A stretch of 64,000 bases of DNA, from positions 64,001 through 128,000 of the forward strand of contig CAWFJP010000002.1 of the NCBI GenBank assembly GCA_963816145.1, given 5' to 3'. The notes beneath the pieces were generated by a model that worked only from the letters and a program-made list of their open reading frames with translations, did no database searches and was not told the origin of the DNA. The position numbers were made by a program, and so were the translations under genes. This stretch comes from an uncultured delta proteobacterium. Its GTDB lineage: Bacteria; Desulfobacterota; Binatia; UBA9968. Positions 1-64,000 of the stretch are shown in pieces. The first letter of the stretch is position 1. Each line of letters begins with the position of its first letter.

Positions 1-1513
1 GCGCAACGTACAAGAGACGGCCGATCTGGCGTTGATCGCGCGGCGCATCGCCGAAGAATCGGAGACGCCGTTCTTCAACATTCAGGATGGTTTTCTCACC
101 ACGCACACAATCGAAAGCTTGTGCTTGCCTGAACTGGAACTGATGAAACAATTCGTCGGCGATCCGAATAACGGTCATCGCCTGCGCAATCTGATGGATC
201 CGGCCCATCCGGTGATGAGTGGGGTGGTGCAGAATCAAGACAGTTATATGAAAGGCAAGATCGCCCAGCGCTTTTTCTACGATCGAATTCCTTCGATCAT
301 GAAACGGGTGATGGACGAGTTCTATGCATTAACCGGCCGGCGTTACGGCATGATCGATACTTACGCGTTGACTGATGCCGAGTACGCGATTGTGGGTTTG
401 GGAAGTGTCATCGAGACGGCCAGCGCCACGGCAAAATATCTGCGCCAGAAAATTGGCGTCAAGGTTGGCACGTTGCACGTGACGAGCTTCCGGCCTTTTC
501 CTGGAGCGGAGATCGTCGACGCACTGAAAAATGTCAAAGCGTTGGCGATCCTCGAGCGGATGGATAATCCCGCAGCGCAGTCCAACCCCTTGACCAGTGA
601 GATCAAAGCGGCATTTGCCGACGCTTTATCCGGCGCTCCCGGCTATCCGAAAATCGATCGCGCGCCGGTGATCTACTCCGGTTCCGCCGGTTTGGGCAGC
701 CGCGATGTTCGCCCCGGAGATTTCGTCAGCGTCATTGAACACCTGCGCAACGCCGGTAAGCGACGCTTCTTCGTCCTGGGTATTGAGCATGAGCTTGCCC
801 TCCCTGTGGCCGATGAGCCCGATGTCCGGCCCAAGGGCGCATTTTCCATGCGCGGCCATTCGATCGGCGGTTACGGCTCGGTGACCACCAACAAAGTCAT
901 TGCGACCATCGTCGGCGATCTTTTCGGTCTCAAAGTGCAGGCCTACCCGATGTACGGGTCGGAGAAAAAAGGTTTGCCGACGACTTATTTTCTCACCGTG
1001 GCCGAAGAGCCCATCGGCGCCCACGCCGAGTTGCGCCACGTCGACTTCGTGCCGCTCAACAATGTCAATGCGTTCAATATCGGCAATCCGCTCGCGGGTC
1101 TCATTCCCGGCGGCACGGTATTCATCCAACACCCGAGCCGCGATCCGCAGCAAATCTGGTCGACGATCCCGGCAAATGCCCGGCAGTTCATCCGGGAAAA
1201 TCGTATCCGCGTATTGGCTCTCGATGCGGTCAAAGTGGGCCAGGAAGTGAGCAGCCAGCGCGAACTGGCGCAGCGCATGCAAGGGATCGTCTTGCTCGGC
1301 GTGTTCTTGCGCGTGGCACCATTCGTTCAGGCGCGCGGTTTAAGCGATGCTGAGGTCGATGCGACAGTGGAAAAATCGCTGCGCAAGTTCTTCGGCAAGC
1401 GCGGTGAAAAGGTCGTGCAGGAGAATCTTGCAGCGGTGCGGCGTGGCCGGAGCGAGGCGATAGAAATTACCAGCGAAGTGATGGTTTCAGCGCCATCGGA
1501 AGGCAAACCATGA
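1..1513 (+). CDS. Pyruvate/2-oxoacid:ferredoxin (flavodoxin) oxidoreductase, alpha+gamma domain subunit, 5'-partial
   Basis: Frame is open from the window start (RNVQETADLALIARR...). Motifs IQDGFLTTH, GLGSRD, HSIGGYGSVTTNK, YGSEKKG are typical of PFOR domains I-III. Confidence 0.9.
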   Translation, partial: RNVQETADLALIARRIAEESETPFFNIQDGFLTTHTIESLCLPELELMKQFVGDPNNGHRLRNLMDPAHPVMSGVVQNQDSYMKGKIAQRFFYDRIPSIMKRVMDEFYALTGRRYGMIDTYALTDAEYAIVGLGSVIETASATAKYLRQKIGVKVGTLHVTSFRPFPGAEIVDALKNVKALAILERMDNPAAQSNPLTSEIKAAFADALSGAPGYPKIDRAPVIYSGSAGLGSRDVRPGDFVSVIEHLRNAGKRRFFVLGIEHELALPVADEPDVRPKGAFSMRGHSIGGYGSVTTNKVIATIVGDLFGLKVQAYPMYGSEKKGLPTTYFLTVAEEPIGAHAELRHVDFVPLNNVNAFNIGNPLAGLIPGGTVFIQHPSRDPQQIWSTIPANARQFIRENRIRVLALDAVKVGQEVSSQRELAQRMQGIVLLGVFLRVAPFVQARGLSDAEVDATVEKSLRKFFGKRGEKVVQENLAAVRRGRSEAIEITSEVMVSAPSEGKP

Positions 1514-1929
1514 GCGACGTAAGGGTACAAGACTGGATGCACCGCGGTGTGGTTACGTGTCAGCCGGACACGCCGGTGGCTGAGGTTGCGGCGACGATGG
1601 ATACCAAAGACATCAGCGCTCTGGTGGTGGTCAATGAGCATGGCGCGGCCGTCGGTGTGATCTCGCGCACCGATTTAATCAACGCCCGCTTCGTACAACC
1701 GTATATGAAACATTGGCACGGTTTGAATGCGGAGCATTTGATGACCAAACCGGTGATCAGCGTCGCACCTGATACCACAATCAATGAGGCGGTACAGATG
1801 CTCAACGAGAAACATATCCACCGATTGGTTGTGGTCGAGAAGGCGAGCGACCATCTGCGACCGATCGGGATTCTCTCGGTGACTGACCTGGCCAAGCATG
1901 TCAGCGACATGCCGATGGGCGAGGAGTGA
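1510..1929 (+). CDS. CBS-domain pair protein
   Basis: Two CBS repeats (VQDWM...VGVISRTD; AEHLM...IGILSVTD). ATGA overlap with the upstream PFOR gene. Confidence 0.9.
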   Translation: MSDVRVQDWMHRGVVTCQPDTPVAEVAATMDTKDISALVVVNEHGAAVGVISRTDLINARFVQPYMKHWHGLNAEHLMTKPVISVAPDTTINEAVQMLNEKHIHRLVVVEKASDHLRPIGILSVTDLAKHVSDMPMGEE

Positions 1930-1931
1930 AA

Positions 1932-3623
1932 ATGGCGGATCAAGAAACTGTCTTTAACCCCTTGGAATCGGAAGGCCGCGAGCCGATCGCGCTGCCAGGA
2001 ATCAAACAGCCCGGCGCGGCGATGGAGACCCATGAAGCGACCTTCGCCGATACTCATCTGATCGAGCTCGATCTTGATAAGTACGTCGACGACTTCAACC
2101 GGCGCGTGATCGGCGCCTATCAAGAGGGCAAGGGCTCGGCGATTTTGGCCGCCGATCTCGGCGTGGCGCGCAGTTTGATTCCCGCCGGCACCGGCGCCCT
2201 GCGCGACTTCAGCTACATTGCGCCGGAAATTCCCGAGTTCGATTTCGAAAAATGCGTCGGCTGCATGACCTGTGTGACCGAATGCCCGGACACCGCGATT
2301 CTTGGCAAAGCGATTCCAGAATCCAAAGTCGCCAAGGCGCTGAGTGAAATCAGCGATGACAAAGAACGAGTGTGGGTGAGTTCACACTGGTCGCGTACCA
2401 AAAAATATTATGACGTTCCGGCAAAGAAGGGTGACGAAGGCGCGTTGTTCGGCATCTTTATCGATCCGACCAAGTGCAAAGGCTGCGCTGAGTGCGTCCA
2501 GGTTTGCGACGAGCTCGACTATCACGCGCTCAAGATGGTCGCTAAGGATGAGACCACGCTGCCGCGCTATCGCTCCGCCTTCAATCTCTTCCGCCAGATC
2601 GGGCCCACGCCGGAAGAATATATCAATCAAAAAGCGCTCGCCGACTTCATGCTCGCCGAACAGGCGTCTTTGCTCTACGTCGGCGGCGCCGGCTCGTGCA
2701 TGGGCTGCGGCGAGGCGACGGCGATCCGGATGATGCTCGCGGCGACGGGATTCGTCCATGGACCGGAGAACCTCGGCATTGTCGCGGCCACCGGCTGCAA
2801 CACGGTTTACGGCTCGACCTATCCTTACAATCCTTACATCGTGCCGTGGACCAATTCTCTTTTCGAAAACGCACCGGCGGACGCGATGGGCGTGCGGGCG
2901 CGCTGGAATCAACGCGGTTGGGAATACAAAAAACTCTGGGTCATCGGCGGCGACGGCGCGATGTACGACATCGGCTTGCAGAGTTTGAGCCGGATGCTCG
3001 CGAGCGGTATGGATATCAAGGTGCTGGTCCTCGACACTCAAGTTTATTCAAACACCGGAGGGCAGGCTTCGACCGCGACGTTTACCGCACAGGACGCCAA
3101 GATGGCGTCATTCGGCAAAGAAGGGCGTGGCAAGCGCGAACGGCGCAAGGAATTGTCGCAGATTTGCCTGGCCCATCCCGATGTCTTTGTCGCGCAGACC
3201 ACAGCGGCGCATATCAATCATTTCTATAAAGCCATTATCGAAGCGAACGATTATCCCGGCCCAGCGGTGATCAATGTTTACACCACTTGTCAGCCGGAGC
3301 ATGGCGTGCCCGATTGCAATTCCGCGCGCCAAGCCAAGTTGGCGGTAGAAAGCCGCACGTTTCCGCTGTTCATATACGATCCGCGCAAGGGCGACAAAAT
3401 TCGCGAGCGCTTGAGTCTGGTGGGCAACCCGGCGCAGAAGGAGGATTGGTGGACGCCGCCGCAAAGCGATCAGCCCTGCACTTTTGTCGACTTCGCGCGC
3501 ACCGAAGGGCGCTTCGCCAAACAGTTCGATCGCGACGGCCAGCCATCGACAGCGCTGCTACTGACGCAACAAGATCGCTTACAGAACTGGCATGCGCTGC
3601 AAGAACTAGCGGGGCTGCGCTAG
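1932..3623 (+). CDS. PFOR ferredoxin + TPP-binding (delta/beta) subunit
   Basis: CVGCMTCVTECP and CKGCAECVQVC ferredoxin motifs; GSCMGCGE, ATGC and GGDGAMYDIG...DTQVYSNTGGQ TPP motif. GAGGAG RBS precedes ATG 1932. Confidence 0.92.
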   Translation: MADQETVFNPLESEGREPIALPGIKQPGAAMETHEATFADTHLIELDLDKYVDDFNRRVIGAYQEGKGSAILAADLGVARSLIPAGTGALRDFSYIAPEIPEFDFEKCVGCMTCVTECPDTAILGKAIPESKVAKALSEISDDKERVWVSSHWSRTKKYYDVPAKKGDEGALFGIFIDPTKCKGCAECVQVCDELDYHALKMVAKDETTLPRYRSAFNLFRQIGPTPEEYINQKALADFMLAEQASLLYVGGAGSCMGCGEATAIRMMLAATGFVHGPENLGIVAATGCNTVYGSTYPYNPYIVPWTNSLFENAPADAMGVRARWNQRGWEYKKLWVIGGDGAMYDIGLQSLSRMLASGMDIKVLVLDTQVYSNTGGQASTATFTAQDAKMASFGKEGRGKRERRKELSQICLAHPDVFVAQTTAAHINHFYKAIIEANDYPGPAVINVYTTCQPEHGVPDCNSARQAKLAVESRTFPLFIYDPRKGDKIRERLSLVGNPAQKEDWWTPPQSDQPCTFVDFARTEGRFAKQFDRDGQPSTALLLTQQDRLQNWHALQELAGLR

Positions 3624-3646
3624 CACCGAGGAAATGAGGTGGCGTT

Positions 3647-4075
3647 ATGGCAAAAGCGAAAATGTTTGTCGTGGCGATCGATTTTTCTCGCGGGTCGGAA
3701 AAGGCCTTCGATTATGCACTGCGCTCGGCGCGCGAAGGTAAAGCGAAGCTTGTGGCGCTGAACGTCGTGCCGGCGGAACTGATCTATCCGCCGACCGGGG
3801 GGCAATTCGACTTCTACGGGTTGATGGAACGAGATGCCCGCGATCGCTTTGCCAAGTTGGTGAAGCGCAAAGCCATCAAGCCAGGAGAGTGCAAGCTCGT
3901 GTTGGCGCGCGGTACCGATTTCGCCGCGGTGATCGTGCGGCAGGCCAAGAAGCTGCGAGCAGAGTTGATTATCATGGGCAGTCATGGCCGAACGGGTTTG
4001 CGCCGGTTGCTGTTGGGCAGTGTGGCGGAGCGAACCTTGCGCTACGCCGGCTGTCCGGTGCTGATCGTCAAGTGA
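3647..4075 (+). CDS. Universal stress protein (UspA family)
   Basis: VVAIDFS N-terminus and IIMGSHGRTGLRRLLLGSVAERTLR...PVLIV signature. Confidence 0.93.
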   Translation: MAKAKMFVVAIDFSRGSEKAFDYALRSAREGKAKLVALNVVPAELIYPPTGGQFDFYGLMERDARDRFAKLVKRKAIKPGECKLVLARGTDFAAVIVRQAKKLRAELIIMGSHGRTGLRRLLLGSVAERTLRYAGCPVLIVK

Positions 4076-4111
4076 TGGTCCGGAAGCGTGCTTGCGGCGG
4101 TGGGGAATGGC

Positions 4112-4697
4112 ATGAAGTTGCACGGTTTTTTCCTTCGTTTTGGCCCGAACGCTTTACGGATCGCAGGGACATGCCCATGCGGTTGATGTGGCCGCAGAGC
4201 CGTTAGTTCGTAAGACGATCTTCGGGGTGCTGTTGCACGATCGCGGTCCGTTTAACGATCGTAATGAAAACGGCGTTGATCCCAACTGGAAATTGGAGCT
4301 TAATCCGCCGAAGTGGTCAGCTTGGCGCTGGCTTGGCTCGCCCGAACCGATTCTCGGTGTGACGCCTAATTTCAGTGGTGACACCAGCGCCTTCTATGCT
4401 GGGCTCAATTACGAATTGAGCTTGTCCAATCGCTGGACCGACGAGCTAACCTTGAGTTTGACCAAGCATATCTTCGTTGGCGCCAGCAATAAAAACGGCT
4501 GCAAGGAAGAGAGCGATTGCGGCTTCGGCTATCGTGTGTTGCCGCGTCTCGGCTTCGAAGTCGGGGGTTATCTCTCGGCGAAACAGGGAATTTCAATTTT
4601 CTACAATCATATGTCGCACAAGGACATACTGCCCGGAGAGAACGAAGGCCTCGATCACATCGGCAGCCGTTATCACTTTCTGTTCAATCGCCGATGA
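4112..4697 (+). pseudogene. Acyloxyacyl hydrolase / PagL-like outer-membrane beta-barrel, frameshifted near 4130
   Basis: ATG 4112 (MKLHGFF) is one base out of frame with the ORF at 4140. Removing one base restores a signal peptide ending in AHA. The C-terminus has the PagL-like H-x-S-H...ENEGLD...YHF pattern. Confidence 0.55.
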
Positions 4698-4738
4698 CGA
4701 CTTCGTCGGATCGCTTGAGCCTGCGGGAACGTGATCGA

Positions 4739-7465
4739 TCAGGCGACGCGAATTCTCGCGTCGACGATCCAACAGCCTTGTCCGGGCGGGAGGGCGATTA
4801 CCGGATTCAAATCTAACTCTGAAATGTCCGGGATCTCTTCTACCAAGCGGGCGACGCGCAGCAGCAGCTCTTCGATCGCCGCAAGGTCAGCCGGTGGGTG
4901 GCCGCGATAACCTTCGAGCAGACGATAGCCGCGGATGCTGCGGATCATCTCCTTGGCATCGCGATCAGTGATCGGCGTGACGCGGAAGCAAACATCTTTG
5001 AGAATCTCGACATGAATCCCGCCGAGGCCGAATCCAATCAGAGGGCCGAAGGATGGATCTTGTGTGACGCCAACCATGAGCTCGACACCGCCGCCGATCA
5101 TTGGTTGTACCAGTACCCCGTCGAAGGCATCGATACGATGTGCCTCGGCCAGCCGTTCGTGAATTGTTGCAAAGGCATGACGGACCGCTAATTCGTCTTG
5201 CAGGTTGAGTTCCACTCCACCGAATTCAGTTTTGTGGACGATCTGGCGTGACGCTAGTTTGAGCGCCACCGGAAAGCCGATGGCGCGAGCTGCTTCTACG
5301 GTATCGTCCACCATACGGCAAATTGCGCTGCGCGGCAGCGGCAAGCTAAAATTTTTGAGAATGGTTCGCACTTCCTCGGCGCCGAGCCAACCCGCTCCGC
5401 GATCTCGTAGGATTGTATGGCAGAGCGCGCGGGCGGGTTCCACTTGAATATCGTCGAAGTCGGGAATCACTCCCGGCGGCTGTTGGCGCCATTCGGCGTA
5501 GTTCGCCATTTTCCCCAGCACTCGCGCCGCGTTTTCGGGGAAGGCGTAGTTTGGCAACCGCTCATCCGGCGATTCGCCGACGGAGCTGAGTTTGTCACCG
5601 TCCATGATGCAGGTAAGGACAGGTTTCGCCGCGCCTCCCTCGGCGCGCACGGTAGCAACACCGTTAGAGATGCCTCGGGCGATGGCTGAGATATCCGCGA
5701 GTCCGACGTGGATCGTTAGGACGATAACGGCGTCGACTTGTGGATCGCGCAATAAGATCTCGGTTGCCGCACGGAAATGCTCCGCGGTCGCTGACGCGAT
5801 CATGTCGATGGGATTCGACACGCTTGCTGTGGTTGGCAGGAATTCTTTCAGTTGAATCTTGGTCGCGTCGCTCAGTTCTTGAACCAGCAGATCGTTCGCT
5901 TCGCAAGTGTCGGCGCACAGAATGCCCAAACCGCCGGCGTTGGTGAGGATGGCAACGCGTCGGCCTTGCGGTAAAGGCTGACCGCTCAACGCTGCGGCGA
6001 GATCGAACATCTCGTCGAGAGTTTCCGCGCGGATGACGCCGGTTTGGTGAAACAGCGCATCCACCGCGACATCGCTGGCAGCCAGCGCGGCGGTATGTGA
6101 GCTGGCGGCCCGTTTGCCGGCGTTGGTTCGCCCGGCTTTTACCGCAACGATCGGTTTGTGCCGGCTGACTCGGCTGGCGATCCGCCCGAACCTTCTGGGA
6201 TTACCGAAGGATTCCAAATAAAGTAGGACGACATCAGTGCGGCTGTCGATCTCCCAATATTGCAGCAAGTCGTTGCCCGAGACATCGGCTTTGTTGCCGA
6301 CACTGACGAAGTTCGATAAACCGAGGCCGCGCCGGCGCGCTAGTGCAATGATCGCCAACCCCAGCGCGCCGCTTTGGGATGAGAAAGCGATGCGTCCGGC
6401 AGGCGGGAAATCCGGGGCGAACGAGGCGTTCAACCGCACGGCGGGGTCCGTGTTCAACAAACCCAGGCAGTTTGGACCCACCATGCGCATGCCGTGGCCA
6501 CGCACTTTTTCCAAAAGCCGCCGTTGCAGTTCGCGCCCTTCGGCGCCGATCTCGGCAAATCCTGCGGTGATAACGACCACGGCACGCAGCCCGCGTGCGG
6601 CGCAGTCATCGACCACTCCCATGACCGCATCGCGTGGCACGGCAATCACCGCTAGATCCGGCGCTTCTGGAATATCGCGCACCGAGGGGTAGGCGCGCAG
6701 AGATCCAATTGCCGTGGCTTTCGGATTGATCGGATAGAGTGGGCCGCGAAAGCCGGCATCGACGGCGGCCTGTAAAAGCCTGGTGCCGATATTGGCCGGA
6801 TTGCGCGAGGCACCGATGATCGCGACGGACCGCGGCTGAAAGAACGGCCGCAGAGAAGCGGCTGTCGATACCCGGTCGCGCAGTTCGGCATGTGTCACAC
6901 TTGCCGCGCTCGGCGTCAGATCAAGATCGATTTCAACAACGCCTTGGTCTGCTTTAGTTCGGCATGCAAAACCCGACTTGCGAAAGACGTCGATCATTGG
7001 CTGGTTTTCGAACATGGTCATCGCCCAAAAATGACGAATCCCGTTCACCGCTGCGATGAGCGCCAGCCGTTCGAGTAGTAAAGTGCCGATGCCTTTGCCT
7101 TGGTAGGTGTCAGCGACCGCCAGACCGATATCAGCGGCGTTGGCGTCTATCACGACGTAAGAGCCCACAGCGATGATGGTTTCCACATCTCCAATTAATT
7201 GGGTGACGACCAGGGTGAGTTGCTTGCGGGCGTCGCTGGCATCGCAAAAGGAGATTATGATTTTTTCATCTGGAAGCGAGTGCGAGAAAAAACGACGCAA
7301 CCGCGATTGCTTCGATAGCGAGGCAAAGAAGTTTGCCATCGTCGCCAGGTCGCTGGGCCGAGCAGCGCGAATGGTGGCCGACATGCCGTCGCGTAAAGTT
7401 AACCGGCCCGACCCTGGCGCATCCTGCGTGGGGATCGGCACAAAATGAGGACGAACAGATGCCAT
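4739..7465 (-). CDS. GNAT + NDP-forming acyl-CoA synthetase fusion (Pat-type protein lysine acetyltransferase, N-terminal GNAT)
   Basis: N-terminal GNAT (YQGKGIGTLLL), CoA-binding domain (VAIIGAS, GPNCLG), SHT and HKT motifs, ATP-grasp C-terminus (ELDLNPV...DARI). Confidence 0.9.
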   Translation of the reverse strand: MASVRPHFVPIPTQDAPGSGRLTLRDGMSATIRAARPSDLATMANFFASLSKQSRLRRFFSHSLPDEKIIISFCDASDARKQLTLVVTQLIGDVETIIAVGSYVVIDANAADIGLAVADTYQGKGIGTLLLERLALIAAVNGIRHFWAMTMFENQPMIDVFRKSGFACRTKADQGVVEIDLDLTPSAASVTHAELRDRVSTAASLRPFFQPRSVAIIGASRNPANIGTRLLQAAVDAGFRGPLYPINPKATAIGSLRAYPSVRDIPEAPDLAVIAVPRDAVMGVVDDCAARGLRAVVVITAGFAEIGAEGRELQRRLLEKVRGHGMRMVGPNCLGLLNTDPAVRLNASFAPDFPPAGRIAFSSQSGALGLAIIALARRRGLGLSNFVSVGNKADVSGNDLLQYWEIDSRTDVVLLYLESFGNPRRFGRIASRVSRHKPIVAVKAGRTNAGKRAASSHTAALAASDVAVDALFHQTGVIRAETLDEMFDLAAALSGQPLPQGRRVAILTNAGGLGILCADTCEANDLLVQELSDATKIQLKEFLPTTASVSNPIDMIASATAEHFRAATEILLRDPQVDAVIVLTIHVGLADISAIARGISNGVATVRAEGGAAKPVLTCIMDGDKLSSVGESPDERLPNYAFPENAARVLGKMANYAEWRQQPPGVIPDFDDIQVEPARALCHTILRDRGAGWLGAEEVRTILKNFSLPLPRSAICRMVDDTVEAARAIGFPVALKLASRQIVHKTEFGGVELNLQDELAVRHAFATIHERLAEAHRIDAFDGVLVQPMIGGGVELMVGVTQDPSFGPLIGFGLGGIHVEILKDVCFRVTPITDRDAKEMIRSIRGYRLLEGYRGHPPADLAAIEELLLRVARLVEEIPDISELDLNPVIALPPGQGCWIVDARIRVA

Positions 7466-7507
7466 AAGTCCTTACTAGGCTTCTGCTTCGGTATTTTCAA
7501 GGAAATG

Positions 7508-7897
7508 CTAGGCCATCAAATAGCTGCGCAGAACATTTCGTACCATGGGAAATTGCAGCGGCTTGTAGAGAACCTCGGCGGCGCCGGCAGTACGGGCGCG
7601 CTCGACGCGTGCTTCGATATTGCAGGCGGTGGTCCAACCGGTATTGATGACGACCGGGATGTTTCGAGTGCTCCTATTCGACTTGAGCCGCACGGTTACT
7701 TCATCGCCGTTCAATCCCGGCAACTGGACGTCCAACATAATTAGATCCGGTCGAATACTGGAAGCCTTATCGATGGCCTCCGGACCCGTAGCGCCTTCGA
7801 AAACTTCATGGCCCAAGCCTTTGAGAAAGGTTCCGAGGGCGGCTCGAACGGTGGCATTGCTATCGACGATCAATACTTTCTTGTTGGTGTGCTGCAT
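7508..7897 (-). CDS. Stand-alone response regulator receiver (DivK/CheY-like)
   Basis: KVLIVD, DLIMLDVQLP, and KP motifs. Confidence 0.88.
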   Translation of the reverse strand: MQHTNKKVLIVDSNATVRAALGTFLKGLGHEVFEGATGPEAIDKASSIRPDLIMLDVQLPGLNGDEVTVRLKSNRSTRNIPVVINTGWTTACNIEARVERARTAGAAEVLYKPLQFPMVRNVLRSYLMA

Positions 7898-7910
7898 GAT
7901 CAGGAACTAG

Positions 7911-7927
7911 AGCACGAAAGGTGCCAG
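7911..7927 (-). promoter_or_regulatory. Putative sigma54 (-24/-12) promoter
   Basis: Minus strand reads CTGGCACCTTTCGTGCT: GG-N10-GC with TGGCAC, directly upstream of the receiver gene at 7897. Confidence 0.65.
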
Positions 7928-8194
7928 GGCCGGCAATCCTGGTCCCTGGGGCAATTACAGTCCGGTCGCCGCATTCCAGTGCCAACTAACGATGGGTTTC
8001 GCCGATCCCCGCATTTCATCTGCTAAGTAAGAATTTCCCTTCTTCGGTTAGTTTTACTTGGCTGAGATCAGGTAGCGAGGCAGTGCGAAGGTTAAGAGAT
8101 CGCCCGTGGAGCGGTAAGATGGTGAATTGACAAGTTCCGCTAGGGGTAGATAATGACTCCAGGATTGCCCGATGGGTTCAGAGAGGAGAAGTTT

Positions 8195-8491
8195 ATGAGC
8201 CGTTTCGTTTCAACGTCTTTGGCTTCCATTCTGCTATCGTCTGTCGTGGGTTGCGCCGGAGTCGCGCCGAATACTGCCGTGGTTGCAACCCAGGAAGTGG
8301 CTCGCGGGGACTACTGCCATAAAATATTGCCAGCCGTGGGTCCCGCGTCGCCGACGATGGCGCAGCCCTCAGCTGGGGATATCATCGATTATTACGGTCC
8401 TTGCGACGGCCCATCGGTCAGCGAGCAGATTCAGCAGCAGCGGCGTTTCGAGTCATATCGCTTCGGCAGAGATTATATGGATGAAGGGTAA
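8195..8491 (+). CDS. Small putative lipoprotein, unknown function
   Basis: AGGAG RBS, hydrophobic signal ending in a VVGC lipobox-like motif, internal YCH and GPCD cysteines. Confidence 0.7.
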   Translation: MSRFVSTSLASILLSSVVGCAGVAPNTAVVATQEVARGDYCHKILPAVGPASPTMAQPSAGDIIDYYGPCDGPSVSEQIQQQRRFESYRFGRDYMDEG

Positions 8492-8963
8492 GATCGCCGT
8501 TTGAGTTCTCTAGTGATTAACCTGCCGTGGGCCTTAGGTTTGAAGTCCGCGGTGCCGTGTATCGCGCCTAGTTGAATCCTTTTAAATCCTTTAACAGGCC
8601 TTAGCTTCTTTCCCTGGCTTAGCGTTGGTTCGCGCGGTTTCTGGCCAATTTTACCTGTTGGAAAAGCGCTCTGGAGTTGGTATCGGTGAGGTGCATAACC
8701 ACCACCGCCAAACCAATGGGCGGCTGGTTACAGGTTTTGTCTGATTTTCAGCTGCAGTGATTTCAAATAATTTGCCTGGCTAGCGAAGGTTCACCGCCAG
8801 ATGTCGCAACCCGGCAAGGGTTTGGAATTTTGCCAATTTGCGTGATCGCTCATGGTAATCACGGTGCTTACTATCACACCTGGAAATGATAGTTTTTCTG
8901 GCAAACTCGTCAAAGTTACCGGCAGCGGGTAACGTGACGCAGACGGCAAGGGGTAATGCAGCC

Positions 8964-8980
8964 TTGGCACAGGAGATGCT
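8964..8980 (+). promoter_or_regulatory. Putative sigma54 (-24/-12) promoter
   Basis: TTGGCACAGGAGATGCT (GG-N10-GC), about 25 nt before ATG 9006. Confidence 0.7.
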
Positions 8981-9005
8981 CTCCACAATGGCCTGGAGTT
9001 GAACG

Positions 9006-9398
9006 ATGGCATATAGAGTTCTACTTATTGAAGACAACACCGACTGCCGCGAGCTATTCGCGATGATGGTACGGCACTTGGGTTTCGACGTCCTACAGGC
9101 CGATGACGGCGAACTCGGCGTGCAAAAAGCCATAAGCGAGAAGCCCGATCTAATCATCATGGATATAGGCATGCCCAATATGAACGGCATGGAGGCGCTC
9201 GCTTGTTTGCGCGAAAGCACCGTAACCAAAACCACACCGATTGTTGTCTACACGGCGTGGGTTGGCGAGAATTATCGCGATGCGGCGCTGAAATCCGGCG
9301 CCCACGAATTCATCACCAAGCCGATTTCGTTTGAAGATCTTCAAAGAGTCCTGTTGCGCTATATTCCCGTACCTAGCAACTGCGCTGACGTTCAGTAG
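9006..9398 (+). CDS. Stand-alone response regulator receiver (DivK-like)
   Basis: VLLIEDN, DLIIMDIGMP, VYTA, ITKP motifs. Confidence 0.9.
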   Translation: MAYRVLLIEDNTDCRELFAMMVRHLGFDVLQADDGELGVQKAISEKPDLIIMDIGMPNMNGMEALACLRESTVTKTTPIVVYTAWVGENYRDAALKSGAHEFITKPISFEDLQRVLLRYIPVPSNCADVQ

Positions 9399-9621
9399 CA
9401 CAGCGTCGCGGAGCGTCAATGTCAGCCGGTCGTTTGGTTCATTCTATGTGTAAGCGACGGTTTTCTTAGATTGATTCTGCCACGCTCGCTTGACAACCCT
9501 TTGACCGATCAGCTAGGTCTACAAAAGCAGTCAAAATTATTTTACTTAATGGCTCTGCATCGGATCTGGGCGGTTGTCACGAATGGTTCGCCTGGGTTCC
9601 GAGCGGAGCGGAGGAATATTT

Positions 9622-10326
9622 ATGAAACCACAGGAATGGCGCCAACAATTGGGTGAGTGCGTGCGCGATCTGTTTCGCTCGCCGGAGATGGAGCAATTTT
9701 ATTCGCTTCCGATGACCCTCAATCGGGCGCGGATCTACCTGCTTCAGCTCGGTTTGTACGTGCGTCAGCGGCGCAATTTTTGGCCTCAGGTTGCGGCCAA
9801 CTGTCCGGAATTCGAAGTGAAGCAGCGGATCATGGAACATGAGCACGAAGAATTGGTCGAGGATGAGTTCTCCAAGGCGGGCCATTTGGATCTGATTTTT
9901 CGCCAAGGCAAGGAATTAGGTTTGAGCGTCGACGAAGTTATGAAGGCCGAAGCGCTGCCGACCACCAAGGCGGCGATCTACGGCTGGTTTTGGATCGCAC
10001 GTCACCGACCGTGGCAGGAAGCGGTTGCCGCTTCGACCATCGCCGAGTGGACCAACGATGACCGGCTTTTGGGCGACATCGGCGGCGGCAACTGCACCCG
10101 CCTGTATAAAATTTGGAAGCGCGATATGAATTTTTCCGATGGCCAAATGCCCAACTTCACCGCTCACAGCAAGGCCGACGTGAGACATTCCGACATGTTC
10201 ATCGACGTCCTTGAGAAGTACGTTACCCCAGGACGAGAACAAGACGTGATCGATACCGCGAAAGAGTCGATGGACCTGCACCGTGCCTACTTTGGCGGCA
10301 TGGCACACGCGATGTCTAAGGTCTGA
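9622..10326 (+). CDS. Heme-oxygenase-like di-iron protein (CADD/TenA/PqqC superfamily)
   Basis: EHEHEE...GH, TIAEW and HSKADVRH match the E/H/E/H/D/H ligand pattern of CADD-type proteins. GGAGG RBS before ATG 9622. Confidence 0.8.
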   Translation: MKPQEWRQQLGECVRDLFRSPEMEQFYSLPMTLNRARIYLLQLGLYVRQRRNFWPQVAANCPEFEVKQRIMEHEHEELVEDEFSKAGHLDLIFRQGKELGLSVDEVMKAEALPTTKAAIYGWFWIARHRPWQEAVAASTIAEWTNDDRLLGDIGGGNCTRLYKIWKRDMNFSDGQMPNFTAHSKADVRHSDMFIDVLEKYVTPGREQDVIDTAKESMDLHRAYFGGMAHAMSKV

Positions 10327-10350
10327 TAACAAAGCTCAGGGACCGTCGCG

Positions 10351-11349
10351 ATGAAGCTCGAAGAACTCGACAACCAGCTCGAAAAGAATCAGCTCTCCGG
10401 ATTCTGGCGCACTCGAGTGCCTTCGCATTCGTCCGAGGCGCCCTACCTGTGGAAGTGGGAGCCGCTACTCGACGGTTTGCTCAAGGCGAGCGAGACCATC
10501 GGCATCGATCAAGCGGAGCGGCGGGCGATTCGCCTGGTGAGCCCGCATCTGCCGATCAAGTCGACATCGCATACGCTGCAGATCACCTTTTCCATCGTCA
10601 ATCCCGGCGAGGTCGCCAAGGCGCATCGCCATAACATGGCGGCGATCCGTTTCGTCGTCCAGGGCAAGGGCGCGTACACGGCGGTTGACGGCGAGAAGTT
10701 TTTCATGGAAGAGGGCGATCTGATCTTGACGCCCAATTGGACTTGGCATGACCATCATAACGAGTCGGAAGATCCGATCATCTGGCTCGATGGATTGGAT
10801 GGGCCGCTGATTCAATCGCTGAACGTGCTTTTCTTTGAAGATGCGGAAAAGCCCGAACAAGAGATTACCCGACAGACCGGTGAGTCGCTTTCTCGAATGG
10901 GTTTTGCGCGGGCGCCGAAGCAGGAAGAGGTCCATCGCCGCGGCGTGCCGTTTCGCTATGCTTTCAAGGACACTTACAAGGCGCTGAAGGCGATGGGCAC
11001 GGCGGACCGCGACCCCTACGACGGAACCTTGCTGCGTTACATCAACCCGGCCACCGGCGGTTACACCTATCCGACCATGTCGTGCGAGATTCAGCTCTTC
11101 AATGCCAAGGAATTGACCAAAGCGCACCGGCACACCAGTTCGGCGCTTTATCATGTCGTCAAAGGCCAGGGGCGCACCAAGGTCGGAGATAACTATCTGG
11201 AGTGGCACAAAGGCGACACCTTTGTCGTGCCGCTGTGGCACTGGCATGCCCATGAAAATTTCACCAACGATGAAGCGATTCTGTTTTCCTTGAGCGATCG
11301 GCCGGTAATGGAAGCACTGCAACTCTATCGCGAAGAAGTCGGCAAGTAG
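10351..11349 (+). CDS. Gentisate 1,2-dioxygenase-like bicupin
   Basis: AERRAIRL, AHRHNMAAIRF, WTWHDH, WLDGLD, AHRHTSSALY, WHWHAH motifs. Confidence 0.85.
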   Translation: MKLEELDNQLEKNQLSGFWRTRVPSHSSEAPYLWKWEPLLDGLLKASETIGIDQAERRAIRLVSPHLPIKSTSHTLQITFSIVNPGEVAKAHRHNMAAIRFVVQGKGAYTAVDGEKFFMEEGDLILTPNWTWHDHHNESEDPIIWLDGLDGPLIQSLNVLFFEDAEKPEQEITRQTGESLSRMGFARAPKQEEVHRRGVPFRYAFKDTYKALKAMGTADRDPYDGTLLRYINPATGGYTYPTMSCEIQLFNAKELTKAHRHTSSALYHVVKGQGRTKVGDNYLEWHKGDTFVVPLWHWHAHENFTNDEAILFSLSDRPVMEALQLYREEVGK

Positions 11350-11392
11350 TGTCTTCTGGTTGCCGTTCTCAAGCCGTCGGATTGACTTAAGT

Positions 11393-12397
11393 ATGGCTGC
11401 AAACGTAAAAGTCCGCCTCGCGAGCCGCGCCTACGACGGCACCTTGCCGATCCTGCGCGGCCAGATGACCATTCCCGGTTTCGAGCTCGATATCACCGAG
11501 ACCGAGGATGTGCCCGGCATGTTCGCTGGCATGTACAAGGGGCAGTACGATGTCTCGGAGATGTCCCTTGGCGAATTGATTTCCTACACCTCGCGCGGCA
11601 AGGCTGACTTTGTCGCGATCCCGGTGTTTCCATCGCGGATGTTTCGTCATGGATTTATTTTCTGCCGAAAAGATTCGGGAATAAGCCGGCCGTCGGACTT
11701 GAGCGGTCGCAAGATAGGTTTTCTCCGTTGGGTTCAGACCGCGGCGATCTGGATGCGCGGCATGCTGATCGACGAATATGGCGTGTCGGCCACGGATTCC
11801 GCGTGGTACGTCGCTTCGATGCACCACTGGGACGATCACGATCCTGATGCGACCGTGGTGCCGCGCGATGGTTCGGTGATCCGCATGATTGAAAACGGCG
11901 GCAAGAATACCTCTGAGCGGGCATGCCTGGCTTTGTTCGACGGTCAGGTCGATGCGCTTGGCGTTACCGAATCCCAGCTTCCGACGCTGTTGACGAACAA
12001 CAATGTGAGAAGGCTCTTCGAAAATCCCCGGGAAGTGGAAGCGAGCTATTTCCGTCGCTGCAAGATCTTGCCGATCATGCATGTGCTGGCGGTGCAGAAG
12101 CAATTGATCGATCACCATCCAGATTTGCCGGCGCAGCTGTTTCGACTTTACGTTGACGCCAAACGCTGGGCGCAGCGCTGGCGCCGGGCGATCCCAAGCT
12201 TGGTCGAAGCCTGGCCCAATCAGTACCTCAGCGACGAAAAACGGATTTTTCAAACCGATCCATGGGCCTACGGTCTGGAGGCGAATCGGCATGTGTTGAC
12301 GAAGTTTTTCGCCTACTGCCATGCCCAGGGAATATCGGGCCGTAGCATCGCTGTCGAAGATATTTTCCATCCGAGTACGCTCAAGCTGAGCGAGTAG
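11393..12397 (+). CDS. 4,5-dihydroxyphthalate decarboxylase-like protein (periplasmic-binding-protein fold, no signal peptide)
   Basis: DVSEMSL, IPVFPSRMFRH, QTAAIWMRG, PIMH, DPWAYGLEANR motifs. Confidence 0.8.
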   Translation: MAANVKVRLASRAYDGTLPILRGQMTIPGFELDITETEDVPGMFAGMYKGQYDVSEMSLGELISYTSRGKADFVAIPVFPSRMFRHGFIFCRKDSGISRPSDLSGRKIGFLRWVQTAAIWMRGMLIDEYGVSATDSAWYVASMHHWDDHDPDATVVPRDGSVIRMIENGGKNTSERACLALFDGQVDALGVTESQLPTLLTNNNVRRLFENPREVEASYFRRCKILPIMHVLAVQKQLIDHHPDLPAQLFRLYVDAKRWAQRWRRAIPSLVEAWPNQYLSDEKRIFQTDPWAYGLEANRHVLTKFFAYCHAQGISGRSIAVEDIFHPSTLKLSE

Positions 12398-12425
12398 TTT
12401 TACGAGAGAGCTAAAAGGAGTTCCT

Positions 12426-13919
12426 ATGTCCACGGCGTCCGCGATCAATACCAATGCGAACGGCAACATCGATCTGCGCGATTGGCTCAAAGAGGTCAAA
12501 AGGCTGGAGCAGTTGGAAACTATCTCTGGTGCCCATTGGGATCTAGAACTGGGCGCACTGACCGAGATCATTCTCGAGCGCATCGCCACGCCGCCGGCAG
12601 TGCTATTTGACAATGTCCCCGGTTCGGAACCGAACCGCCGGGTATTGGTCAATATGTTGGAAACTCTAGAGCGCACCGCACTGACGTTAAACTTGCCGTT
12701 AGACTTGAAGATCATTCCATTGATCGATGCCCTGCGCGCGCGCTTGCGTGCCATGCAGCCGATTCCGGCTAACGTCGTTAAGACTGGGCCGGTGTTCGAA
12801 AACATCGCCCATGGCGATCATATCGATTTAACCAAGTTTCCTGTTCCGCGCTGGCATGCCGGCGACGGCGGGCGCTATCTCGGCACGGCTCATTTGGTAG
12901 TGACCCGCGATCCGGAAACCGGCGTCGAAAATATTGGCTGCTACCGGGTCATGTTGCAGGACAAAGATAAAGTCGGCTTGTATATTTCTCCGGGCAAGCA
13001 CGGCAAGATTCACTACGAAAAGGCTATGAAGGCCGGCAAGACCTTCCCGGTCGTGATGGCCTTCGGCCAGCATCCTTTGCTCTACATCGCCGCCTCCCAG
13101 GCGGTGCCGTTCGGTGTTAATGAATACGATTGGGCCGGCGGACTCATCGGCCAGCCGGTGGACGTGATCGAAGGGCCCGTGACCGGACTACGATTCCCAG
13201 CCAATTCCGAGATCGTCATCGAAGGCGAGATTGTTCCCGGCGAGTCGATGCAGGAAGGTCCTTTCGGCGAGTGGCCGGGATATTATGCCAGCGCCCGGCG
13301 CGCCGAACCTTTCGTGCGTGTCAAGGCGCTCTACTATCGCAACGATCCGATCATCACCGGCGCGGCACCGTTCAAACCGACAATTCACGGCATGTACCGT
13401 TCATGCTTGCGTGCCGCGACCGTGTGGAACGGCATGGAACAAGCTGGCGTCCCAGACATCAAAGGCGTCTATCTGCCGCCACCGGCGCAGCGCTTTATGA
13501 TCGTCGTTGCTATCACTCAACGTTATCCAGGGCATGCGAAACAAGCCGCATTGGTCGCCAGTCAATGCCACGCCGGTGCTTACCTTGGCCGCTACGTTAT
13601 CGTTGTCGACGACGACATCGATATCACCAATACTGACGAAGTGATGTGGGCGATCTGCACCCGCACCGATCCGGCGACCTCGGTGGATCTGCTGCGCCGC
13701 TGTTGGAGCGGTCCCCTCGACCCAATCATTCAACCGGGGCAGAAGGGCTTTAACTCGCGCATGATTATTGAGGCGGTCCGGCCTTGGGAGTGGCGCGATA
13801 AATTCCCCGCCACTAGTGCCATCACTGACGAGACCCGCCACCAGTTTTCGTCAAAATGGCAGAACCAGCTAGCGCAGGTTCAGGCACGTCATACCCAGGT
13901 GCGTTTTCGCGGCGATTGA
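12426..13919 (+). CDS. UbiD-family (prFMN-dependent) decarboxylase
   Basis: DLRDWL, DGGRY, CYR, EGPFGEWPGYY and VVDDDID motifs. Confidence 0.92.
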   Translation: MSTASAINTNANGNIDLRDWLKEVKRLEQLETISGAHWDLELGALTEIILERIATPPAVLFDNVPGSEPNRRVLVNMLETLERTALTLNLPLDLKIIPLIDALRARLRAMQPIPANVVKTGPVFENIAHGDHIDLTKFPVPRWHAGDGGRYLGTAHLVVTRDPETGVENIGCYRVMLQDKDKVGLYISPGKHGKIHYEKAMKAGKTFPVVMAFGQHPLLYIAASQAVPFGVNEYDWAGGLIGQPVDVIEGPVTGLRFPANSEIVIEGEIVPGESMQEGPFGEWPGYYASARRAEPFVRVKALYYRNDPIITGAAPFKPTIHGMYRSCLRAATVWNGMEQAGVPDIKGVYLPPPAQRFMIVVAITQRYPGHAKQAALVASQCHAGAYLGRYVIVVDDDIDITNTDEVMWAICTRTDPATSVDLLRRCWSGPLDPIIQPGQKGFNSRMIIEAVRPWEWRDKFPATSAITDETRHQFSSKWQNQLAQVQARHTQVRFRGD

Positions 13920-14188
13920 TCGGACAATTCAGTGCCGTAGTCGCGTTTGCTGAATGGTTCTAAGTGCCGCGTGATTGCCCCTGGGTGGTGAACTTTCGCT
14001 GATTCTCTCCGAACGCCAATTCCGGTTTCCGGTTACGGAAAACGACGCTGGGATTGGGCGAAAAGCGCATCGATTGAGCAATATTGTCCATGAATGCTGA
14101 ACCCTCCCGACCCCTCGCGGGACCCCCTTGTTGGGGAATTCTTTGGAAATATCAGGCTTTATCCGACGTTAGCAGGGTCAAATGGCAA

Positions 14189-14205
14189 TTGGCATGAGTC
14201 GTGCT
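14189..14205 (+). promoter_or_regulatory. Putative sigma54 (-24/-12) promoter
   Basis: TTGGCATGAGTCGTGCT (GG-N10-GC) upstream of the HTH gene at 14268. Confidence 0.65.
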
Positions 14206-14267
14206 GATGCTAGACCCCGTCAAGAAGTGCCTAAGGTATTTCGACAAAGAAAAAGGAGAAAATAGCG

Positions 14268-14486
14268 ATGGAAGAAATTATGACACCGTCGGAAGTGGCT
14301 TCGCTGCTGAAGATTCATCTCAAGACGGTCTACAAACTTGCCGAAAAGGGCGTTATCCCCGGTAACCGCATCGGCCGTAGCTGGCGCTTCAGCCGCGGTG
14401 ATGTGTTGGAATTGGTGTCGACCAAATCGATGAACCTTTCCGAGTCGGGCGATGGCGATATGAAAATCGCTGCAAACGGCAAGTAA
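14268..14486 (+). CDS. Excisionase-like helix-turn-helix DNA-binding protein (HTH_17 type)
   Basis: MTPSEVASLLKIHLKTVYKLA...IPGNRIGRSWRF; AAGGAG RBS. Confidence 0.88.
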   Translation: MEEIMTPSEVASLLKIHLKTVYKLAEKGVIPGNRIGRSWRFSRGDVLELVSTKSMNLSESGDGDMKIAANGK

Positions 14487-14516
14487 CCAAGTCCTGATAG
14501 CCTGCTAGTTTGCTCG

Positions 14517-15041
14517 ATGGACCAGGATCCAATCAAGCAACTGCAAAGTTTCCTCGACGAGCGCGGCAAGATGCTGGAAAAGATCACCAGCATTCACTCC
14601 GTGCTTGGGCCGCTGCGAGGCGACCCGCCATCCGCGTCGGCTTTGCAGCCCGCTCCCAATCCTTCGCTTGACGTAACCGGGACAGGGTTCGACGCGCACT
14701 TGCAGCGGCTATTGCAAGCGCTGCAAGAGATGCAGGTGCAGATCGAACTACGCGTGCGTCCTGCGGTGCAGCTGGTGGTGCAAAACCAAGTTGACCAGCT
14801 GCGCGGTCAGTCCGATGAAAAAATCGTGGCGTTGCGCGACTGTCTAGGTCAGATTGATAGGAGTGTTTCGCAGTGTTTAGCAGGTCTGGACGAATATCAA
14901 AAAAGATATGCCGATCTCGATACGCTCAATAGAAACTTGGCCGGCCTCGGTGCCTCACCTGAACCGCTCCCCGAAAAGATCTCCATAGAACAGTTGAGCG
15001 AATCCATTAGCGCCCGGCTCGCCAATTTGGGTAGGGGTTAG
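14517..15041 (+). CDS. Hypothetical coiled-coil protein
   Basis: 174-aa ORF rich in L/Q/E heptads, 30 nt after the HTH gene. Confidence 0.65.
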   Translation: MDQDPIKQLQSFLDERGKMLEKITSIHSVLGPLRGDPPSASALQPAPNPSLDVTGTGFDAHLQRLLQALQEMQVQIELRVRPAVQLVVQNQVDQLRGQSDEKIVALRDCLGQIDRSVSQCLAGLDEYQKRYADLDTLNRNLAGLGASPEPLPEKISIEQLSESISARLANLGRG

Positions 15042-15156
15042 CATTCCATCCGTGATCTCGATGCGCGGCGCAGATATTCTCTGTTGGTCAGTACCGTCAA
15101 CGGTTCGCCTGATCGTTTCTTGATCGAGTTAATTCCGGCGAAGAATTATAGCGATA

Positions 15157-15231
15157 TGGTGCGCCCGACAGGAATCGAACCTGTACTTAGGGTTCCGGAG
15201 ACCCTCGTGATATCCTTTTCACTACGGGCGC
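15157..15231 (-). tRNA. tRNA-Arg(CCG)
   Basis: Reverse complement GCGCCCG...AGGGT-CTCCGGA-ACCCT...GGTTCGATTCC..CGGGCGCACCA gives a full cloverleaf with encoded CCA. Confidence 0.95.
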
Positions 15232-15261
15232 GTGCAAATTTTTCTATCACCGGGTCGGCGA

Positions 15262-16068
15262 TCAGTCAACGCGCACGGTCGCAACTGCGCCGGTGATGCG
15301 CGCCATTTGCGGGTGAATGAGCGCATTGGCCGCGAGCGTTTCGCTGCCGCTGATGTCAAACCGTTGGCCGCGAAAATCGCTGAGTTTGCCGCGCGCTTCG
15401 CTGACGATCAAACTTCCCGCAGCAACATCCCAAGGTTTCAGTTTCAGCTCCCAGTAGCCGTCGATGCGGCCGCAGGCGACATAGCACAAGTCCAGGGCCG
15501 CGGAGCCGTTACGCCGGATGCCTTGGCAGCGGGTTAAAAAGGCATTGAAGTAGCTCAAATAGTAATCCGCGTGCTCGCGTCTGTCGTAAGGGAATCCGGT
15601 GGCGAGCAAGGCTTTATCCAAGTCATCGATGGTGGAGCAGTGAATGCTCTGGCCGTTGAGAGTTGCGCCGTGGTCTTTAATCGCCCGAAAGCATTCGCGC
15701 CGCAGCGGATCGTAGACCAAGCCAAGAATGACTTCACCCTCCTGTTCGAGGGCGATCGAGACGCAAAAATGTGGGTACCCATGGGCGAAGTTGGTTGTAC
15801 CGTCGAGCGGGTCGACGATCCAACGGAAGGAGTTTCCGTGACGCTCCAAAAGCGCTTCTTCCTCGGCCAAGATCGAGTGCTCGGGGAATCGCCTGGTCAA
15901 AATTTCAACGATCGTGCGTTCGCACTGGCGGTCGGTGTCGGTCACCAGATCGATGACGCCTTTATAGTCAATGGTCTTGGGTTTGTGCCAGTTGGCGCGA
16001 ATGATCTCGCCCGCGGCCTCGGCCGCTTGCCATGCAGTTTCAAGAAATGCGCTACAGTTTTGCGTCAT
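15262..16068 (-). CDS. suhB: Inositol monophosphatase family protein
   Basis: DLVTDTD, WIVDPLDGTTNF, GSAALDLCYVACGR, WDVAAG motifs. Confidence 0.92.
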   Translation of the reverse strand: MTQNCSAFLETAWQAAEAAGEIIRANWHKPKTIDYKGVIDLVTDTDRQCERTIVEILTRRFPEHSILAEEEALLERHGNSFRWIVDPLDGTTNFAHGYPHFCVSIALEQEGEVILGLVYDPLRRECFRAIKDHGATLNGQSIHCSTIDDLDKALLATGFPYDRREHADYYLSYFNAFLTRCQGIRRNGSAALDLCYVACGRIDGYWELKLKPWDVAAGSLIVSEARGKLSDFRGQRFDISGSETLAANALIHPQMARITGAVATVRVD

Positions 16069-16118
16069 GAAATGGCGGACTTTCGCAATTGTCCGTCGGC
16101 TATGTTAACTAATGGCGC

Positions 16119-16988
16119 GTGAAGATTCGAGCGCCGGCGAAAATCAATTTAACTTTGCGAGTGGTCGGCAAACGCGCCGACGGCTATCACCTGCTCGACA
16201 CGATCATGGTGCCAGTGTCGCTCTATGATGAAATCGAAATTCATCAGATGCGCCGATCGGCGTCGCGCCGGCTTGGGGTGCCTTCGCTAATTGCAATTCG
16301 CTGCAACCACCCGCAAGTGCCGTTGGGTCAAGAAAACATAGCGTATCGCGCCGCCGAATTGTTGATGCGCAAGGCTAAAATCTGCCGGCCGATAGCGATC
16401 CGCATTCGCAAACAAATTCCCGTCGGTGCTGGGCTTGGCGGTGGTAGCAGCGATGCTGCTGCTGTGCTGAAAGGGCTCAACCGTTTGTGGCGGTTACGAT
16501 TGTCGGTGCGCCAACTGGAGCAGCTCGCGCTACAACTGGGCGCTGATGTGCCGTTCTTTATCCGAGCCAAACCCGCGCGCGCGCGAGGGATCGGTGAAAA
16601 GCTCCGGTTACTTTCGAAGCTGCGGCGCCGCTGGCTTGTCCTGGTCTATCCGGGATTTCCGGTGGCGACCGCTTGGGTATACCGAAATCTCCCGTCAAAG
16701 TTGACAAGAGTTAGCGTAAATACTAGCATTGCAACGCCGCTGGAGAGCCTGGATAAACTCGACAAACTGCTAATCAACGATTTAGAGCAGGTTACGGTGA
16801 GGAGATATCCTGAAATAAGTCGGGCGAAATCGATGCTATCTCTAGCTGGTGCTGCGGGTGTCCTGATGTCCGGCAGCGGCTCTTCGGTGTTTGGCGTTTT
16901 CGAGTCGAAGCGATTGGCGAAACAAGCCTTTCGCCGGATGCGGAAAGAGGAGGGGGTCCAAGCGTTCCTGGCGCATGTTTTGAATTAA
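16119..16988 (+). CDS. ispE: 4-diphosphocytidyl-2-C-methyl-D-erythritol kinase
   Basis: APAKINLTL, IPVGAGLGGGSSDAA, LGADVPFF, MSGSGSSVF motifs. Confidence 0.96.
   Translation: MKIRAPAKINLTLRVVGKRADGYHLLDTIMVPVSLYDEIEIHQMRRSASRRLGVPSLIAIRCNHPQVPLGQENIAYRAAELLMRKAKICRPIAIRIRKQIPVGAGLGGGSSDAAAVLKGLNRLWRLRLSVRQLEQLALQLGADVPFFIRAKPARARGIGEKLRLLSKLRRRWLVLVYPGFPVATAWVYRNLPSKLTRVSVNTSIATPLESLDKLDKLLINDLEQVTVRRYPEISRAKSMLSLAGAAGVLMSGSGSSVFGVFESKRLAKQAFRRMRKEEGVQAFLAHVLN
16701..16729 (+). promoter_or_regulatory. Putative sigma70 promoter internal to ispE, facing spoVG/tRNA-Gln/prs
   Basis: TTGACA-17 bp-TAGCAT. Confidence 0.55.
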
Positions 16989-17056
16989 GGTTAGCCAAAA
17001 GCCCATAAAAAGAACTCTACCGGCGCAACATCTGGCTCGTCCAGAAGGGGGTCCCT

Positions 17057-17344
17057 ATGCAAGTCACAGAGGTTAGGGTCTTTCCTGTCGAAGAAGATAA
17101 GCTCAGGGCTTATGTAACTATCACTCTCGATCACTGTTTTGTGATCCGGGACTTAAAAATCATACATGGTGCGACCGGGTTGTTTGTCTCAATGCCCAGC
17201 AAAAAGCGCAAGGATGGAACCTATAAAGACATTGCGCATCCAATCAATAACGAGACGCGCCGGATGCTCGAGGAGAAAATAATCGCAGAATACCAAAAAG
17301 TGCTCGCCAATGGCGGGGCACCAACGTCGATCGATGACAATTGA
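17057..17344 (+). CDS. spoVG: Septation regulator SpoVG
   Basis: MQVTEVRV...FVIRDLKII...GLFVSMPS...YKDIAHPIN. Confidence 0.95.
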   Translation: MQVTEVRVFPVEEDKLRAYVTITLDHCFVIRDLKIIHGATGLFVSMPSKKRKDGTYKDIAHPINNETRRMLEEKIIAEYQKVLANGGAPTSIDDN

Positions 17345-17394
17345 TCGAATGTTCTGCGCGACCGGATGAGCTTCCTGTGGGGGGGGGTCAGGGA

Positions 17395-17468
17395 TGGGCG
17401 GTCGCCAAGCGGTAAGGCCCCGGCCTTTGGAGCCGGTATCGAAGGTTCGAATCCTTCCCGCCCAGCCA
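17395..17468 (+). tRNA. tRNA-Gln(TTG)
   Basis: TGGGCGGTCGCCAAGCGGTAAGGC-CCGGC-CTTTGGA-GCCGG...GGTTCGAATCC...CCCAGCCA. Confidence 0.95.
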
Positions 17469-17625
17469 ATTTTTCATGCGAAGTTTAGCCGGCTGGCCTT
17501 TGCGATAGAGATTTAGTAGAAGTTGAGTGGCGCCGTTCACAGAGGGACGGCGCTCCTGTTTTTTGGCGGTCGAAGTCGATGGGGTTAAAATTAGATTAAC
17601 TTTCACTGTAGGGGTCGTGGGAAGC

Positions 17626-18576
17626 ATGGGCCGCACAGCCGATCTAAAAATTTTCGCGGGAAACTCCAATCCGCCGCTGGCCGCTGAGATCAGCCAATAT
17701 CTCAAAGTGCCGTTAGGTAAAGCCACAGTGGACACTTTCAGCGACGGCGAGAGCAAGGTCGAGATCAAGGAAAACGTCCGCGGTGCTGATGTATTCGTTC
17801 TGCAATCGACCTCGGCTCCGGGCAACAACAACTTGATGGAACTCCTGCTCATGCTCGATGCCTTCAAGCGCGCCTCCGCGCAACGCATCACTGCGGTCAT
17901 GCCTTACTACGGCTATGCACGCCAGGACCGCAAGGTCGTGCCACGGGTGCCGATCAGCGCCAAGCTGGTGGCCGATTTGATCACTCGTGCCGGCGCTTCG
18001 CGCATGCTGACGATGGATCTTCATTCAGGACAGATTCAAGGATTTTTCGATATTCCCGTCGATAACGTTTACGCCACGCCGGTGCTGTTGGATTATCTGC
18101 GCAAACAGCTCAATCGTAACGAGGTGACCATCGTCTCGCCGGACGCCGGGGGTGTGGAGCGAGCACGGGCGATCGCGACGCGCTTGGATGCGTCCTTGGC
18201 GATTATCGATAAACGCCGGATCGGCCCAAACGTTGTCGCCGAGATGAACATCATCGGCGAAGTCAAGGATCGCGTCGCTATCTTGGTCGACGACATGGTC
18301 GATACCGCTGGAACTTTGACCATGGCTGCCGAGGCGCTCAAAAAAGAGGGCGCGAAGAGAATCATCGGTTGCTGCTCGCATCCGGTGTTGTCCGGGCCGG
18401 CGATCAAACGCATCGAAGAATGCCCACTTGAACAACTGATTGTCACCAACACCATTCCCCTTGGGCCGCAGGCCCAGGGATGTAGTAAAATCAAAATACT
18501 GTCGGTCGCGCATTTGATCGGTGAAGCGATTCGCCGAACCCATGAAGAAGAATCGATCAGTTCGCTATTCGTTTAG
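17626..18576 (+). CDS. prs: Ribose-phosphate pyrophosphokinase
   Basis: FSDGE, YYGYARQDRK, DLHSGQIQGFF, VSPDAGGVERA, VDDMVDTAGT motifs. Confidence 0.97.
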   Translation: MGRTADLKIFAGNSNPPLAAEISQYLKVPLGKATVDTFSDGESKVEIKENVRGADVFVLQSTSAPGNNNLMELLLMLDAFKRASAQRITAVMPYYGYARQDRKVVPRVPISAKLVADLITRAGASRMLTMDLHSGQIQGFFDIPVDNVYATPVLLDYLRKQLNRNEVTIVSPDAGGVERARAIATRLDASLAIIDKRRIGPNVVAEMNIIGEVKDRVAILVDDMVDTAGTLTMAAEALKKEGAKRIIGCCSHPVLSGPAIKRIEECPLEQLIVTNTIPLGPQAQGCSKIKILSVAHLIGEAIRRTHEEESISSLFV

Positions 18577-18594
18577 TCGCAGGAGGTTGTTCCC

Positions 18595-19245
18595 TTGGAG
18601 ACTCTGGAAATACAGGTTGAAGCACGCGATAAGCAGCGTAAACGTGATGCCAAGCGGTTACTCCGCGCTGGCAAGATTCCGGCTATCCTTTACGGTCCGA
18701 AAACCGCAGCGGTAGGCTTGGCGCTCGACAAGAAGGAATTTTCTCGGCGCGTCGCAGGTTTGCAAGGTTCGCACCTTGTGCGTTTGAAATCTGGCGCTGC
18801 CGCTCTGGCGGAGAAAGTTGCGCTGGTAAAGGATATGCAATTCCATCCCATCAGCGGAGATGTGATTCACGCCGATTTTTACGAAGTCGATCTGACGGCG
18901 AAAATTCAGGTGCATGTGCCGCTTCACTTTGTCGGCAAAGCGGTGGGCATCGCGCGCGGCGGCATTCTGCAGCCCATTGTCCGGGAGATCGAGGTCGAAT
19001 GTTTGCCCCTCGATATTCCGGAATTCTTTAACGTTGACGTGACCGCGCTGGATATCGGCGATTCAGTCCATATTGAAGACTTGCAGATGCCCGACGGTGT
19101 CGCGTCTATGGCCGAGGACAATATGGCGCTGGTGACCGTTGTGCCGCCGACTGTCGAGGAGGCCCCGACGGCCGCTGCACCGGCAGCGGAAGTTGCGGCT
19201 GCGCCTGCAGCTCCAGCGGACGCGAAAAAGGAAAGCGCCTCTTAA
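18595..19245 (+). CDS. rplY: 50S ribosomal protein L25/general stress protein Ctc
   Basis: GKIPAILYG, HADFYEV; TTG start after AGGAGG. Confidence 0.95.
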   Translation: METLEIQVEARDKQRKRDAKRLLRAGKIPAILYGPKTAAVGLALDKKEFSRRVAGLQGSHLVRLKSGAAALAEKVALVKDMQFHPISGDVIHADFYEVDLTAKIQVHVPLHFVGKAVGIARGGILQPIVREIEVECLPLDIPEFFNVDVTALDIGDSVHIEDLQMPDGVASMAEDNMALVTVVPPTVEEAPTAAAPAAEVAAAPAAPADAKKESAS

Positions 19246-19280
19246 GCCGACCGTTTTGCGCGGTCAACGAGATCGGATGG

Positions 19281-19847
19281 GTGAAAATCGTCGTTGGGCT
19301 GGGCAATCCGGGGAGCAAGTATGACGACACGCGGCATAATATTGGATTCCGGTTCATCGACCGGTTGGCGCGGCAGCAGGGCATTGCTCTGGACCGGCAT
19401 CAATGTGATGCACTGACCGGGCAAGGGAAGATTAACGAATCTCCGTTGCTTTTGGCCAAGCCGCAGACTTTTATGAACCGCAGCGGAGTGGCGGTTGCAG
19501 CGCTACTTCAATCGCATGGGGCTACGGCAGCAGATTTAGTCGTTGTTTACGATGACCTGGATTTGCCCTTCGGTCGAATCAGGATTCGCACCCACGGTAG
19601 CGCGGGTGGCCACCTCGGCGTGAGTTCGATCATCGAACATCTGGGCGCGGTAGAGTTTTGCCGTATCCGTCTAGGCATAGGTCGTCCGCCCGACGGGGCC
19701 GATGTCATCGATTATGTGCTGGCGCCGTTCGCTGAAGCTCAAATTGGCGAACTGTCTAAGGTCGTCGACCGCGCCACTGAGGCGCTCTGCTGTTTAGTTC
19801 ATCAGGGAGTTGCGGCGGCAATGGGTATTTACAATCGAGCGGACTGA
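19281..19847 (+). CDS. pth: Peptidyl-tRNA hydrolase
   Basis: VGLGNPG, TRHNIGF, KPQTFMNRSG, YDDLDLPFG motifs. Confidence 0.96.
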   Translation: MKIVVGLGNPGSKYDDTRHNIGFRFIDRLARQQGIALDRHQCDALTGQGKINESPLLLAKPQTFMNRSGVAVAALLQSHGATAADLVVVYDDLDLPFGRIRIRTHGSAGGHLGVSSIIEHLGAVEFCRIRLGIGRPPDGADVIDYVLAPFAEAQIGELSKVVDRATEALCCLVHQGVAAAMGIYNRAD

Positions 19848-19860
19848 CGAAAGCGCCACA

Positions 19861-19889
19861 TTGTAAACGCCAAGTCCGTATGTTACAAA
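19861..19889 (+). promoter_or_regulatory. Putative sigma70 promoter of the rpsF-rpsR-rplI operon
   Basis: TTGTAA-17 bp-TACAAA with a TGn extended -10. Confidence 0.5.
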
Positions 19890-19901
19890 GACAATCTTCT
19901 T

Positions 19902-20330
19902 GTGGAGGGTAGTCACACGGTTACATTATACGAAACCCTTTTTGTGGTGCATCCGGAAAAAGGGCCGAGAAACAAAGAATTTATCGAGCGATTCAACAAG
20001 GTCGTCGAAGGCCAAGAGGGCACGATTGTACAGGTCGAAGAGTGGGGACTTCGCGATCTCGCCTATCGTATCGAGAAACAGGGCAAAGGTTTCTACACCT
20101 TGATGCGCTACAAGGCTACAGGAAAAGCGGTTGCTGAACTTGAGCGCAATCTTAAGCTCACCGACGGCATCCTGCGTTACCTGACGACGCGTGCGGATGA
20201 GGACAGTCCTATGACCAGTCCGTCGGCACCGCGGGCGTACAGCGACGAACCGCCGCGGCGAAATTACGATGATAGACGTAACTACGACGATAATAGATCG
20301 CGTGGGGGCGAACGAGAGCCCTCGGCCTAG
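19902..20330 (+). CDS. rpsF: 30S ribosomal protein S6 (start uncertain, possibly 19917)
   Basis: LYETLFVVHP, EEWGLRDLAYRI, ILRYL motifs. Confidence 0.95.
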   Translation: MEGSHTVTLYETLFVVHPEKGPRNKEFIERFNKVVEGQEGTIVQVEEWGLRDLAYRIEKQGKGFYTLMRYKATGKAVAELERNLKLTDGILRYLTTRADEDSPMTSPSAPRAYSDEPPRRNYDDRRNYDDNRSRGGEREPSA

Positions 20331-20490
20331 ACCGGTCGTGGCGTCGACTTGGGCTGCGTGCGGTCGGTCTATAGTGTACCGATGATTCGAGTTCCGGAGC
20401 AATTACACAGTAGCAAAATGGTTGGACTTCCAGTCGCTGGATCTCGGCATGGCTAGGAAGAGCAAGACGAAACAAGAGGTAGCGTAAATT

Positions 20491-20784
20491 ATGGCACAGT
20501 ACGAACGGAGCCCGAGACCTAGCCGCGAGCGTTCCGACGATGACAAAGGTGGCCAGCGTCGCCGGCCGATGTTCCGGCGCAAGGTATGTCGTTTTTGCGC
20601 CGACAAGAGCCTACGGATCGATTATAAGGACTTGCGCACGATATCTTCGTTTGTCACCGAACGCGGCAAGATGACGCCGAGCCGGATCACCGGCAATTGC
20701 GCGCGCCATCAACGGCTGCTGACGACGGCGGTTAAGCGCGCGCGCAGCATCGCTTTGTTGCCGTTCACCACCGCGAACAATTAA
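20491..20784 (+). CDS. rpsR: 30S ribosomal protein S18 (Zn-binding C+ type)
   Basis: [28 protein letters not shown]. Confidence 0.97.
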
Positions 20785-20807
20785 ATCCGTTTCCCAGGCG
20801 ACCACCC

Positions 20808-21761
20808 ATGCAGCGGCTGGAAGTCATTACCCGGTTTTTTTTGGCTCTAGCCTTGAGCGTGTTTCTATTCATGAGCGGTATCAGCTTGCCGCCCATCGGC
20901 GCGCTGCTGCTGCCGTTTGTCACTCAGCCCGTGCTGTTGTTTGGCTTCAAATACGGTATCGGCCATGGTCTCGGCGTGGTGCTCGTCGCGCTCTTGCTGT
21001 TGGCGCTTTTTGCCGGCGAAGAGTTGAGCTTGGTGTACGGTATCTTTGCCATCTTGGCAGGTGTCCTGCTTGGGCTCATCGGACGAGTACGGGCGGTTGA
21101 GTACTTGGTGGTTGGCGCGGCTTCGGCGATGTTTGTTTGGGCGCTGGGCGTGGCTCTTTATTTTTTTGGCTCTTGGGCCGCACTCGTGGGTGATATTCGT
21201 ACCGGATTGACTCAACAGTTTGCGGCTGCGACACGGATGCAGGAGCAAATGGGTTTCTCCAAGGATAGTTTGGAGCTGGTAAAAGAAAGAATGCCGCAGT
21301 TGATCGATATGACATTGCAACTCCTGCCCGGGTTGCTATTTTTGACGTTCGCGCTCATCGCGTTGATCAATATTTTTTCGCTGCGCCGGCGCTTTCCGGA
21401 ACGCCGTTCCGCGTGGTTTGCAATCGAAAACTTTCGCGATTGGAAAGGGCCGGAATCACTGGTTTGGGGGCTGATCGCGAGCGGCTTTAGCTTGTTTTTC
21501 CCGGTTCCCGATCTTGCGCGCATGATCGCCATGAACCTGTTGTTGATCGTCGGCGCTTTTTATTTTGCCCAGGGGTTGGCGGTGATCGCGTTTTTTTTTC
21601 ACAAAAACAACGTGCCGCGGTTCCTGCGCGGCATTACTTATATCTTGATCGTTTTTCAGCAAATATTTACGCTGATGGTTGTTGGTCTGGGGCTGTTCGA
21701 CCTGTGGGGCGATTTTCGCCGCTTGGGTAAAGATAAACTCACTCCGAGCCAAGCGTCCTAG
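20808..21761 (+). CDS. DUF2232/YybS-family membrane protein
   Basis: Multi-TM protein with YFAQGL and GLGLFDLWGDFR; typical position between rpsR and rplI. Confidence 0.85.
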   Translation: MQRLEVITRFFLALALSVFLFMSGISLPPIGALLLPFVTQPVLLFGFKYGIGHGLGVVLVALLLLALFAGEELSLVYGIFAILAGVLLGLIGRVRAVEYLVVGAASAMFVWALGVALYFFGSWAALVGDIRTGLTQQFAAATRMQEQMGFSKDSLELVKERMPQLIDMTLQLLPGLLFLTFALIALINIFSLRRRFPERRSAWFAIENFRDWKGPESLVWGLIASGFSLFFPVPDLARMIAMNLLLIVGAFYFAQGLAVIAFFFHKNNVPRFLRGITYILIVFQQIFTLMVVGLGLFDLWGDFRRLGKDKLTPSQAS

Positions 21762-21771
21762 CGGAGGAATT

Positions 21772-22224
21772 ATGGAAGTTATACTCAAAGAGGATATCGC
21801 CAACGTCGGCAAAATCGGCGAGGTTGTACGCGTGCGCGACGGATACGCGCGGAATTTCTTGCTGCCGCGCGGATTGGTGCTGGAGGCCAACAAGAAGAAT
21901 CTCAAGACCTTCGAGCATTCGAAAAAAATCATTTCCGATCAGAAGCAAAAGGTCCTGCGCCAAGCTCAGGCGGTGGGCGATCAATTGGCCGGAGTGTCGC
22001 TGGTGATTCCGATGAAGGTCGGGGAGGAAGGCAGGCTCTTCGGTTCGGTCACCAACATGCAGATCGAAAAGGCCCTCAAGGCCAAAGGCCTGATTGTCGA
22101 CCGGCGCAAGATCCACTTGAACGAAACCATCAAAGTCGCCGGAGAATACGAAGTTCCGGTGCGGTTGTCGGCCGATCTCACGGTGTCGCTCAAAGTGTCC
22201 GTCGTATCCGATAGCAAAGATTAA
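21772..22224 (+). CDS. rplI: 50S ribosomal protein L9
   Basis: MEVILKEDI...VRDGYARNFLLP...LFGSVT; GGAGG RBS. Confidence 0.97.
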   Translation: MEVILKEDIANVGKIGEVVRVRDGYARNFLLPRGLVLEANKKNLKTFEHSKKIISDQKQKVLRQAQAVGDQLAGVSLVIPMKVGEEGRLFGSVTNMQIEKALKAKGLIVDRRKIHLNETIKVAGEYEVPVRLSADLTVSLKVSVVSDSKD

Positions 22225-22259
22225 GCGATTCGCTAGTTCAGTCGAATTATTTGAATCCG

Positions 22260-22296
22260 ATGGGGTGGGCCTCTGCGTCCCGCCCCATTTTTATTT
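22260..22296 (+). terminator. Rho-independent terminator after rplI
   Basis: ATGGGGTGGG...CCCGCCCCAT hairpin followed by TTTTATTT. Confidence 0.75.
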
Positions 22297-22381
22297 GTAA
22301 GCAGATATTGCTCGTCCTTTTCTAAACGACGCGCGGCCGGCGCGCTAGGAGCCCTGCACGGCGCACAGCCAATTCCCGCCA

Positions 22382-23275
22382 ATGCCATCCACAGGAGCTC
22401 ATCTCGCGTCTAAATTTCCGCTTGAGCGCGGTCGTTTGTTTATTCTCGCTGCCGCGATTCTCTGGAGTCTGGCCGGTGTCTTCATCAAATTTCTGGATAT
22501 TCACCCGCTGGCGATTGTGTTCTACCGCAGTCTGTTCGCGGCGTTGGTATTCACGCCGTTTCTGAAGCGATATGATTTTCGCTGTAACGGGACGATCCTG
22601 ATTTCAGTCCTGAGTTACACCGCGGCAATCAGCGCTTTCGTTTCCGCCAACAAGCTCACCAGCGCCGCCAATGCCATCGTGCTGCAGTACACCGCGCCGA
22701 TCTTTGTGTTTTTGTTCTCATGGCTGGTCCTGCGAGAAAAAATCGCCAACGCGAATATCTTTGCGCTTGCCGTGGCGATGATCGGCATCGGCATCATTTC
22801 CCTCGACAGCGCCGGTGAGGCGGAGATGGCCGGGGTCGCGCTCGCGCTCCTGAGCGGTGTGCTGTTCGCGGGTTACATGATAAACCTGCAGCGCACTCAA
22901 AAAATCGCTCCCGTCTATTTGACGTGGGTCAACAATCTTGTTTGTGCGTTTTTAGTCTTTTGGGTCGTTCAAGCGCAGCTGACGCTGACGGTGAATCAAA
23001 CCTTGACTCTCGCGGTCATGGGTGGGGTGCAGCTCGGCGCCCCTTATTATCTTTTTTCCAAGGGGTTGCAGACGGTGGCGTTGCCGGAGGCATCGCTGAT
23101 CGCGTTGATCGAGCCAGTGCTCAATCCGCTTTGGGTCGCGTTGATCGTCGGCGAGTTACCGTCAACCGCGACGGTTTGCGGTGGCGCGATGGTCCTGTTC
23201 GGCCTCGGCGTGCGCTATGTTTGGCCGTTAATCGGCTCGCACGCCGAAGCCGAAGACCTCAATTCGACGAATTGA
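22382..23275 (+). CDS. EamA/DMT family transporter
   Basis: About 10 TM segments, LQYTAPIFV and IEPVLNPLWV motifs. Confidence 0.9.
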   Translation: MPSTGAHLASKFPLERGRLFILAAAILWSLAGVFIKFLDIHPLAIVFYRSLFAALVFTPFLKRYDFRCNGTILISVLSYTAAISAFVSANKLTSAANAIVLQYTAPIFVFLFSWLVLREKIANANIFALAVAMIGIGIISLDSAGEAEMAGVALALLSGVLFAGYMINLQRTQKIAPVYLTWVNNLVCAFLVFWVVQAQLTLTVNQTLTLAVMGGVQLGAPYYLFSKGLQTVALPEASLIALIEPVLNPLWVALIVGELPSTATVCGGAMVLFGLGVRYVWPLIGSHAEAEDLNSTN

Positions 23276-23285
23276 AGTCGTTTGT

Positions 23286-23705
23286 TTATCCGGCGATGCG
23301 CACGTTGCCGGGATGACGGATCTTATCCATCTCTTCTTTGGGTAGCGTCTTGATGTCCTTGCGCAGCTCGTAGTTGATATGTTGAATCGCTTCCGAAGGT
23401 CCGGAACGGTTGCCCATGAGCACCATCGGCCCGGTGCCGGTATTCTCCAACTGATAAAACGAGCCGCCGGTGATGGTCGCCACCTTGCCCGGTGTCATGA
23501 CCACCTTGCCGCCGTCGGGGAAATGCATCGTGCATTCACCGTCGATGACGTAAAAGGTTTGGTCGGCGTTGTGGCAATGCATATCGTCGGCGTCGCCGGG
23601 CTTGGGGTAAACATGCACCCAGGCGTGAAAACGGTTGGTATTGAAGATGACTTGGCGTTTGCCTTCGCCCGCCTTCTTGACCATATCGACAATTTCAATC
23701 GGCAT
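23286..23705 (-). CDS. Small cupin-domain protein
   Basis: MHCHNADQTFYVIDG...FYQLEN cupin motifs; GGAGG RBS. Confidence 0.85.
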   Translation of the reverse strand: MPIEIVDMVKKAGEGKRQVIFNTNRFHAWVHVYPKPGDADDMHCHNADQTFYVIDGECTMHFPDGGKVVMTPGKVATITGGSFYQLENTGTGPMVLMGNRSGPSEAIQHINYELRKDIKTLPKEEMDKIRHPGNVRIAG

Positions 23706-23843
23706 ACTTCCTCCTTCATAAATTTAGCCGTCAAAGTATAGCTCTCCGGCTACGCTGTCAAATTCCACCGCGGCTGGGATTCACATTCAGAATCGATTTG
23801 TGATAGTTTTTGGCCCATTAAGCTTATATTTGAGGAGGCTGTT

Positions 23844-24647
23844 ATGTCAATGCATTGGGGAATGGCAAATCGTTTGGCGCGAATTATCAAGCCGGACGGC
23901 CGGGCAGTGATGCTCGCCGTCGACCACGGTTACTTTCTCGGACCGACCAGCGGTCTGGAGGAGCCGCGCAAAACTATCGAACCGCTTATGCCGCACGCGG
24001 ACTCGATCATGCTGACGCGCGGCGTGTTGCGTACTTCAGTGGACGCCAAAGCCGACAAGCCGATCGTTCTGCGTGTCTCCGGCGGCACCAGCATTCTCAA
24101 AGAGTTGTCCAACGAAGAGATTACCGTATCGATCGAGGAGTGCATTCGCCTCAATGTTTCGGCGATCGCGCTGTCGATCTTCGTCGGTTCGGAGTTCGAG
24201 AAAGAGACTTTGGTGAGCTTGGCCAAGCTGGTCGACGAGGGGGAGAAGTACGGCATTCCGGTGCTTGCCGTCACCGCCGTGGGTAAAGATATGGCGCGCG
24301 ACGTACGCTATCTCGGCCTGTCCTGCCGCATCGCCGCCGAGATGGGCGCACATATCGTCAAAACCTACCACTGCGACAATTTCGAAGAGCTGATCGGCAG
24401 CTGCCCGGTTCCGGTGATCGTCGCCGGTGGTAAGAAGACGCCGGAAATGGAAGCTCTCGAATTGACGTATAACGCCGTCAAGGGCGGCGCCGTCGGTGTC
24501 GACATGGGTCGCAATATCTTCCAATCCGATTCCCCCGTGGGGATGATCAAAGCTGTGTGCGCGATTGTGCATGAGAATGTTTCAGTGAAAGAAGCGCTTA
24601 AAATCTATGAGAGCGAGAAGAATTCAAAAGCGCGCAAAGCTAGCTGA
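23844..24647 (+). CDS. lsrF: LsrF-like class I aldolase/thiolase (DhnA family)
   Basis: WGMANRL, AVDHGYFLGP, IVKTY, GVDMGRNIFQ motifs. Confidence 0.88.
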   Translation: MSMHWGMANRLARIIKPDGRAVMLAVDHGYFLGPTSGLEEPRKTIEPLMPHADSIMLTRGVLRTSVDAKADKPIVLRVSGGTSILKELSNEEITVSIEECIRLNVSAIALSIFVGSEFEKETLVSLAKLVDEGEKYGIPVLAVTAVGKDMARDVRYLGLSCRIAAEMGAHIVKTYHCDNFEELIGSCPVPVIVAGGKKTPEMEALELTYNAVKGGAVGVDMGRNIFQSDSPVGMIKAVCAIVHENVSVKEALKIYESEKNSKARKAS

Positions 24648-24681
24648 TCAAGAAATATCGCTGCATCTAATCCCGCGAACC

Positions 24682-25713
24682 ATGAACATGCGCGTTGCAA
24701 TGTACTACAACAACCGGGATGTTCGGTTGGAGGAGCTGCCAGTTCCTAACATTGGTCCGGGTGAGTTGCTGCTGCGCACGCGGGCGAGCGGGGTTTGCGG
24801 CAGCGACTTGATGGAGTGGTACCGCATCAAAAAGGCGCCGTTGGTGTTGGGGCATGAGATTACCGCGGAGGTTGTCGAGGTTGGCGCCGGAGTTTCGGAA
24901 TACAAACTCGGCGATCGCGTGTTCTCAACCCACCATGTGCCGTGCGGCACATGCCGTTATTGCAAGGGTGGGCATCAATCCGTTTGCGATCTTCTGCGCA
25001 CGACTCATTTCGAGCCCGGCGGATTTGCCGAATACATTCGCGTGCCGAGGATCAACGTCGAGCTCGGCACTCTGCGGATTCCGGATTCGATGACCTTCGA
25101 TGAAGGCTCGTTTATCGAGCCGCTGGCTTGTGTCGTGCGGGCGCAGCGATTCGCCAAGCTTGCAGCAGGGCAGACTGTGTTGGTGATCGGCAGCGGTATT
25201 TCCGGCTTGCTACACATTCAGCTTGCAAAAGCGCGCGGTGCGGCACGCGTCATTGCCACCGATATCAGCGTCTATCGATTGAATGCAGCGAGACAGTTCG
25301 GCGCCGATACGACAATTCACGGCGCGGAAGACGTTCCAATGCGGCTCAAAGATGTAAACGGCGGCCGCCTCGCCGATCTGGTTATCGTTTGCACCGGTGC
25401 CATGCCGGCGATCCAGCAGGCGATCAAATCCATTGACCGCGGCGGCACGCTGTTATTTTTCGCGCCAACCGCCGCCGGTGTCGATGTGCCGATCCCGCTT
25501 TTTGAATTTTGGCGCGATGAAATCAACGTGGTGACTTCCTATGCCGGCAGCGGCGACGATTTGAAAGAGGCGCTGGAGTTGATTCGCGACCGTAAGGTGC
25601 GAGTTGCTGACATGGTGACGCACCGATTGCCGTTGGCGGAAACGGGCGTGGGTTTTCAGTTGACGGCGAGCGGGCAGGATTCGATCAAGGTGATTATCGA
25701 TCCGCTGCTTTGA
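24682..25713 (+). CDS. Zinc-dependent alcohol/polyol dehydrogenase (MDR family)
   Basis: GVCGSD, GHE, CGTCRYC...C structural Zn site, GSGISG. Confidence 0.9.
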   Translation: MNMRVAMYYNNRDVRLEELPVPNIGPGELLLRTRASGVCGSDLMEWYRIKKAPLVLGHEITAEVVEVGAGVSEYKLGDRVFSTHHVPCGTCRYCKGGHQSVCDLLRTTHFEPGGFAEYIRVPRINVELGTLRIPDSMTFDEGSFIEPLACVVRAQRFAKLAAGQTVLVIGSGISGLLHIQLAKARGAARVIATDISVYRLNAARQFGADTTIHGAEDVPMRLKDVNGGRLADLVIVCTGAMPAIQQAIKSIDRGGTLLFFAPTAAGVDVPIPLFEFWRDEINVVTSYAGSGDDLKEALELIRDRKVRVADMVTHRLPLAETGVGFQLTASGQDSIKVIIDPLL

Positions 25714-25751
25714 TGGCCGCCAACGGGCGCAGCCTGATGCGCCCCGAAACG

Positions 25752-26744
25752 CTATTTGACAATCCCCAATTCCTTGCGCGCTTTGTCCAGAAAGCTGTAG
25801 TCGACGACATCGGCCACGGTCACGGGTTTGGTTACTTTCGCGCTCTCGCGGGCGAGGTCAATGAGGACTTGGACGGATTCGGGTTTGACGTAGGCGTCCT
25901 TGGTCAAAACGCGACCGACTTGGCGCGACATTTCGGCTGCCATTTTGCGGTCGCTCACCTTCCACTGTTTCATCAAGATATTGGTCACCGCTTCGGTGTT
26001 GTTCTTGTCCCAGACGAATTGCAGCCCGCGCAGCGTGGCGCGCACCATGCGGTAGACTTCGTCTGGGTTCTCGCGGATCTTTTTCTCTGAAGTACCAAAT
26101 CCGTTCTGGGGAAATTCGATCACGTCGCCGAGAAAAAGTAATTCGTGATAGCCTTTTTCTTCGGCGATGATGTTTTCCGGCACCGAGATTAGCGATGCTT
26201 CGACGACGCCTGATTCCAATACTGCCAGCCGGCTGGCGGCGTTGCCGGACATTTGCAGAACAGAAACGTCCTTGCCTGGCTCCAGGCCGATCTGTTTGAG
26301 CGCTTGATTGGCGAGTAGCGTCGCCGAACCGCCGGGCGAACTACCGGCGATTTTTTTGCCTTTGAGCTGCTTCAAGTCTTTGATGTTTTTCTGTGCCATC
26401 AAGAACAGCAGCGGCTTTGACACGGTGAAGAGCAGGACTTTCATCGGTCGGCCTTGGACGGCGGCGCCGATGGTGCCGGTGACCGCGCCATTGAAATCGA
26501 CGTCGCCGTTCAACACCGCCGTGCTCGCCAAGTTGGCCGGCATGAAGATGATTTCCAGATCGATGCCTTCGTCTTTGAAAAAGCCGCGGTGCAGAGCCGT
26601 GTAGAGTGCGAGGAACGAAACGTTGGTCGACGAACTCGCCATGCGGACCTTTTTGAGGGATTGGGCGTCGGTGGATGGCGCGAGCAGGAATGCCACCGCG
26701 AGCAGAAAGACGAGAATGCCAATCGATCTACGCTTTTTCTTCAT
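25752..26744 (-). CDS. ABC-type substrate-binding protein (NMT1/SsuA-like)
   Basis: Signal peptide, GFFKDEGIDLE, LKGKKIA motifs. Confidence 0.85.
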   Translation of the reverse strand: MKKKRRSIGILVFLLAVAFLLAPSTDAQSLKKVRMASSSTNVSFLALYTALHRGFFKDEGIDLEIIFMPANLASTAVLNGDVDFNGAVTGTIGAAVQGRPMKVLLFTVSKPLLFLMAQKNIKDLKQLKGKKIAGSSPGGSATLLANQALKQIGLEPGKDVSVLQMSGNAASRLAVLESGVVEASLISVPENIIAEEKGYHELLFLGDVIEFPQNGFGTSEKKIRENPDEVYRMVRATLRGLQFVWDKNNTEAVTNILMKQWKVSDRKMAAEMSRQVGRVLTKDAYVKPESVQVLIDLARESAKVTKPVTVADVVDYSFLDKARKELGIVK

Positions 26745-26844
26745 GATTTCTACCTCCATCGGTCTAGGCGTCAAATAAACCTGGTTTCCCGCGTTCGCGG
26801 GAATGACGGATAAACGCGCGAGTTCCTCAGTTGCGGTCTATTTC

Positions 26845-28752
26845 TCAATCGAGCTGGCTCCACGCTTTGAATTCTTCAAGACCCAGTTGTTGCAGCGTAT
26901 CCATGAACGGGCGGCCGGTGTGTTCGTGGCGGCCGGAGATTTTGTAATATTCGTAAACCAAGCCGGGCAGCCACTTGGCGATAGAGAAGCCTTGGTACTT
27001 TCCGTCGGGGATTGGTTCCAAGAATCTCGGGCCGACATCTTGCCAGTCATGCTCGGCGATCCAGCCGCGCTGAGTGCCGAAGACGCTTTGTAAAATAATC
27101 GCCCGATGGCCGGCGTCGACGAGTTCGTCTAGGCTGACGTCCCAACCTGTGGTCGCGTTGAGCGCGTCGAGCATGCTCTGCACGCCGTCACGCGGCTTGT
27201 CGTTCAAGGCAAACCAGCAGCCGCCCATGATGCCGCAGGCTTGACGAACTTTCTCGGTGATCAGGTGCGAACTCGTCCAACCGTCGGGTTGATTGGGATC
27301 GAGGGGGCCCCACTTCTCGCGATATTTTAAATCGGCGGGTGGTTCGGTGCCGCCGGCACCTTGCGGCTTCATACCGCCGCTGGCGACCAGCTCGCGGAGC
27401 ATTTGGCTCAACAGCGGGCGCCACTCATGTTGCGCCGGGGTGCCGCCTTTGGTGTGCACCACCCAATTCTTCGCTTCACCACCCAGTTCTTCTGCCAACT
27501 CTTTGGGACCGTCGGCGAGAATGTTACCGAGCCAGGTTTCACGCCGGGCGCAGCGTTCGAGCAGAGTCTCGACCGCTTCCAGGTTGCCCCATTCCAATTT
27601 CAAACCGTCGGTCTTGTCCGGGCCGAGCACGCCCTTCTCCCAGGCTTCGAAGGCAAGTCCGGCGCCGCAGGCATAGTGGCTGCACTCGATGCCGAGGTCG
27701 TTGATTCGTTCGGAGAGATAGAGCACGTCGTTGCCTTTGAAACCGAGGTTGTAAAACGTGTCCATCCACTCGCTGCCGGCGTTGAAGTGGCCGATCTTGC
27801 CTTTGAAGCGGCCCTCGCCAATCTCGACGTCCCACGGGCACATGCGCGGGCATTGGAAGCAGGGGCGTAAGGTGACGCGATTTTGATCGAGGCCTTTGGC
27901 TTCATCGGTGATGATGGTGCTGCGCCAATTCAACTTGGTTATGGCGCCCCAATCCTCGCCATGGCCGACGCTGGTGAGACGCTTTTTAACCGTGGTCTTG
28001 CGCGAGGCGATCGCTTTGGCCCAGCGCTGGCCGGCGTCGATTAGCTTGTTCTTGTCGTGCAAGCGCGGCCGCTTGGTGCCCCAGGCGACAAACGCCTTGA
28101 GTTTTTTTGAACCCATCACCGCACCCAAGCCATGCGCCGCCGTATGATTGTAGTCGTTGACCAGCATGGCGGCGCGGACGAGATTTTCGCCCGCCGGTCC
28201 GATGGCGCCGACTCGGGCGTCCTGATGGCCGGATTCTTTGCGCAGTGTGTCTTCGGTCTCGCGGATGCCTTTGCCCCAGACATGGTCGGCATCGCGCAAC
28301 TCAACTTTATCTTCACCGATGTAGAGATACTTCGGCGCCTGCGCCGCGCCGGTGACGATGATGCCGTCGTAGCCGGCGCACTTTAACGAAGTGCCGAAAT
28401 AGCCGCTGGTGGCGCCGCGGCCGAGGGTATATTTCGTCGCCGGGCTCAAATAGACGAAACACATTTTCGTTCCGCCGGGAGTAAACCCGGTGCCGGTGAT
28501 CGGGCCGGTCATGCCGACGATCACATTGCGCGCATCGTAGGGATCGATGTCGAGCGGCAGCTCGTTCAGCAGCACGTATTCGGCGAAGAGCTGCCCGCCC
28601 CAATATTTGCGTAGCAGCGGCTCATCGGGAAGGTTCACATCGGTGAGCTTTGCCGTTGTCATATCGACGCGCAGGATTTTTCCCATGTAGCCGCCCGGAA
28701 GGCGGGATTTCCGAACGGACGGAAAGAAATTGGCGTATTCAGGATTGGCCAT
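26845..28752 (-). CDS. Aldehyde:ferredoxin oxidoreductase family protein (W-bis-pterin), copy 1
   Basis: GYMGKILRVD, SPAT, AGYDG, IGPAGENL, GAVMGSKKLKA, CFQCPRMC and GGC cluster ligands. Confidence 0.9.
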   Translation of the reverse strand: MANPEYANFFPSVRKSRLPGGYMGKILRVDMTTAKLTDVNLPDEPLLRKYWGGQLFAEYVLLNELPLDIDPYDARNVIVGMTGPITGTGFTPGGTKMCFVYLSPATKYTLGRGATSGYFGTSLKCAGYDGIIVTGAAQAPKYLYIGEDKVELRDADHVWGKGIRETEDTLRKESGHQDARVGAIGPAGENLVRAAMLVNDYNHTAAHGLGAVMGSKKLKAFVAWGTKRPRLHDKNKLIDAGQRWAKAIASRKTTVKKRLTSVGHGEDWGAITKLNWRSTIITDEAKGLDQNRVTLRPCFQCPRMCPWDVEIGEGRFKGKIGHFNAGSEWMDTFYNLGFKGNDVLYLSERINDLGIECSHYACGAGLAFEAWEKGVLGPDKTDGLKLEWGNLEAVETLLERCARRETWLGNILADGPKELAEELGGEAKNWVVHTKGGTPAQHEWRPLLSQMLRELVASGGMKPQGAGGTEPPADLKYREKWGPLDPNQPDGWTSSHLITEKVRQACGIMGGCWFALNDKPRDGVQSMLDALNATTGWDVSLDELVDAGHRAIILQSVFGTQRGWIAEHDWQDVGPRFLEPIPDGKYQGFSIAKWLPGLVYEYYKISGRHEHTGRPFMDTLQQLGLEEFKAWSQLD

Positions 28753-28777
28753 GATCGTGCCTCGATAATCTAGATTT

Positions 28778-28879
28778 GTTACAATCGTTCCAATGGTTCC
28801 AGTTGTTCCAAATGTTTCAGATGCGTGGTTCTGTTACTGCGAGTTCTAAAACAATTGGAACTTCTGGAACCTTTGGAAC
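28778..28879. repeat. Tandem-repeat hairpin, 9-bp unit GTTCCANNN with inverted NNNTGGAAC arm (element A)
   Basis: gttacaatc gttccaatg gttccagtt gttccaaat gtttcagat ... aattggaac ttctggaac ctttggaac. Confidence 0.9.
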
Positions 28880-28897
28880 GCGAACGCGGAGCGTTCG

Positions 28898-29953
28898 CTA
28901 TTCGGAAGCCGCCCACAGTACACGGTCGGCGGGCAACTCGATATCCAATCTCTCCCAGCTGTCCCCCCGGTCGCGGCTGATCATTAGATCGCCGGCGCCG
29001 CCCGATCCTGAGGCGTGGCCGCGGGCGACGTTGCCGAAGCCGGCGAAGACCGCTTTGTGATCGGTCGGATGATGCACCAGCGCCCAGACCATCGAGTCGA
29101 GTTCTTCGGCGAGGCCGTTGGTGACGCGGGCCCAGGACTGTGCGCCGTCGGTGCTTTTGAAGATCGCCGCGCGGGCGCCGCGATTTTCCCGGCGCCAAAA
29201 GCCGGGCGAGGCGTCGGCTGCGCCTATGAGCATGGTTGCTGGTTCGCCAGGGCTCTGCGGATTCAAGAATAGAAAATCGTGGAAATAGTCCCGGGTCATG
29301 CCGTTTTCGGCGCGAGTCCAGCCGTTTTCGGGGGTGTCGCTGGTGAAAAAGCCGCGGGCGCTGGCGACGTAGTAGCGGTCGTGGCGCTTGGGAAAGTTGG
29401 CTATCACATGAATGTCGAGATAGTCGATGCCCTTGCTGACATCTTCCCAGGCGGCGCCGCGGTCAAAGCTGCGGACGATGCCGCCATGCTCCAGGCATAA
29501 GTAAATCGTCTGCGGATTGTCGGGATGGATATGGATGTTGCGCACATGGCCATGGTGCGGCACCTGCGGGTACCACCAGTTTTTGCGCACCGATTGCGGC
29601 AGTTTTTTTAATTCGGCGATTTCTTGCCAGCTGTCGCCGCCATCTTCGCTGCGAAACAGACCCACGGGTTCGATGCCGGTATAGACGACTCTATCGTCGC
29701 CGGGGTCGACGGTGACCGAACGGATGTCGCCTTCGAACACCTTCGCCCAACTCTTGCCGCCGTCCAATGTTCTATACAGCCCGTCATGGGTGACGCCGAC
29801 GAAAACCTTTTCCGGCGACCGTTTGCAGCCGTGGATCGAATCGATGATGCCGTCTGCAAAATGACGTGCGACTTCCTGCCAGCCGGAGTCGGTCGACTTC
29901 CAAGTGATCAATCCATGTTGAGTGCCTGCGTAGAGACGGACACCTTCGCTCAT
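28898..29953 (-). CDS. BNR/Asp-box beta-propeller protein (no signal peptide)
   Basis: Asp boxes RTLDGGKSW, RSEDGGDSW, RSFDRGAAW, KSTDGAQSW, SRDRGDSW. True start is MSEGV after AGGAGG; the longer ORF-track call runs through a repeat. Confidence 0.82.
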   Translation of the reverse strand: MSEGVRLYAGTQHGLITWKSTDSGWQEVARHFADGIIDSIHGCKRSPEKVFVGVTHDGLYRTLDGGKSWAKVFEGDIRSVTVDPGDDRVVYTGIEPVGLFRSEDGGDSWQEIAELKKLPQSVRKNWWYPQVPHHGHVRNIHIHPDNPQTIYLCLEHGGIVRSFDRGAAWEDVSKGIDYLDIHVIANFPKRHDRYYVASARGFFTSDTPENGWTRAENGMTRDYFHDFLFLNPQSPGEPATMLIGAADASPGFWRRENRGARAAIFKSTDGAQSWARVTNGLAEELDSMVWALVHHPTDHKAVFAGFGNVARGHASGSGGAGDLMISRDRGDSWERLDIELPADRVLWAASE

Positions 29954-29965
29954 AAAACCTCCTTG

Positions 29966-30054
29966 GTTCCAGTCGTTCCAGAAGTTCCAATTGTTCCAAA
30001 GGTTCGGACTCCGGCCACACCTGGAACCACTGGAACATTTGGAACCATTGGAAC
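29966..30054. repeat. Tandem-repeat hairpin, 9-bp unit GTTCCANNN (element B)
   Basis: gttccagtc gttccagaa gttccaatt gttccaaag gttcgga ... cctggaac cactggaac atttggaac cattggaac. Confidence 0.9.
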
Positions 30055-30063
30055 GTTCCATTC

Positions 30064-30792
30064 TTACGGGAACAATTCGATTTTCCCCGTCCCGCCTTGT
30101 TTGTCCCATTGCGATTCGATGCGCGAGAAAAACTCCCAGGCCCGGTTGGCGCGGCGCTCGAAGTCGATCTCGGCATTGAAGATTTTGCATTCATCGGCGC
30201 TGAAATGCTCCACCGGGCCGAGTGGCGCGGCTTGCATGGTTTTCTTGGCGTCGTCTTCCAGGATCAGCGACGCGAACAGGACTTCCGCCAAGCTCTTGCC
30301 GGCGACGACGATGCCGTGGCCGCGCATGAGCAAGGCGCGGTGGCCGCCGATGGTTTTGAGCATGGCGTCGCCGCGTTGCGGCGTGGTGACCAGATGAGCT
30401 TCTTTGTAAAGTGGCACGCCTTCGCCGAAGATCGTGCCCTGCAGCGTTACCGGATGAAACTCGCGCTTGGCGATGGCGAACAGTGTCGCGTAGGGGGTGT
30501 GCAGGTGGGCGACGGCCAGCGCATCCGAGCGCGCCGCGTGCAGCGCTGTGTGAATCGGCCACTCTACCGGCGGCGGTATCGCGCCGGTGATGGGCTTGCC
30601 GCTCAGATCGATGGGAATCATGTCCGGCGCGGTGAAGTGAGCCTTGTCCGAACCCGAACCGGGGGTGACGAAAACCGTTTTGCTTTCGGGCTGAAATACG
30701 CTGACATGGCCGAACAGGCCGATCAGCCCCTGCATGGCGAAGATCCTTGTGCAGGTGGCCAGCTGTTCGCGCAATTCTTGTTCCGTTGCCAT
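30064..30792 (-). CDS. Class II aldolase/adducin family protein
   Basis: GHVS, VEWPIH, AHLHTPY, LMRGHG Zn-binding motifs. Confidence 0.9.
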   Translation of the reverse strand: MATEQELREQLATCTRIFAMQGLIGLFGHVSVFQPESKTVFVTPGSGSDKAHFTAPDMIPIDLSGKPITGAIPPPVEWPIHTALHAARSDALAVAHLHTPYATLFAIAKREFHPVTLQGTIFGEGVPLYKEAHLVTTPQRGDAMLKTIGGHRALLMRGHGIVVAGKSLAEVLFASLILEDDAKKTMQAAPLGPVEHFSADECKIFNAEIDFERRANRAWEFFSRIESQWDKQGGTGKIELFP

Positions 30793-31243
30793 TTACTTGG
30801 TTCTCCTTTGTGCGGCTTCCGATTCCTCTTTGACTTCCTTAGACCAGCTGCAGTTGCAGCAGCCGCTCGGGTGGAATGTCCTCTTTGAAGCCAAGCGGGA
30901 TTTTAATGTCGTATTCGAGAAAGTTCTTGATTCCCTCAGCGGACGGTATGACCGGCGCGCCTTTGAGGGCAGCGCGCATACCGCTGCCGCCGCCGCTGAA
31001 ATCAACGTCGCCGCTGAGCAGTGCCGCCGTGGCCAGCGGCCCGGAGATGACCACGGTTTCGTTCTCCAAGCCTTCGTCTTTGAAATAGCCGCGACCGTCG
31101 GCGACGTAGATGGATAAGTAGTTTAAGTTCGCCTGAGGAATGGCGGTGCGGATTTTTTCGGCGTGGGCGTGTGTTTCAATCCCGACCGCTATAACGGAGA
31201 GGAATGCAGCGACGATTACTCTAGCAATTCGCGATGTCGGAAT
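30793..31243 (-). pseudogene. Internally deleted, frameshifted NMT1/SsuA-type substrate-binding protein
   Basis: Signal peptide and GYFKDEGLE...GDVDFS...MRAALKGAP join directly to a C-terminal helix (IKNFLEYDIKIP). An extra T creates TAA at 30839. ATT stands at the expected start after GGAGGAG. Confidence 0.7.
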
Positions 31244-31250
31244 ACGATCT

Positions 31251-31372
31251 CCTCCCCCTTGATGGGAGAGGATGAAGAGCCTGCCCCGGACTCGATCCGG
31301 GGTGGGGGTGCCCGTCAATTTCAACGGAGTGCGTAGCACCCCCATCCTGGCCTTCCCCCGTCGAGGAGGAAG
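31251..31372. repeat. REP-like composite palindrome with a nested CCCCGGA-CTCGA-TCCGGGG hairpin
   Basis: cctcccccttgatgggagagg ... ggtgggggtg ... cacccccatcc .. ccttcccccgtcgaggaggaagg; nested hairpin at 31284-31302. Confidence 0.75.
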
Positions 31373-31422
31373 GTAGGGGTTCGGAAGGAGGAGTGATTGA
31401 GATAGTTGATGCAGTGTTACCG

Positions 31423-32229
31423 TCACGAGAAATACCGATAGACTAGTCGCTTCGGGTGCGTGATCGCCAGCCACAGCGCGCGCATTTTGCCGGCGACGCC
31501 ACAACGTGGCGTAAACAAATCCTTGAGCATCAAGCCCAAAGGAATGCGATGCTTGGGAAATCTGCCGGCGGCGATGTCGCGCACACCGTATTTGTCTTTG
31601 CCTTCTTTCAAGATGTAGACGACGCTGCCGCCACCGGCTTCTTTATCGCCATAGATGTAACCGCCCACCGATTCGGCCTGTTTTTTGGCTTTGTCGGCAA
31701 TCTCTTCGGTGAGGCCGAAGTCGAGCGCATTGACCGGGCAGGCCTGAACACAGAAGGGCTGTTTGTCTTCGCTGATGCGGTCGCTGCACATGGTGCATTT
31801 GCTGGCTTTGCCGGTAATCTCATTCTTGGTGATGACTTCCCAGGGGCAAGCATGGATACAGTACTCACAGCCGATGCAAACATCTTTGTTGATGACCACT
31901 GCGCCTTCTTCATATTTGGTGATCGCCTCGACGGGGCAAACCGCCGCGCAGGCGGCGAAGTCGCAATGCATGCAGCTATTGCGCGCCCAGATCGGCGACA
32001 AACCTTCGAGCACCGGCGGTTCCATGGTGATCCAGTTGGTGCTGGAAAGTTCGTAAAGACTGGTGCGATCGTGATCGTTCCAATCTTTGCAGGCCTGAAC
32101 GCAGTGGCGACAGCCGATGCATTTGGTTGCGTCAAATAGTATGCTGCGCGGCTTGCCGTCGAGCAGCCGGCCGGTTGGAACCAGGTTGCCATATTCTCGG
32201 GTTAGAGTATCCGTCGGTTTTATCGCCAT
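31423..32229 (-). CDS. 4x[4Fe-4S] electron-transfer protein (FdnH/HybA/DmsB-like)
   Basis: CIGCRHCVQAC, CMHC...CAAVCP, CIGCEYCIHACP, CTMC...CVQACP. Confidence 0.92.
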   Translation of the reverse strand: MAIKPTDTLTREYGNLVPTGRLLDGKPRSILFDATKCIGCRHCVQACKDWNDHDRTSLYELSSTNWITMEPPVLEGLSPIWARNSCMHCDFAACAAVCPVEAITKYEEGAVVINKDVCIGCEYCIHACPWEVITKNEITGKASKCTMCSDRISEDKQPFCVQACPVNALDFGLTEEIADKAKKQAESVGGYIYGDKEAGGGSVVYILKEGKDKYGVRDIAAGRFPKHRIPLGLMLKDLFTPRCGVAGKMRALWLAITHPKRLVYRYFS

Positions 32230-32305
32230 GCCGGTCCTTTCGATCTCACGTTCAGCGTGGGTGTATCATTTAAGATTTGCGGGCGTCAACAGAGCGGCAA
32301 CGGGC

Positions 32306-32337
32306 AATGTAGAATTGATAATGGAGAATGGATAATG
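32306..32337. repeat. 7-bp tandem repeat, single arm (AATGGAK-like)
   Basis: aatgtag aattgat aatggag aatggat aatg. Confidence 0.65.
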
Positions 32338-32425
32338 TTCGTGCGCAGATAGCTCTTGTGTTTCGCTAGCCGTCCCGATTAGCATGCGATCAGCTCAGTG
32401 CGTCGGTTCGGAAAGGAGAATTTTC

Positions 32426-33166
32426 ATGGCTTCTGGAACTTGGCGAGGGATTGTCGGCGTGGTGAAACCGACTTACGGGTCGGGATCGCTAGTGGAGTTC
32501 ATTCGGCTCTTGCCGGAAGGGGTCGGCTGCATACCGATGTATGCCGGCATCAAGGAACATTCCGAGCGCGGCTATCTCGGCGCGATGGAGACCTACCATG
32601 TCAAGGTCGCTGAGCTCGCGGAAATCGGCGTCGATCTGATGCATCCCGAGGGCGGACCGCCGTTCATGGTGCGCGGCCATAAGGCCGAGCAGGAGATCGT
32701 CAGCGCTTGGGAAGCCAAGTATAAAGTGCCGATCTTTACCTCGGGCATGTCGCAGGCCCAAGCGCTGCGCGCTTTAGGCATCAGGAAGTTTGTCGGCTGC
32801 ACTTATTTCCGCGATCAGAAGATGAACGATGTCTTCACACGGTACTTCACCGACTGCGGGTTTGAAGTGCTCGGCATGGAGGGCATGGACACCTCGCCCA
32901 GCGAAGCGGACGGAGTTTCTAACGAGACGATCTATCGGCATCTCAAAGCGTCCTTTAACAAACATCCGACGGCGCAGGGTATTTACCTGCTCGGCTCCGG
33001 TGCCTGGGGGATCAAGGACATCGTCACTGCGGAGAACGATCTCGGCGTGCCGGTGGTTCATCCAGTTGCCGCGCGGGTTTGGTACGTGCAGAAGCTCCTA
33101 AGGATTAAGAATCCGTTGAAAGGGGCGAGCCGGTTGTTGGAGGAGTTGCCAGCAATTGTCGGCTAA
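32426..33166 (+). CDS. Maleate isomerase/arylmalonate decarboxylase (Asp/Glu racemase) family protein
   Basis: GVVKPT, ALRALGIRK, GFEVL, ENDLGVPVV fold signatures; AAGGAG RBS. Confidence 0.78.
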   Translation: MASGTWRGIVGVVKPTYGSGSLVEFIRLLPEGVGCIPMYAGIKEHSERGYLGAMETYHVKVAELAEIGVDLMHPEGGPPFMVRGHKAEQEIVSAWEAKYKVPIFTSGMSQAQALRALGIRKFVGCTYFRDQKMNDVFTRYFTDCGFEVLGMEGMDTSPSEADGVSNETIYRHLKASFNKHPTAQGIYLLGSGAWGIKDIVTAENDLGVPVVHPVAARVWYVQKLLRIKNPLKGASRLLEELPAIVG

Positions 33167-33176
33167 CGAATTTGCG

Positions 33177-35063
33177 TCAGTCGAGCTGGCTCCACTCTTG
33201 GAATTCTTGAAGATCTAGTTTCTCCAACGTGTCCTTGAACGGCCTGCCGGTGCGCTCGTGGCGGCCGGAGAGTTTGTAGTAGTCCCAAATCATACCGGGC
33301 AGCCATTTGGCGATGGTGAAGCCTTTGTATTTGCCGTCCGGGATGGGTTCCAAGAATCTTGGGCCGACATCTTGCCAGTCGAAATCGGCAACCCATCCGC
33401 GCTGGGTGCCGAAAAGGCTTTGCAGGATCATGCTGCGGTGGCCGGCGGCGAGGGCTTCGGCGATGGAAAAATCCCAGCCGGTGATCGCGTTGAAGGCGTC
33501 GACGATTGAATTCAAGCCGTCCTTCTTGTGGGCTTCCTGGGCGAACCAGCAGCCGCCGAAGATGCCGGTGAACTGGCGGTATTGCTCGGACAAGACATGC
33601 GACCAAACCCAGCCCTCGGGGTTGTCCATTTCCAGTGGGCCCCAATGTTCGTTGTCACGCAGATCGGGCGGCGGATTTTTCGAGCCACCGCCTTGCGGTT
33701 TCATGCCTCCGCTGGCGACCAACTCTCGTAACATTTGACCGAGCAGCGGGCGCCATTCGTGCATCGCCGGCGTGCCGCCTTTGGTGTGGACTGCCCAGTT
33801 GGGCGCGTCGCCGCCGAGGGCTTCGGCCAATTGCTTCGGCCCCTCGGCGAGCAGATTGCCGAGCCAGCCTTGGCGGCGTGCCGCCAAATCAAGAAGTTTA
33901 TCGACCGCCTCGACACTGCCCCATTCGAGCTTGATGCCATCCGTGCGGTCGGGACCGAGCAAGCCTTTCTCCCACGCTTCGAACGCGACGCCGGCGCCGC
34001 AGGAGAAGTGGCTGCACTCGATTCCCAGATTATTGATCTTCTCTGCGAGATAGAGCACTGCGTTGCCTTTGATGCCGAGGTTGAAAAAAGTATCGAGCCA
34101 CTCGCCGCCGGCATTGAAGTGAACGACCGTTCCTTTGAATTGACCCTCGCCCAACTTGGCATCCCACGGGCACATGCGGGCGCACTGAAAGCAGGGACGG
34201 AGCACGACATCGTTGTCGGCGAAGCCGGCGATATGCGCCGGTTGAATGTCAGTGCTGCGCCAGTTCAAATTGTTGAGCGCGCCCCAGGCGTCGCCGTGTC
34301 CGTACTTGGTTTTCTTTTTCTTGACATCGTGTTGCTGCAAGACGTTGCGCCAACGTAAGCCGGCATCGGCCAGTTTCGTTTTGTCGCGATGGCTTGGCCG
34401 CATGGTGCCGGAAACCACAATGGCTTTGAGTTTTTTCGAGCCGAGCACGGCGCCGCCGCTGTGGGCGGCGAAATGATTGTAGTCGTTGGCGAGCATGGCG
34501 GCGCGATTCAAATTCTCGCCGGCGGGACCGATGCAAAGGACTCTGGCGTCGCGGTTGCCGACGATCTCGCGCAGACGGTCCTCAGTGTGACGGGTGCCGA
34601 GGCCCCAGACTTTCGCGCCATCGCGCAATTCCGCCCTGCCGTCTTTGATATAGAGATAGACCGGCTTCGCCGACACGCCTTGAACGATGACGCCGTCGTA
34701 ACCGGCGGCCTTGAGATAAGTCGCCCAGTAGCCGCTGGTGGCGCCGCGGCCTAATGTCTTGTTGGTCAGTGGGCTGAGATAGACTGCGGTCATTTTTGTG
34801 CCGCCCGGCGTGAAGCCGTTGCCGGTCAGCGGGCCGGTCATCATGACCACTTTGTTTTCCGGGCCGAAGGGTGTCGCGTCGAGGGGCAATTCATGCATCA
34901 AGATATAGAGTGCTAGCGCTTGGCCGCCGATAAATTTCTTTAAGATCGGCTCTTCGGGCAGATTCTCGTCTGTGAGCGTGCCGGTCGTCAGATCGACACG
35001 GAGGATCTTGCCCATATAGCCGCCGGGGAGGGGGGTGGTACGTTTGGCGGGAAATAAACTCAT
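33177..35063 (-). CDS. Aldehyde:ferredoxin oxidoreductase family protein (W-bis-pterin), copy 2
   Basis: Paralog of 26845-28752: SPLT, IGPAGENL, GSKKLKA, CFQCARMC, GGCWF. Confidence 0.9.
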   Translation of the reverse strand: MSLFPAKRTTPLPGGYMGKILRVDLTTGTLTDENLPEEPILKKFIGGQALALYILMHELPLDATPFGPENKVVMMTGPLTGNGFTPGGTKMTAVYLSPLTNKTLGRGATSGYWATYLKAAGYDGVIVQGVSAKPVYLYIKDGRAELRDGAKVWGLGTRHTEDRLREIVGNRDARVLCIGPAGENLNRAAMLANDYNHFAAHSGGAVLGSKKLKAIVVSGTMRPSHRDKTKLADAGLRWRNVLQQHDVKKKKTKYGHGDAWGALNNLNWRSTDIQPAHIAGFADNDVVLRPCFQCARMCPWDAKLGEGQFKGTVVHFNAGGEWLDTFFNLGIKGNAVLYLAEKINNLGIECSHFSCGAGVAFEAWEKGLLGPDRTDGIKLEWGSVEAVDKLLDLAARRQGWLGNLLAEGPKQLAEALGGDAPNWAVHTKGGTPAMHEWRPLLGQMLRELVASGGMKPQGGGSKNPPPDLRDNEHWGPLEMDNPEGWVWSHVLSEQYRQFTGIFGGCWFAQEAHKKDGLNSIVDAFNAITGWDFSIAEALAAGHRSMILQSLFGTQRGWVADFDWQDVGPRFLEPIPDGKYKGFTIAKWLPGMIWDYYKLSGRHERTGRPFKDTLEKLDLQEFQEWSQLD

Positions 35064-35089
35064 CGTTGGCTCCGTGAATTGCGTGTCAA

Positions 35090-35173
35090 AAGGACGAAGG
35101 ATGAAGGCGGAAGGATGAATTCGGATTGTCAGTGATTCTTAACTTCATCCCTCATCCCTCCGCCTTCATCCTT
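35090..35173. repeat. Tandem-repeat hairpin, 7-bp unit AAGGATG with inverted arm (element D)
   Basis: aaggacg aaggatg aaggcgg aaggatg aa ttcgga ... ttcatccc tcatccc tccgcct tcatcctt. Confidence 0.88.
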
Positions 35174-35178
35174 GCCTA

Positions 35179-36171
35179 TCATCTTACTCCGAAAATCGCG
35201 CGCATTTCTTCGCCCGCCGGGCCGTATTCTTTTGCCATGCGCGGGTCGCTCGCTTGCAATTTCACGTTTTTCAGTGAAAACACTTGAGGGTCGACGTCGC
35301 GATGAGCGGGAATTCTCCCCTGGTCGCGCAGCATGCGTTGGCCTTCGATGGAGAGAATAAAGCCGATCAGCAGTTTGCCGGCGTTGGGGTGCGGCGCGCT
35401 TTTGGCAAGAACCATCGGGTGCACGTAGGTGATCACCGGCTCGTCGAAAACATATTGCACCGGACCGCCTTGGGCTTTAATGCGCGCCGCGATGTGGGCG
35501 TAGGTGTTGGTGACGGCGTGGAATTCACCGGCGGCGAGGAGTTGCGCCGTGATGTTATGACCATCGCGCAGGGCCGGTTGTTGGGCGGCCAGCGCTTTCA
35601 AAAAAGTACGCGTTTTGTCTTTGCCCCAGCGCCGCTGCAAGTTGACGTACCACTCCGGGTCTTGGAGATTGACGCCGATGCGTCCCTTCCAGCGCGGCGC
35701 CAAAAGATCTTCGTATTTCTTCGGCGCTTCATCGGGTCTGACGAGCTGGGTGTTGTAGGCCATGGAGTTGAGCAGCGAATGGACGTTGACCCAGTGGCCA
35801 TCGGGATCTTTGAAGCCTTCGTCGAAAGCTGCGGCTTCAGGCGGCACATAGCGCTGGGTGAGCCCAGACTCCTTCATCAGCTGCACCTGAAATCCCGCAG
35901 AAGTCACGACGTCGACGGCGAAGCGGCCGGCCTTCGCTTCGGTGCTGGCGCGTTGCAGCACCCGTTCGCTGGTGCCACGGTAGAACGACGGCTTGATCGC
36001 TGGATATTTTTTCTTGAAGGCGTCGACCAGGGTGACGATCTGCTCGTTGTTGAGGGAGCTATAAAGTACCACTTCGCCTTCGGCGCGGGCGCCCTCTTCG
36101 AGGGTGGCGGCATGCGCGGGAGGGAATAGGACTGATACGACAAATAGGACCAATAGTGATCGAAGCATCAT
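35179..36171 (-). CDS. Extracellular solute-binding protein (Fe3+/thiamine-like, SBP_bac_6)
   Basis: Signal peptide, AEGEVVLYSS, AYNT, DLLAPRWKG, APHPNAGKL. Confidence 0.85.
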   Translation of the reverse strand: MMLRSLLVLFVVSVLFPPAHAATLEEGARAEGEVVLYSSLNNEQIVTLVDAFKKKYPAIKPSFYRGTSERVLQRASTEAKAGRFAVDVVTSAGFQVQLMKESGLTQRYVPPEAAAFDEGFKDPDGHWVNVHSLLNSMAYNTQLVRPDEAPKKYEDLLAPRWKGRIGVNLQDPEWYVNLQRRWGKDKTRTFLKALAAQQPALRDGHNITAQLLAAGEFHAVTNTYAHIAARIKAQGGPVQYVFDEPVITYVHPMVLAKSAPHPNAGKLLIGFILSIEGQRMLRDQGRIPAHRDVDPQVFSLKNVKLQASDPRMAKEYGPAGEEMRAIFGVR

Positions 36172-36183
36172 CACGTTTGGGCC

Positions 36184-37164
36184 TCACACATGGCCGATGA
36201 AAAGATCATCCATGGGCAGCATGATTTTCATCAAGCCCTGTTCGATTTGGTAGCGGTTCATAGCCGCGAGGGTGCGCTTTTCGTTGTCGCCCATGACGTA
36301 GGCGTAAGGATCTTCGCCCAGCGCGTCGCGTTCTTTTTGATAGCCGGCGATCTCCTCAGGCGGCATGTACTCGGTCGAGACATCGCGCGCTGCCATGAAG
36401 GCACGGGTGAGCTTCGCCGGGAAGTCGGGGTGGCGATCGACCACCTCTTTGCGGATCGACAATACATGCATGATCGGATTGATGCCGGTTCTCTTGACGT
36501 AATCGAGAATCTCCTGATTGTCGTCGAACAGCGGTTTTACCCCAGGGTAAGCGGCCATCATCGGCGGGGTTTCGCCGCCGCCGAAGAAGCCGGCATAGCC
36601 GTTGTCGCCCGGCACAACCGCGCCGTGCAGTTCACCTTCACTGAGCATTTTCGACAGCACCAGCTTCTCGCCGCCGAAGGGTGGCGGCGGCTCGATGCGC
36701 TGGACCTTCACCGGCAATTCATGGCCGATGAACACCTCGCGGCCGGACACGAACCACTGCATGTCAGTGGTCTTGATGCCATGGGCGTCGAGTAAATAGC
36801 CGCGCGCCCAGACCACGGCGGTGGCGCCGTAACGGAAGCAGCCGAACTTTTTGCCTTTGAGTTCCGACGGATGTTTCAGATGTTTGTCGCAGTGGTAAAT
36901 GTTGCGCTGGCGCGGACCGCGCTCGAAGAACACCGGTATGGCGAGCAATTGCTGCCCCTTCTCGATGGCGCGCATCAAGCTCGCCGCCGAGACTTCGCCG
37001 ACATCCCATTCGCCATGAAGATATTTGTAGTGGCGCTCGCCGGAGGAGACGAAGTTCGGATCGACGTCGAGTTCGTAGCCGTCGATGCCGACTTTGCCGT
37101 CGATGATCGCCTGGCAGCGGGGGTGGTCGGGAAGACCTAGGGTAATTTTAGTTTTGGTGGCCAT
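36184..37164 (-). CDS. 4,5-dihydroxyphthalate decarboxylase-like protein (PBP fold, no signal peptide)
   Basis: DVGEVS, AIPVF, ATAVVWARG, PIMH, GEDPYAY motifs; paralog of 11393-12397. Confidence 0.78.
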   Translation of the reverse strand: MATKTKITLGLPDHPRCQAIIDGKVGIDGYELDVDPNFVSSGERHYKYLHGEWDVGEVSAASLMRAIEKGQQLLAIPVFFERGPRQRNIYHCDKHLKHPSELKGKKFGCFRYGATAVVWARGYLLDAHGIKTTDMQWFVSGREVFIGHELPVKVQRIEPPPPFGGEKLVLSKMLSEGELHGAVVPGDNGYAGFFGGGETPPMMAAYPGVKPLFDDNQEILDYVKRTGINPIMHVLSIRKEVVDRHPDFPAKLTRAFMAARDVSTEYMPPEEIAGYQKERDALGEDPYAYVMGDNEKRTLAAMNRYQIEQGLMKIMLPMDDLFIGHV

Positions 37165-37187
37165 GAGTTTGCTCCTTCAAGATTTTG

Positions 37188-37269
37188 GTTCCATTCGTTC
37201 CAATGGTTCCAAATGTTCCAATCGTTTTCGAACATCTGGAACGACTGGAACGGCTGGAACGATTGAAAC
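37188..37269. repeat. Tandem-repeat hairpin, 9-bp unit GTTCCANNN (element C)
   Basis: gttccattc gttccaatg gttccaaat gttccaatc gttttcgaac atctggaac gactggaac ggctggaac gattgaaac. Confidence 0.9.
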
Positions 37270-37278
37270 TCCCCGGCG

Positions 37279-38340
37279 CTACCGCGCGCCGGGGAAGATC
37301 TCTCGATACCGGTTGCCGATCTGTTGATAGCGTCTTCCTATATCGAAAATATCCGGCATGCGCACGTCTTGGCCTTCCAGGAGTTGGCTCTCGGGGGATT
37401 TAACTTTGGGATGAGCCGGCATGCGATTGGTGGTGACGATGATTTTCTGGCCGTCTTCCGAAAGCAGGTAGTCGGTGAACAGCGCGCCGGCGAAGGGGTG
37501 GGGCGCATTGGCGCTCATGAAGACCAGGCTCGGACTGAGAAAGTAGGGTTGGATCGGCGCGAAGCCCAGCGGCGCGCCCTGTCGACTCAAACTGAGCACC
37601 GAGTTGAGATTGGTCTCCACGGCGATCTCATGCTCGCCGGCGGCGAGCAGTTGAGTCATCAAGCGGCGGCCGCGCGAGTGCTGCAAGTTTTGCTCGTTCA
37701 AGCGCTTCATGAAGCGCTGGCCGTTCTCTTCGCCCAGGTACTGCATTATGGTGCCGAACCAAACGTAGGATTGACTGTCCATCACCAGTTTGTTTTTCCA
37801 GCGCGGCTTCAAGAGATCTTCGACGCTGCGCGGCAGTTCGTCTTTTTGGACTAGCCGGCTGTTGTAGGCGCTGACCATGACGTTGGTCATGTAGGTGGTC
37901 CACAGGCCGTCTTTGTCTTTGAAGCCGTCGCGCAAGGTTTCCCGTTCCGGCGAGCGGTAGCGCGCGGCGACGCGCTTTTCGATGGACGCGAGCACGCCCA
38001 ATTGGCCGCTCAAGACGACATCCGACAAGGGTTTGCCGACGCGACTTTCGGATTCGATTCGCGTGATGATCGCGGCACCGGAGAAATGCACGCTGGTGGC
38101 TTTGACCCCGGGGTATCTTCTCATGAAGCCGTCAGCGAGCGGCTTCATCGCGGTTACGTCCATATTGGCATACACGACCGCTTCGCCGTCATTTTTCGCG
38201 GCTTCCAACAAACGCTGCCGACGTTCCGCCGCCGGCAGTTTTTCCAATGCAGCGAGTTTAGTCTCGCTACTCTGGGCCCAGAGCACCGATTGGGGCGCGA
38301 AAAATGACAGCGCCAGAAGAAAGATCAACGCCAAATGCAT
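37279..38340 (-). CDS. Extracellular solute-binding protein (SBP_bac_6-like)
   Basis: Signal peptide, DGEAVVY, AYNS, DLLKPRWK, APHP...LLSEDGQ. Confidence 0.85.
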   Translation of the reverse strand: MHLALIFLLALSFFAPQSVLWAQSSETKLAALEKLPAAERRQRLLEAAKNDGEAVVYANMDVTAMKPLADGFMRRYPGVKATSVHFSGAAIITRIESESRVGKPLSDVVLSGQLGVLASIEKRVAARYRSPERETLRDGFKDKDGLWTTYMTNVMVSAYNSRLVQKDELPRSVEDLLKPRWKNKLVMDSQSYVWFGTIMQYLGEENGQRFMKRLNEQNLQHSRGRRLMTQLLAAGEHEIAVETNLNSVLSLSRQGAPLGFAPIQPYFLSPSLVFMSANAPHPFAGALFTDYLLSEDGQKIIVTTNRMPAHPKVKSPESQLLEGQDVRMPDIFDIGRRYQQIGNRYREIFPGAR

Positions 38341-38350
38341 GCCGGCCTCA

Positions 38351-39343
38351 TTATTTCCTTATACCCAATTCGCGCTGAACTTCGTGCAATAACGAGAAGT
38401 CGACTAGCTTGGCAATCGGCGGTTGTGCCGCAAGTTTCAGCGGTTGGGTGATGGTCAGGTCGATATTGTTGCGCAACGATTCGTCGCTGGCGCCGCCCGG
38501 GTTTCTCGGGTCAATGGCTTTGATGCAGATATTCGCCGCGCCCTCGGTGATATCGCGCGGATGTTTGAATTCGGCCTGGGCGATCTTGTAGGTCTCCTCG
38601 GGCCGCGTTTGCATGAGTTGCAGGCTCTTCACCATGGCGCGGGTCCAGCGTTTGAGTTTGTCGCGCCGGTTGGTCAACAGCGCATCCGAGGTCGAATAGC
38701 CCGCCCAGGGCCAGGCGCCGAGGTCGGCTAAGACTGCGAGTTCGGTAAAGCCCTGCTTCTTCAAGATGAGCGCCGCGTCGGGATTGAAGGCGCGGGCGTG
38801 GATCACGCCATTGCGCATGGCGGTGATGGAGGTTTCAGCGCCGCCGATGGTCATGAAGGTCACGTCTTTTTTGGGATCCATGCCGTTCGCCTGTAGCACC
38901 ATGCTAGCGGCGATTTCAGTGGTCGCCCCGGGACCGGTGGTGCCGATCACCTTGCCGCGCAGATCTTGAACGCGCTTAATTTCCGGCGCGCCGAGAAGCA
39001 CGAACAGGCTCTTATAGTAGGGAAAAAAATTGGCTTTAAGCGGCGCGCCGCGCGCGGCGGCGCGCATCGACGAGCCGGCGATGCCGGCGACATCGATCTC
39101 GCCGGCCATCAGCGCGGTGACGACGACGTTGCTGTTGACGACGATCCACTGAATCTCCAAGTTCTCCTGGGCGAAAAAACCGGAGCGCATGCCGACGAAC
39201 AGCGGCAGATAGCCGAAGTCTTTTGTTGATAGAGCGACTCGGAAGAGTTCGCCGTGGCTGTTGCTCACTGAGCCGAGGAGGATGGCTGCGAGGGACGCAG
39301 TCATTGCTAGTCTATTGAGGCAACGGTGCATGAGTGTTTTCAT
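38351..39343 (-). CDS. ABC-type substrate-binding protein (NMT1/SsuA-like)
   Basis: GFFAQENLE, DLRGKVIG, VDFSLL motifs; start approximate. Confidence 0.82.
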   Translation of the reverse strand: MKTLMHRCLNRLAMTASLAAILLGSVSNSHGELFRVALSTKDFGYLPLFVGMRSGFFAQENLEIQWIVVNSNVVVTALMAGEIDVAGIAGSSMRAAARGAPLKANFFPYYKSLFVLLGAPEIKRVQDLRGKVIGTTGPGATTEIAASMVLQANGMDPKKDVTFMTIGGAETSITAMRNGVIHARAFNPDAALILKKQGFTELAVLADLGAWPWAGYSTSDALLTNRRDKLKRWTRAMVKSLQLMQTRPEETYKIAQAEFKHPRDITEGAANICIKAIDPRNPGGASDESLRNNIDLTITQPLKLAAQPPIAKLVDFSLLHEVQRELGIRK

Positions 39344-39374
39344 GGCGCTAGATAGAAGTGATTTATCGGAGATT

Positions 39375-39450
39375 CTCCCGCCAAGACGCCAAGCGCGCAA
39401 AGGTAAGAATTATTTGCCTGAACTTAGCGTCCTTAGCGGCTTTGCGGGAG
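39375..39450. repeat. Tandem-repeat hairpin, 8/9-bp unit CGCCAAG(N) with inverted arm (element E)
   Basis: ctcc cgccaaga cgccaagcg cgcaaag ... cctgaa cttagcgtc cttagcgg ctttgcg ggag. Confidence 0.85.
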
Positions 39451-39456
39451 TGACTC

Positions 39457-40407
39457 TTAATCAATATAACCCTTCTCGCGAAAATATTTCTTCGCCCCCG
39501 GATGAAGCGGGATGTTGAGTTGTCCCGCTTCGCCGCCGCGGCAAAATTCGCGGATGGTCATCGGCCGTTTGTCGAAATGATCGACCGGGATATGTTTGTG
39601 GCAAAGGTCGACCGCTCTGGCCATGTGGTAGGCGACCTTGTCAGATAAATCGGCATGGCAGAAAAATGTCCAGCCGCTGAAATCGACGCAGCGAATGGCT
39701 TGATCCAATTTCGGGTAATGCTTGCGCGTCAGCATGGCGCTGGGAAAACCCAACTTGGACATATGTTTGGCCGCGTTGTCGTCGATGGGCAAAAAGCGCA
39801 TCCCGGCTTTGAGCGCTGTCGGCCCCCAGCTTTTCACGCCTTCGTCAAATACCGCGTCGGCCTTGCCGGATAAAATCGCGTCGCGCCGTTCCGGGCCGCT
39901 CGGATTGGGAGCTTCCATGATCTTGCCGCCCCATTTCTCAATATCCCGGTAACTCATGCCATACGCCTTGAGCACTTCTTCGATAGCGTAGATCGTCGTT
40001 GCCAGTTTGCCGCGGCGGCGCGTCGAGATGCGTAGAGGATACTTCTGCTTTTTGACGTCTTCCAGCGATTTGATGCCGGTGTCTTTGCGCACGGCGAAGA
40101 TCAAGCGGTCCCAGGTCGGGAACACGCCGATGGCGCGCAGCGGGATTTTCTTCTTATAAAAGCCGCAGCCGAGATAGGCCATCGCCGACAAACCCACCGG
40201 ATTGCCGAAACCGAAGGTGTATTTCTTGTTGCCGACGAGGATCGCTGGCCCGGTGCCGCCCAACTCGGAGTCGCGCCAGCCCATGGCGATGTCGAGCTGC
40301 GACTGGCGCGGCAACTCAATGCTATTGAAAAACGTATAGCCGACGACGTTGGCGATATCGACGCGTTTCGAAGTTGCGGCAATGGAGAGTTTAATGGGTT
40401 TGTCCAT
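39457..40407 (-). CDS. TAXI-family TRAP solute-binding-fold protein (no signal peptide)
   Basis: GIKSLED, GKADAVFD, C-terminal IPLHPGAKKYFREKG. Confidence 0.82.
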   Translation of the reverse strand: MDKPIKLSIAATSKRVDIANVVGYTFFNSIELPRQSQLDIAMGWRDSELGGTGPAILVGNKKYTFGFGNPVGLSAMAYLGCGFYKKKIPLRAIGVFPTWDRLIFAVRKDTGIKSLEDVKKQKYPLRISTRRRGKLATTIYAIEEVLKAYGMSYRDIEKWGGKIMEAPNPSGPERRDAILSGKADAVFDEGVKSWGPTALKAGMRFLPIDDNAAKHMSKLGFPSAMLTRKHYPKLDQAIRCVDFSGWTFFCHADLSDKVAYHMARAVDLCHKHIPVDHFDKRPMTIREFCRGGEAGQLNIPLHPGAKKYFREKGYID

Positions 40408-40451
40408 GATGTCGTCCTCGTGAAATGTTTTGGTTTAATGGGTCGGAATCC

Positions 40452-40533
40452 TCACCACGAAGAGCACGAAGGACACGAAGGTTTCGGATAATTGTTTTTC
40501 CGAACTTCGTGATCTTCGTGTCCTTCGTGGTGA
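40452..40533. repeat. Tandem-repeat hairpin, 9-bp unit CACGAAGNN with inverted arm (element F)
   Basis: tcac cacgaagag cacgaagga cacgaag gtttcgga ... tccgaa cttcgtgat cttcgtgtc cttcgtggtga. Confidence 0.9.
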
Positions 40534-40556
40534 ACCAGTATTTTCCTCGCTGGCGA

Positions 40557-40997
40557 TCAACTCGCCTGCCGTGGACGCCGACCGCCGGGGCGGGCGAAGT
40601 GGAGCTCGAGATAATTGCCTTCGGAGTCGAACATGTAAATGGTGTTGCCGCTGTCGCGCTCGACGCTGCGGTGGAATTTGCCAAGCTCTTTGGCCTGTTT
40701 CAATGCCGTGTCGTAATCTTCCCAGGCCACGCTGAAGGCTTGGTGGGTGATGCCGTCCTGATCGACGGCGTCGCGGTTGAGCGGACGCGGCCGGGCGAAC
40801 AGGACGATGTCATAATCGCCGCAGTGCAGCCGGTCGAGCTTTTGCGCCACGCCGTGCACCGGAAATGAATCCGGATTGTTCGGGTTGCCGCCAACCCGGC
40901 CTAAATATTCCATGCCCAACACCTGGGTGTAAAACTCCTTGGCGCGATCTAAGTCATCGACCGGGATGCCCATGTGGTAAACTTTGGTGAGTTTCAT
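40557..40997 (-). CDS. VOC (glyoxalase/bleomycin-resistance) family protein
   Basis: YHMGIPVDDLDRAKEFY, HQAF, YMFDSEGNYLE. Confidence 0.88.
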   Translation of the reverse strand: MKLTKVYHMGIPVDDLDRAKEFYTQVLGMEYLGRVGGNPNNPDSFPVHGVAQKLDRLHCGDYDIVLFARPRPLNRDAVDQDGITHQAFSVAWEDYDTALKQAKELGKFHRSVERDSGNTIYMFDSEGNYLELHFARPGGRRPRQAS

Positions 40998-41297
40998 TGT
41001 GTTTGTCCTTTCAAGTTCGCTGGATCAAAACGCTCGCCGTGATCGGCGGGCGGACATGCCAATCTGGAATTTATATAATAAACTGAGGAATCTGCAAACT
41101 TCCGTCGTTCAGCTCGGCTCAGTGCAGAGTACCCGCTCTGCGGATCTACGTGATGGTCGTCGATTCAAATTTGGTGAAATTTCGCGAGTTGAGAAAAACG
41201 GGCGGGTGTCAATGTCACGTCATTCTAAAGAGAAAGTCCGCAAATCAAAGTTCGCCCCGGTTCCCGAACCGGTATTCATGATCAATTTATGCGCGGG

Positions 41298-41618
41298 TCA
41301 TCGCTCAACTGGGATGGGCTCCGCGGCACTGGCCGCACGTGGTGTGAATCCTTCCATTGAGACCGTGTATTTGTTGGCCTGAGCATGGTAGCGGGTACAA
41401 GACTGGGTGGTGTAGTAGCCTCTGACATTCACGGCCGGTGGTGACTTTATCGGGAAACAAGCGGCGGGCCGGCTCAGCATGCACTCACGTGTTAACATTT
41501 CCTCAACGAAGGTGACGTGTCCGTCATAGGCGCCATAGATCCAAGTTCGGGTAAACTTCTTGCCGTGGAATTCAGCGCTCGTCGGGTCGATCAGGTGATT
41601 GCCCATTGCCGGCGCCAC
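41298..41618 (-). pseudogene. 5'-truncated remnant of a DUF5602-like protein
   Basis: MGNHLIDPTSAEFHGKKFTRTWIYGAYDG..TF.E resembles the C-terminal half of DUF5602-type proteins; no N-terminal half or RBS. Confidence 0.5.
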
Positions 41619-41713
41619 CGCTGCGGCATTGGTATGGATTTAGCCGTATGGTCAGTTGCAGGATGAAGGCGGTACGCTGACGGTTCGTCTTGATTCGCGG
41701 TTACAGTGTTGCG

Positions 41714-42898
41714 TTATTCAAACTTCTCGTATGGCAGGCCGACATAATTTTCCGCAAACACAGTTCTCCCGGCTTCGGATGCGGTCAGGTAATCAAGCTC
41801 GGAGATTTGTAAACGCCTGCTCATGGGATCGTCGTCAAATTTATGCAGAAGGGATGTATACCACCACGAAAAGCGGATCGCCTTCCAAACGCGGCGCAGG
41901 GCTGTTTCAGAATAACGATCGAGCAGGTCAGTTCGTTTTTCTTGATAATAGGCGCGCAGGGCACGGGAGAGATAATAAATATCCGAAGCGGCAAGGTTCA
42001 ATCCTTTTGCGCCTGTCGGCGGGACGATGTGCGCGGCATCGCCTGCCAGGAAGAGCCGACCAAAGCGCATCGGTTCAGCGACAAAACTATGCAGGGGCGT
42101 GATGCTCATTTCGAGACGGGGACCGGTTGTAACAGAATCAGCCGCATCGGGAGGAAGGCGGCGGCGCAGTTCATCCCAAAAGGCATCGTCGCTCCAATTA
42201 TCCACTTTATCTTCGGTCTCGCATTGAACATAGTAGCGACTGCGGGTGTGGGAGCGCATACTGCACAAGGCAAAGCCGCGTGCATGGTTGGCATAGAGGA
42301 GTTCATCCATGACAGGCGGCACATCGGAGAGAATTCCCAGCCAGCTGAACGGATAGGTTTTTTCAAAGGTTTTGATTTTATCTGCTGGGAGGCTTTGACG
42401 CGCAACGCCATGATAGCCATCACATCCGGCGACAAAATCGCAGACGAGTTCCCGGCGTTGGCCGTTTTGCTGGTATAGGATTCGTGGGGAATTCGTATCG
42501 CATCCTTCCACGTTGATGGCTGGCGCGTCGTAGTGGACCATTCCCCCTGCCTCTTCGATATGCGCTTTCATCAGGTCGTGGGTGATTTCGGTCTGGCCGT
42601 AGACCATCACAACTTTTCCATTGGTATGTTTGGGAAAATCAAACCGATCCAGCCGGCCGTCAAAGGCGATATTGATACCCTCGTGGATCAAACCCTCGCG
42701 ATCCATACGTTCGCCCGCTTTGGCTTCCCGCAACAAATCCGCCATGCCTTGTTCAATCACACCAGCGCGAATCCGGCCGAGCACATAATCGCGGCTGCGA
42801 CTCTCGATAATGACCGTGTCGATTCCTTGCAGATGGAGCAATCGTGCAAGCAGCAGGCCGGCTGGTCCTGATCCGATGATTCCGACTTGAGTTCTCAT
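41714..42898 (-). CDS. pobA: 4-hydroxybenzoate 3-monooxygenase
   Basis: MRTQVGIIGSGPAG, RIRAGV, GCDGYHG, YANHARGFALCSMRS..RSRYY, AGDAAHIVPPTGAKGLN, AENYVGLP. Confidence 0.96.
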   Translation of the reverse strand: MRTQVGIIGSGPAGLLLARLLHLQGIDTVIIESRSRDYVLGRIRAGVIEQGMADLLREAKAGERMDREGLIHEGINIAFDGRLDRFDFPKHTNGKVVMVYGQTEITHDLMKAHIEEAGGMVHYDAPAINVEGCDTNSPRILYQQNGQRRELVCDFVAGCDGYHGVARQSLPADKIKTFEKTYPFSWLGILSDVPPVMDELLYANHARGFALCSMRSHTRSRYYVQCETEDKVDNWSDDAFWDELRRRLPPDAADSVTTGPRLEMSITPLHSFVAEPMRFGRLFLAGDAAHIVPPTGAKGLNLAASDIYYLSRALRAYYQEKRTDLLDRYSETALRRVWKAIRFSWWYTSLLHKFDDDPMSRRLQISELDYLTASEAGRTVFAENYVGLPYEKFE

Positions 42899-43480
42899 GT
42901 TTGTTCCTGTCACTTATTCAATCCCAAGCTCCGGATATTTCAACACTCCAATTCTATCTGGCACTCGCCTTCATGGCGCAGGTCGCGAACCTCGTTGACG
43001 GTATTCGATAAGCCGGTTCTATACAAACTTAATCGGCTTGGATAGACAGGGATCAATCTTTCCTCAGGCTAGGGCACAGAAAACGGAATTTAGCTGGAAG
43101 TTAAGAAGTATAATTCCTAGCCAGCAACCGGTGCGATTTACCGGACATGCGACTTGAGGAATTACCGAGTATCTCAAATACCAAGTCGCCGCCATGTTCG
43201 AGTCAACTTGTAAACGGTTGGGAGCGCGTCCCGAGTTGGCAGATCCAAGTTCAGACGCAACAATCTCGGCGCCTGGCGCGGTGAGCGGTTGAAACAAACC
43301 ACGGAGCAAGCCGAGAAGTTTCTTCACTCAATCAGCGTAACCGATCCAAGAATACGGCGACGCCCGCATCGGCTCCCCTTGTCAAATCACAGGTCATAAG
43401 ATAATTGGAAGCATGGTCCGAAAAGATATTTTCAAATTCGCGAGATCGCAGACCTAATCTGCGATTCCAAAGGAGATATC

Positions 43481-44056
43481 ATGTCGTCCATTCGCCCGAC
43501 AAAGTTCGCCCACGTGCTTTACCGCACCCGCCGTTTCGAGCAGATGTTGCGCTGGTATGAAACCGTTTTCGACGCCAAGGTCCAGTACCAGAACCCAGCG
43601 CTGGCGTTCCTGACCTATGATGACGAACACCACCGATTTGCGTTTGCCAACTTGTCGATTCTCCAGCCTGACGGCGCCGAGACCGATCGTCAGGGAATGA
43701 TCGGTGTCGACCACGTCGCCTATACTTATGCGTCCTTGAACGACCTCTTGGAAAAATACGCGCAACTCAAGGGGAACGGAATCTGTCCATACTGGAGCGT
43801 CCATCACGGCATCACGGTTTCGATGTACTACGCCGATCCCGACGGCAATCAGATGGAGTTTCAGGTCGATAGTTTCAGTTCGAGTGAAGACACCATCGCT
43901 TTCATGAACAGTCAGTTCAGCACCAACCCCATCGGTGTCGAGTACGACCCCGACGACTGGCTTGCACGTCTGCGCGCCGGGGCGCCGGTGGCCGATTTTC
44001 TGAAGCGCCAGGTACACGAACCCATGTCGCAGATCCGGGGCTCGATTTCCAGTTAG
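43481..44056 (+). CDS. VOC family protein (BphC/catechol-dioxygenase-related)
   Basis: FAHVLYRT, DEHHR, DHVAYTY, HHGITVSMYYADPDGNQMEFQ; AAGGAG RBS. Confidence 0.88.
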   Translation: MSSIRPTKFAHVLYRTRRFEQMLRWYETVFDAKVQYQNPALAFLTYDDEHHRFAFANLSILQPDGAETDRQGMIGVDHVAYTYASLNDLLEKYAQLKGNGICPYWSVHHGITVSMYYADPDGNQMEFQVDSFSSSEDTIAFMNSQFSTNPIGVEYDPDDWLARLRAGAPVADFLKRQVHEPMSQIRGSISS

Positions 44057-44239
44057 TTCGGCACCTCAATACAATTTACTCAGTCGGCGTAATATCGTCG
44101 TTCCGGGCAGCCTTGGGCGTTGTTTCAATCACCCCGGGCTTTTGCTGCGTCAGTTCATCGAAATCCAAGGTCGGTCCGTGACTCTGGCGCTTTCCAATCT
44201 AACTGAATGCCATCAACTTCGAACCCGCAGCTTAGCTTT

Positions 44240-45555
44240 ATGAAAATACTTCCCAGCCATCAACTGAGTTGGATTGTCGCCGTGGTCTGCATGGCAATCA
44301 CGACTGTTCTTTGGGCTGCTGCTCGATTTCCCGGGGCGATGCCGGCTAACTATCTGCCCTGGCGTGCGCTTTCACAGCTTACCATTCTGTGGTCAGTAAC
44401 CTTAATGGCGATCGCCATGATCGCGGTTGTGCGCGCCCACGCCTTCGAGCCGGTTTTTGGCGGTCTCGATCGGGCCGTACGTTTCCATAGAATCGTCGGG
44501 CCATCAGCGATCGTTCTTCTCATCGCACATGTAATTCTTTTGGCTCTTGACGCGCTTCGAAATGGCGCTTCGATCGGCGATTTATTCATCCCTTTTTGGT
44601 CGCAGTCGGCACGTTCGATCGATATTCTCGCCTTCTATCTGCTCTTACTGCTCGGAGGCCTTGCCTATGATCACCGTATGAGCTACGAGCGCTGGCTGTT
44701 TCTTCATCGGTTTCTCGGCCCACTTTTCCTCGCTGGCACGGCGCATGCGGCCATGGAACCTGGAACGATCGCGGATTTCGAGCCGTTGAGGACGTGGATA
44801 GTGATTCTCGTACTGGCTGGAGGGGGCGCGTGGCTCTATCGCGTGCTGCTGTTCGACCGGCTGGGGCCACGCTATTATTATCGTCTCGCAGCGGTCACTT
44901 CACGCGGAAACGATATCGTTGAACTGGTGATGCGTCCGGTCGACCGGCGCATGATGTACGAACCCGGGACTTTTGTCTTCCTGCGGGTGCCGGATTTGGA
45001 AGGGCCGAAAAAGAACTTCATCCATTTTCCCTCACCTCTTCTCCGGTTGATCGGGACCTGCGCTTGTCGATCCGCATGATCGGAGATTTCACACGCCGTT
45101 TAGTCTCGCTCGACACCGGCAAGCAGGTTGAAGTATATGGTCCGTTCGGCGGCTTCACCCCGCACCGCTTTGCTCGTTACCGTCGTCTCGTCTGCATCGG
45201 CGCAGGCGTTGGCATCACGCCATTTCTCGGCATGCTCGCTTTTGAAGTTAGTAATCGGGATTTCCGGAGGATCTGGCTCTACTACGTCGTCCGCAACAAC
45301 GAGGACGCGGTCTACGACACAGAAATTAGCCAGAGCTACTTGAATGCGGAATCCTATGTTGACTATGTTTTGTGGGCAACGGCGCGCCAGGGAAGGATCA
45401 CCGCCGCTGCAATTGCCGCCGAGATCGCACCCCTGGATGACTACGCCGTAATGCTGTGCGGCCAGATAAGCTTCGTTTCGGAGCTTACCTGGCAGTTCCG
45501 AGAGCTCGGCATACCGTCCGACCGGATTATCACCGAAGAGTTCGAATTTCGCTAG
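44240..45555 (+). pseudogene. Ferric-reductase-like TM + FAD/NAD-binding oxidoreductase, split by a -1 frameshift at about 45008-45013
   Basis: Heme His pairs (RFH...AH; LH...AH) lie in ORF 44207-45079. The -1 frame continues ELHPFSLTS...GPFGGF...GAGVGITPF...MLCG...EEFEFR. Confidence 0.78.
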
Positions 45556-45595
45556 CCGTTGCAATAACTCTGAGCGCGGTAAAGATAGAGCGGCG

Positions 45596-45931
45596 TTACC
45601 GAAAGCTATTCAACGCCTCGTCTCTTGAACCCAGTATCGAAAGAATGGAGAAAAAGCCGACGATGTCAAAGACTTCCTTGACGGGTTCCTGCAAGGAGCA
45701 AAGCACCAGCTTGCCCCCCGCAGGATTCAAACGTTTGGACGCGAGGAGAAAGACTCTGAGCCCCGCGCTGCTGCAATAGTCGAGCTGGGAGAGATCAATC
45801 ACGAGTCGTGTTTCTCCCGCGTCGATCGTCGCAAGAGTTTTTTCCTCAAACATCTTCGAGGTGATGGCATCGAGGCGTCCTTCCAGACCGATAATTAGCA
45901 CACCTTCGTTTCTCTCTTCGTAAATGTTCAT
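45596..45931 (-). CDS. STAS anti-anti-sigma factor (RsbV/SpoIIAA-like)
   Basis: GRLDA, DLSQLDYCSSAGLRV with the phosphorylatable Ser. Confidence 0.92.
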   Translation of the reverse strand: MNIYEERNEGVLIIGLEGRLDAITSKMFEEKTLATIDAGETRLVIDLSQLDYCSSAGLRVFLLASKRLNPAGGKLVLCSLQEPVKEVFDIVGFFSILSILGSRDEALNSFR

Positions 45932-46356
45932 GGTTGAGCTCCTTTCAAATTTATTCTCATAACCAGGCGGTTTTTGTCGTTCTGCCTGCGATATTCCAAT
46001 TCATCGATCAACTTGCGCACAAGGTGAATTCCCAAGCCGCCGATCGGTCGCGCCACGAGTGATTGTTTCGTGTTCGCCTCGGGGGACTCTAAAGGATTGA
46101 AGGGCCTGCCGCCATCCTCCACTTCGGCGGTCCATTTTCCCTGTTCCAGGGAGAAGCGAGCGGTAATGTGATGCTCCCCGGGATCGTCGTAGCCATAAGA
46201 GATAACGTTGGTCAGAATCTCGTCCAAAGCGAGTTTCATGTTGTATACGATTTTCACCTCGATTTGATGGCGTCGGCCGAAATCGTCGACTATACGCGCG
46301 AGTCGTGCTATCTCGGAGAGCTGGTTTTTGAGATCCACAGCGACGACTTCACTCAT
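45928..46356 (-). CDS. Anti-sigma Ser/Thr kinase (RsbW-like HATPase)
   Basis: LALDEILTNVISYG, EDGGRPFNP, GGLGIHLVR. Confidence 0.92.
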   Translation of the reverse strand: MSEVVAVDLKNQLSEIARLARIVDDFGRRHQIEVKIVYNMKLALDEILTNVISYGYDDPGEHHITARFSLEQGKWTAEVEDGGRPFNPLESPEANTKQSLVARPIGGLGIHLVRKLIDELEYRRQNDKNRLVMRINLKGAQP

Positions 46357-47888
46357 GATTGCGCCACTTTCAGCAGGAATTTCAAGGCCAAGACGGTAAT
46401 GTCGTCCGACTGGGGAGTGCCGGCAGAATGGCTCCTTACATTCTCGACGGTGCCGTGAACGATCTCGGAAACGGAGGAACTGTTGGCCCGATGTAAAAAA
46501 TCCTCCAAACGAAGTTCAGAATATTGATTCCCGCCCTCATCCATCGCTTCGGTTACGCCGTCGGTGTAAAGAAAAAGTCGATCCCCGCCCTGCAGCCTGA
46601 CTTTCTCCGACCGGAAGGTCGCGTCTTCCATAATACCCAGCGCCATCCCGCCGGTATTCTTCAAAGGCTTGATTTCATCCTGGCTGACAAAGTAGGGAAG
46701 ATTGTGGCCGCCATTGCTGTATTCCACCTCTCCTGTGCGAGTATCCAAATTGGCGCAAAAAACGGTGACGAACATGCATGAATCATTGTCCTGGCACAGC
46801 TCGCGATTTAACAAGGACAAAATTTCATCCGGCCGGCTCACTTTGCCGGCAGTAGTCCTAAAAAGGGTCCTGGTCACGGCCATAAATAAAGCCGCAGGAA
46901 TCCCTTTACCCGATACATCGCCGATCGCGAAATAGAGGTGGTTGTCGTCGATGAAAAAGAAATCATAAAAGTCTCCCCCTACTTCCCGCGCCGGAACCAG
47001 CGTCGCGTAAAGGTCAAACTCGGGTCTGTGCGGAAACGGAGGAAATAGCTTTGGCACCATGCTCATCTGGATGTCGTGGGCAATTTTGAGTTCGCTTTCA
47101 ATCCGTTCTCTGATCGCCGTGGTTTCCTTGAGTTCTTTCACGGACTGCCTGAGCGAACGCTCCATCGTAATGAAAGATTCGGCCAGTTTTCCCACTTCGT
47201 CGCGGGAATTGGCGGGCAAATGGCTGATCTCCGACGGCCCATTCTCCGGTTCGGAAAAGTCCTGAGTGGCCAACGTCCCGGCGTGGTCCGCGAGCTGTTT
47301 GAGCGGTTGAGATATCCGCTTCACCAGCACATAGGCAGTGAGCACGCTCAATAGAAAAATCGCAAACATGAGCCCCTGCTGGGTCGCCACGGTTGACCAG
47401 ATGCGCGCACGGATTATGGTCCTATCCATTCCGACATGCACGTATCCCGCGACGCCAGCCAGAATTGGCAGGGCGACATCGAGGAAGTCACCCATTCCTT
47501 CAATGCTGAGGTTGCTCGTTACCGCGCCGCCGTTAAAGGCTTGAGTTTGAGTCCGTCTCTGCAGTTCCACAACATCACCGGGTACCGCAGGAACAAAAGT
47601 ATGGGAGATGGCCTCCCCTTGTCCGTCGAAGACGATTACATAGGAAACTCCCTCGATCTCGGTGAACTGGTCCACCACCGACTGGATCGTCGACACATCG
47701 GCATTCAATAACAGTTCGACACTTGAGTCGGCGATGCTTTTTGCGATCGCCACGCCCTTGCTTCGATACTCTTGGGTAAGGTTTCGGTAAAGGTTCCAGC
47801 CCGATAAAATCGACGTGGCGGTGGCAATGATCCCGAACAAAACAACGATGAGCACAAGGGTCTTGGTAAAGAGGCTCGCCCGGGTCAT
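46353..47888 (-). CDS. Membrane PP2C/SpoIIE phosphatase with extracytoplasmic sensor and HAMP (RsbU-like)
   Basis: 2 TM + HAMP (DEVGKLA), VGGDFYD, GDVSGKG, YTDGVTE, SDDIT. Confidence 0.92.
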   Translation of the reverse strand: MTRASLFTKTLVLIVVLFGIIATATSILSGWNLYRNLTQEYRSKGVAIAKSIADSSVELLLNADVSTIQSVVDQFTEIEGVSYVIVFDGQGEAISHTFVPAVPGDVVELQRRTQTQAFNGGAVTSNLSIEGMGDFLDVALPILAGVAGYVHVGMDRTIIRARIWSTVATQQGLMFAIFLLSVLTAYVLVKRISQPLKQLADHAGTLATQDFSEPENGPSEISHLPANSRDEVGKLAESFITMERSLRQSVKELKETTAIRERIESELKIAHDIQMSMVPKLFPPFPHRPEFDLYATLVPAREVGGDFYDFFFIDDNHLYFAIGDVSGKGIPAALFMAVTRTLFRTTAGKVSRPDEILSLLNRELCQDNDSCMFVTVFCANLDTRTGEVEYSNGGHNLPYFVSQDEIKPLKNTGGMALGIMEDATFRSEKVRLQGGDRLFLYTDGVTEAMDEGGNQYSELRLEDFLHRANSSSVSEIVHGTVENVRSHSAGTPQSDDITVLALKFLLKVAQS

Positions 47889-49120
47889 TTCTCCCACCCC
47901 CGCCAATCCGACAACGGAACAAACCGTTCCCCTTTCATTGTGGTGTAATAGACTTTGTCCAACCCCTGGTGTTTCTGCGGTCCGAAAGCGACCGGCGCAT
48001 CGATTCCCAAATCGGCACTTTTGATGCTTTCGACGGTTTCTTTAATGCGGCTTTTTGTTGGACCTGGTCCCATTCGTTTCAGGACTTCAACGAGAAGTTT
48101 TGCGTTAAGAAAACCCTCGAAACCGACATAGCTGTGAGGCAGCGGTGCATATCCCACTTCGGTAAGATCCTGAGGCGGGAGTGGTTGGTATTTATCCATT
48201 AGCTGGCGATATTCCCGCACCGCCGGCAGAGCGGTATCCTGATAACTGGGCACCACCTGCGAATTGATGAGATCTTTCTGAAAGTCCTTGCCCGCGGTCC
48301 GACTGCTTTGAAGCAATAGCTCCGCCATGTTCTCACTGCCGACAAAAGAGAGATTGGCGATCGGAATATTGAGCCCTGCAATCCGCGCATCTCTGATAAA
48401 CGCGGCGCAGACGGCGTAAGCCCCGATCGAGATGATAACATCAGCGGACGCTTTCTTGATGATCTCGACTTGCTCCTTGAAACTCTCAGAGTATTCGGCT
48501 CCTCTCCGATAGGTCGCTTCGCCAACCAATTTAAGACCAAATTTTTTCGCTAGAGCTTTTTTGACGCCGTCCCATCCGCTTCTTCCATAGGCATCGGCTT
48601 GATAGAAAACCGCGAGCCTGCTTCTGCCAGCAGAGACAAAGTTGTCGACCAACCCCTTGGTTTCATCGCTGTACGAAGCCCGCAGATTGAAAACATATTC
48701 TCCATAAGGAGGCTGCCTGAGGGGCTCGGCTCCGGTAAACGGAGTAAAAAGATAGACGAACCTACCTTTGTAGCTCTTTAGGAGGGGCAGCATCCTCGTC
48801 GCTGTCGGAGTCCCGACATAGTTGAAAAGCAGAAATGCATTGTCCTGCTCAATGAGTTTTATGGTGTTTCGAATCGCAGGGAGGGGGTTATAGCCGTCAT
48901 CGTAGGCCTTGATAACGATCTTCTGGCCGTAAATTCCTCCCGTTCGATTGACCTGCTCTAGGTAGGCGATCGAACCCCGGTAAAGCTCGATGCCGAGGCC
49001 TTTCGAGGGACCGGTAAATGCCGCGGACATGCCGATCACGATGTTTTCAGCAAGAAGTCTCGCGGGAAGAAACAAGAGAAGGATCAAAAAAATGATCGGT
49101 CGAATTCGATCGTTACTCAT
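47885..49120 (-). CDS. LIV-type (PBP1) periplasmic ligand-binding protein
   Basis: Signal peptide, IGMSAAFTGP, YDDGYNP, NYVGTPT, NLRASY, SQVVP; ATGA-coupled to the phosphatase. Confidence 0.88.
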   Translation of the reverse strand: MSNDRIRPIIFLILLLFLPARLLAENIVIGMSAAFTGPSKGLGIELYRGSIAYLEQVNRTGGIYGQKIVIKAYDDGYNPLPAIRNTIKLIEQDNAFLLFNYVGTPTATRMLPLLKSYKGRFVYLFTPFTGAEPLRQPPYGEYVFNLRASYSDETKGLVDNFVSAGRSRLAVFYQADAYGRSGWDGVKKALAKKFGLKLVGEATYRRGAEYSESFKEQVEIIKKASADVIISIGAYAVCAAFIRDARIAGLNIPIANLSFVGSENMAELLLQSSRTAGKDFQKDLINSQVVPSYQDTALPAVREYRQLMDKYQPLPPQDLTEVGYAPLPHSYVGFEGFLNAKLLVEVLKRMGPGPTKSRIKETVESIKSADLGIDAPVAFGPQKHQGLDKVYYTTMKGERFVPLSDWRGWEK

Positions 49121-49130
49121 GCGCGGCCAA

Positions 49131-50903
49131 CTAAATTGACTGGAGCGCTGGTAGTCTCATGACGAATTCGGCACCACCACTTTCCTGGTTGCATTCGAGG
49201 CTGCCGCCGAGCCACCCGAGGGTTCTGTTGTAGAGATCAAGGCGGCGTTTGCCGAACGCAACTGGATCCATCCGTTCCCGGCTTGAAAGTCGAATTTGCA
49301 CTTGGCCTGACGCTACACGAGTGGCAATGCGAATATGCTTCACGCCTATTCCGGCCATTCCTTCCATCAAGTTGGTCAATATATCGTCGAGTCGCTCCGC
49401 TCCTATGTTTGCGTTCGTTTCCTGCGGTGCGGGCGTGAATTCGAAATCGATATTTCTCAGTGGCGAATGCGCCTCCAACCGGCGCGTGAGGGCCTGTAGA
49501 AAAGCTTGGTCATCGTCGACCGCTTCCATCAAATCGTTGGGTTGTGCTGATTGAGCTCCCTTGGCCCGTTTCAGCAGCTCCGCGATCACTTCGTTTGCGG
49601 CTTTCGGTTGTTCCGTCCGGAGAAATTGTAGGCCGTGCACGACGCTCAGGAAGTCCAGAAGCCGTCGCTGGGCTCGGTCAACGAGGTGGAAGTCCAGGAT
49701 TTGCTGCACATGCTCTGCGGCAAGGATCAGTCTCAGTGACCTGGCGACCTGCACCCCCTTAAGCACTACGGTCCATTCGGGTACGGCGCTAGTGTTGAAC
49801 GCTTCCGCGATGCGGCGAAAGTCGGACAGGATGCCGTCGATCCGGTCAATATCCAAGGTCGCAAGAATGCGCCCGGCCGCGCTCTCCTCCTCGAGCAAGG
49901 ATAGATAGTAGGAGATTGTGTACAGGCGGCCGGAAAAGATTGTCAACAGCGCTGTCGTATCTTCCAGCAGTTCATCCACGTAGATCTTGAGAGCGCTGAT
50001 GCGTTCGGCGTCCAAGAGCGGGACATCGGTCAGATCGGAGGCCTCGGCTTCCATCATCCGGAACTTTTCCCGCATGCTTTGCGCCGAAATACAGTAACCG
50101 TGGCCGGGACAGCAAACTGCCATTTCGGATGTTTCGAGAAGCCAATTCACCTTGTGCAAGCTTTGCAATAGATCGGCATGGTTCCAACCGTTGAGGCCAC
50201 ACACACCGGGATTGGCAGCAAAGGGCAAATCCCCAAGGATAAGCAACGATCCAACTCGCAGCGATATGCTGCAAGGCGAATGCCCGGGAGTATGATAGAT
50301 CTCAAGCCGATTGCGGTCACCGAGAGAAAGCCATTGGCGTTGCAGCGTTGCGCCATCGGGCATTGCGATTGGCTCGGTATGTAGTTCGATTCGTCGACCG
50401 TCGTCCAGTTCGAATGCTGATGGCTCGGACTCAGGGCTTGAGCGAAATAAGATTCCCTCGAATGGCGCGGCGCATATGGCGGGGTTCCCAAGGTAAAGAT
50501 AGGCAACCGTCAAGTTGGGGTCTCGGTTTTTCATCGCTTCGACTCCCGCCTGGTGGGCGAAGCGCTTGATTTCTATTCCCTTCGGAAGCTCGAGACCGCC
50601 CGCCTCCTGTGAGTGGTCTTGATGGCAGTGAGTAAGGAAGACGAGGACGGGCCGTCGCGCTAGCGCCAGGGCATCGGTTAGAACTCCGCTTATCTGCCGC
50701 GTTTGCTCCCGGTTGGCGCCGGGATCGACGACTACCAGCGCGTCGGGGGCGGAAAAAATGTAACAATTGGAGGAAACGCAATTGGTCTTGGGTATGATCG
50801 GAAAGATTTCGACGGAGTCGGCGCCGGGCACTCGTTGCCAAACGTTTGCTTCGATCTTAATGCTGGATTCGCGCATGGCGCTGGTTTCCTCTCGACGAGG
50901 CAT
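49131..50903 (-). CDS. MBL-fold metallo-hydrolase fused to a degenerate histidine-kinase/HATPase-like C-terminus
   Basis: VDPG, THCHQDH, HTPGHS, GDL, PGHG. C-terminal LDDILTNL...LGGSLEC...GAEFVMRLP lacks G-boxes. Confidence 0.8.
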   Translation of the reverse strand: MPRREETSAMRESSIKIEANVWQRVPGADSVEIFPIIPKTNCVSSNCYIFSAPDALVVVDPGANREQTRQISGVLTDALALARRPVLVFLTHCHQDHSQEAGGLELPKGIEIKRFAHQAGVEAMKNRDPNLTVAYLYLGNPAICAAPFEGILFRSSPESEPSAFELDDGRRIELHTEPIAMPDGATLQRQWLSLGDRNRLEIYHTPGHSPCSISLRVGSLLILGDLPFAANPGVCGLNGWNHADLLQSLHKVNWLLETSEMAVCCPGHGYCISAQSMREKFRMMEAEASDLTDVPLLDAERISALKIYVDELLEDTTALLTIFSGRLYTISYYLSLLEEESAAGRILATLDIDRIDGILSDFRRIAEAFNTSAVPEWTVVLKGVQVARSLRLILAAEHVQQILDFHLVDRAQRRLLDFLSVVHGLQFLRTEQPKAANEVIAELLKRAKGAQSAQPNDLMEAVDDDQAFLQALTRRLEAHSPLRNIDFEFTPAPQETNANIGAERLDDILTNLMEGMAGIGVKHIRIATRVASGQVQIRLSSRERMDPVAFGKRRLDLYNRTLGWLGGSLECNQESGGAEFVMRLPALQSI

Positions 50904-50909
50904 GCGAGG

Positions 50910-51224
50910 TTACGAGTTCACGTCAATGAATGATGTGAAACCTGCTAGATTTAAGAGACTATGGATTTGTTGCGGGACGTTTAGGAGTCGCAACCGTTCG
51001 CCTCGTTTTTGCAGCGCCTTGGCGGCCAGCAGCAAGACGCGTAGACCGGCGCTGCTCAGGTACGAGACCTGCGCCAAGTCGAGCTGCACCGCGCCGCTTG
51101 GGCTTTCAGCGGCATGCAGCAGTGGTTCCTGCAGCGCGGCGGCGGTCGTGCTATCCACCGGCCCCACGGCATGGAGAACGATAGTCGACGCCAATTGCTC
51201 AAACCTGACTTCCAGCTCTTTCAT
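50910..51224 (-). CDS. STAS anti-anti-sigma factor
   Basis: GPVDS, DLAQVSYLSSAGLRVLL. Confidence 0.9.
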   Translation of the reverse strand: MKELEVRFEQLASTIVLHAVGPVDSTTAAALQEPLLHAAESPSGAVQLDLAQVSYLSSAGLRVLLLAAKALQKRGERLRLLNVPQQIHSLLNLAGFTSFIDVNS

Positions 51225-51883
51225 TCTTTTGCCCCTAATGATCGTTGGTACTGGACGTTATCGAAATCGGCAGCAGATATCCAGGTTTTTTCGTAAGCCA
51301 AGGCCAAGGCGGCAGAGCGATTTCTTGGCATTGCGTAACCGGTCGAACGGCAAGAGGCCCGGGGTTCCGTGAGCTGTGCAGGAGCAAGCGGGTCAGGTGA
51401 CCGTCGCAAGGTCGAAGTTCATGACAGTCCAAGAACTCCTGACAACCACACTGACAGTAAGCGCTATGAATGTGAACGCAGCAAGGCGCCTTGGAATCGA
51501 CGGCGGCATACAAGCCCCGATCTCTTTGAACAAATGCCAGATCAAGGCGCTGCGGGCGTTGCGGGCGGAGCGCCTTTGAAGCTGTTGCCCAGCCTTCGGT
51601 TGTCTGCCGAGCGAACTCGGCTACCGCATGCGCCGCATTGTTGAAGGCGAAGTTGCCGGCCTCGATCGACAGGGTCATGCAGTCCGTGTTTTTCGAAACG
51701 ATTTCCATTGCGGTAATATCAATGAGCGCCAAGATACAAGCTCTGCTCTTGTTCCAATCACCCGCGTCACATCTACCCCAGGCGAACATTGATTGAAAGA
51801 CATAATTCCCCCGCACCGTCCTCGTAACGCTTTACCTTGCGTTCACAAACGTGTTTTTATATAAGCCCCCATGGGGAGGCTAT

Positions 51884-53122
51884 CTGAAAGATTTTTTTAA
51901 AGTTGAGACGCCGCAGGAGGCGCGCAGAATTCTGCTCGAACTTTCTCCCGTGGGCACGGAAAGTGTGGCCACGGTTCGCGCCAGAAGCCGAGTGTTGGCC
52001 GAAGATCTCTTCTCCCAGGTCGATTTGCCACATTTCCACCGCGCCGCCATGGACGGTTACGCCGTCAAAGCCAAGGACACCTTCGGTGCCAGTCAAAGTT
52101 TACCGGCTTATTTGAAACTCGCGGGCGTTGTAGAGATGGGCAAAGCGGCGACCCAGACGATCAACCAGGGCGAGGCGATCCGCATCTCTACCGGCGGAAT
52201 GATGCCGCCGGAGGCCGACGCGGTGGTGATGGTCGAATACACTGATGAAACCGATCGGGGATTGGTCGAGATTCACCGAAGCGTGGCGCCGTGGCAAAAC
52301 GTCATTCAGATTGGCGATGATATAAAAAAGGGTGAGCCGGTGTTCTTCCAAGGCCGGCGGCTGCGCGGCCATGACTTGGGCGCGCTTACGGGCGTCGGCA
52401 TTTCATCGATTACGGTCCATAGACGCCCGCGCGTCGCGCTTATCTCTACCGGCGACGAGATCGTCGATGCCGATGTCGAGCCGCAGCCCGGACAGGTGCG
52501 CAACATCAACCAGCATTCGCTAGCCGGCATGATCGAAGAGGCGGGCGCGGAACTCAAAGATTGGGGCGTGATCGGCGATGATCGGGCGCAACTCACCGAG
52601 GCAATCGGTGCCGCCTTGGCATGGGCCGACGCGGTGCTTCTTTCCGGCGGCAGCTCCATGGGCGCCAAGGATATCGCCTTGGAAACGATCTTGTCTTTTC
52701 CCGATTCTCAATTCATCTTTCACGGCATTTCAATCGCGCCGGGTAAGCCGACGATATTCGCCAAGGCTTGCGGCAAGCCGATTCTTGGTCTACCCGGTTA
52801 TCCGGTATCCGCCTCTGGTGATCTTTCGATCTTGTTTGGCGCGCCCATGCTGCGCCGTTTGGGCGGCGAAGGTCTCGACGCGCTACAACGCTTTAGCCGA
52901 ACGGTGCGGGCGAAGTTGACGACCAATATCTCGTCGCAACTCGGTCGCGAAGACTATGTCCGAGTCGTCATGAAAGCCGACGGTGCAGGCTTCAAAGCGA
53001 CGCCGTTGCCAAGTAAGTCGGGTGCGATTTTCACTCTGGTCAAAGCCGACGGCATGGTTCGCATCGGCATGAATCAGGATGGTCTCGAACAGGGCGAAGA
53101 GGTAGACGTCATTTTATTTTAG
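51884..53122 (+). CDS. moeA: Molybdopterin (Mo/W) molybdotransferase MoeA
   Basis: AAMDGYAV, ISTGG, ISTGDE, SGGSS, APGKP, LPGYP. Start uncertain: CTG 51884 after GGGGAGG, or GTG 51851. Confidence 0.92.
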   Translation: MKDFFKVETPQEARRILLELSPVGTESVATVRARSRVLAEDLFSQVDLPHFHRAAMDGYAVKAKDTFGASQSLPAYLKLAGVVEMGKAATQTINQGEAIRISTGGMMPPEADAVVMVEYTDETDRGLVEIHRSVAPWQNVIQIGDDIKKGEPVFFQGRRLRGHDLGALTGVGISSITVHRRPRVALISTGDEIVDADVEPQPGQVRNINQHSLAGMIEEAGAELKDWGVIGDDRAQLTEAIGAALAWADAVLLSGGSSMGAKDIALETILSFPDSQFIFHGISIAPGKPTIFAKACGKPILGLPGYPVSASGDLSILFGAPMLRRLGGEGLDALQRFSRTVRAKLTTNISSQLGREDYVRVVMKADGAGFKATPLPSKSGAIFTLVKADGMVRIGMNQDGLEQGEEVDVILF

Positions 53123-53135
53123 TTACCGGTATTGT

Positions 53136-53184
53136 GTTTCGAGTTTCGGGCTTTGAACCGAAACCCGCAACCCGCAACTCAAAC
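53136..53184. repeat. Tandem-repeat hairpin, 7-bp unit GTTTCGR / CCGMAAC (element G)
   Basis: gtttcga gtttcgg gctttga a ccgaaac ccgcaac ccgcaac tcaaac, between the two moeA genes. Confidence 0.72.
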
Positions 53185-53194
53185 CGCGAAGACC

Positions 53195-55126
53195 ATGGCT
53201 CGCAAACGTTACCTCAAGAAAACCCCTCTCAAAGAAGCGCGCGAACTGTTTTTATCGACAGTGAATCCAGCTGCGCTGGCGACCGAAGAGATTCTCATTG
53301 ATGACGCTCTCGATCGCATCACCGCGGAGCCCGTGTTTGCCAAAATTTCTTCGCCGCATTATCACGCCTCGGCGATGGACGGGATTTGTGTGCGCGCCGA
53401 AGATACCTTTGGTGCCACGGAGTTCATCGGCAAAAAACTCACGCTCGTCGACGCAGATGCTCCTGGCAGCGACGCTTTCAAATATCTCGATACCGGCAAC
53501 GCGCTACCGGGCTGGGCCAATGCCGTAATCATGATCGAGAAGGTCCATCAGCTCGATGCCGAAACCGTGGAAATCTTCGAATCGGTGGCACCGTGGAATC
53601 ATGTGCGTCTGGTTGGCGAAGATGTGGTGGCAACCGAGCTACTGCTGCCGCGTGCGCATCGGCTGCGCCCCTACGACATGGGCGCGTTACTGGCAGCCGG
53701 TCATACCACGGTGCGAGTCAAGGCGCGGCCCAGGGTCGGCATCATTCCTACCGGTGATGAACTGATTCAGCCGGGGGACGAACCCACGCCCGGGGCGGTG
53801 ATCGATTTCAATTCGACGGTGCTGGCGGCTTTTGTTCGTGAATGGGGCGGTGCGCCGGTGAAGTATCCGCGCGCTAAAGACGATGAGCATCTGCTGCGTG
53901 CCGCACTGGAACAGGCCGCGGCAGAATGCGATCTGGTGACGATCATCGCCGGCTCATCGGCGGGCGAGCATGATCTTACCTCCGATGTGGTTGCCAACGC
54001 CGGTGAATTACTCGCCCATGGCATCGACGTGATGCCCGGCAAGCCCGCTGTGCTGGGTTCGCTCCGTGGCACACCGGTGCTGGGCGTGCCGGGCTACCCA
54101 GTGTCGGCGATCGTCATTGCCCGCGAGATTCTCCGGCCGGCGCTGGAAAAATTCTTCAGCAACGCGGCGCCGGCATTGCCGTCGGTGCGCGCGGTAGTGC
54201 CAAAAAAGATCGCCTCTCATTTAGGTCTCGAAGAGTTTATTCGCGTCACCTTGGGGCGGGTTGGCGAGAAGCTGGTGGCGGTGCCGTTGGCGCGTGGCGC
54301 CGGCGTGATTACAACCATGGTCCATGCCGACGGTTTGATGCGCATCCCAAGTTTGGTCGAAGGTTTCAACGCCGGCGAAACTGCTGAAGTGGAGCTGTTG
54401 CGGCCGATGGTCGATATCGAGAACACGATTCTATGCACCGGCAGCCACGACTTGGCGATTGGTGTGCTCGAAGACCAACTCAAACTGCGCCATCCGGAAT
54501 TGAAAATTGCTGCGACTAACGTCGGCAGCTTGGGCGGCCTGCTCGCCGTGCAACGCGGCGAGACTCATATCGCCGGCACTCATCTGCTCGATCCCGAATC
54601 CGGTGTCTACAATATTCCCGATATTCAGCGTGCGATTCCCCAAGTTCCGCTGGTCTTGGTGCATCTCGCCCATCGGGAGCAGGGCATTCTGGTCGCCCGT
54701 GGTAATCCGAAAACGATTCGCAGTCTGCAAGATCTTGCGCGCGTCGATATTCGCTTCGTCAATCGTCAGCAGGGTTCCGGCACCCGAGTGTTGTTGGATT
54801 ACCAGCTTAAGCAATTACGCATCGATGGCGCTGCGATCGCCGGTTACGAGCGCGAGGAGTTCACCCACATGGCAGTCGGCGTGGCGGTGGCGAGCGGACT
54901 GGCCGATGCCGGTCTTGGCGTGCGCGCCGCGGCGCAAGCTTTGGCGCTCGACTTTATTCCCATCGCCAGCGAACAATACGATTTGCTCATTGAACGGCGA
55001 TTCTTCGAATCCGCTCGCGGCGAGGAGCTACTCGCGACGATCTGTTGTGACCGTTTCAGAGCCGCAGTGAGCGCTCTGGGCGGCTATGACACGGCGAAAG
55101 CCGGTGCGGTGCTCTACCGCCAGTGA
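53195..55126 (+). CDS. moeA: MoeA fused to a C-terminal PBP/LysR-substrate-binding domain
   Basis: SAMDG, PTGDE, MPGKP, then GSHD, VGSLGGL, FVNRQQGSGTR, LGGYD. Confidence 0.9.
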   Translation: MARKRYLKKTPLKEARELFLSTVNPAALATEEILIDDALDRITAEPVFAKISSPHYHASAMDGICVRAEDTFGATEFIGKKLTLVDADAPGSDAFKYLDTGNALPGWANAVIMIEKVHQLDAETVEIFESVAPWNHVRLVGEDVVATELLLPRAHRLRPYDMGALLAAGHTTVRVKARPRVGIIPTGDELIQPGDEPTPGAVIDFNSTVLAAFVREWGGAPVKYPRAKDDEHLLRAALEQAAAECDLVTIIAGSSAGEHDLTSDVVANAGELLAHGIDVMPGKPAVLGSLRGTPVLGVPGYPVSAIVIAREILRPALEKFFSNAAPALPSVRAVVPKKIASHLGLEEFIRVTLGRVGEKLVAVPLARGAGVITTMVHADGLMRIPSLVEGFNAGETAEVELLRPMVDIENTILCTGSHDLAIGVLEDQLKLRHPELKIAATNVGSLGGLLAVQRGETHIAGTHLLDPESGVYNIPDIQRAIPQVPLVLVHLAHREQGILVARGNPKTIRSLQDLARVDIRFVNRQQGSGTRVLLDYQLKQLRIDGAAIAGYEREEFTHMAVGVAVASGLADAGLGVRAAAQALALDFIPIASEQYDLLIERRFFESARGEELLATICCDRFRAAVSALGGYDTAKAGAVLYRQ

Positions 55127-55397
55127 AACCCCGTCATTTGTTTTAGCTGCCAATTCTTCACCTGGTACGGGTCGCCCGACTCCTTGATTGCGGCGCACCA
55201 ATCCTTCCACGACGGCATTTCTAGGCATTCAAGTGGGTGATGCTTGAATCGGCCACTGTGAGCCGATTTGTCAGGTCAAGCGTCCGGTAATGGACCTCGC
55301 AGTATCGATTTGTTCAAATTTGTTTCCAGGGACCTCAAATCGCACCATCGACCCGCGACAAAAGTATTAAATTACAACGGGTTAGGTTTTGGCTCGA

Positions 55398-55413
55398 TGG
55401 CATTACCATTGCG
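55398..55413 (+). promoter_or_regulatory. Putative sigma54 (-24/-12) promoter
   Basis: TGGCATTACCATTGCG (GG-N10-GC), about 22 nt before ATG 55436. Confidence 0.7.
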
Positions 55414-55435
55414 TTTACTGGTGAGCGCGAAAACT

Positions 55436-55633
55436 ATGGAAAGAACTAACGAATCCCTCCAGCTTTTGACCCTCACTGAGGCGGCTCAGTTACTCCATGT
55501 CTCAACCAAGACTTTGCAGCGAATGATTCGCAGCGGCGATCTGCCAGCGCTTAAAGTCGGCGGCCAGTGGCGCCTCCGTGAAAGCCAGCTGATTAGTTGG
55601 ATCCAAAGCCGCGAAGGTCAGTCACAGTCTTGA
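55436..55633 (+). CDS. Excisionase-like HTH DNA-binding protein
   Basis: LLTLTEAAQLLHVSTKTLQRMIRSGDLPALKVGGQWRL. Confidence 0.88.
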   Translation: MERTNESLQLLTLTEAAQLLHVSTKTLQRMIRSGDLPALKVGGQWRLRESQLISWIQSREGQSQS

Positions 55634-55719
55634 CCCACGAAGGCGGTTAAGCAGCAGATCATCGTCTCCCAAATGGAAGTGGGCGACTAGCAAACCAATC
55701 TGACACCGGGACGAAAAAG

Positions 55720-58347
55720 TTGGTGCAACTTCAAATCGAAAAAATCGCTCAATTGGCAACCGGGACGTTTTTGCGCCAGTTGCGGCGGCGCCTGTTGCTG
55801 ATGATCTCGATCGCTGTGGTGCCGATCGTTGCGGTCGTCTTGTATCAGGCGAAGTTGCGCCGCGATGTGCAGATATTGGAAGTCCATGAGGCGGCGTGGC
55901 GCCTCACCAACGTGATCGCTCAGCGCCAGTCGCAGCTAGTCGCATCGGTGAAGCAGCTGCTGGGCTTGCTGGCGCAGTTGCCGGAGATCGGCAAGGGGGA
56001 CTCGTCGGCGTGCGGCGAGCTCTTGCGTGGGCTGTTAGCCAGAAAACCAGCCTATTTCGATGTCGGCCTGGTGGACGCGACGGGCAGTCCAGGTTGCCGC
56101 GCACGCGACTCCGGCCCCGCAATTGATCTGGTGCACGATCCTCTGCTGCGGCGAGTCTTCGAAACTAAAGACTTTGTCATCGGCGATTTTCAGCTGCTCG
56201 GCAATTGGCAGCGCCGGGCGCTCATGTTTGGATATCCGATTCTAGATCAGTCAGGCGCGGTTCGGGACATTCTCTTTGCGGCGCTGGATGTGAAATGGAT
56301 CGATCAGCTCGCCGCCGAGACTCACCTGCCTGCCGGCATGGCGCTGACCATCCTCGATGGTAATGGTACGATTCTGACGCGAGTTCCCGATCAAGCGGAG
56401 TGGACCGGCAAGCATATGCCCGATGCGCCGCTCTTAGAATTGACCCAGCTGCGCAATCAACCCACGAAAGAAATCGATGGGCTGGACGGGATCACAAGGC
56501 TCTATGCATTCAATACCGTTGGTGCCGGGCGCGGGCGCGGGCAGCTCCATGTCATCGTCGGTGTGCCTAGGACGGTCGCTTACCGTGAAGCCGACCATGC
56601 GCTGCTATGGAGTTTGATTTGGATCGCCATGCTTACCGCGATCGCCAGTGGGGTCGCTTGGGTCGTCGGTAGCAAATCGGTTGTCGAGTACGTCAAAAAA
56701 CGCGCCGACGCCGAAGATGCTCGCGGCCGGTTAGCCGCCATCGTCGATTCTTCGGAAGATGGCATTATCGGCATGTCTCTCGACGGGGAGATTATCACCT
56801 GGAACGACGGCGCCGAACAAATGTATGGCTACGATGCCGCAACCATCCTCGGGCAAAACATCGCGGTACTGACGCCGCCCGAGCATCGCGGCGAGATTCT
56901 CGAGCTGATGCAGATCGTGCGCTTGGGCAAGGGCATCAATCGCTACGAAAGTGAACGGATCTGCAAGGATGGCCGACGCATAGCCGTTTCCGCGTCGCTT
57001 TCGCCGATTCGTGATTCCCTCGGAAAGATCCGCGGTGCGGCGACGATTACCCGGGACATTACGCTGCTGCGCAAGGGTGAGGAGCAGATGCGCTCTCACG
57101 CCAACCAGCTGGAAGCACTTCAATCGATCGCTCAAGGAACCGCACAAACGCTTTCGCTGGCTGAAATGGTGCCGCAGTCTCTTGAGAAGCTTGTCGCACT
57201 GGTGCCATGCGATTATGCGATTACCTATTTCATCGGCGCCGATGGCGCGGTCAATGCCTTCTCGGCGGATAGTGAGGCCGTAGCCAAATCCCCGCACAGC
57301 CGTTTGGTTGATGACATAGCCCAGGCCGTCACTCAATGTACCGGCGAGTGGTTCGTCGACGATGTGAGGTTGGTGCCGGAACTTACGGCATTGTCGACGC
57401 AGCATGGTGTCAGATCGATGGCGGTCGTACCGATGACGCGCAAGGATCGATGCCGGACCACCTTGGTTTTACTGTACAATACATCGCGCTCGTTCGCAGT
57501 GGGCGAAACTCAGTTTATCAAGGCGCTGGCGCGGACCATTGCGCTTGGGGTGGAGAACGGCCAACTCTATGAGTCCTCGCTCAGTCTGATCGATGCATTG
57601 GCAGGCCAAATCGACGAGCGTACAAGGGCGGAAAAGCAGTTGGCAGATTTCACTGCCATGGTGGTTCACGACCTGCGTTCGCCGCTTTCCAACATCGTCT
57701 CGATGGCCGAGTCGGTCAAGGAAGGGTTGTTCGGCGCAGTCAACGATTTGCAGCGCAATTGGTTGGGAAAGATCGAAACCAATTGCCGCAGCCTCGTCGA
57801 TCAGGTGAGCGACTTTTTGGACTTCTCGCGGATCGATGCCGGCAAGCTGATACTCAAAGGCGGACGGGCAAATATTGGCTGGCAAATCCGAGAGATTGTC
57901 GCGGAACACTCCATCGAAGCCGAGAAACGCAACATTCGATTGACGGCAAAAATTGACGAGCAACTGCCCGTGCTCTGGGCCGATTCCCGCCGGATTGGAC
58001 AAGTGCTGACCAATTTTCTGAGCAATGCTTTAAAGTTTACCGACGACGGCGGCATGATCGAGGTGTCGGCGTGGCAGGGCGAGGGCTCGGTTGTGGTTTC
58101 TGTGCGCGATTCTGGCCTCGGCATCGCCGCCGAGGAGCAGAAACATATTTTCCAAATGTATAGCCAGGTGTCGAGCAGTGAAAAAAGCCCAAAGCGCGGC
58201 ACCGGGATCGGGCTGGTGATTTGCAAGAAGATTATCGAAGCCCATGGCGGACGTATCTGGGTCGAAAGCGGGCTGGGGCAGGGCAGCAGTTTTTACTTTT
58301 CGTTGCCGGCGCAGGCCGACACCGAAGAATGGCTTACACCGGCATGA
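55720..58347 (+). CDS. Sensor histidine kinase (dCache-PAS-GAF-HisKA-HATPase)
   Basis: 2 TM, PAS (IVDSSEDGI..WNDGAE), VHDLRSPL H-box, NFLSNALKF, DSGLG, GTGIGL. Confidence 0.92.
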   Translation: MVQLQIEKIAQLATGTFLRQLRRRLLLMISIAVVPIVAVVLYQAKLRRDVQILEVHEAAWRLTNVIAQRQSQLVASVKQLLGLLAQLPEIGKGDSSACGELLRGLLARKPAYFDVGLVDATGSPGCRARDSGPAIDLVHDPLLRRVFETKDFVIGDFQLLGNWQRRALMFGYPILDQSGAVRDILFAALDVKWIDQLAAETHLPAGMALTILDGNGTILTRVPDQAEWTGKHMPDAPLLELTQLRNQPTKEIDGLDGITRLYAFNTVGAGRGRGQLHVIVGVPRTVAYREADHALLWSLIWIAMLTAIASGVAWVVGSKSVVEYVKKRADAEDARGRLAAIVDSSEDGIIGMSLDGEIITWNDGAEQMYGYDAATILGQNIAVLTPPEHRGEILELMQIVRLGKGINRYESERICKDGRRIAVSASLSPIRDSLGKIRGAATITRDITLLRKGEEQMRSHANQLEALQSIAQGTAQTLSLAEMVPQSLEKLVALVPCDYAITYFIGADGAVNAFSADSEAVAKSPHSRLVDDIAQAVTQCTGEWFVDDVRLVPELTALSTQHGVRSMAVVPMTRKDRCRTTLVLLYNTSRSFAVGETQFIKALARTIALGVENGQLYESSLSLIDALAGQIDERTRAEKQLADFTAMVVHDLRSPLSNIVSMAESVKEGLFGAVNDLQRNWLGKIETNCRSLVDQVSDFLDFSRIDAGKLILKGGRANIGWQIREIVAEHSIEAEKRNIRLTAKIDEQLPVLWADSRRIGQVLTNFLSNALKFTDDGGMIEVSAWQGEGSVVVSVRDSGLGIAAEEQKHIFQMYSQVSSSEKSPKRGTGIGLVICKKIIEAHGGRIWVESGLGQGSSFYFSLPAQADTEEWLTPA

Positions 58348-59887
58348 GACCGTGTTTTTTGCGCGGCCGATCTTCTTTCTTATTCGTCAAGATTTCCAAG
58401 GATTGAATCAGCCGCTTGCGGGTCTCTGCCGGCCGGATCGCGGCTTGCGCGAATTGCTTGGAGAGAGCTTCGAAGGGACCGCTGAAGCGTTCGAGATATT
58501 CCGCGAGTTTTTCTGCGCGGGTTTTTGCCGGATCGGCCGATTGGTCGATCTCCTTCTTGTAGAGCACGTTCACCGCGCCGCCGCCACCCATCACCGCGAG
58601 TTCGACTCCCGGCCAAACGAACAATTGATCGGCGCCCATCTCGCGGGTGCACAGCGCCTGTTTGGCCCCGCCGTAGCCTTTTCTCAGCACGATGGTGATT
58701 TTCGGCACGGTCGCTTCGGCGTAGGCGTAAAGCATCTTGGCGCCGTGGCGGATAATGCCTTTTTCTTCCTGCTGCTTGCCGGGGAAGAAGCCAGGTACGT
58801 CCATCAGGGTAATGATCGGCACGTTAAAAGCATCGCAGAAACGAATAAAGCGCGCCGCTTTATCGGAAGCGTCGACGTCCAAGCTACCGGCAAGAAACAT
58901 TGGCTGATTGGCGACGAAGCCTACCGCATAGCCGTTGAGCCGGCCGAAGCCGATGACGAGATTGCGCGCGAACTTGGCTTTCAATTCGAAAAAATCGCCG
59001 TCGTCGACAATCGCTTTGATCACCTGGACGATGTTGTAGGCGCGTTTCATGTCCTCCGGCACAACTTTTTCTAAATTGTCGAGGCTACGTCCAGGGTCGT
59101 CGGTGGTTTCTTTGCGCGGCGCTTTCTCCTCGAAATTGGCCGGTAAGAAACCGACCAGCCGGCGAATCATCGCCAGACATTCTTCGTCGTTTTTCGTCAC
59201 CAAGTCAGTCACGCCGGATACTTCCGAATGAATCTTGGCGCCGCCCAACTCTTCCATGGTGACGGTCTCGCCCAGGACTTCTTTGATCACCGCCGGGCCG
59301 GTGATGAACATTTGGCCGGAGTTTTGTACCTGGAAAATGACGTCGGTCAGCGCCGGCGAATAGGAGCCGACGCCGATGCAGGGTCCCATGATCGCGGAGA
59401 TCTGGGGGATGCAGCCGGAGGCGATACTGTTCTCAAAAAATATCTTGCCGATGGCGGAGGTGACGCTGAGCCCTTCCTGGATTCGCGCGCCGGCCGAATC
59501 GTTGAGACCGATCACTGGCACCCCCAGTTTGCGCGCGGTCTGGATAACGTAAGCGATTTTCTCCGCGTGGGCCGCGCCTACGCTGCCGGCCAGTATCGAG
59601 CGGTCTTGGGAGTAAACATAAACCGGCCGGCCGTCGATTTTACCAAAACCAGTGACGACACCGTCGGAGGGTTGTTTGCGCTCGCCCATACCGAAGTCCA
59701 AGCAGGGCGTCTCCGCCAGCATGAATTCTTCGACGAAGGTGCCGGGGTCTAAAAGTTTGTCGACGCGCTCACGAGCCGTCAGATTGCCTTGGTCGTGCAG
59801 CTTCGCAGTAGTCTTCGGATCGCCCGCAGCGACCTTCTGTTCCAGGCCGGCGAGTTTTTTTTCTAGATCTTCTCTCGACTTTGACAT
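58334..59887 (-). CDS. Acyl-CoA carboxyltransferase (methylmalonyl-CoA decarboxylase alpha / PccB-like)
   Basis: TARERV, DGVVTG, DSAGARIQEG, MFITGP, DVPGF, RHGAK, KHGLMP. Confidence 0.92.
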   Translation of the reverse strand: MSKSREDLEKKLAGLEQKVAAGDPKTTAKLHDQGNLTARERVDKLLDPGTFVEEFMLAETPCLDFGMGERKQPSDGVVTGFGKIDGRPVYVYSQDRSILAGSVGAAHAEKIAYVIQTARKLGVPVIGLNDSAGARIQEGLSVTSAIGKIFFENSIASGCIPQISAIMGPCIGVGSYSPALTDVIFQVQNSGQMFITGPAVIKEVLGETVTMEELGGAKIHSEVSGVTDLVTKNDEECLAMIRRLVGFLPANFEEKAPRKETTDDPGRSLDNLEKVVPEDMKRAYNIVQVIKAIVDDGDFFELKAKFARNLVIGFGRLNGYAVGFVANQPMFLAGSLDVDASDKAARFIRFCDAFNVPIITLMDVPGFFPGKQQEEKGIIRHGAKMLYAYAEATVPKITIVLRKGYGGAKQALCTREMGADQLFVWPGVELAVMGGGGAVNVLYKKEIDQSADPAKTRAEKLAEYLERFSGPFEALSKQFAQAAIRPAETRKRLIQSLEILTNKKEDRPRKKHGLMPV

Positions 59888-59900
59888 GGGCGCCGCCTAA

Positions 59901-61049
59901 TCATCCACCGACTATTCCCATTCCCTGCAGCACCGAAAGCATAACTGCCGCGGCGATCACCGAGCCGATCTGGCCGCCGGCGTTGGCGCTCATGGCGTGC
60001 ATCAGCAGATAACTCTTTTTATTGTATTTCTGTCCTTCGGCTTGGACCACGCGGGCGGACATGGGAAACGCCGAAATACCCGCGGCGCCGATCAGCGGGT
60101 TGATCTTGCCGCCGGTGAGAAAGCACATCAATTTGCCAAACAGTACGCCCACCGCGGTATCGAGGCTGATGGCGATGAAACCGAGCATCAGGACCAGGAG
60201 CGTCTGCGCCTTTAAGAACTTGTCAGCTTCCATGGTGGCGCCGATACATAGTCCAAGTAGCAGCGTGACGATGTTGGTGAGTTCGTTCTCAGCGCAGTTT
60301 TTGAGACGATCGACGCAGCCGCTTTCTCGAAACAGATTGCCGAGCATGATCGTGGCGATTAGCGGCGCGCCTTTGGGCGCCAAGATTGAAGCAAAGATGG
60401 TGACCACGATCGGGAAGGTGATTTTGGCGGTTTTCGAAATCGGCGCGGATTTGGCCGCGCTCATGATGATTTGTTTTTCCTTGTCGGTAGTGAGAGCGCG
60501 CATGATCGGTGGTTGAATCAGCGGCACCAACGACATGTAAGAATACGCCGCTACCGACACGGCTCCGAGCATGTGCGGCGCGAATTTGGAGCTCACATAG
60601 ATCGCCGTCGGGCCGTCGCAGGCGCCGATAACCGCCACGGCGATGGCGTCGAGCTTGTCGAAGCCCAACGCAAGCGCGAGCAGGAGGGTGAGGAAGATGC
60701 CAAACTGGCCAGCGGCGCCGAGCAGAATGATTTTGGGATTCTGCAACAACGGTTGAAAATCGGTCATGGCGCCGATGCCGATGAAAATCAGCAGCGGAAA
60801 TACTTCTGTGAGCACGCCGGCGTCGTAGAAATAACGCAGGAAGCCGTCCTTGCCCATCATGTCGGCCAAAGGGATGTTGACCATAATCGCGCCGAAGCCG
60901 ATGGGCACCAGTAATAAGGGCTCGTAGCCTTTGACTATGCCGAGATAGAGGAGCCCGCAGGCGACCGCGATCATGAATGCTTGGCCAAGGGTGAGACTAA
61001 CAATGCCGGCAACCAGGCCCTGCAGGCCGGTAATTAACGCTGCTTCCAT
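59901..61049 (-). CDS. Na+-translocating decarboxylase beta subunit (OadB/MmdB)
   Basis: EPLLLVPIGFG, IGAMTDF, IGACDGPT, AAYSYMSLVP, NPLIGAAG, QIGS. Confidence 0.95.
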   Translation of the reverse strand: MEAALITGLQGLVAGIVSLTLGQAFMIAVACGLLYLGIVKGYEPLLLVPIGFGAIMVNIPLADMMGKDGFLRYFYDAGVLTEVFPLLIFIGIGAMTDFQPLLQNPKIILLGAAGQFGIFLTLLLALALGFDKLDAIAVAVIGACDGPTAIYVSSKFAPHMLGAVSVAAYSYMSLVPLIQPPIMRALTTDKEKQIIMSAAKSAPISKTAKITFPIVVTIFASILAPKGAPLIATIMLGNLFRESGCVDRLKNCAENELTNIVTLLLGLCIGATMEADKFLKAQTLLVLMLGFIAISLDTAVGVLFGKLMCFLTGGKINPLIGAAGISAFPMSARVVQAEGQKYNKKSYLLMHAMSANAGGQIGSVIAAAVMLSVLQGMGIVGG

Positions 61050-61083
61050 GTGGGATGGTTAACCTTTCTAAGTCTCTAAGGCG

Positions 61084-61212
61084 CTATTTCTCGGGCTGGA
61101 AGGGAAAGACTTTCTTGATCAATAAAATCAGTAGGCTCAGGATCCACAGGACGAACATAGTGCCGCCCATGCCGATCACAGCCACAGTCCAGCCGAACGT
61201 CCAGGTATCCAT
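61084..61212 (-). CDS. OadG/MmdD-like single-TM subunit, 42 aa (not in ORF track)
   Basis: MDTWTFGWTVAVIGMGGTMFVLWILSLLILLIKKVFPFQPEK; AAGGAG RBS; lies between the biotin carrier and the beta subunit. Confidence 0.8.
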   Translation of the reverse strand: MDTWTFGWTVAVIGMGGTMFVLWILSLLILLIKKVFPFQPEK

Positions 61213-61261
61213 GCAGACTCCTTAAACGAAAAAAACAGTGGTGAAGAACCGGTTTACGAGG

Positions 61262-61477
61262 TTATTCGATGACGGCGAGAACTTGCTCGGCTTCGACCGC
61301 TTGGCCGGGGGAAACCTTGACTTCTTTGAGCACCCCGCCGGCCGGAGCCACGACGGGAATTTCCATCTTCATAGCTTCCATGACGATGACCACATCGTCT
61401 TCTTCGACCCGGTCGCCAACTTGTTTTTCGATTTTTAGAATTTTACCCACCATGGGTGCTTCAATCGTCGTTGCCAA
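61262..61477 (-). CDS. Biotin carboxyl carrier protein
   Basis: APMVG...EAMKME biotinylation motif; AAGGAG RBS with TTG start. Confidence 0.93.
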   Translation of the reverse strand: MATTIEAPMVGKILKIEKQVGDRVEEDDVVIVMEAMKMEIPVVAPAGGVLKEVKVSPGQAVEAEQVLAVIE

Positions 61478-61707
61478 GCGAGCTCTCCTTTTTTTCCGTA
61501 CGCAGTCTTTAGCCGGCGCCAGGGCGCACCGACCGTAGCCGCCATTTAGTAGAGTTTGCCCTTCAAAGTCAATGCTATAAACCGCTTCATCGACGAGTTG
61601 CGAAAGGTTTGCCGTGATCTTGGCGTGAGCGGTGGCGCGGCGCGAGTCACCTTGCTTTCGCCATATCGATACGATATTAAATCGACAAGTTTTTGCGGAG
61701 GGAATTT

Positions 61708-62799
61708 ATGTCGAAACCAGCAGAACAGACCGATAACGTGATGGATAACATCCCCTTTTACGATAAATGGCAGTTGGATGAGGGGATTCCGATCATCAAG
61801 ACGTTTTTCGTTCAGGATCTAAAGAAAGTCGACCTCAAACCCTGGGCGCGCACGGGCGGCAGCGGCGCGTTCATTAATATGGAGGGTGCCGAAGGGGCAA
61901 CCGGCGCCTATGTCAGCGAGATTCCCGCCGGCAAAAAATTAAATCCCATGAGGCATCTCTATGAGGACTTGCACTTCGTCCTCAAGGGGCGCGGCGCGAC
62001 GACGATCTGCAACGACAAGGGCGCCAAGCAGACTTTCGAGTGGCATGACGGCAGCTTGTTCGCGTTGCCGCTCAATTGCACCTATCAGCACTTCAACGGT
62101 TCCGGCGATGAGCCGGCGCGATTTTTTTCGGTCAATAGCGCGCCGATCGTCTTCAACCTCTTTCATCATGAGGACTTCGTCTTCAACACACCGCGCGATT
62201 TTTCCGACCGCTTCGACGGCGATCCGGAATATTTTAGCGGCAAAGGTAAAGCGTATCCGGGCCGTGTCTGGGATACCAACTTCATCGCCGACGCGCGTAG
62301 CTTTGCGTTGGAAGATTGGATCGAGCGCGGCGGCGGCGGCAAGAACGTCATGTTGGAAATGGCCAATGGCTCGATGGCCGCGCATATCTCAGAATTCCCC
62401 GTCGGCACCTACAAAAAAGCCCATCGCCACGGCCCGGGGTTTAACGTCATCATTATCAAGGGCAAAGGCTTCTCGATGTTCTGGCGTCAGGGCGAGGAAC
62501 CCAAGCGTTACGACTGGCAGGATGGCAGCGTATTCACGCCGCCGGCGATGATGTGGCACCAGCACTTCAACACCGGCGCCACCGGCGCGCGCTACTTGCC
62601 GCCGCGTTTGGGTGGAATCAAATACAGTCTCGGTGAAGGCTTCGGTGATATCACCAAAGTCGACAAGGACGTAAAAGCGGGCGGTAACCAGATCGAGTAT
62701 TACGATGAAGATCCGAATATCCGCAAGATGTTCGAAGAAGAGCTCGCCAAGTCCGGTACGACGACTAAGATGGATCCGAATTTTTACAAACGATCGTAA
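61708..62799 (+). CDS. Bicupin-domain protein, unknown substrate
   Basis: RHLYED...YQHFN and AHRHGPG...WHQHFN cupin motifs; GGAGG RBS. Confidence 0.85.
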   Translation: MSKPAEQTDNVMDNIPFYDKWQLDEGIPIIKTFFVQDLKKVDLKPWARTGGSGAFINMEGAEGATGAYVSEIPAGKKLNPMRHLYEDLHFVLKGRGATTICNDKGAKQTFEWHDGSLFALPLNCTYQHFNGSGDEPARFFSVNSAPIVFNLFHHEDFVFNTPRDFSDRFDGDPEYFSGKGKAYPGRVWDTNFIADARSFALEDWIERGGGGKNVMLEMANGSMAAHISEFPVGTYKKAHRHGPGFNVIIIKGKGFSMFWRQGEEPKRYDWQDGSVFTPPAMMWHQHFNTGATGARYLPPRLGGIKYSLGEGFGDITKVDKDVKAGGNQIEYYDEDPNIRKMFEEELAKSGTTTKMDPNFYKRS

Positions 62800-62820
62800 C
62801 GATTCGGCGCCGTTTTGTTT

Positions 62821-62859
62821 CAAAAAGCCCTGCAGGGATTCACCCCGCGGGGCTTTTTG
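62821..62859. terminator. Bidirectional Rho-independent terminator
   Basis: CAAAAAGCCCTGC...GCGGGGCTTTTTG. Confidence 0.8.
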
Positions 62860-62924
62860 CGTTTGCTGATGCATTTGCAGAAATTCCGTTGAGCCGCAAT
62901 CCACGGTTGTGTTAGATTAAAAAC

Positions 62925-63548
62925 ATGTTGGCTGGCCGTCGGCACTTTTGCCGCTGCATTGTCGCGCTGGTGTTATTGGTGAGTTCAGAGAACGCGTCGG
63001 CCGCTGAAGCGGTTGCGCAGAAGGCTACCGTGTTCGGCACTCCAACGGCGAACTTGCGCGCCGGGCCGGGAGTGGAGCAGGCGCTCAAACGGACCCTCAA
63101 AGAGGGAGATCCGGTTACGATTGAACAGTTGGAAGGTGAGTGGTTCTTAGTCACTGCCGCCGATGGCCAAAAGGGATACATTCACAAGAATTTATTGAAA
63201 CCGGTGGACAATGCCCCCGCGCCGCCGCAAGTTGCACCGCCGCAAAAGAGCGGCAAGGCCAATGTGCCGGCGGCAGCGCCGGTCGCTGGTAAAGCCCAAT
63301 CCATTTCTACGCCCGCGGCGAGCGCCACCAAGCCGCCGCCCCCTTCCGTATCCCCGTCCGCTGAGTTAGCCAAAGCCAAGACAACCGATGGCAGAGCGCC
63401 ATCCTTACTGCAAATGCTCGACGCCCATGCATCGGAAGTAAAGCTTGGTTTACTCGTCGCTGGTATCGCTTTCGTGATCGGCTGGTTTTGCGGCGGTCAT
63501 TACTACATCCGGCGCGAGCATAAATACCGCCGGCGGCTTCGTCTGTAA
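62925..63548 (+). CDS. SH3b-domain membrane-anchored protein
   Basis: Signal/TM segment, NLRAGPG...GEW...GYI SH3b, Pro/Ala linker, C-terminal TM. Confidence 0.82.
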   Translation: MLAGRRHFCRCIVALVLLVSSENASAAEAVAQKATVFGTPTANLRAGPGVEQALKRTLKEGDPVTIEQLEGEWFLVTAADGQKGYIHKNLLKPVDNAPAPPQVAPPQKSGKANVPAAAPVAGKAQSISTPAASATKPPPPSVSPSAELAKAKTTDGRAPSLLQMLDAHASEVKLGLLVAGIAFVIGWFCGGHYYIRREHKYRRRLRL

Positions 63549-63576
63549 TCTCGCGTATGATTGCCTCGGCGTTGAC

Positions 63577-64000
63577 ATGCAGATCCTCGCTCTAATCGGT
63601 TTCGCCTACCTGCTCGGTTCTATTCCTACCGGCTATGTTTTGGGGAAATTATCTGGTGTCGATGTGCGACAAATAGGCAGCGGTAACGTCGGCGCGACCA
63701 ATGTCGCGCGGGCGGTCGGCAAGTGGCAGGGTGTCGCGACGCTGCTGGCCGACGCTGCTAAGGGAATGGTGTCGGTGGCCATCGGTCTTTGGATCAATCT
63801 GCAGCCGGAGGCGATCGCAGCGATCGCCAGCGCGGCATTCCTCGGACATCTCTATCCGGTTTTCTTGAAATTTCACGGCGGTAAGGGAGTCGCCACAGGG
63901 TTCGGCGCGCTTTTAATTATTTCGCCGTTGGCAACATTGATACTGGTGGGGGTTTTCGTTGCGGTGGCTTTTCCCACCCGATTAGTTTCGTTGAGCTCGA
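63577..64000 (+). CDS. plsY: Glycerol-3-phosphate acyltransferase, 3'-partial (not in ORF track)
   Basis: YLLGSIPTG, DVRQIGSGNVGATNV, DAAKG, GHLYP..KFHGGKGVAT. Confidence 0.93.
   Translation, partial: MQILALIGFAYLLGSIPTGYVLGKLSGVDVRQIGSGNVGATNVARAVGKWQGVATLLADAAKGMVSVAIGLWINLQPEAIAAIASAAFLGHLYPVFLKFHGGKGVATGFGALLIISPLATLILVGVFVAVAFPTRLVSLSS

Follow-up and report, generated by a model that had tools for sequence, protein, structure and literature searches.

Intergenic tandem-repeat hairpins in a Binatia genome are probably the gene-less form of repeat-armed cassettes

The intergenic hairpins described here are the gene-less (empty) form of repeat-armed cassettes, and the word repeated in the arms tracks the clade of the protein that full cassettes encode. 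The window is a 64,000-nucleotide stretch of a contig from an uncultured delta proteobacterium of the Binatia (GCA_963816145.1, CAWFJP010000002.1). We consider it probable that the cassettes are like rRNA intervening sequences (IVS) and the hairpins are MITE-like gene-less derivatives, with arms made of arrays of a word that the cargo protein putatively reads; both binding and mobility are what we infer from these patterns.

Results

Tandem-array hairpins in the window

The first-pass annotation proposed at least seven full hairpins and one half element, and arrays were found at these sites (Table 1). RNA of the gene strand was folded, and each element was compared with 200 shuffles. Six of the seven were strong (-38 to -50 kcal/mol, z -4.4 to -9.6), with none of the 200 shuffles matching the energy of any of the six. 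At 53136, also proposed as a full element, the arrays are present but the fold is weak, and 5 of 200 shuffles equal it. The 32306 array is indeed a half element, a single arm with no inverted partner and no fold. GTTTCG, the word at 53136, also occurs beside clade-1 PF05635 genes of other phyla.

Table 1. Repeat-array elements of the window, with predicted folding of the gene-strand RNA
Element	Type	Coordinates	Repeat unit	Arms	Arm length, complementarity	Setting or remarks	Energy (kcal/mol)	z
28778	gene-less hairpin	28778..28880	GTTCCA 9-mers, 4-5 per arm	28786-28821 / 28845-28880 (Tandem Repeats Finder [TRF] and inverted-repeat scan)	36 nt, 86%	stop of BNR/sortilin-like gene to start of aldehyde:ferredoxin oxidoreductase gene, both minus strand	-48.2	-9.6
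29966	gene-less hairpin	29964..30054	GTTCCA 9-mers	29964-29994 / 30017-30047	31 nt, 77%	fills spacer from aldolase stop to RBS of BNR-like gene	-46.8	-5.9
32306	single-arm array	32306..32337	AATGGAG/AATTGAT 7-mers			divergent spacer		0.04
35090	gene-less hairpin	35090..35173	AAGGATG 7-mers	35097-35118 / 35152-35173	22 nt, 95%		-49.6	-7.5
37188	gene-less hairpin	37188..37269	GTTCCA 9-mers	37188-37220 / 37237-37269	33 nt, 76%		-43.9	-7.2
39375	gene-less hairpin	39371..39452	CGCCAAG/CGCAAAG, 3 units per arm	below TRF score; read directly from sequence		GxxExxY-type word	-37.6	-4.4
40452	gene-less hairpin	40452..40533	CACGAAG 9-mers, 3+3 units	40452-40480 / 40505-40533	29 nt, 86%	24-nt loop with inner TTCGGA/TCCGAA stem; GxxExxY-type word; 196-copy CACGAAG family	-49.2	-9.0
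53136	weak short member	53136..53178	2 GTTTCG units opposite 3 CCG[AC]AAC units				-15.4	-2.3

By Pfam matches and gene calls, every full element is flanked by co-oriented genes, and six of them fall inside 28778-40533. Array and inverted-repeat scans found no full element in positions 1-27000, where a small block of housekeeping genes (ispE-like kinase, prs, L25, Pth, and S6) occupies 16.1-20.3 kb. Orientation, clustering, and absence from the ribosomal block agree with the initial description. The 40452 element had a read depth of 390-420, indicating that it is multicopy. In contigs of two runs, the 28778 element has an extra 9-nt unit after 28864.

Intrinsic (Rho-independent) terminators were considered and rejected, since 0 of 17 terminator-like sites in 28000-41500 overlap hairpins; shuffles of this region gave 17.9 such sites. 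In a search of the window with Rfam 15 at gathering score, two tRNAs alone were matched, with no match to a hairpin or to rRNA. Sub-threshold matches at E up to 1 were all to models of microRNA precursors, a generic type of long hairpin.

Number and placement of arrays across the genome

Inverted partners within 150 nt were found for 563 of 1,788 arrays genome-wide (period 5 to 10, at least 2.5 copies) and direct partners for 74. In two dinucleotide shuffles, 9 of 212 and 4 of 235 arrays had an inverted partner, so the arrays exceed chance. They are not unique in the genome either: the CACGAAG family has 196 near-identical copies with sharp ends and a fixed 24-nt loop, and its gene-less hairpins show no orientation bias (39 versus 36). 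More than 15 different words occur in this one genome. In total, 390 elements were identified, 337 of them mostly intergenic. The median distance is 18 nt from a stop codon to the beginning of an element and 40 nt from its end to the following start, and divergent spacers are 4.2-fold poorer in them than co-oriented spacers (20/917 versus 265/3,098).

Target-site duplications, named as a check in the first-pass annotation, were sought at the 196 CACGAAG copies for lengths of 2 to 5 nt and four assumed boundaries, which may differ from the true ones; none was consistent. Flank duplications were at or below chance in 13 of 16 boundary/length settings and marginally above it in three (5 versus 3.1, 1 versus 0.8, and 1 versus 0.2).

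A GC-rich hairpin has 21 of its 46 copies inside GTTCMA arms, forming stacked palindromic modules. High-copy extragenic palindromes that come in families, often stacked with other modules, recall REPINs, the REP/BIME-like palindromes that a RAYT (Y1 transposase) mobilizes, a mechanism that had been suggested for these hairpins. Such an origin is extremely unlikely here: array hairpins flank none of the 7 Y1-transposase (PF01797) matches in the genome, the arms consist of tandem words rather than one short palindrome with a conserved head, and the flanked genes belong to other families.

Full cassettes enclose PF05635 or GxxExxY genes

PF05635 encodes a four-helix-bundle protein annotated as "23S rRNA IVS protein"; a solved structure, 2gsc, is that of a Xanthomonas campestris protein. 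All 8 full PF05635 genes in the genome lie between inverted arrays of 7- to 9-nt units. Likewise, all 5 genes for the GxxExxY protein (PF13366/TIGR04256, PD-(D/E)XK fold) lie inside or between such arrays. The gene calls used were crude, and relatives are non-independent samples; among them, PF05635 loci were bracketed in 19 of 28 cases and GxxExxY loci in 19 of 23, compared with 4 of 300 control small genes. A link to these two gene types had been suggested at first pass, and the counts bear it out. The proposal that the hairpins are MITE-like units, or unoccupied sites of an element that carries cargo, is supported as well.

Bracketing extends to 56 of 76 clade-1 PF05635 loci across phyla (20 of the 76 show direct-orientation arrays too) and to 32 of 61 clade-2 PF05635 loci in metagenomes. 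The cargo gene shares its strand with the upstream host gene in 13 of 13 cassettes in the genome, and the ratios of same to opposite strand were 48:2 for clade 1 and 35:2 for clade 2. Cassettes are placed a few tens of bases past the host stop codon. All 13, like all elements of the window, lie between protein-coding genes, and their neighbors, judged by position, are ordinary host genes. One cassette is duplicated at two sites, with homology beginning at the arrays.

The repeated word goes with the cargo clade

GTTCAA-like words accompany one PF05635 clade (clade 1) in at least 12 phyla. Units with at most one mismatch to GTTCAA were found at 44 of 71 clade-1 loci, against 1 of 22 in other clades and about 4% of random units. 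AGGCA-like words go with clade 2 (at most one mismatch at 30 of 64 loci, versus 1 of 71 clade-1 units). CRCRRAG words go with GxxExxY: in the 19 loci of relatives above the inverted-match threshold, every arm carries one except a single arm (L185, CGCAGAT). On the protein tree, unit labels change 26 times, whereas 200 shuffles averaged 34.8 changes and never fell below 32. All 13 PF13366-bearing genomes hold 10 to 186 CRCRRAG triple arrays each, but only 5 of 48 genomes without PF13366 hold at least 10; those five, with no detectable GxxExxY gene, have 14 to 55. One word group is kept with one protein clade at 50 to 60% protein identity across phyla. The initial description of a shared architecture stands, but the words, then called unrelated, group by cargo family.

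For some hairpin families, the genome contains no cognate gene (AAT[GT]GA, 16 loci; ATTTTNG, 10; GGAGTR, 7), and the cargo words TTAGTGA, GGGTTT, and TTGAGAG have no gene-less copies there.

The arms behave as word arrays

Spacers between words matched across the two arms at 33.8 to 37.7%, compared with 34.5% for arms of different loci, and those of the CACGAAG family were systematically mismatched (5%). In oriented cassettes, G:T and A:C mismatches between arms were equally frequent (222 versus 221). G-U pairs showed no strand bias (7.8% versus 7.3%), fold energy did not differ between sense and antisense (130 versus 130), and no covariation was detected in 40 copies. The words are conserved and their phasing is fixed while the intervening spacers drift, and arms gain or lose whole units. 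The two arms may accordingly be described as putative mirror arrays of binding sites, like transposon ends, rather than a stem selected for pairing.

Conserved words in fixed phase with drifting spacers would also be expected of binding sites for a host global regulator, as proposed for paired tandem-repeat sites of Geobacter metallireducens, one word of which, TCTCCGTS, resembles the AACGGAG word here (available text of PMC2700814). That more than 15 words occur in one genome, that elements sit at the 3' ends of genes and are scarce in promoter positions, and that words go with the enclosed small gene and not with neighbor-gene functions make this explanation very unlikely.

Orthologous junctions in relatives

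The arrays are not fixed in relatives, where orthologous junctions carry other word families or are empty. The 29966 junction holds GTTCCA, GTTCAA, or other elements; the 37188 junction holds GTTCCA, GTTCAA, ATTCCA/ATTACA, or TCAAATC arrays; and the 32306 junction holds varied single 7-mer arrays. One relative has an empty 35090 junction (9 nt), others carry other elements there, and the 39375 junction is empty (27 to 28 nt) in three. Relatives differ in unit number; single arms occur, as do decayed remnants. Elsewhere in the genome (site of L062), a single arm is left at a position occupied by a full cassette in a relative. Most cassettes are at orthologous sites across genera, which makes them long-standing and stable instead of visibly mobile.

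Whole-unit gain, seen in environmental contigs, and the varying unit numbers, single arms, and decayed remnants could be products of neutral slippage, i.e., functionless microsatellites in permissive spacers, inverted via fold-back copying, that share only a location with the proteins; heptamer number similarly varies between Coxiella strains (PMC4990558, text as available). We judge this highly improbable, since words are conserved while spacers are randomized, a word group stays with its protein clade across phyla at the identities given above, and the CACGAAG copies are near-identical with a fixed loop.

Most relatives fill the same junctions with whatever word family, and tight junctions of 5 to 23 nt are never filled, a pattern that also fits a host need for any hairpin. 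The elements might then be RNA structures selected by the host (intercistronic processing sites, 3'-end stabilizers, or attenuators), with cargo genes as occasional loop passengers. Placement close after stop codons, rarity in divergent spacers, and very stable folds are in keeping with this, and rRNA IVS stems are RNase III substrates (PMC4990558, in the part available). However, neither fold energy, G-U pairs, nor arm mismatches carry a strand signal, CACGAAG hairpins are unbiased in orientation, and spacers are noncomplementary without covariation. Some relatives have bare spacers of 9 to 48 nt at these junctions, and no terminator-like site in 28000-41500 coincides with a hairpin. Host-selected RNA structure also leaves the conservation of words with protein clades across phyla unexplained, and we regard it as unlikely, if less so than the other alternatives.

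Discussion

Proposed mechanism

In the reading that we favor, of cargo-bearing cassettes with MITE-like derivatives, a full cassette consists of an array of 3 to 5 phased 6- to 7-nt words (period 7 to 9), a small gene, and the inverted array. The word would be the site read by the cargo protein, whose gene may be transcribed through read-through from the host operon. Gene-less hairpins would be nonautonomous derivatives that the cognate protein keeps or spreads in trans. After transcription, hairpins would fold and probably be cut by RNase III, by analogy with rRNA intervening sequences.

Several observations count against this reading: hairpin families without a cognate gene, cargo words without gene-less copies, CRCRRAG arrays without GxxExxY, the lack of target-site duplications, old stable sites, and direct-orientation arrays at clade-1 loci. 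Neither cargo family is a known transposase. Since two unrelated cargo families share one architecture, a third, unseen factor could be acting on that architecture.

A broader proposal is possible, although we hold it to be doubtful. Each clade of S23p/Avd-like pentameric four-helix-bundle proteins or of GxxExxY proteins would read its own 6- to 7-nt word, present 3 to 5 times in mirror arrays flanking the gene, and such pairs would form a new class of mobile or self-maintaining element. Gene-less copies would then be the heptamer and nonamer hairpins of many phyla, and rRNA-borne copies the classical intervening sequences.

TIGR02436 (four helix bundle protein) and TIGR04256 (GxxExxY protein) are very large families with no known function, and heptamer repeats between genes have been a puzzle for decades (the STRR of cyanobacteria, the Xanthomonas and Geobacter repeats, and rRNA intervening sequences). 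A word that travels with a protein clade unites these families and repeats in one testable hypothesis, that the protein binds its own word array. If true, this would provide a naturally occurring collection of small proteins that differ in the short word they recognize. There is also a practical consequence: the elements break short-read assemblies of soil genomes, in which contigs end at them.

Comparison with known systems

MITEs form pairs of autonomous and nonautonomous elements, and transposon ends (Tn7, Mu, and Ac/Ds) contain inverted repeated protein-binding words that need not pair with each other. Unlike MITEs, the hairpins here have longer relatives that encode PF05635 or PF13366 proteins and no known transposase, and no target-site duplication was found at the CACGAAG copies. 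REP/BIME sequences with their RAYTs (REPINs) are abundant families of extragenic palindromes with mosaic stacking of modules. The present elements are likewise high-copy imperfect extragenic palindromes, but they have no RAYT association, and the enclosed genes are not HUH transposases.

A close likeness is to 23S rRNA IVS, in which terminal inverted repeats form a long stem and some loops contain a PF05635 (S23p) ORF. ORF-less IVS stem-loops exist as well and would parallel the gene-less hairpins. The elements here differ in lying in mRNA operon spacers rather than rRNA helices, in numbering hundreds per genome with more than 15 word families, and in having a second cargo family, GxxExxY. In the 23S rRNA IVS of Coxiella burnetii, the S23p ORF lies behind tandem heptamers within a terminal stem of 28 bp that RNase III cleaves; the available text also cites S23p-ORF IVS in Leptospira and others, calls the IVS a selfish element, and describes heptamer number as strain variable (PMC4990558).

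Paired arrays of the same design were described in G. metallireducens, where classes 1 to 3 consist of 3 to 5 tandem 7- to 8-nt repeats in opposite-strand pairs at variable distance (PMC2700814). With tens of copies in several word classes, these pairs were termed putative global regulator binding sites and, as far as the accessible part of that paper goes, were not linked to enclosed small genes. The intergenic heptamers GGGAATC (Xanthomonas) and GGGGA(C/T)T (Nostoc) lie for the most part between ORFs that are aligned and rarely between divergent ones; Xanthomonas has 70 to 75 convergent inverted pairs per genome, with about four units in variable number (Rehm et al. 2015, PMC4692102). The elements here are similarly composed of 3 to 5 or more tandem 7- to 9-nt units on opposite strands, intergenic, and rare between divergent ORFs. 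The Xanthomonas and Nostoc repeats were explained by G-quadruplexes, which cannot account for most words here since these lack G-tracts; the portions of that paper available make no mention of "S23" or "XCC0516" (PMC4692102).

Avd, the accessory protein of diversity-generating retroelements (DGRs), shares a fold family with the PF05635 cargo (PMC10053308, as far as available). The cargo nevertheless scores as TIGR02436 (130 bits), whereas its score with the NCBIfam Avd model, 34.9 bits, is below the cut-off of 80.

Paired word arrays are abundant and favor co-oriented spacers

The assembly (7.82 Mb, 31 contigs, numbered C1 to C31 here; the window is C2:64001-128000) was searched for tandem arrays with a period of 5 to 10 nt and at least 2.5 copies. 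An inverted partner lay within 150 nt of 563 of the 1,788 arrays, and a direct partner was found for 74. Two dinucleotide-preserving shuffles yielded 212 and 235 arrays with only 9 and 4 inverted partners, respectively, so the frequency of paired arrays is far above that expected from shuffled sequence. Inverted partners cluster at distances of 10 to 60 nt; in a search extended to 3 kb, the partner was less than 60 nt away for 362 of 628 inverted arrays but only 13 of 333 direct arrays. Merging gave 390 elements, about 20 of which are GC-rich hexamer noise within genes.

The first-pass annotation had suggested a shared spreading or processing mechanism. The arrays are multicopy. At least five exact words were present at 124 loci of this genome for CACGAAG, 34 each for GTTCCA and GTTCAA, 32 for CGC[AC]AAG, 16 for AAT[GT]GA, 10 for ATTTTNG, 7 for GGAGTR, 6 for CACAGAG, 5 for AAGGATG, and 4 for AGGCA. 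When one mismatch is tolerated, there are 196 copies of CACGAAG elements with sharp ends (134 with 3+3 words), and their loop is 24 nt across the entire interquartile range.

Gene context was taken from our own simple and rather crude gene caller (7,296 genes), by which 337 of the 390 elements are mainly intergenic. The occupied spacers are co-oriented in 265 cases, convergent in 51, and divergent in 20, compared with 3,098, 700, and 917, respectively, among background spacers of at least 60 nt. Elements are thus commoner in co-oriented than in divergent spacers (odds ratio, 4.2; p = 3e-13). The median distance is 18 nt from the upstream stop codon to the start of an element and 40 nt from its end to the next start codon.

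Hairpins of the window

Tandem Repeats Finder, whose thresholds overlook degenerate arms, and an inverted-repeat scan bore out the element positions proposed from the sequence alone, as well as the absence of elements from the ribosomal block: the first 27 kb of the window, with a small block containing ispE, prs, L25, Pth, and S6, holds none. Paired arms are 22 to 36 nt long, 76 to 95% complementary, and 12 to 33 nt apart in the inverted-repeat scan. When gene-strand RNA was folded, six of the elements reached −37.6 to −49.6 kcal/mol (z, −4.4 to −9.6), and none of 200 shuffles was as good. The element at 53136 folds weakly (z, −2.3), and the unpaired array at 32306 shows no fold. The hairpins neither resemble terminators nor belong to a curated RNA family. 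Sites from a terminator scan of 28000-41500 never overlap them, and nothing in the window other than two tRNA genes reached an Rfam gathering score; at E values up to 1, there were only sub-threshold resemblances to microRNA precursors.

Features of the window
Feature	Position	Strand	Basis or remark
tRNA gene	15160-15231	-	Rfam, gathering score
tRNA gene	17395-17465	+	Rfam, gathering score
Solute-binding-protein gene(s)	25752-26774	-	NMT1/SBP_bac types
Aldehyde:ferredoxin oxidoreductase gene	26845-28752	-	paralog of 33177-35063
Tandem array, 7- or 9-nt units	28776-28879		Tandem Repeats Finder
Perfect 8-bp hairpin	28881-28897		GCGAACGC, GGA, GCGTTCGC
Tandem array, 7- or 9-nt units	29965-30054		Tandem Repeats Finder
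Solute-binding-protein gene	30839-31504	-	weak NMT1 match only, E = 2.6e-05
Tandem array, 7- or 9-nt units	32306-32337		Tandem Repeats Finder; no inverted partner
Aldehyde:ferredoxin oxidoreductase gene	33177-35063	-	paralog of 26845-28752
Tandem array, 7- or 9-nt units	35090-35173		Tandem Repeats Finder
Solute-binding-protein genes	35179-40407	-	NMT1/SBP_bac types
Tandem array, 7- or 9-nt units	37188-37262		Tandem Repeats Finder
CGCCAAG/CGCAAAG element, 3 units per arm	39371-39452		by eye and folding
Tandem array, 7- or 9-nt units	40456-40529		Tandem Repeats Finder
MoeA and MoeA-PBP gene pair	51851-55126	+	flanks the 53136 element
Tandem array, 7- or 9-nt units	53158-53178		Tandem Repeats Finder

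Apart from the 53136 element, the hairpins lie among minus-strand genes for two aldehyde:ferredoxin oxidoreductases, a BNR-repeat protein, a class II aldolase, a ferredoxin, and five solute-binding proteins. Seven solute-binding-protein genes are present in this cluster as a whole, which may serve tungsten/molybdenum-dependent aldehyde catabolism. The small perfect hairpin sits between the stop codon of the BNR-like gene and a GTTCCA element and is retained at the matching junction in most same-genus relatives.

Public sequencing runs were available as assembled contigs only, and the RNA-library contigs cover parts of the region. In two runs, one of DNA and one of an RNA library, contigs have an additional 9-nt unit, TGGAACCTT, after 28864 in the right arm, which is an environmental length variant by a whole unit. 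Contig ends abut at 39411/39412, and further breaks fall at other hairpins; this is usual assembler behavior at repeats.

The same arms enclose small cargo genes

According to the first-pass annotation, similar arrays flank small four-helix-bundle or GxxExxY genes in other genomes, and such genes do lie between inverted arms in this genome. A family search gave 10 matches to PF05635 (TIGR02436; the four-helix-bundle 23S rRNA IVS protein, S23p), and all eight full-length genes stand between inverted arrays, with the words TAGGCAA, GTAAGGG, TTGAGAG, GTTCAAA (twice), GAGATAG, TTAGTGA, and CGGGTTT. All five PF13366 genes (TIGR04256; GxxExxY) were recovered independently from the list of array pairs 100 to 1,000 nt apart. 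Two are inside the loop of a CACGAAG or CGCAAAG hairpin, and three lie between two full hairpins (CACAGAG, CGCCAAG, and AACGGAG). Examples of cargo genes are those for PF05635 proteins at C15 185578 (GTTCAA arms) and C31 553039 (TAGGCAA arms) and for a GxxExxY protein at C14 434367 (CACGAAG arms). We read the hairpins as the gene-less form of these cassettes. The REP-like alternative, with a RAYT/TnpA gene in the loop, was not borne out, since none of the seven Y1-transposase matches in the genome is flanked by arrays. Target duplications did not consistently exceed chance at four assumed CACGAAG boundaries.

The cargo gene is on the strand of the upstream host gene in 13 of 13 cassettes, starting 54 to 193 nt past the host stop codon, and on that of the downstream gene in 10 of 13. 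On contig C15, a pair of PF05635 cassettes separated by 18 kb encode proteins that are 90% identical, and the homology of the cassettes starts at the arrays, which indicates that the arrays are part of the copied unit. The cargo families score 130 bits (TIGR02436) and 154 bits (TIGR04256). PF05635 has been described as similar to Avd (PMC10053308); the DGR Avd model scored 34.9 bits on the PF05635 cargo, under its cut-off of 80. The nearest solved structure, 2gsc, is of a protein from Xanthomonas campestris, and its entry contains five chains.

The repeated word goes with the protein clade

Of 61 genomes from the order, 28 have PF05635 (22 of 28 in family f1, 5 of 5 in f2, and 0 of 27 in f3) and 13 have PF13366. 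A locus was scored as having flanking arms when a 24-mer of its upstream flank agreed at no fewer than 19 positions with the reverse-complemented downstream flank. Among loci of the relatives, 19 of 28 for PF05635 and 19 of 23 for GxxExxY passed, versus 4 of 300 small genes drawn at random from this genome; arrays were still visible by eye at several loci below the threshold. Single genomes give a hint of the same contrast: a 200-kb sample of an f3 genome (no PF05635, 67% GC) contained no array hairpin with 7- to 9-nt units, one of an f2 genome contained about 3 to 4, and two samples of this genome contained 17 and 24 paired arrays.

Words correspond to PF05635 clades within the order. This idea was then tested on loci outside those that prompted it. 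The scans used two single clades and about 150 loci, as a profile of all 33 PF05635 proteins was too diverse; each set consists of the 80 best matches to the query rather than a random sample, and orthologous loci inflate some counts. Clade 1 ("GFERGGNQEF", one genome per species) gave at least 80 loci, with at least 12 named phyla among the best matches, and 56 of 76 loci with full flanks passed the inverted-match test. The consensus unit had 0, 1, 2, or 3 mismatches to GTTCAA at 23, 21, 21, and 6 of 71 clade 1 loci. For other clades, 0 to 4 mismatches occurred at 0, 1, 5, 12, and 4 of 22 loci, and random units would give 0.1, 3.6, 25, and 57% for 0 to 3 mismatches. Variants within clade 1 (GTTTAA, GTCCAA, GTTTCG, and others) track the protein tree, requiring 26 changes, whereas 200 shuffles of the labels averaged 34.8 and never needed fewer than 32. 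Clade 2 (the TAGGCAA clade, metagenome scan) also gave at least 80 loci, and 32 of 61 of the best 80 passed. Its units matched AGGCA exactly at 17 of 64 loci and with one mismatch at 13, compared with 0.7% and 11% of random units and 0 and 1 of 71 clade 1 units. Best matches with at least 59% protein identity have nearly all AGGC[AG]NN, and remoter ones have mostly AGGGNN. The neighbor was on the cargo strand in 48 versus 2 (clade 1) and 35 versus 2 (clade 2) callable loci among the best matches for the upstream gene and in 36 versus 7 and 37 versus 4 for the downstream gene.

Of the 19 GxxExxY loci passing the test, 18 have arms of CRCRRAG variants with a period of 8 to 9 (the exception, L185, has CGCAGAT), and CRCRRAG-type arrays are also present at three loci just below the threshold. 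Triple phased CRCRRAG words number 10 to 186 per genome in 13 of 13 PF13366 genomes; at least 10 occur in 5 of the 48 genomes without PF13366, including one with a completeness of only 81%. As a control, the reversed pattern was found in none of the 61 genomes. Within one genus, copies number 18, 57, and 150 with PF13366 and 0, 0, 0, 14, and 23 without it. This co-occurrence is an association among kindred, not independent, genomes and not a causal test.

By these assignments, the window words CACGAAG and CGCCAAG are of the GxxExxY type, and GTTCCA (three elements) and GTTTCG are of the clade 1 PF05635 type. AAGGATG adjoins a PF05635 fragment elsewhere in the genome, and AATGGAG has no cargo-bearing copy in this genome.

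Other arrangements also occur. Direct instead of inverted arrays (AGACCAGAC-type words) flank some PF05635 genes in family f2 (L057 and L058) and are present in 20 of 76 clade 1 loci among the best matches. Some Nitrospirota PF05635 loci have long arrays in both orientations on both sides.

Junctions turn over among relatives

Sixteen syntenic stretches from same-genus genomes (coding identity, 75 to 88%) were compared with the window. Far from being fixed, orthologous junctions differ or are empty. At junction 28752/28898, five relatives have GTTCCA hairpins, four have GTTCAA hairpins, and three have other palindromes; 37164/37279 holds arrays of GTTCCA, GTTCAA, ATTCCA/ATTACA, or TCAAATC; and 40407/40557 holds CACGAAG, GAGGATG, or CGCAAAG arrays or is empty. 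Empty junctions in some relatives include those at 35063 (9 nt), 39304 (27 to 28 nt), and 40407 (48 nt), and tight junctions (5 to 23 nt) are never occupied.

Both flanks placed 24 of 50 cassette loci from relatives in this genome. Most of these sites have a cassette here too, which means that these cassettes are old. The gene is missing at seven sites. Two of these have an ATTTTGG hairpin, a word other than the relative's; at another, a CACGAAG hairpin corresponds to a GxxExxY gene adjoining a CACAGAG hairpin in the relative; one shows remnants of CACGAA that have decayed; arrays are missing from two; and one retains the left arm alone. At this last site (contig C3, 452364-452720), an ATTCCA/ATTACA arm corresponds to arm, PF05635 gene, and arm in a same-genus relative (L062), a route by which single arms such as that at 32306 can arise. 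New copies might come from the gene homing into cognate empty hairpins, an attractive idea of which the seven sites contain no clean proof. A word can also change throughout a cassette: behind lexA, an orthologous cassette is built on GTTCAA 9-mers here, on GTTCCA 9-mers in a genome of the same genus, and on GGTTCAA 8-mers in one of another genus, with the units of both arms all switching together.

The spacers are colonized by several element classes. Unrelated palindromic families, such as one around GTCATTCCGGCG ... CCGGAATG, are found in spacers of the same sort, at junctions 33166/33177 and 35063/35179 in relatives (L024, L030, L033, and L034) and near C5 239400 in this genome.

Word and phase are conserved, without a pairing signal

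The elements fold well on paper, yet there is no sign that pairing is the conserved trait. At 30 GTTCMA loci, 33.8 to 37.7% of inter-word spacer positions match the partner arm, versus 34.5% for arms of different loci. In-register CACGAAG spacers match at 5% of positions, and at one spacer pair, 38 of 40 copies lack pairing. Strand tests for a role at the RNA level were all flat. Across 108 oriented cassettes, 72% of arm positions are Watson-Crick, with 222 G:T versus 221 A:C; sense and antisense were each more stable in 130 of 260 gene-less elements; and CACGAAG shows no bias relative to genes (39 versus 36). Covariation in 40 CACGAAG copies gave 3 double-change pairs versus 3.4 in shuffles, in a set too alike for this absence to weigh against pairing. 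The word and its phase are what is conserved, a signature of sequence-specific reading.

A GC-rich hairpin module (CCTCCCCCGCG, a short loop, and CGCGGGGGAGG, with C-rich/G-rich shoulders) has 46 copies in this genome (e.g., C1 414105, C4 552979, and C8 35195). GTTCCA/GTTCAA arms enclose 21 of these copies and border 15 on a single side; the other 10 stand alone. The orientation of the module relative to genes is unbiased (9 versus 14; p = 0.40). In relatives, it occurs at junctions matching 29953/30064 (L023) and 37164/37279 (L028 and L029).

Proposed mechanism and comparison with known systems

We infer that the cargo protein reads its own word. The relative 2gsc has been described as a homopentameric toroid (PMC4990558), which would suit arrays of three to five units. 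The cargo gene would be expressed by read-through from the host operon, and gene-less copies may be maintained or spread in trans.

STRR repeats are known from cyanobacteria, and TAACTGA direct repeats have reportedly been studied in Beggiatoaceae. Our literature search, made mainly in open-access articles, found no report tying intergenic arrays to PF05635 or PF13366 genes outside rRNA. Paired opposite-strand sites of Geobacter metallireducens likewise have three to five tandem 7- to 8-nt repeats but were interpreted as regulator sites (PMC2700814). Convergent heptamer pairs in Xanthomonas share the gene-context bias and were interpreted by Rehm et al. as quadruplex formers (PMC4692102), whereas most words here are without G-runs; neither "S23" nor "XCC0516" appears in that paper. 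The Coxiella IVS, as described in PMC4990558, has tandem heptamers of variable number directly upstream of the S23p open reading frame and a 28-bp terminal stem. Cutting by RNase III is a feature of the Coxiella element, and by likeness to rRNA IVS, the transcribed hairpins are probably processed by RNase III as well.
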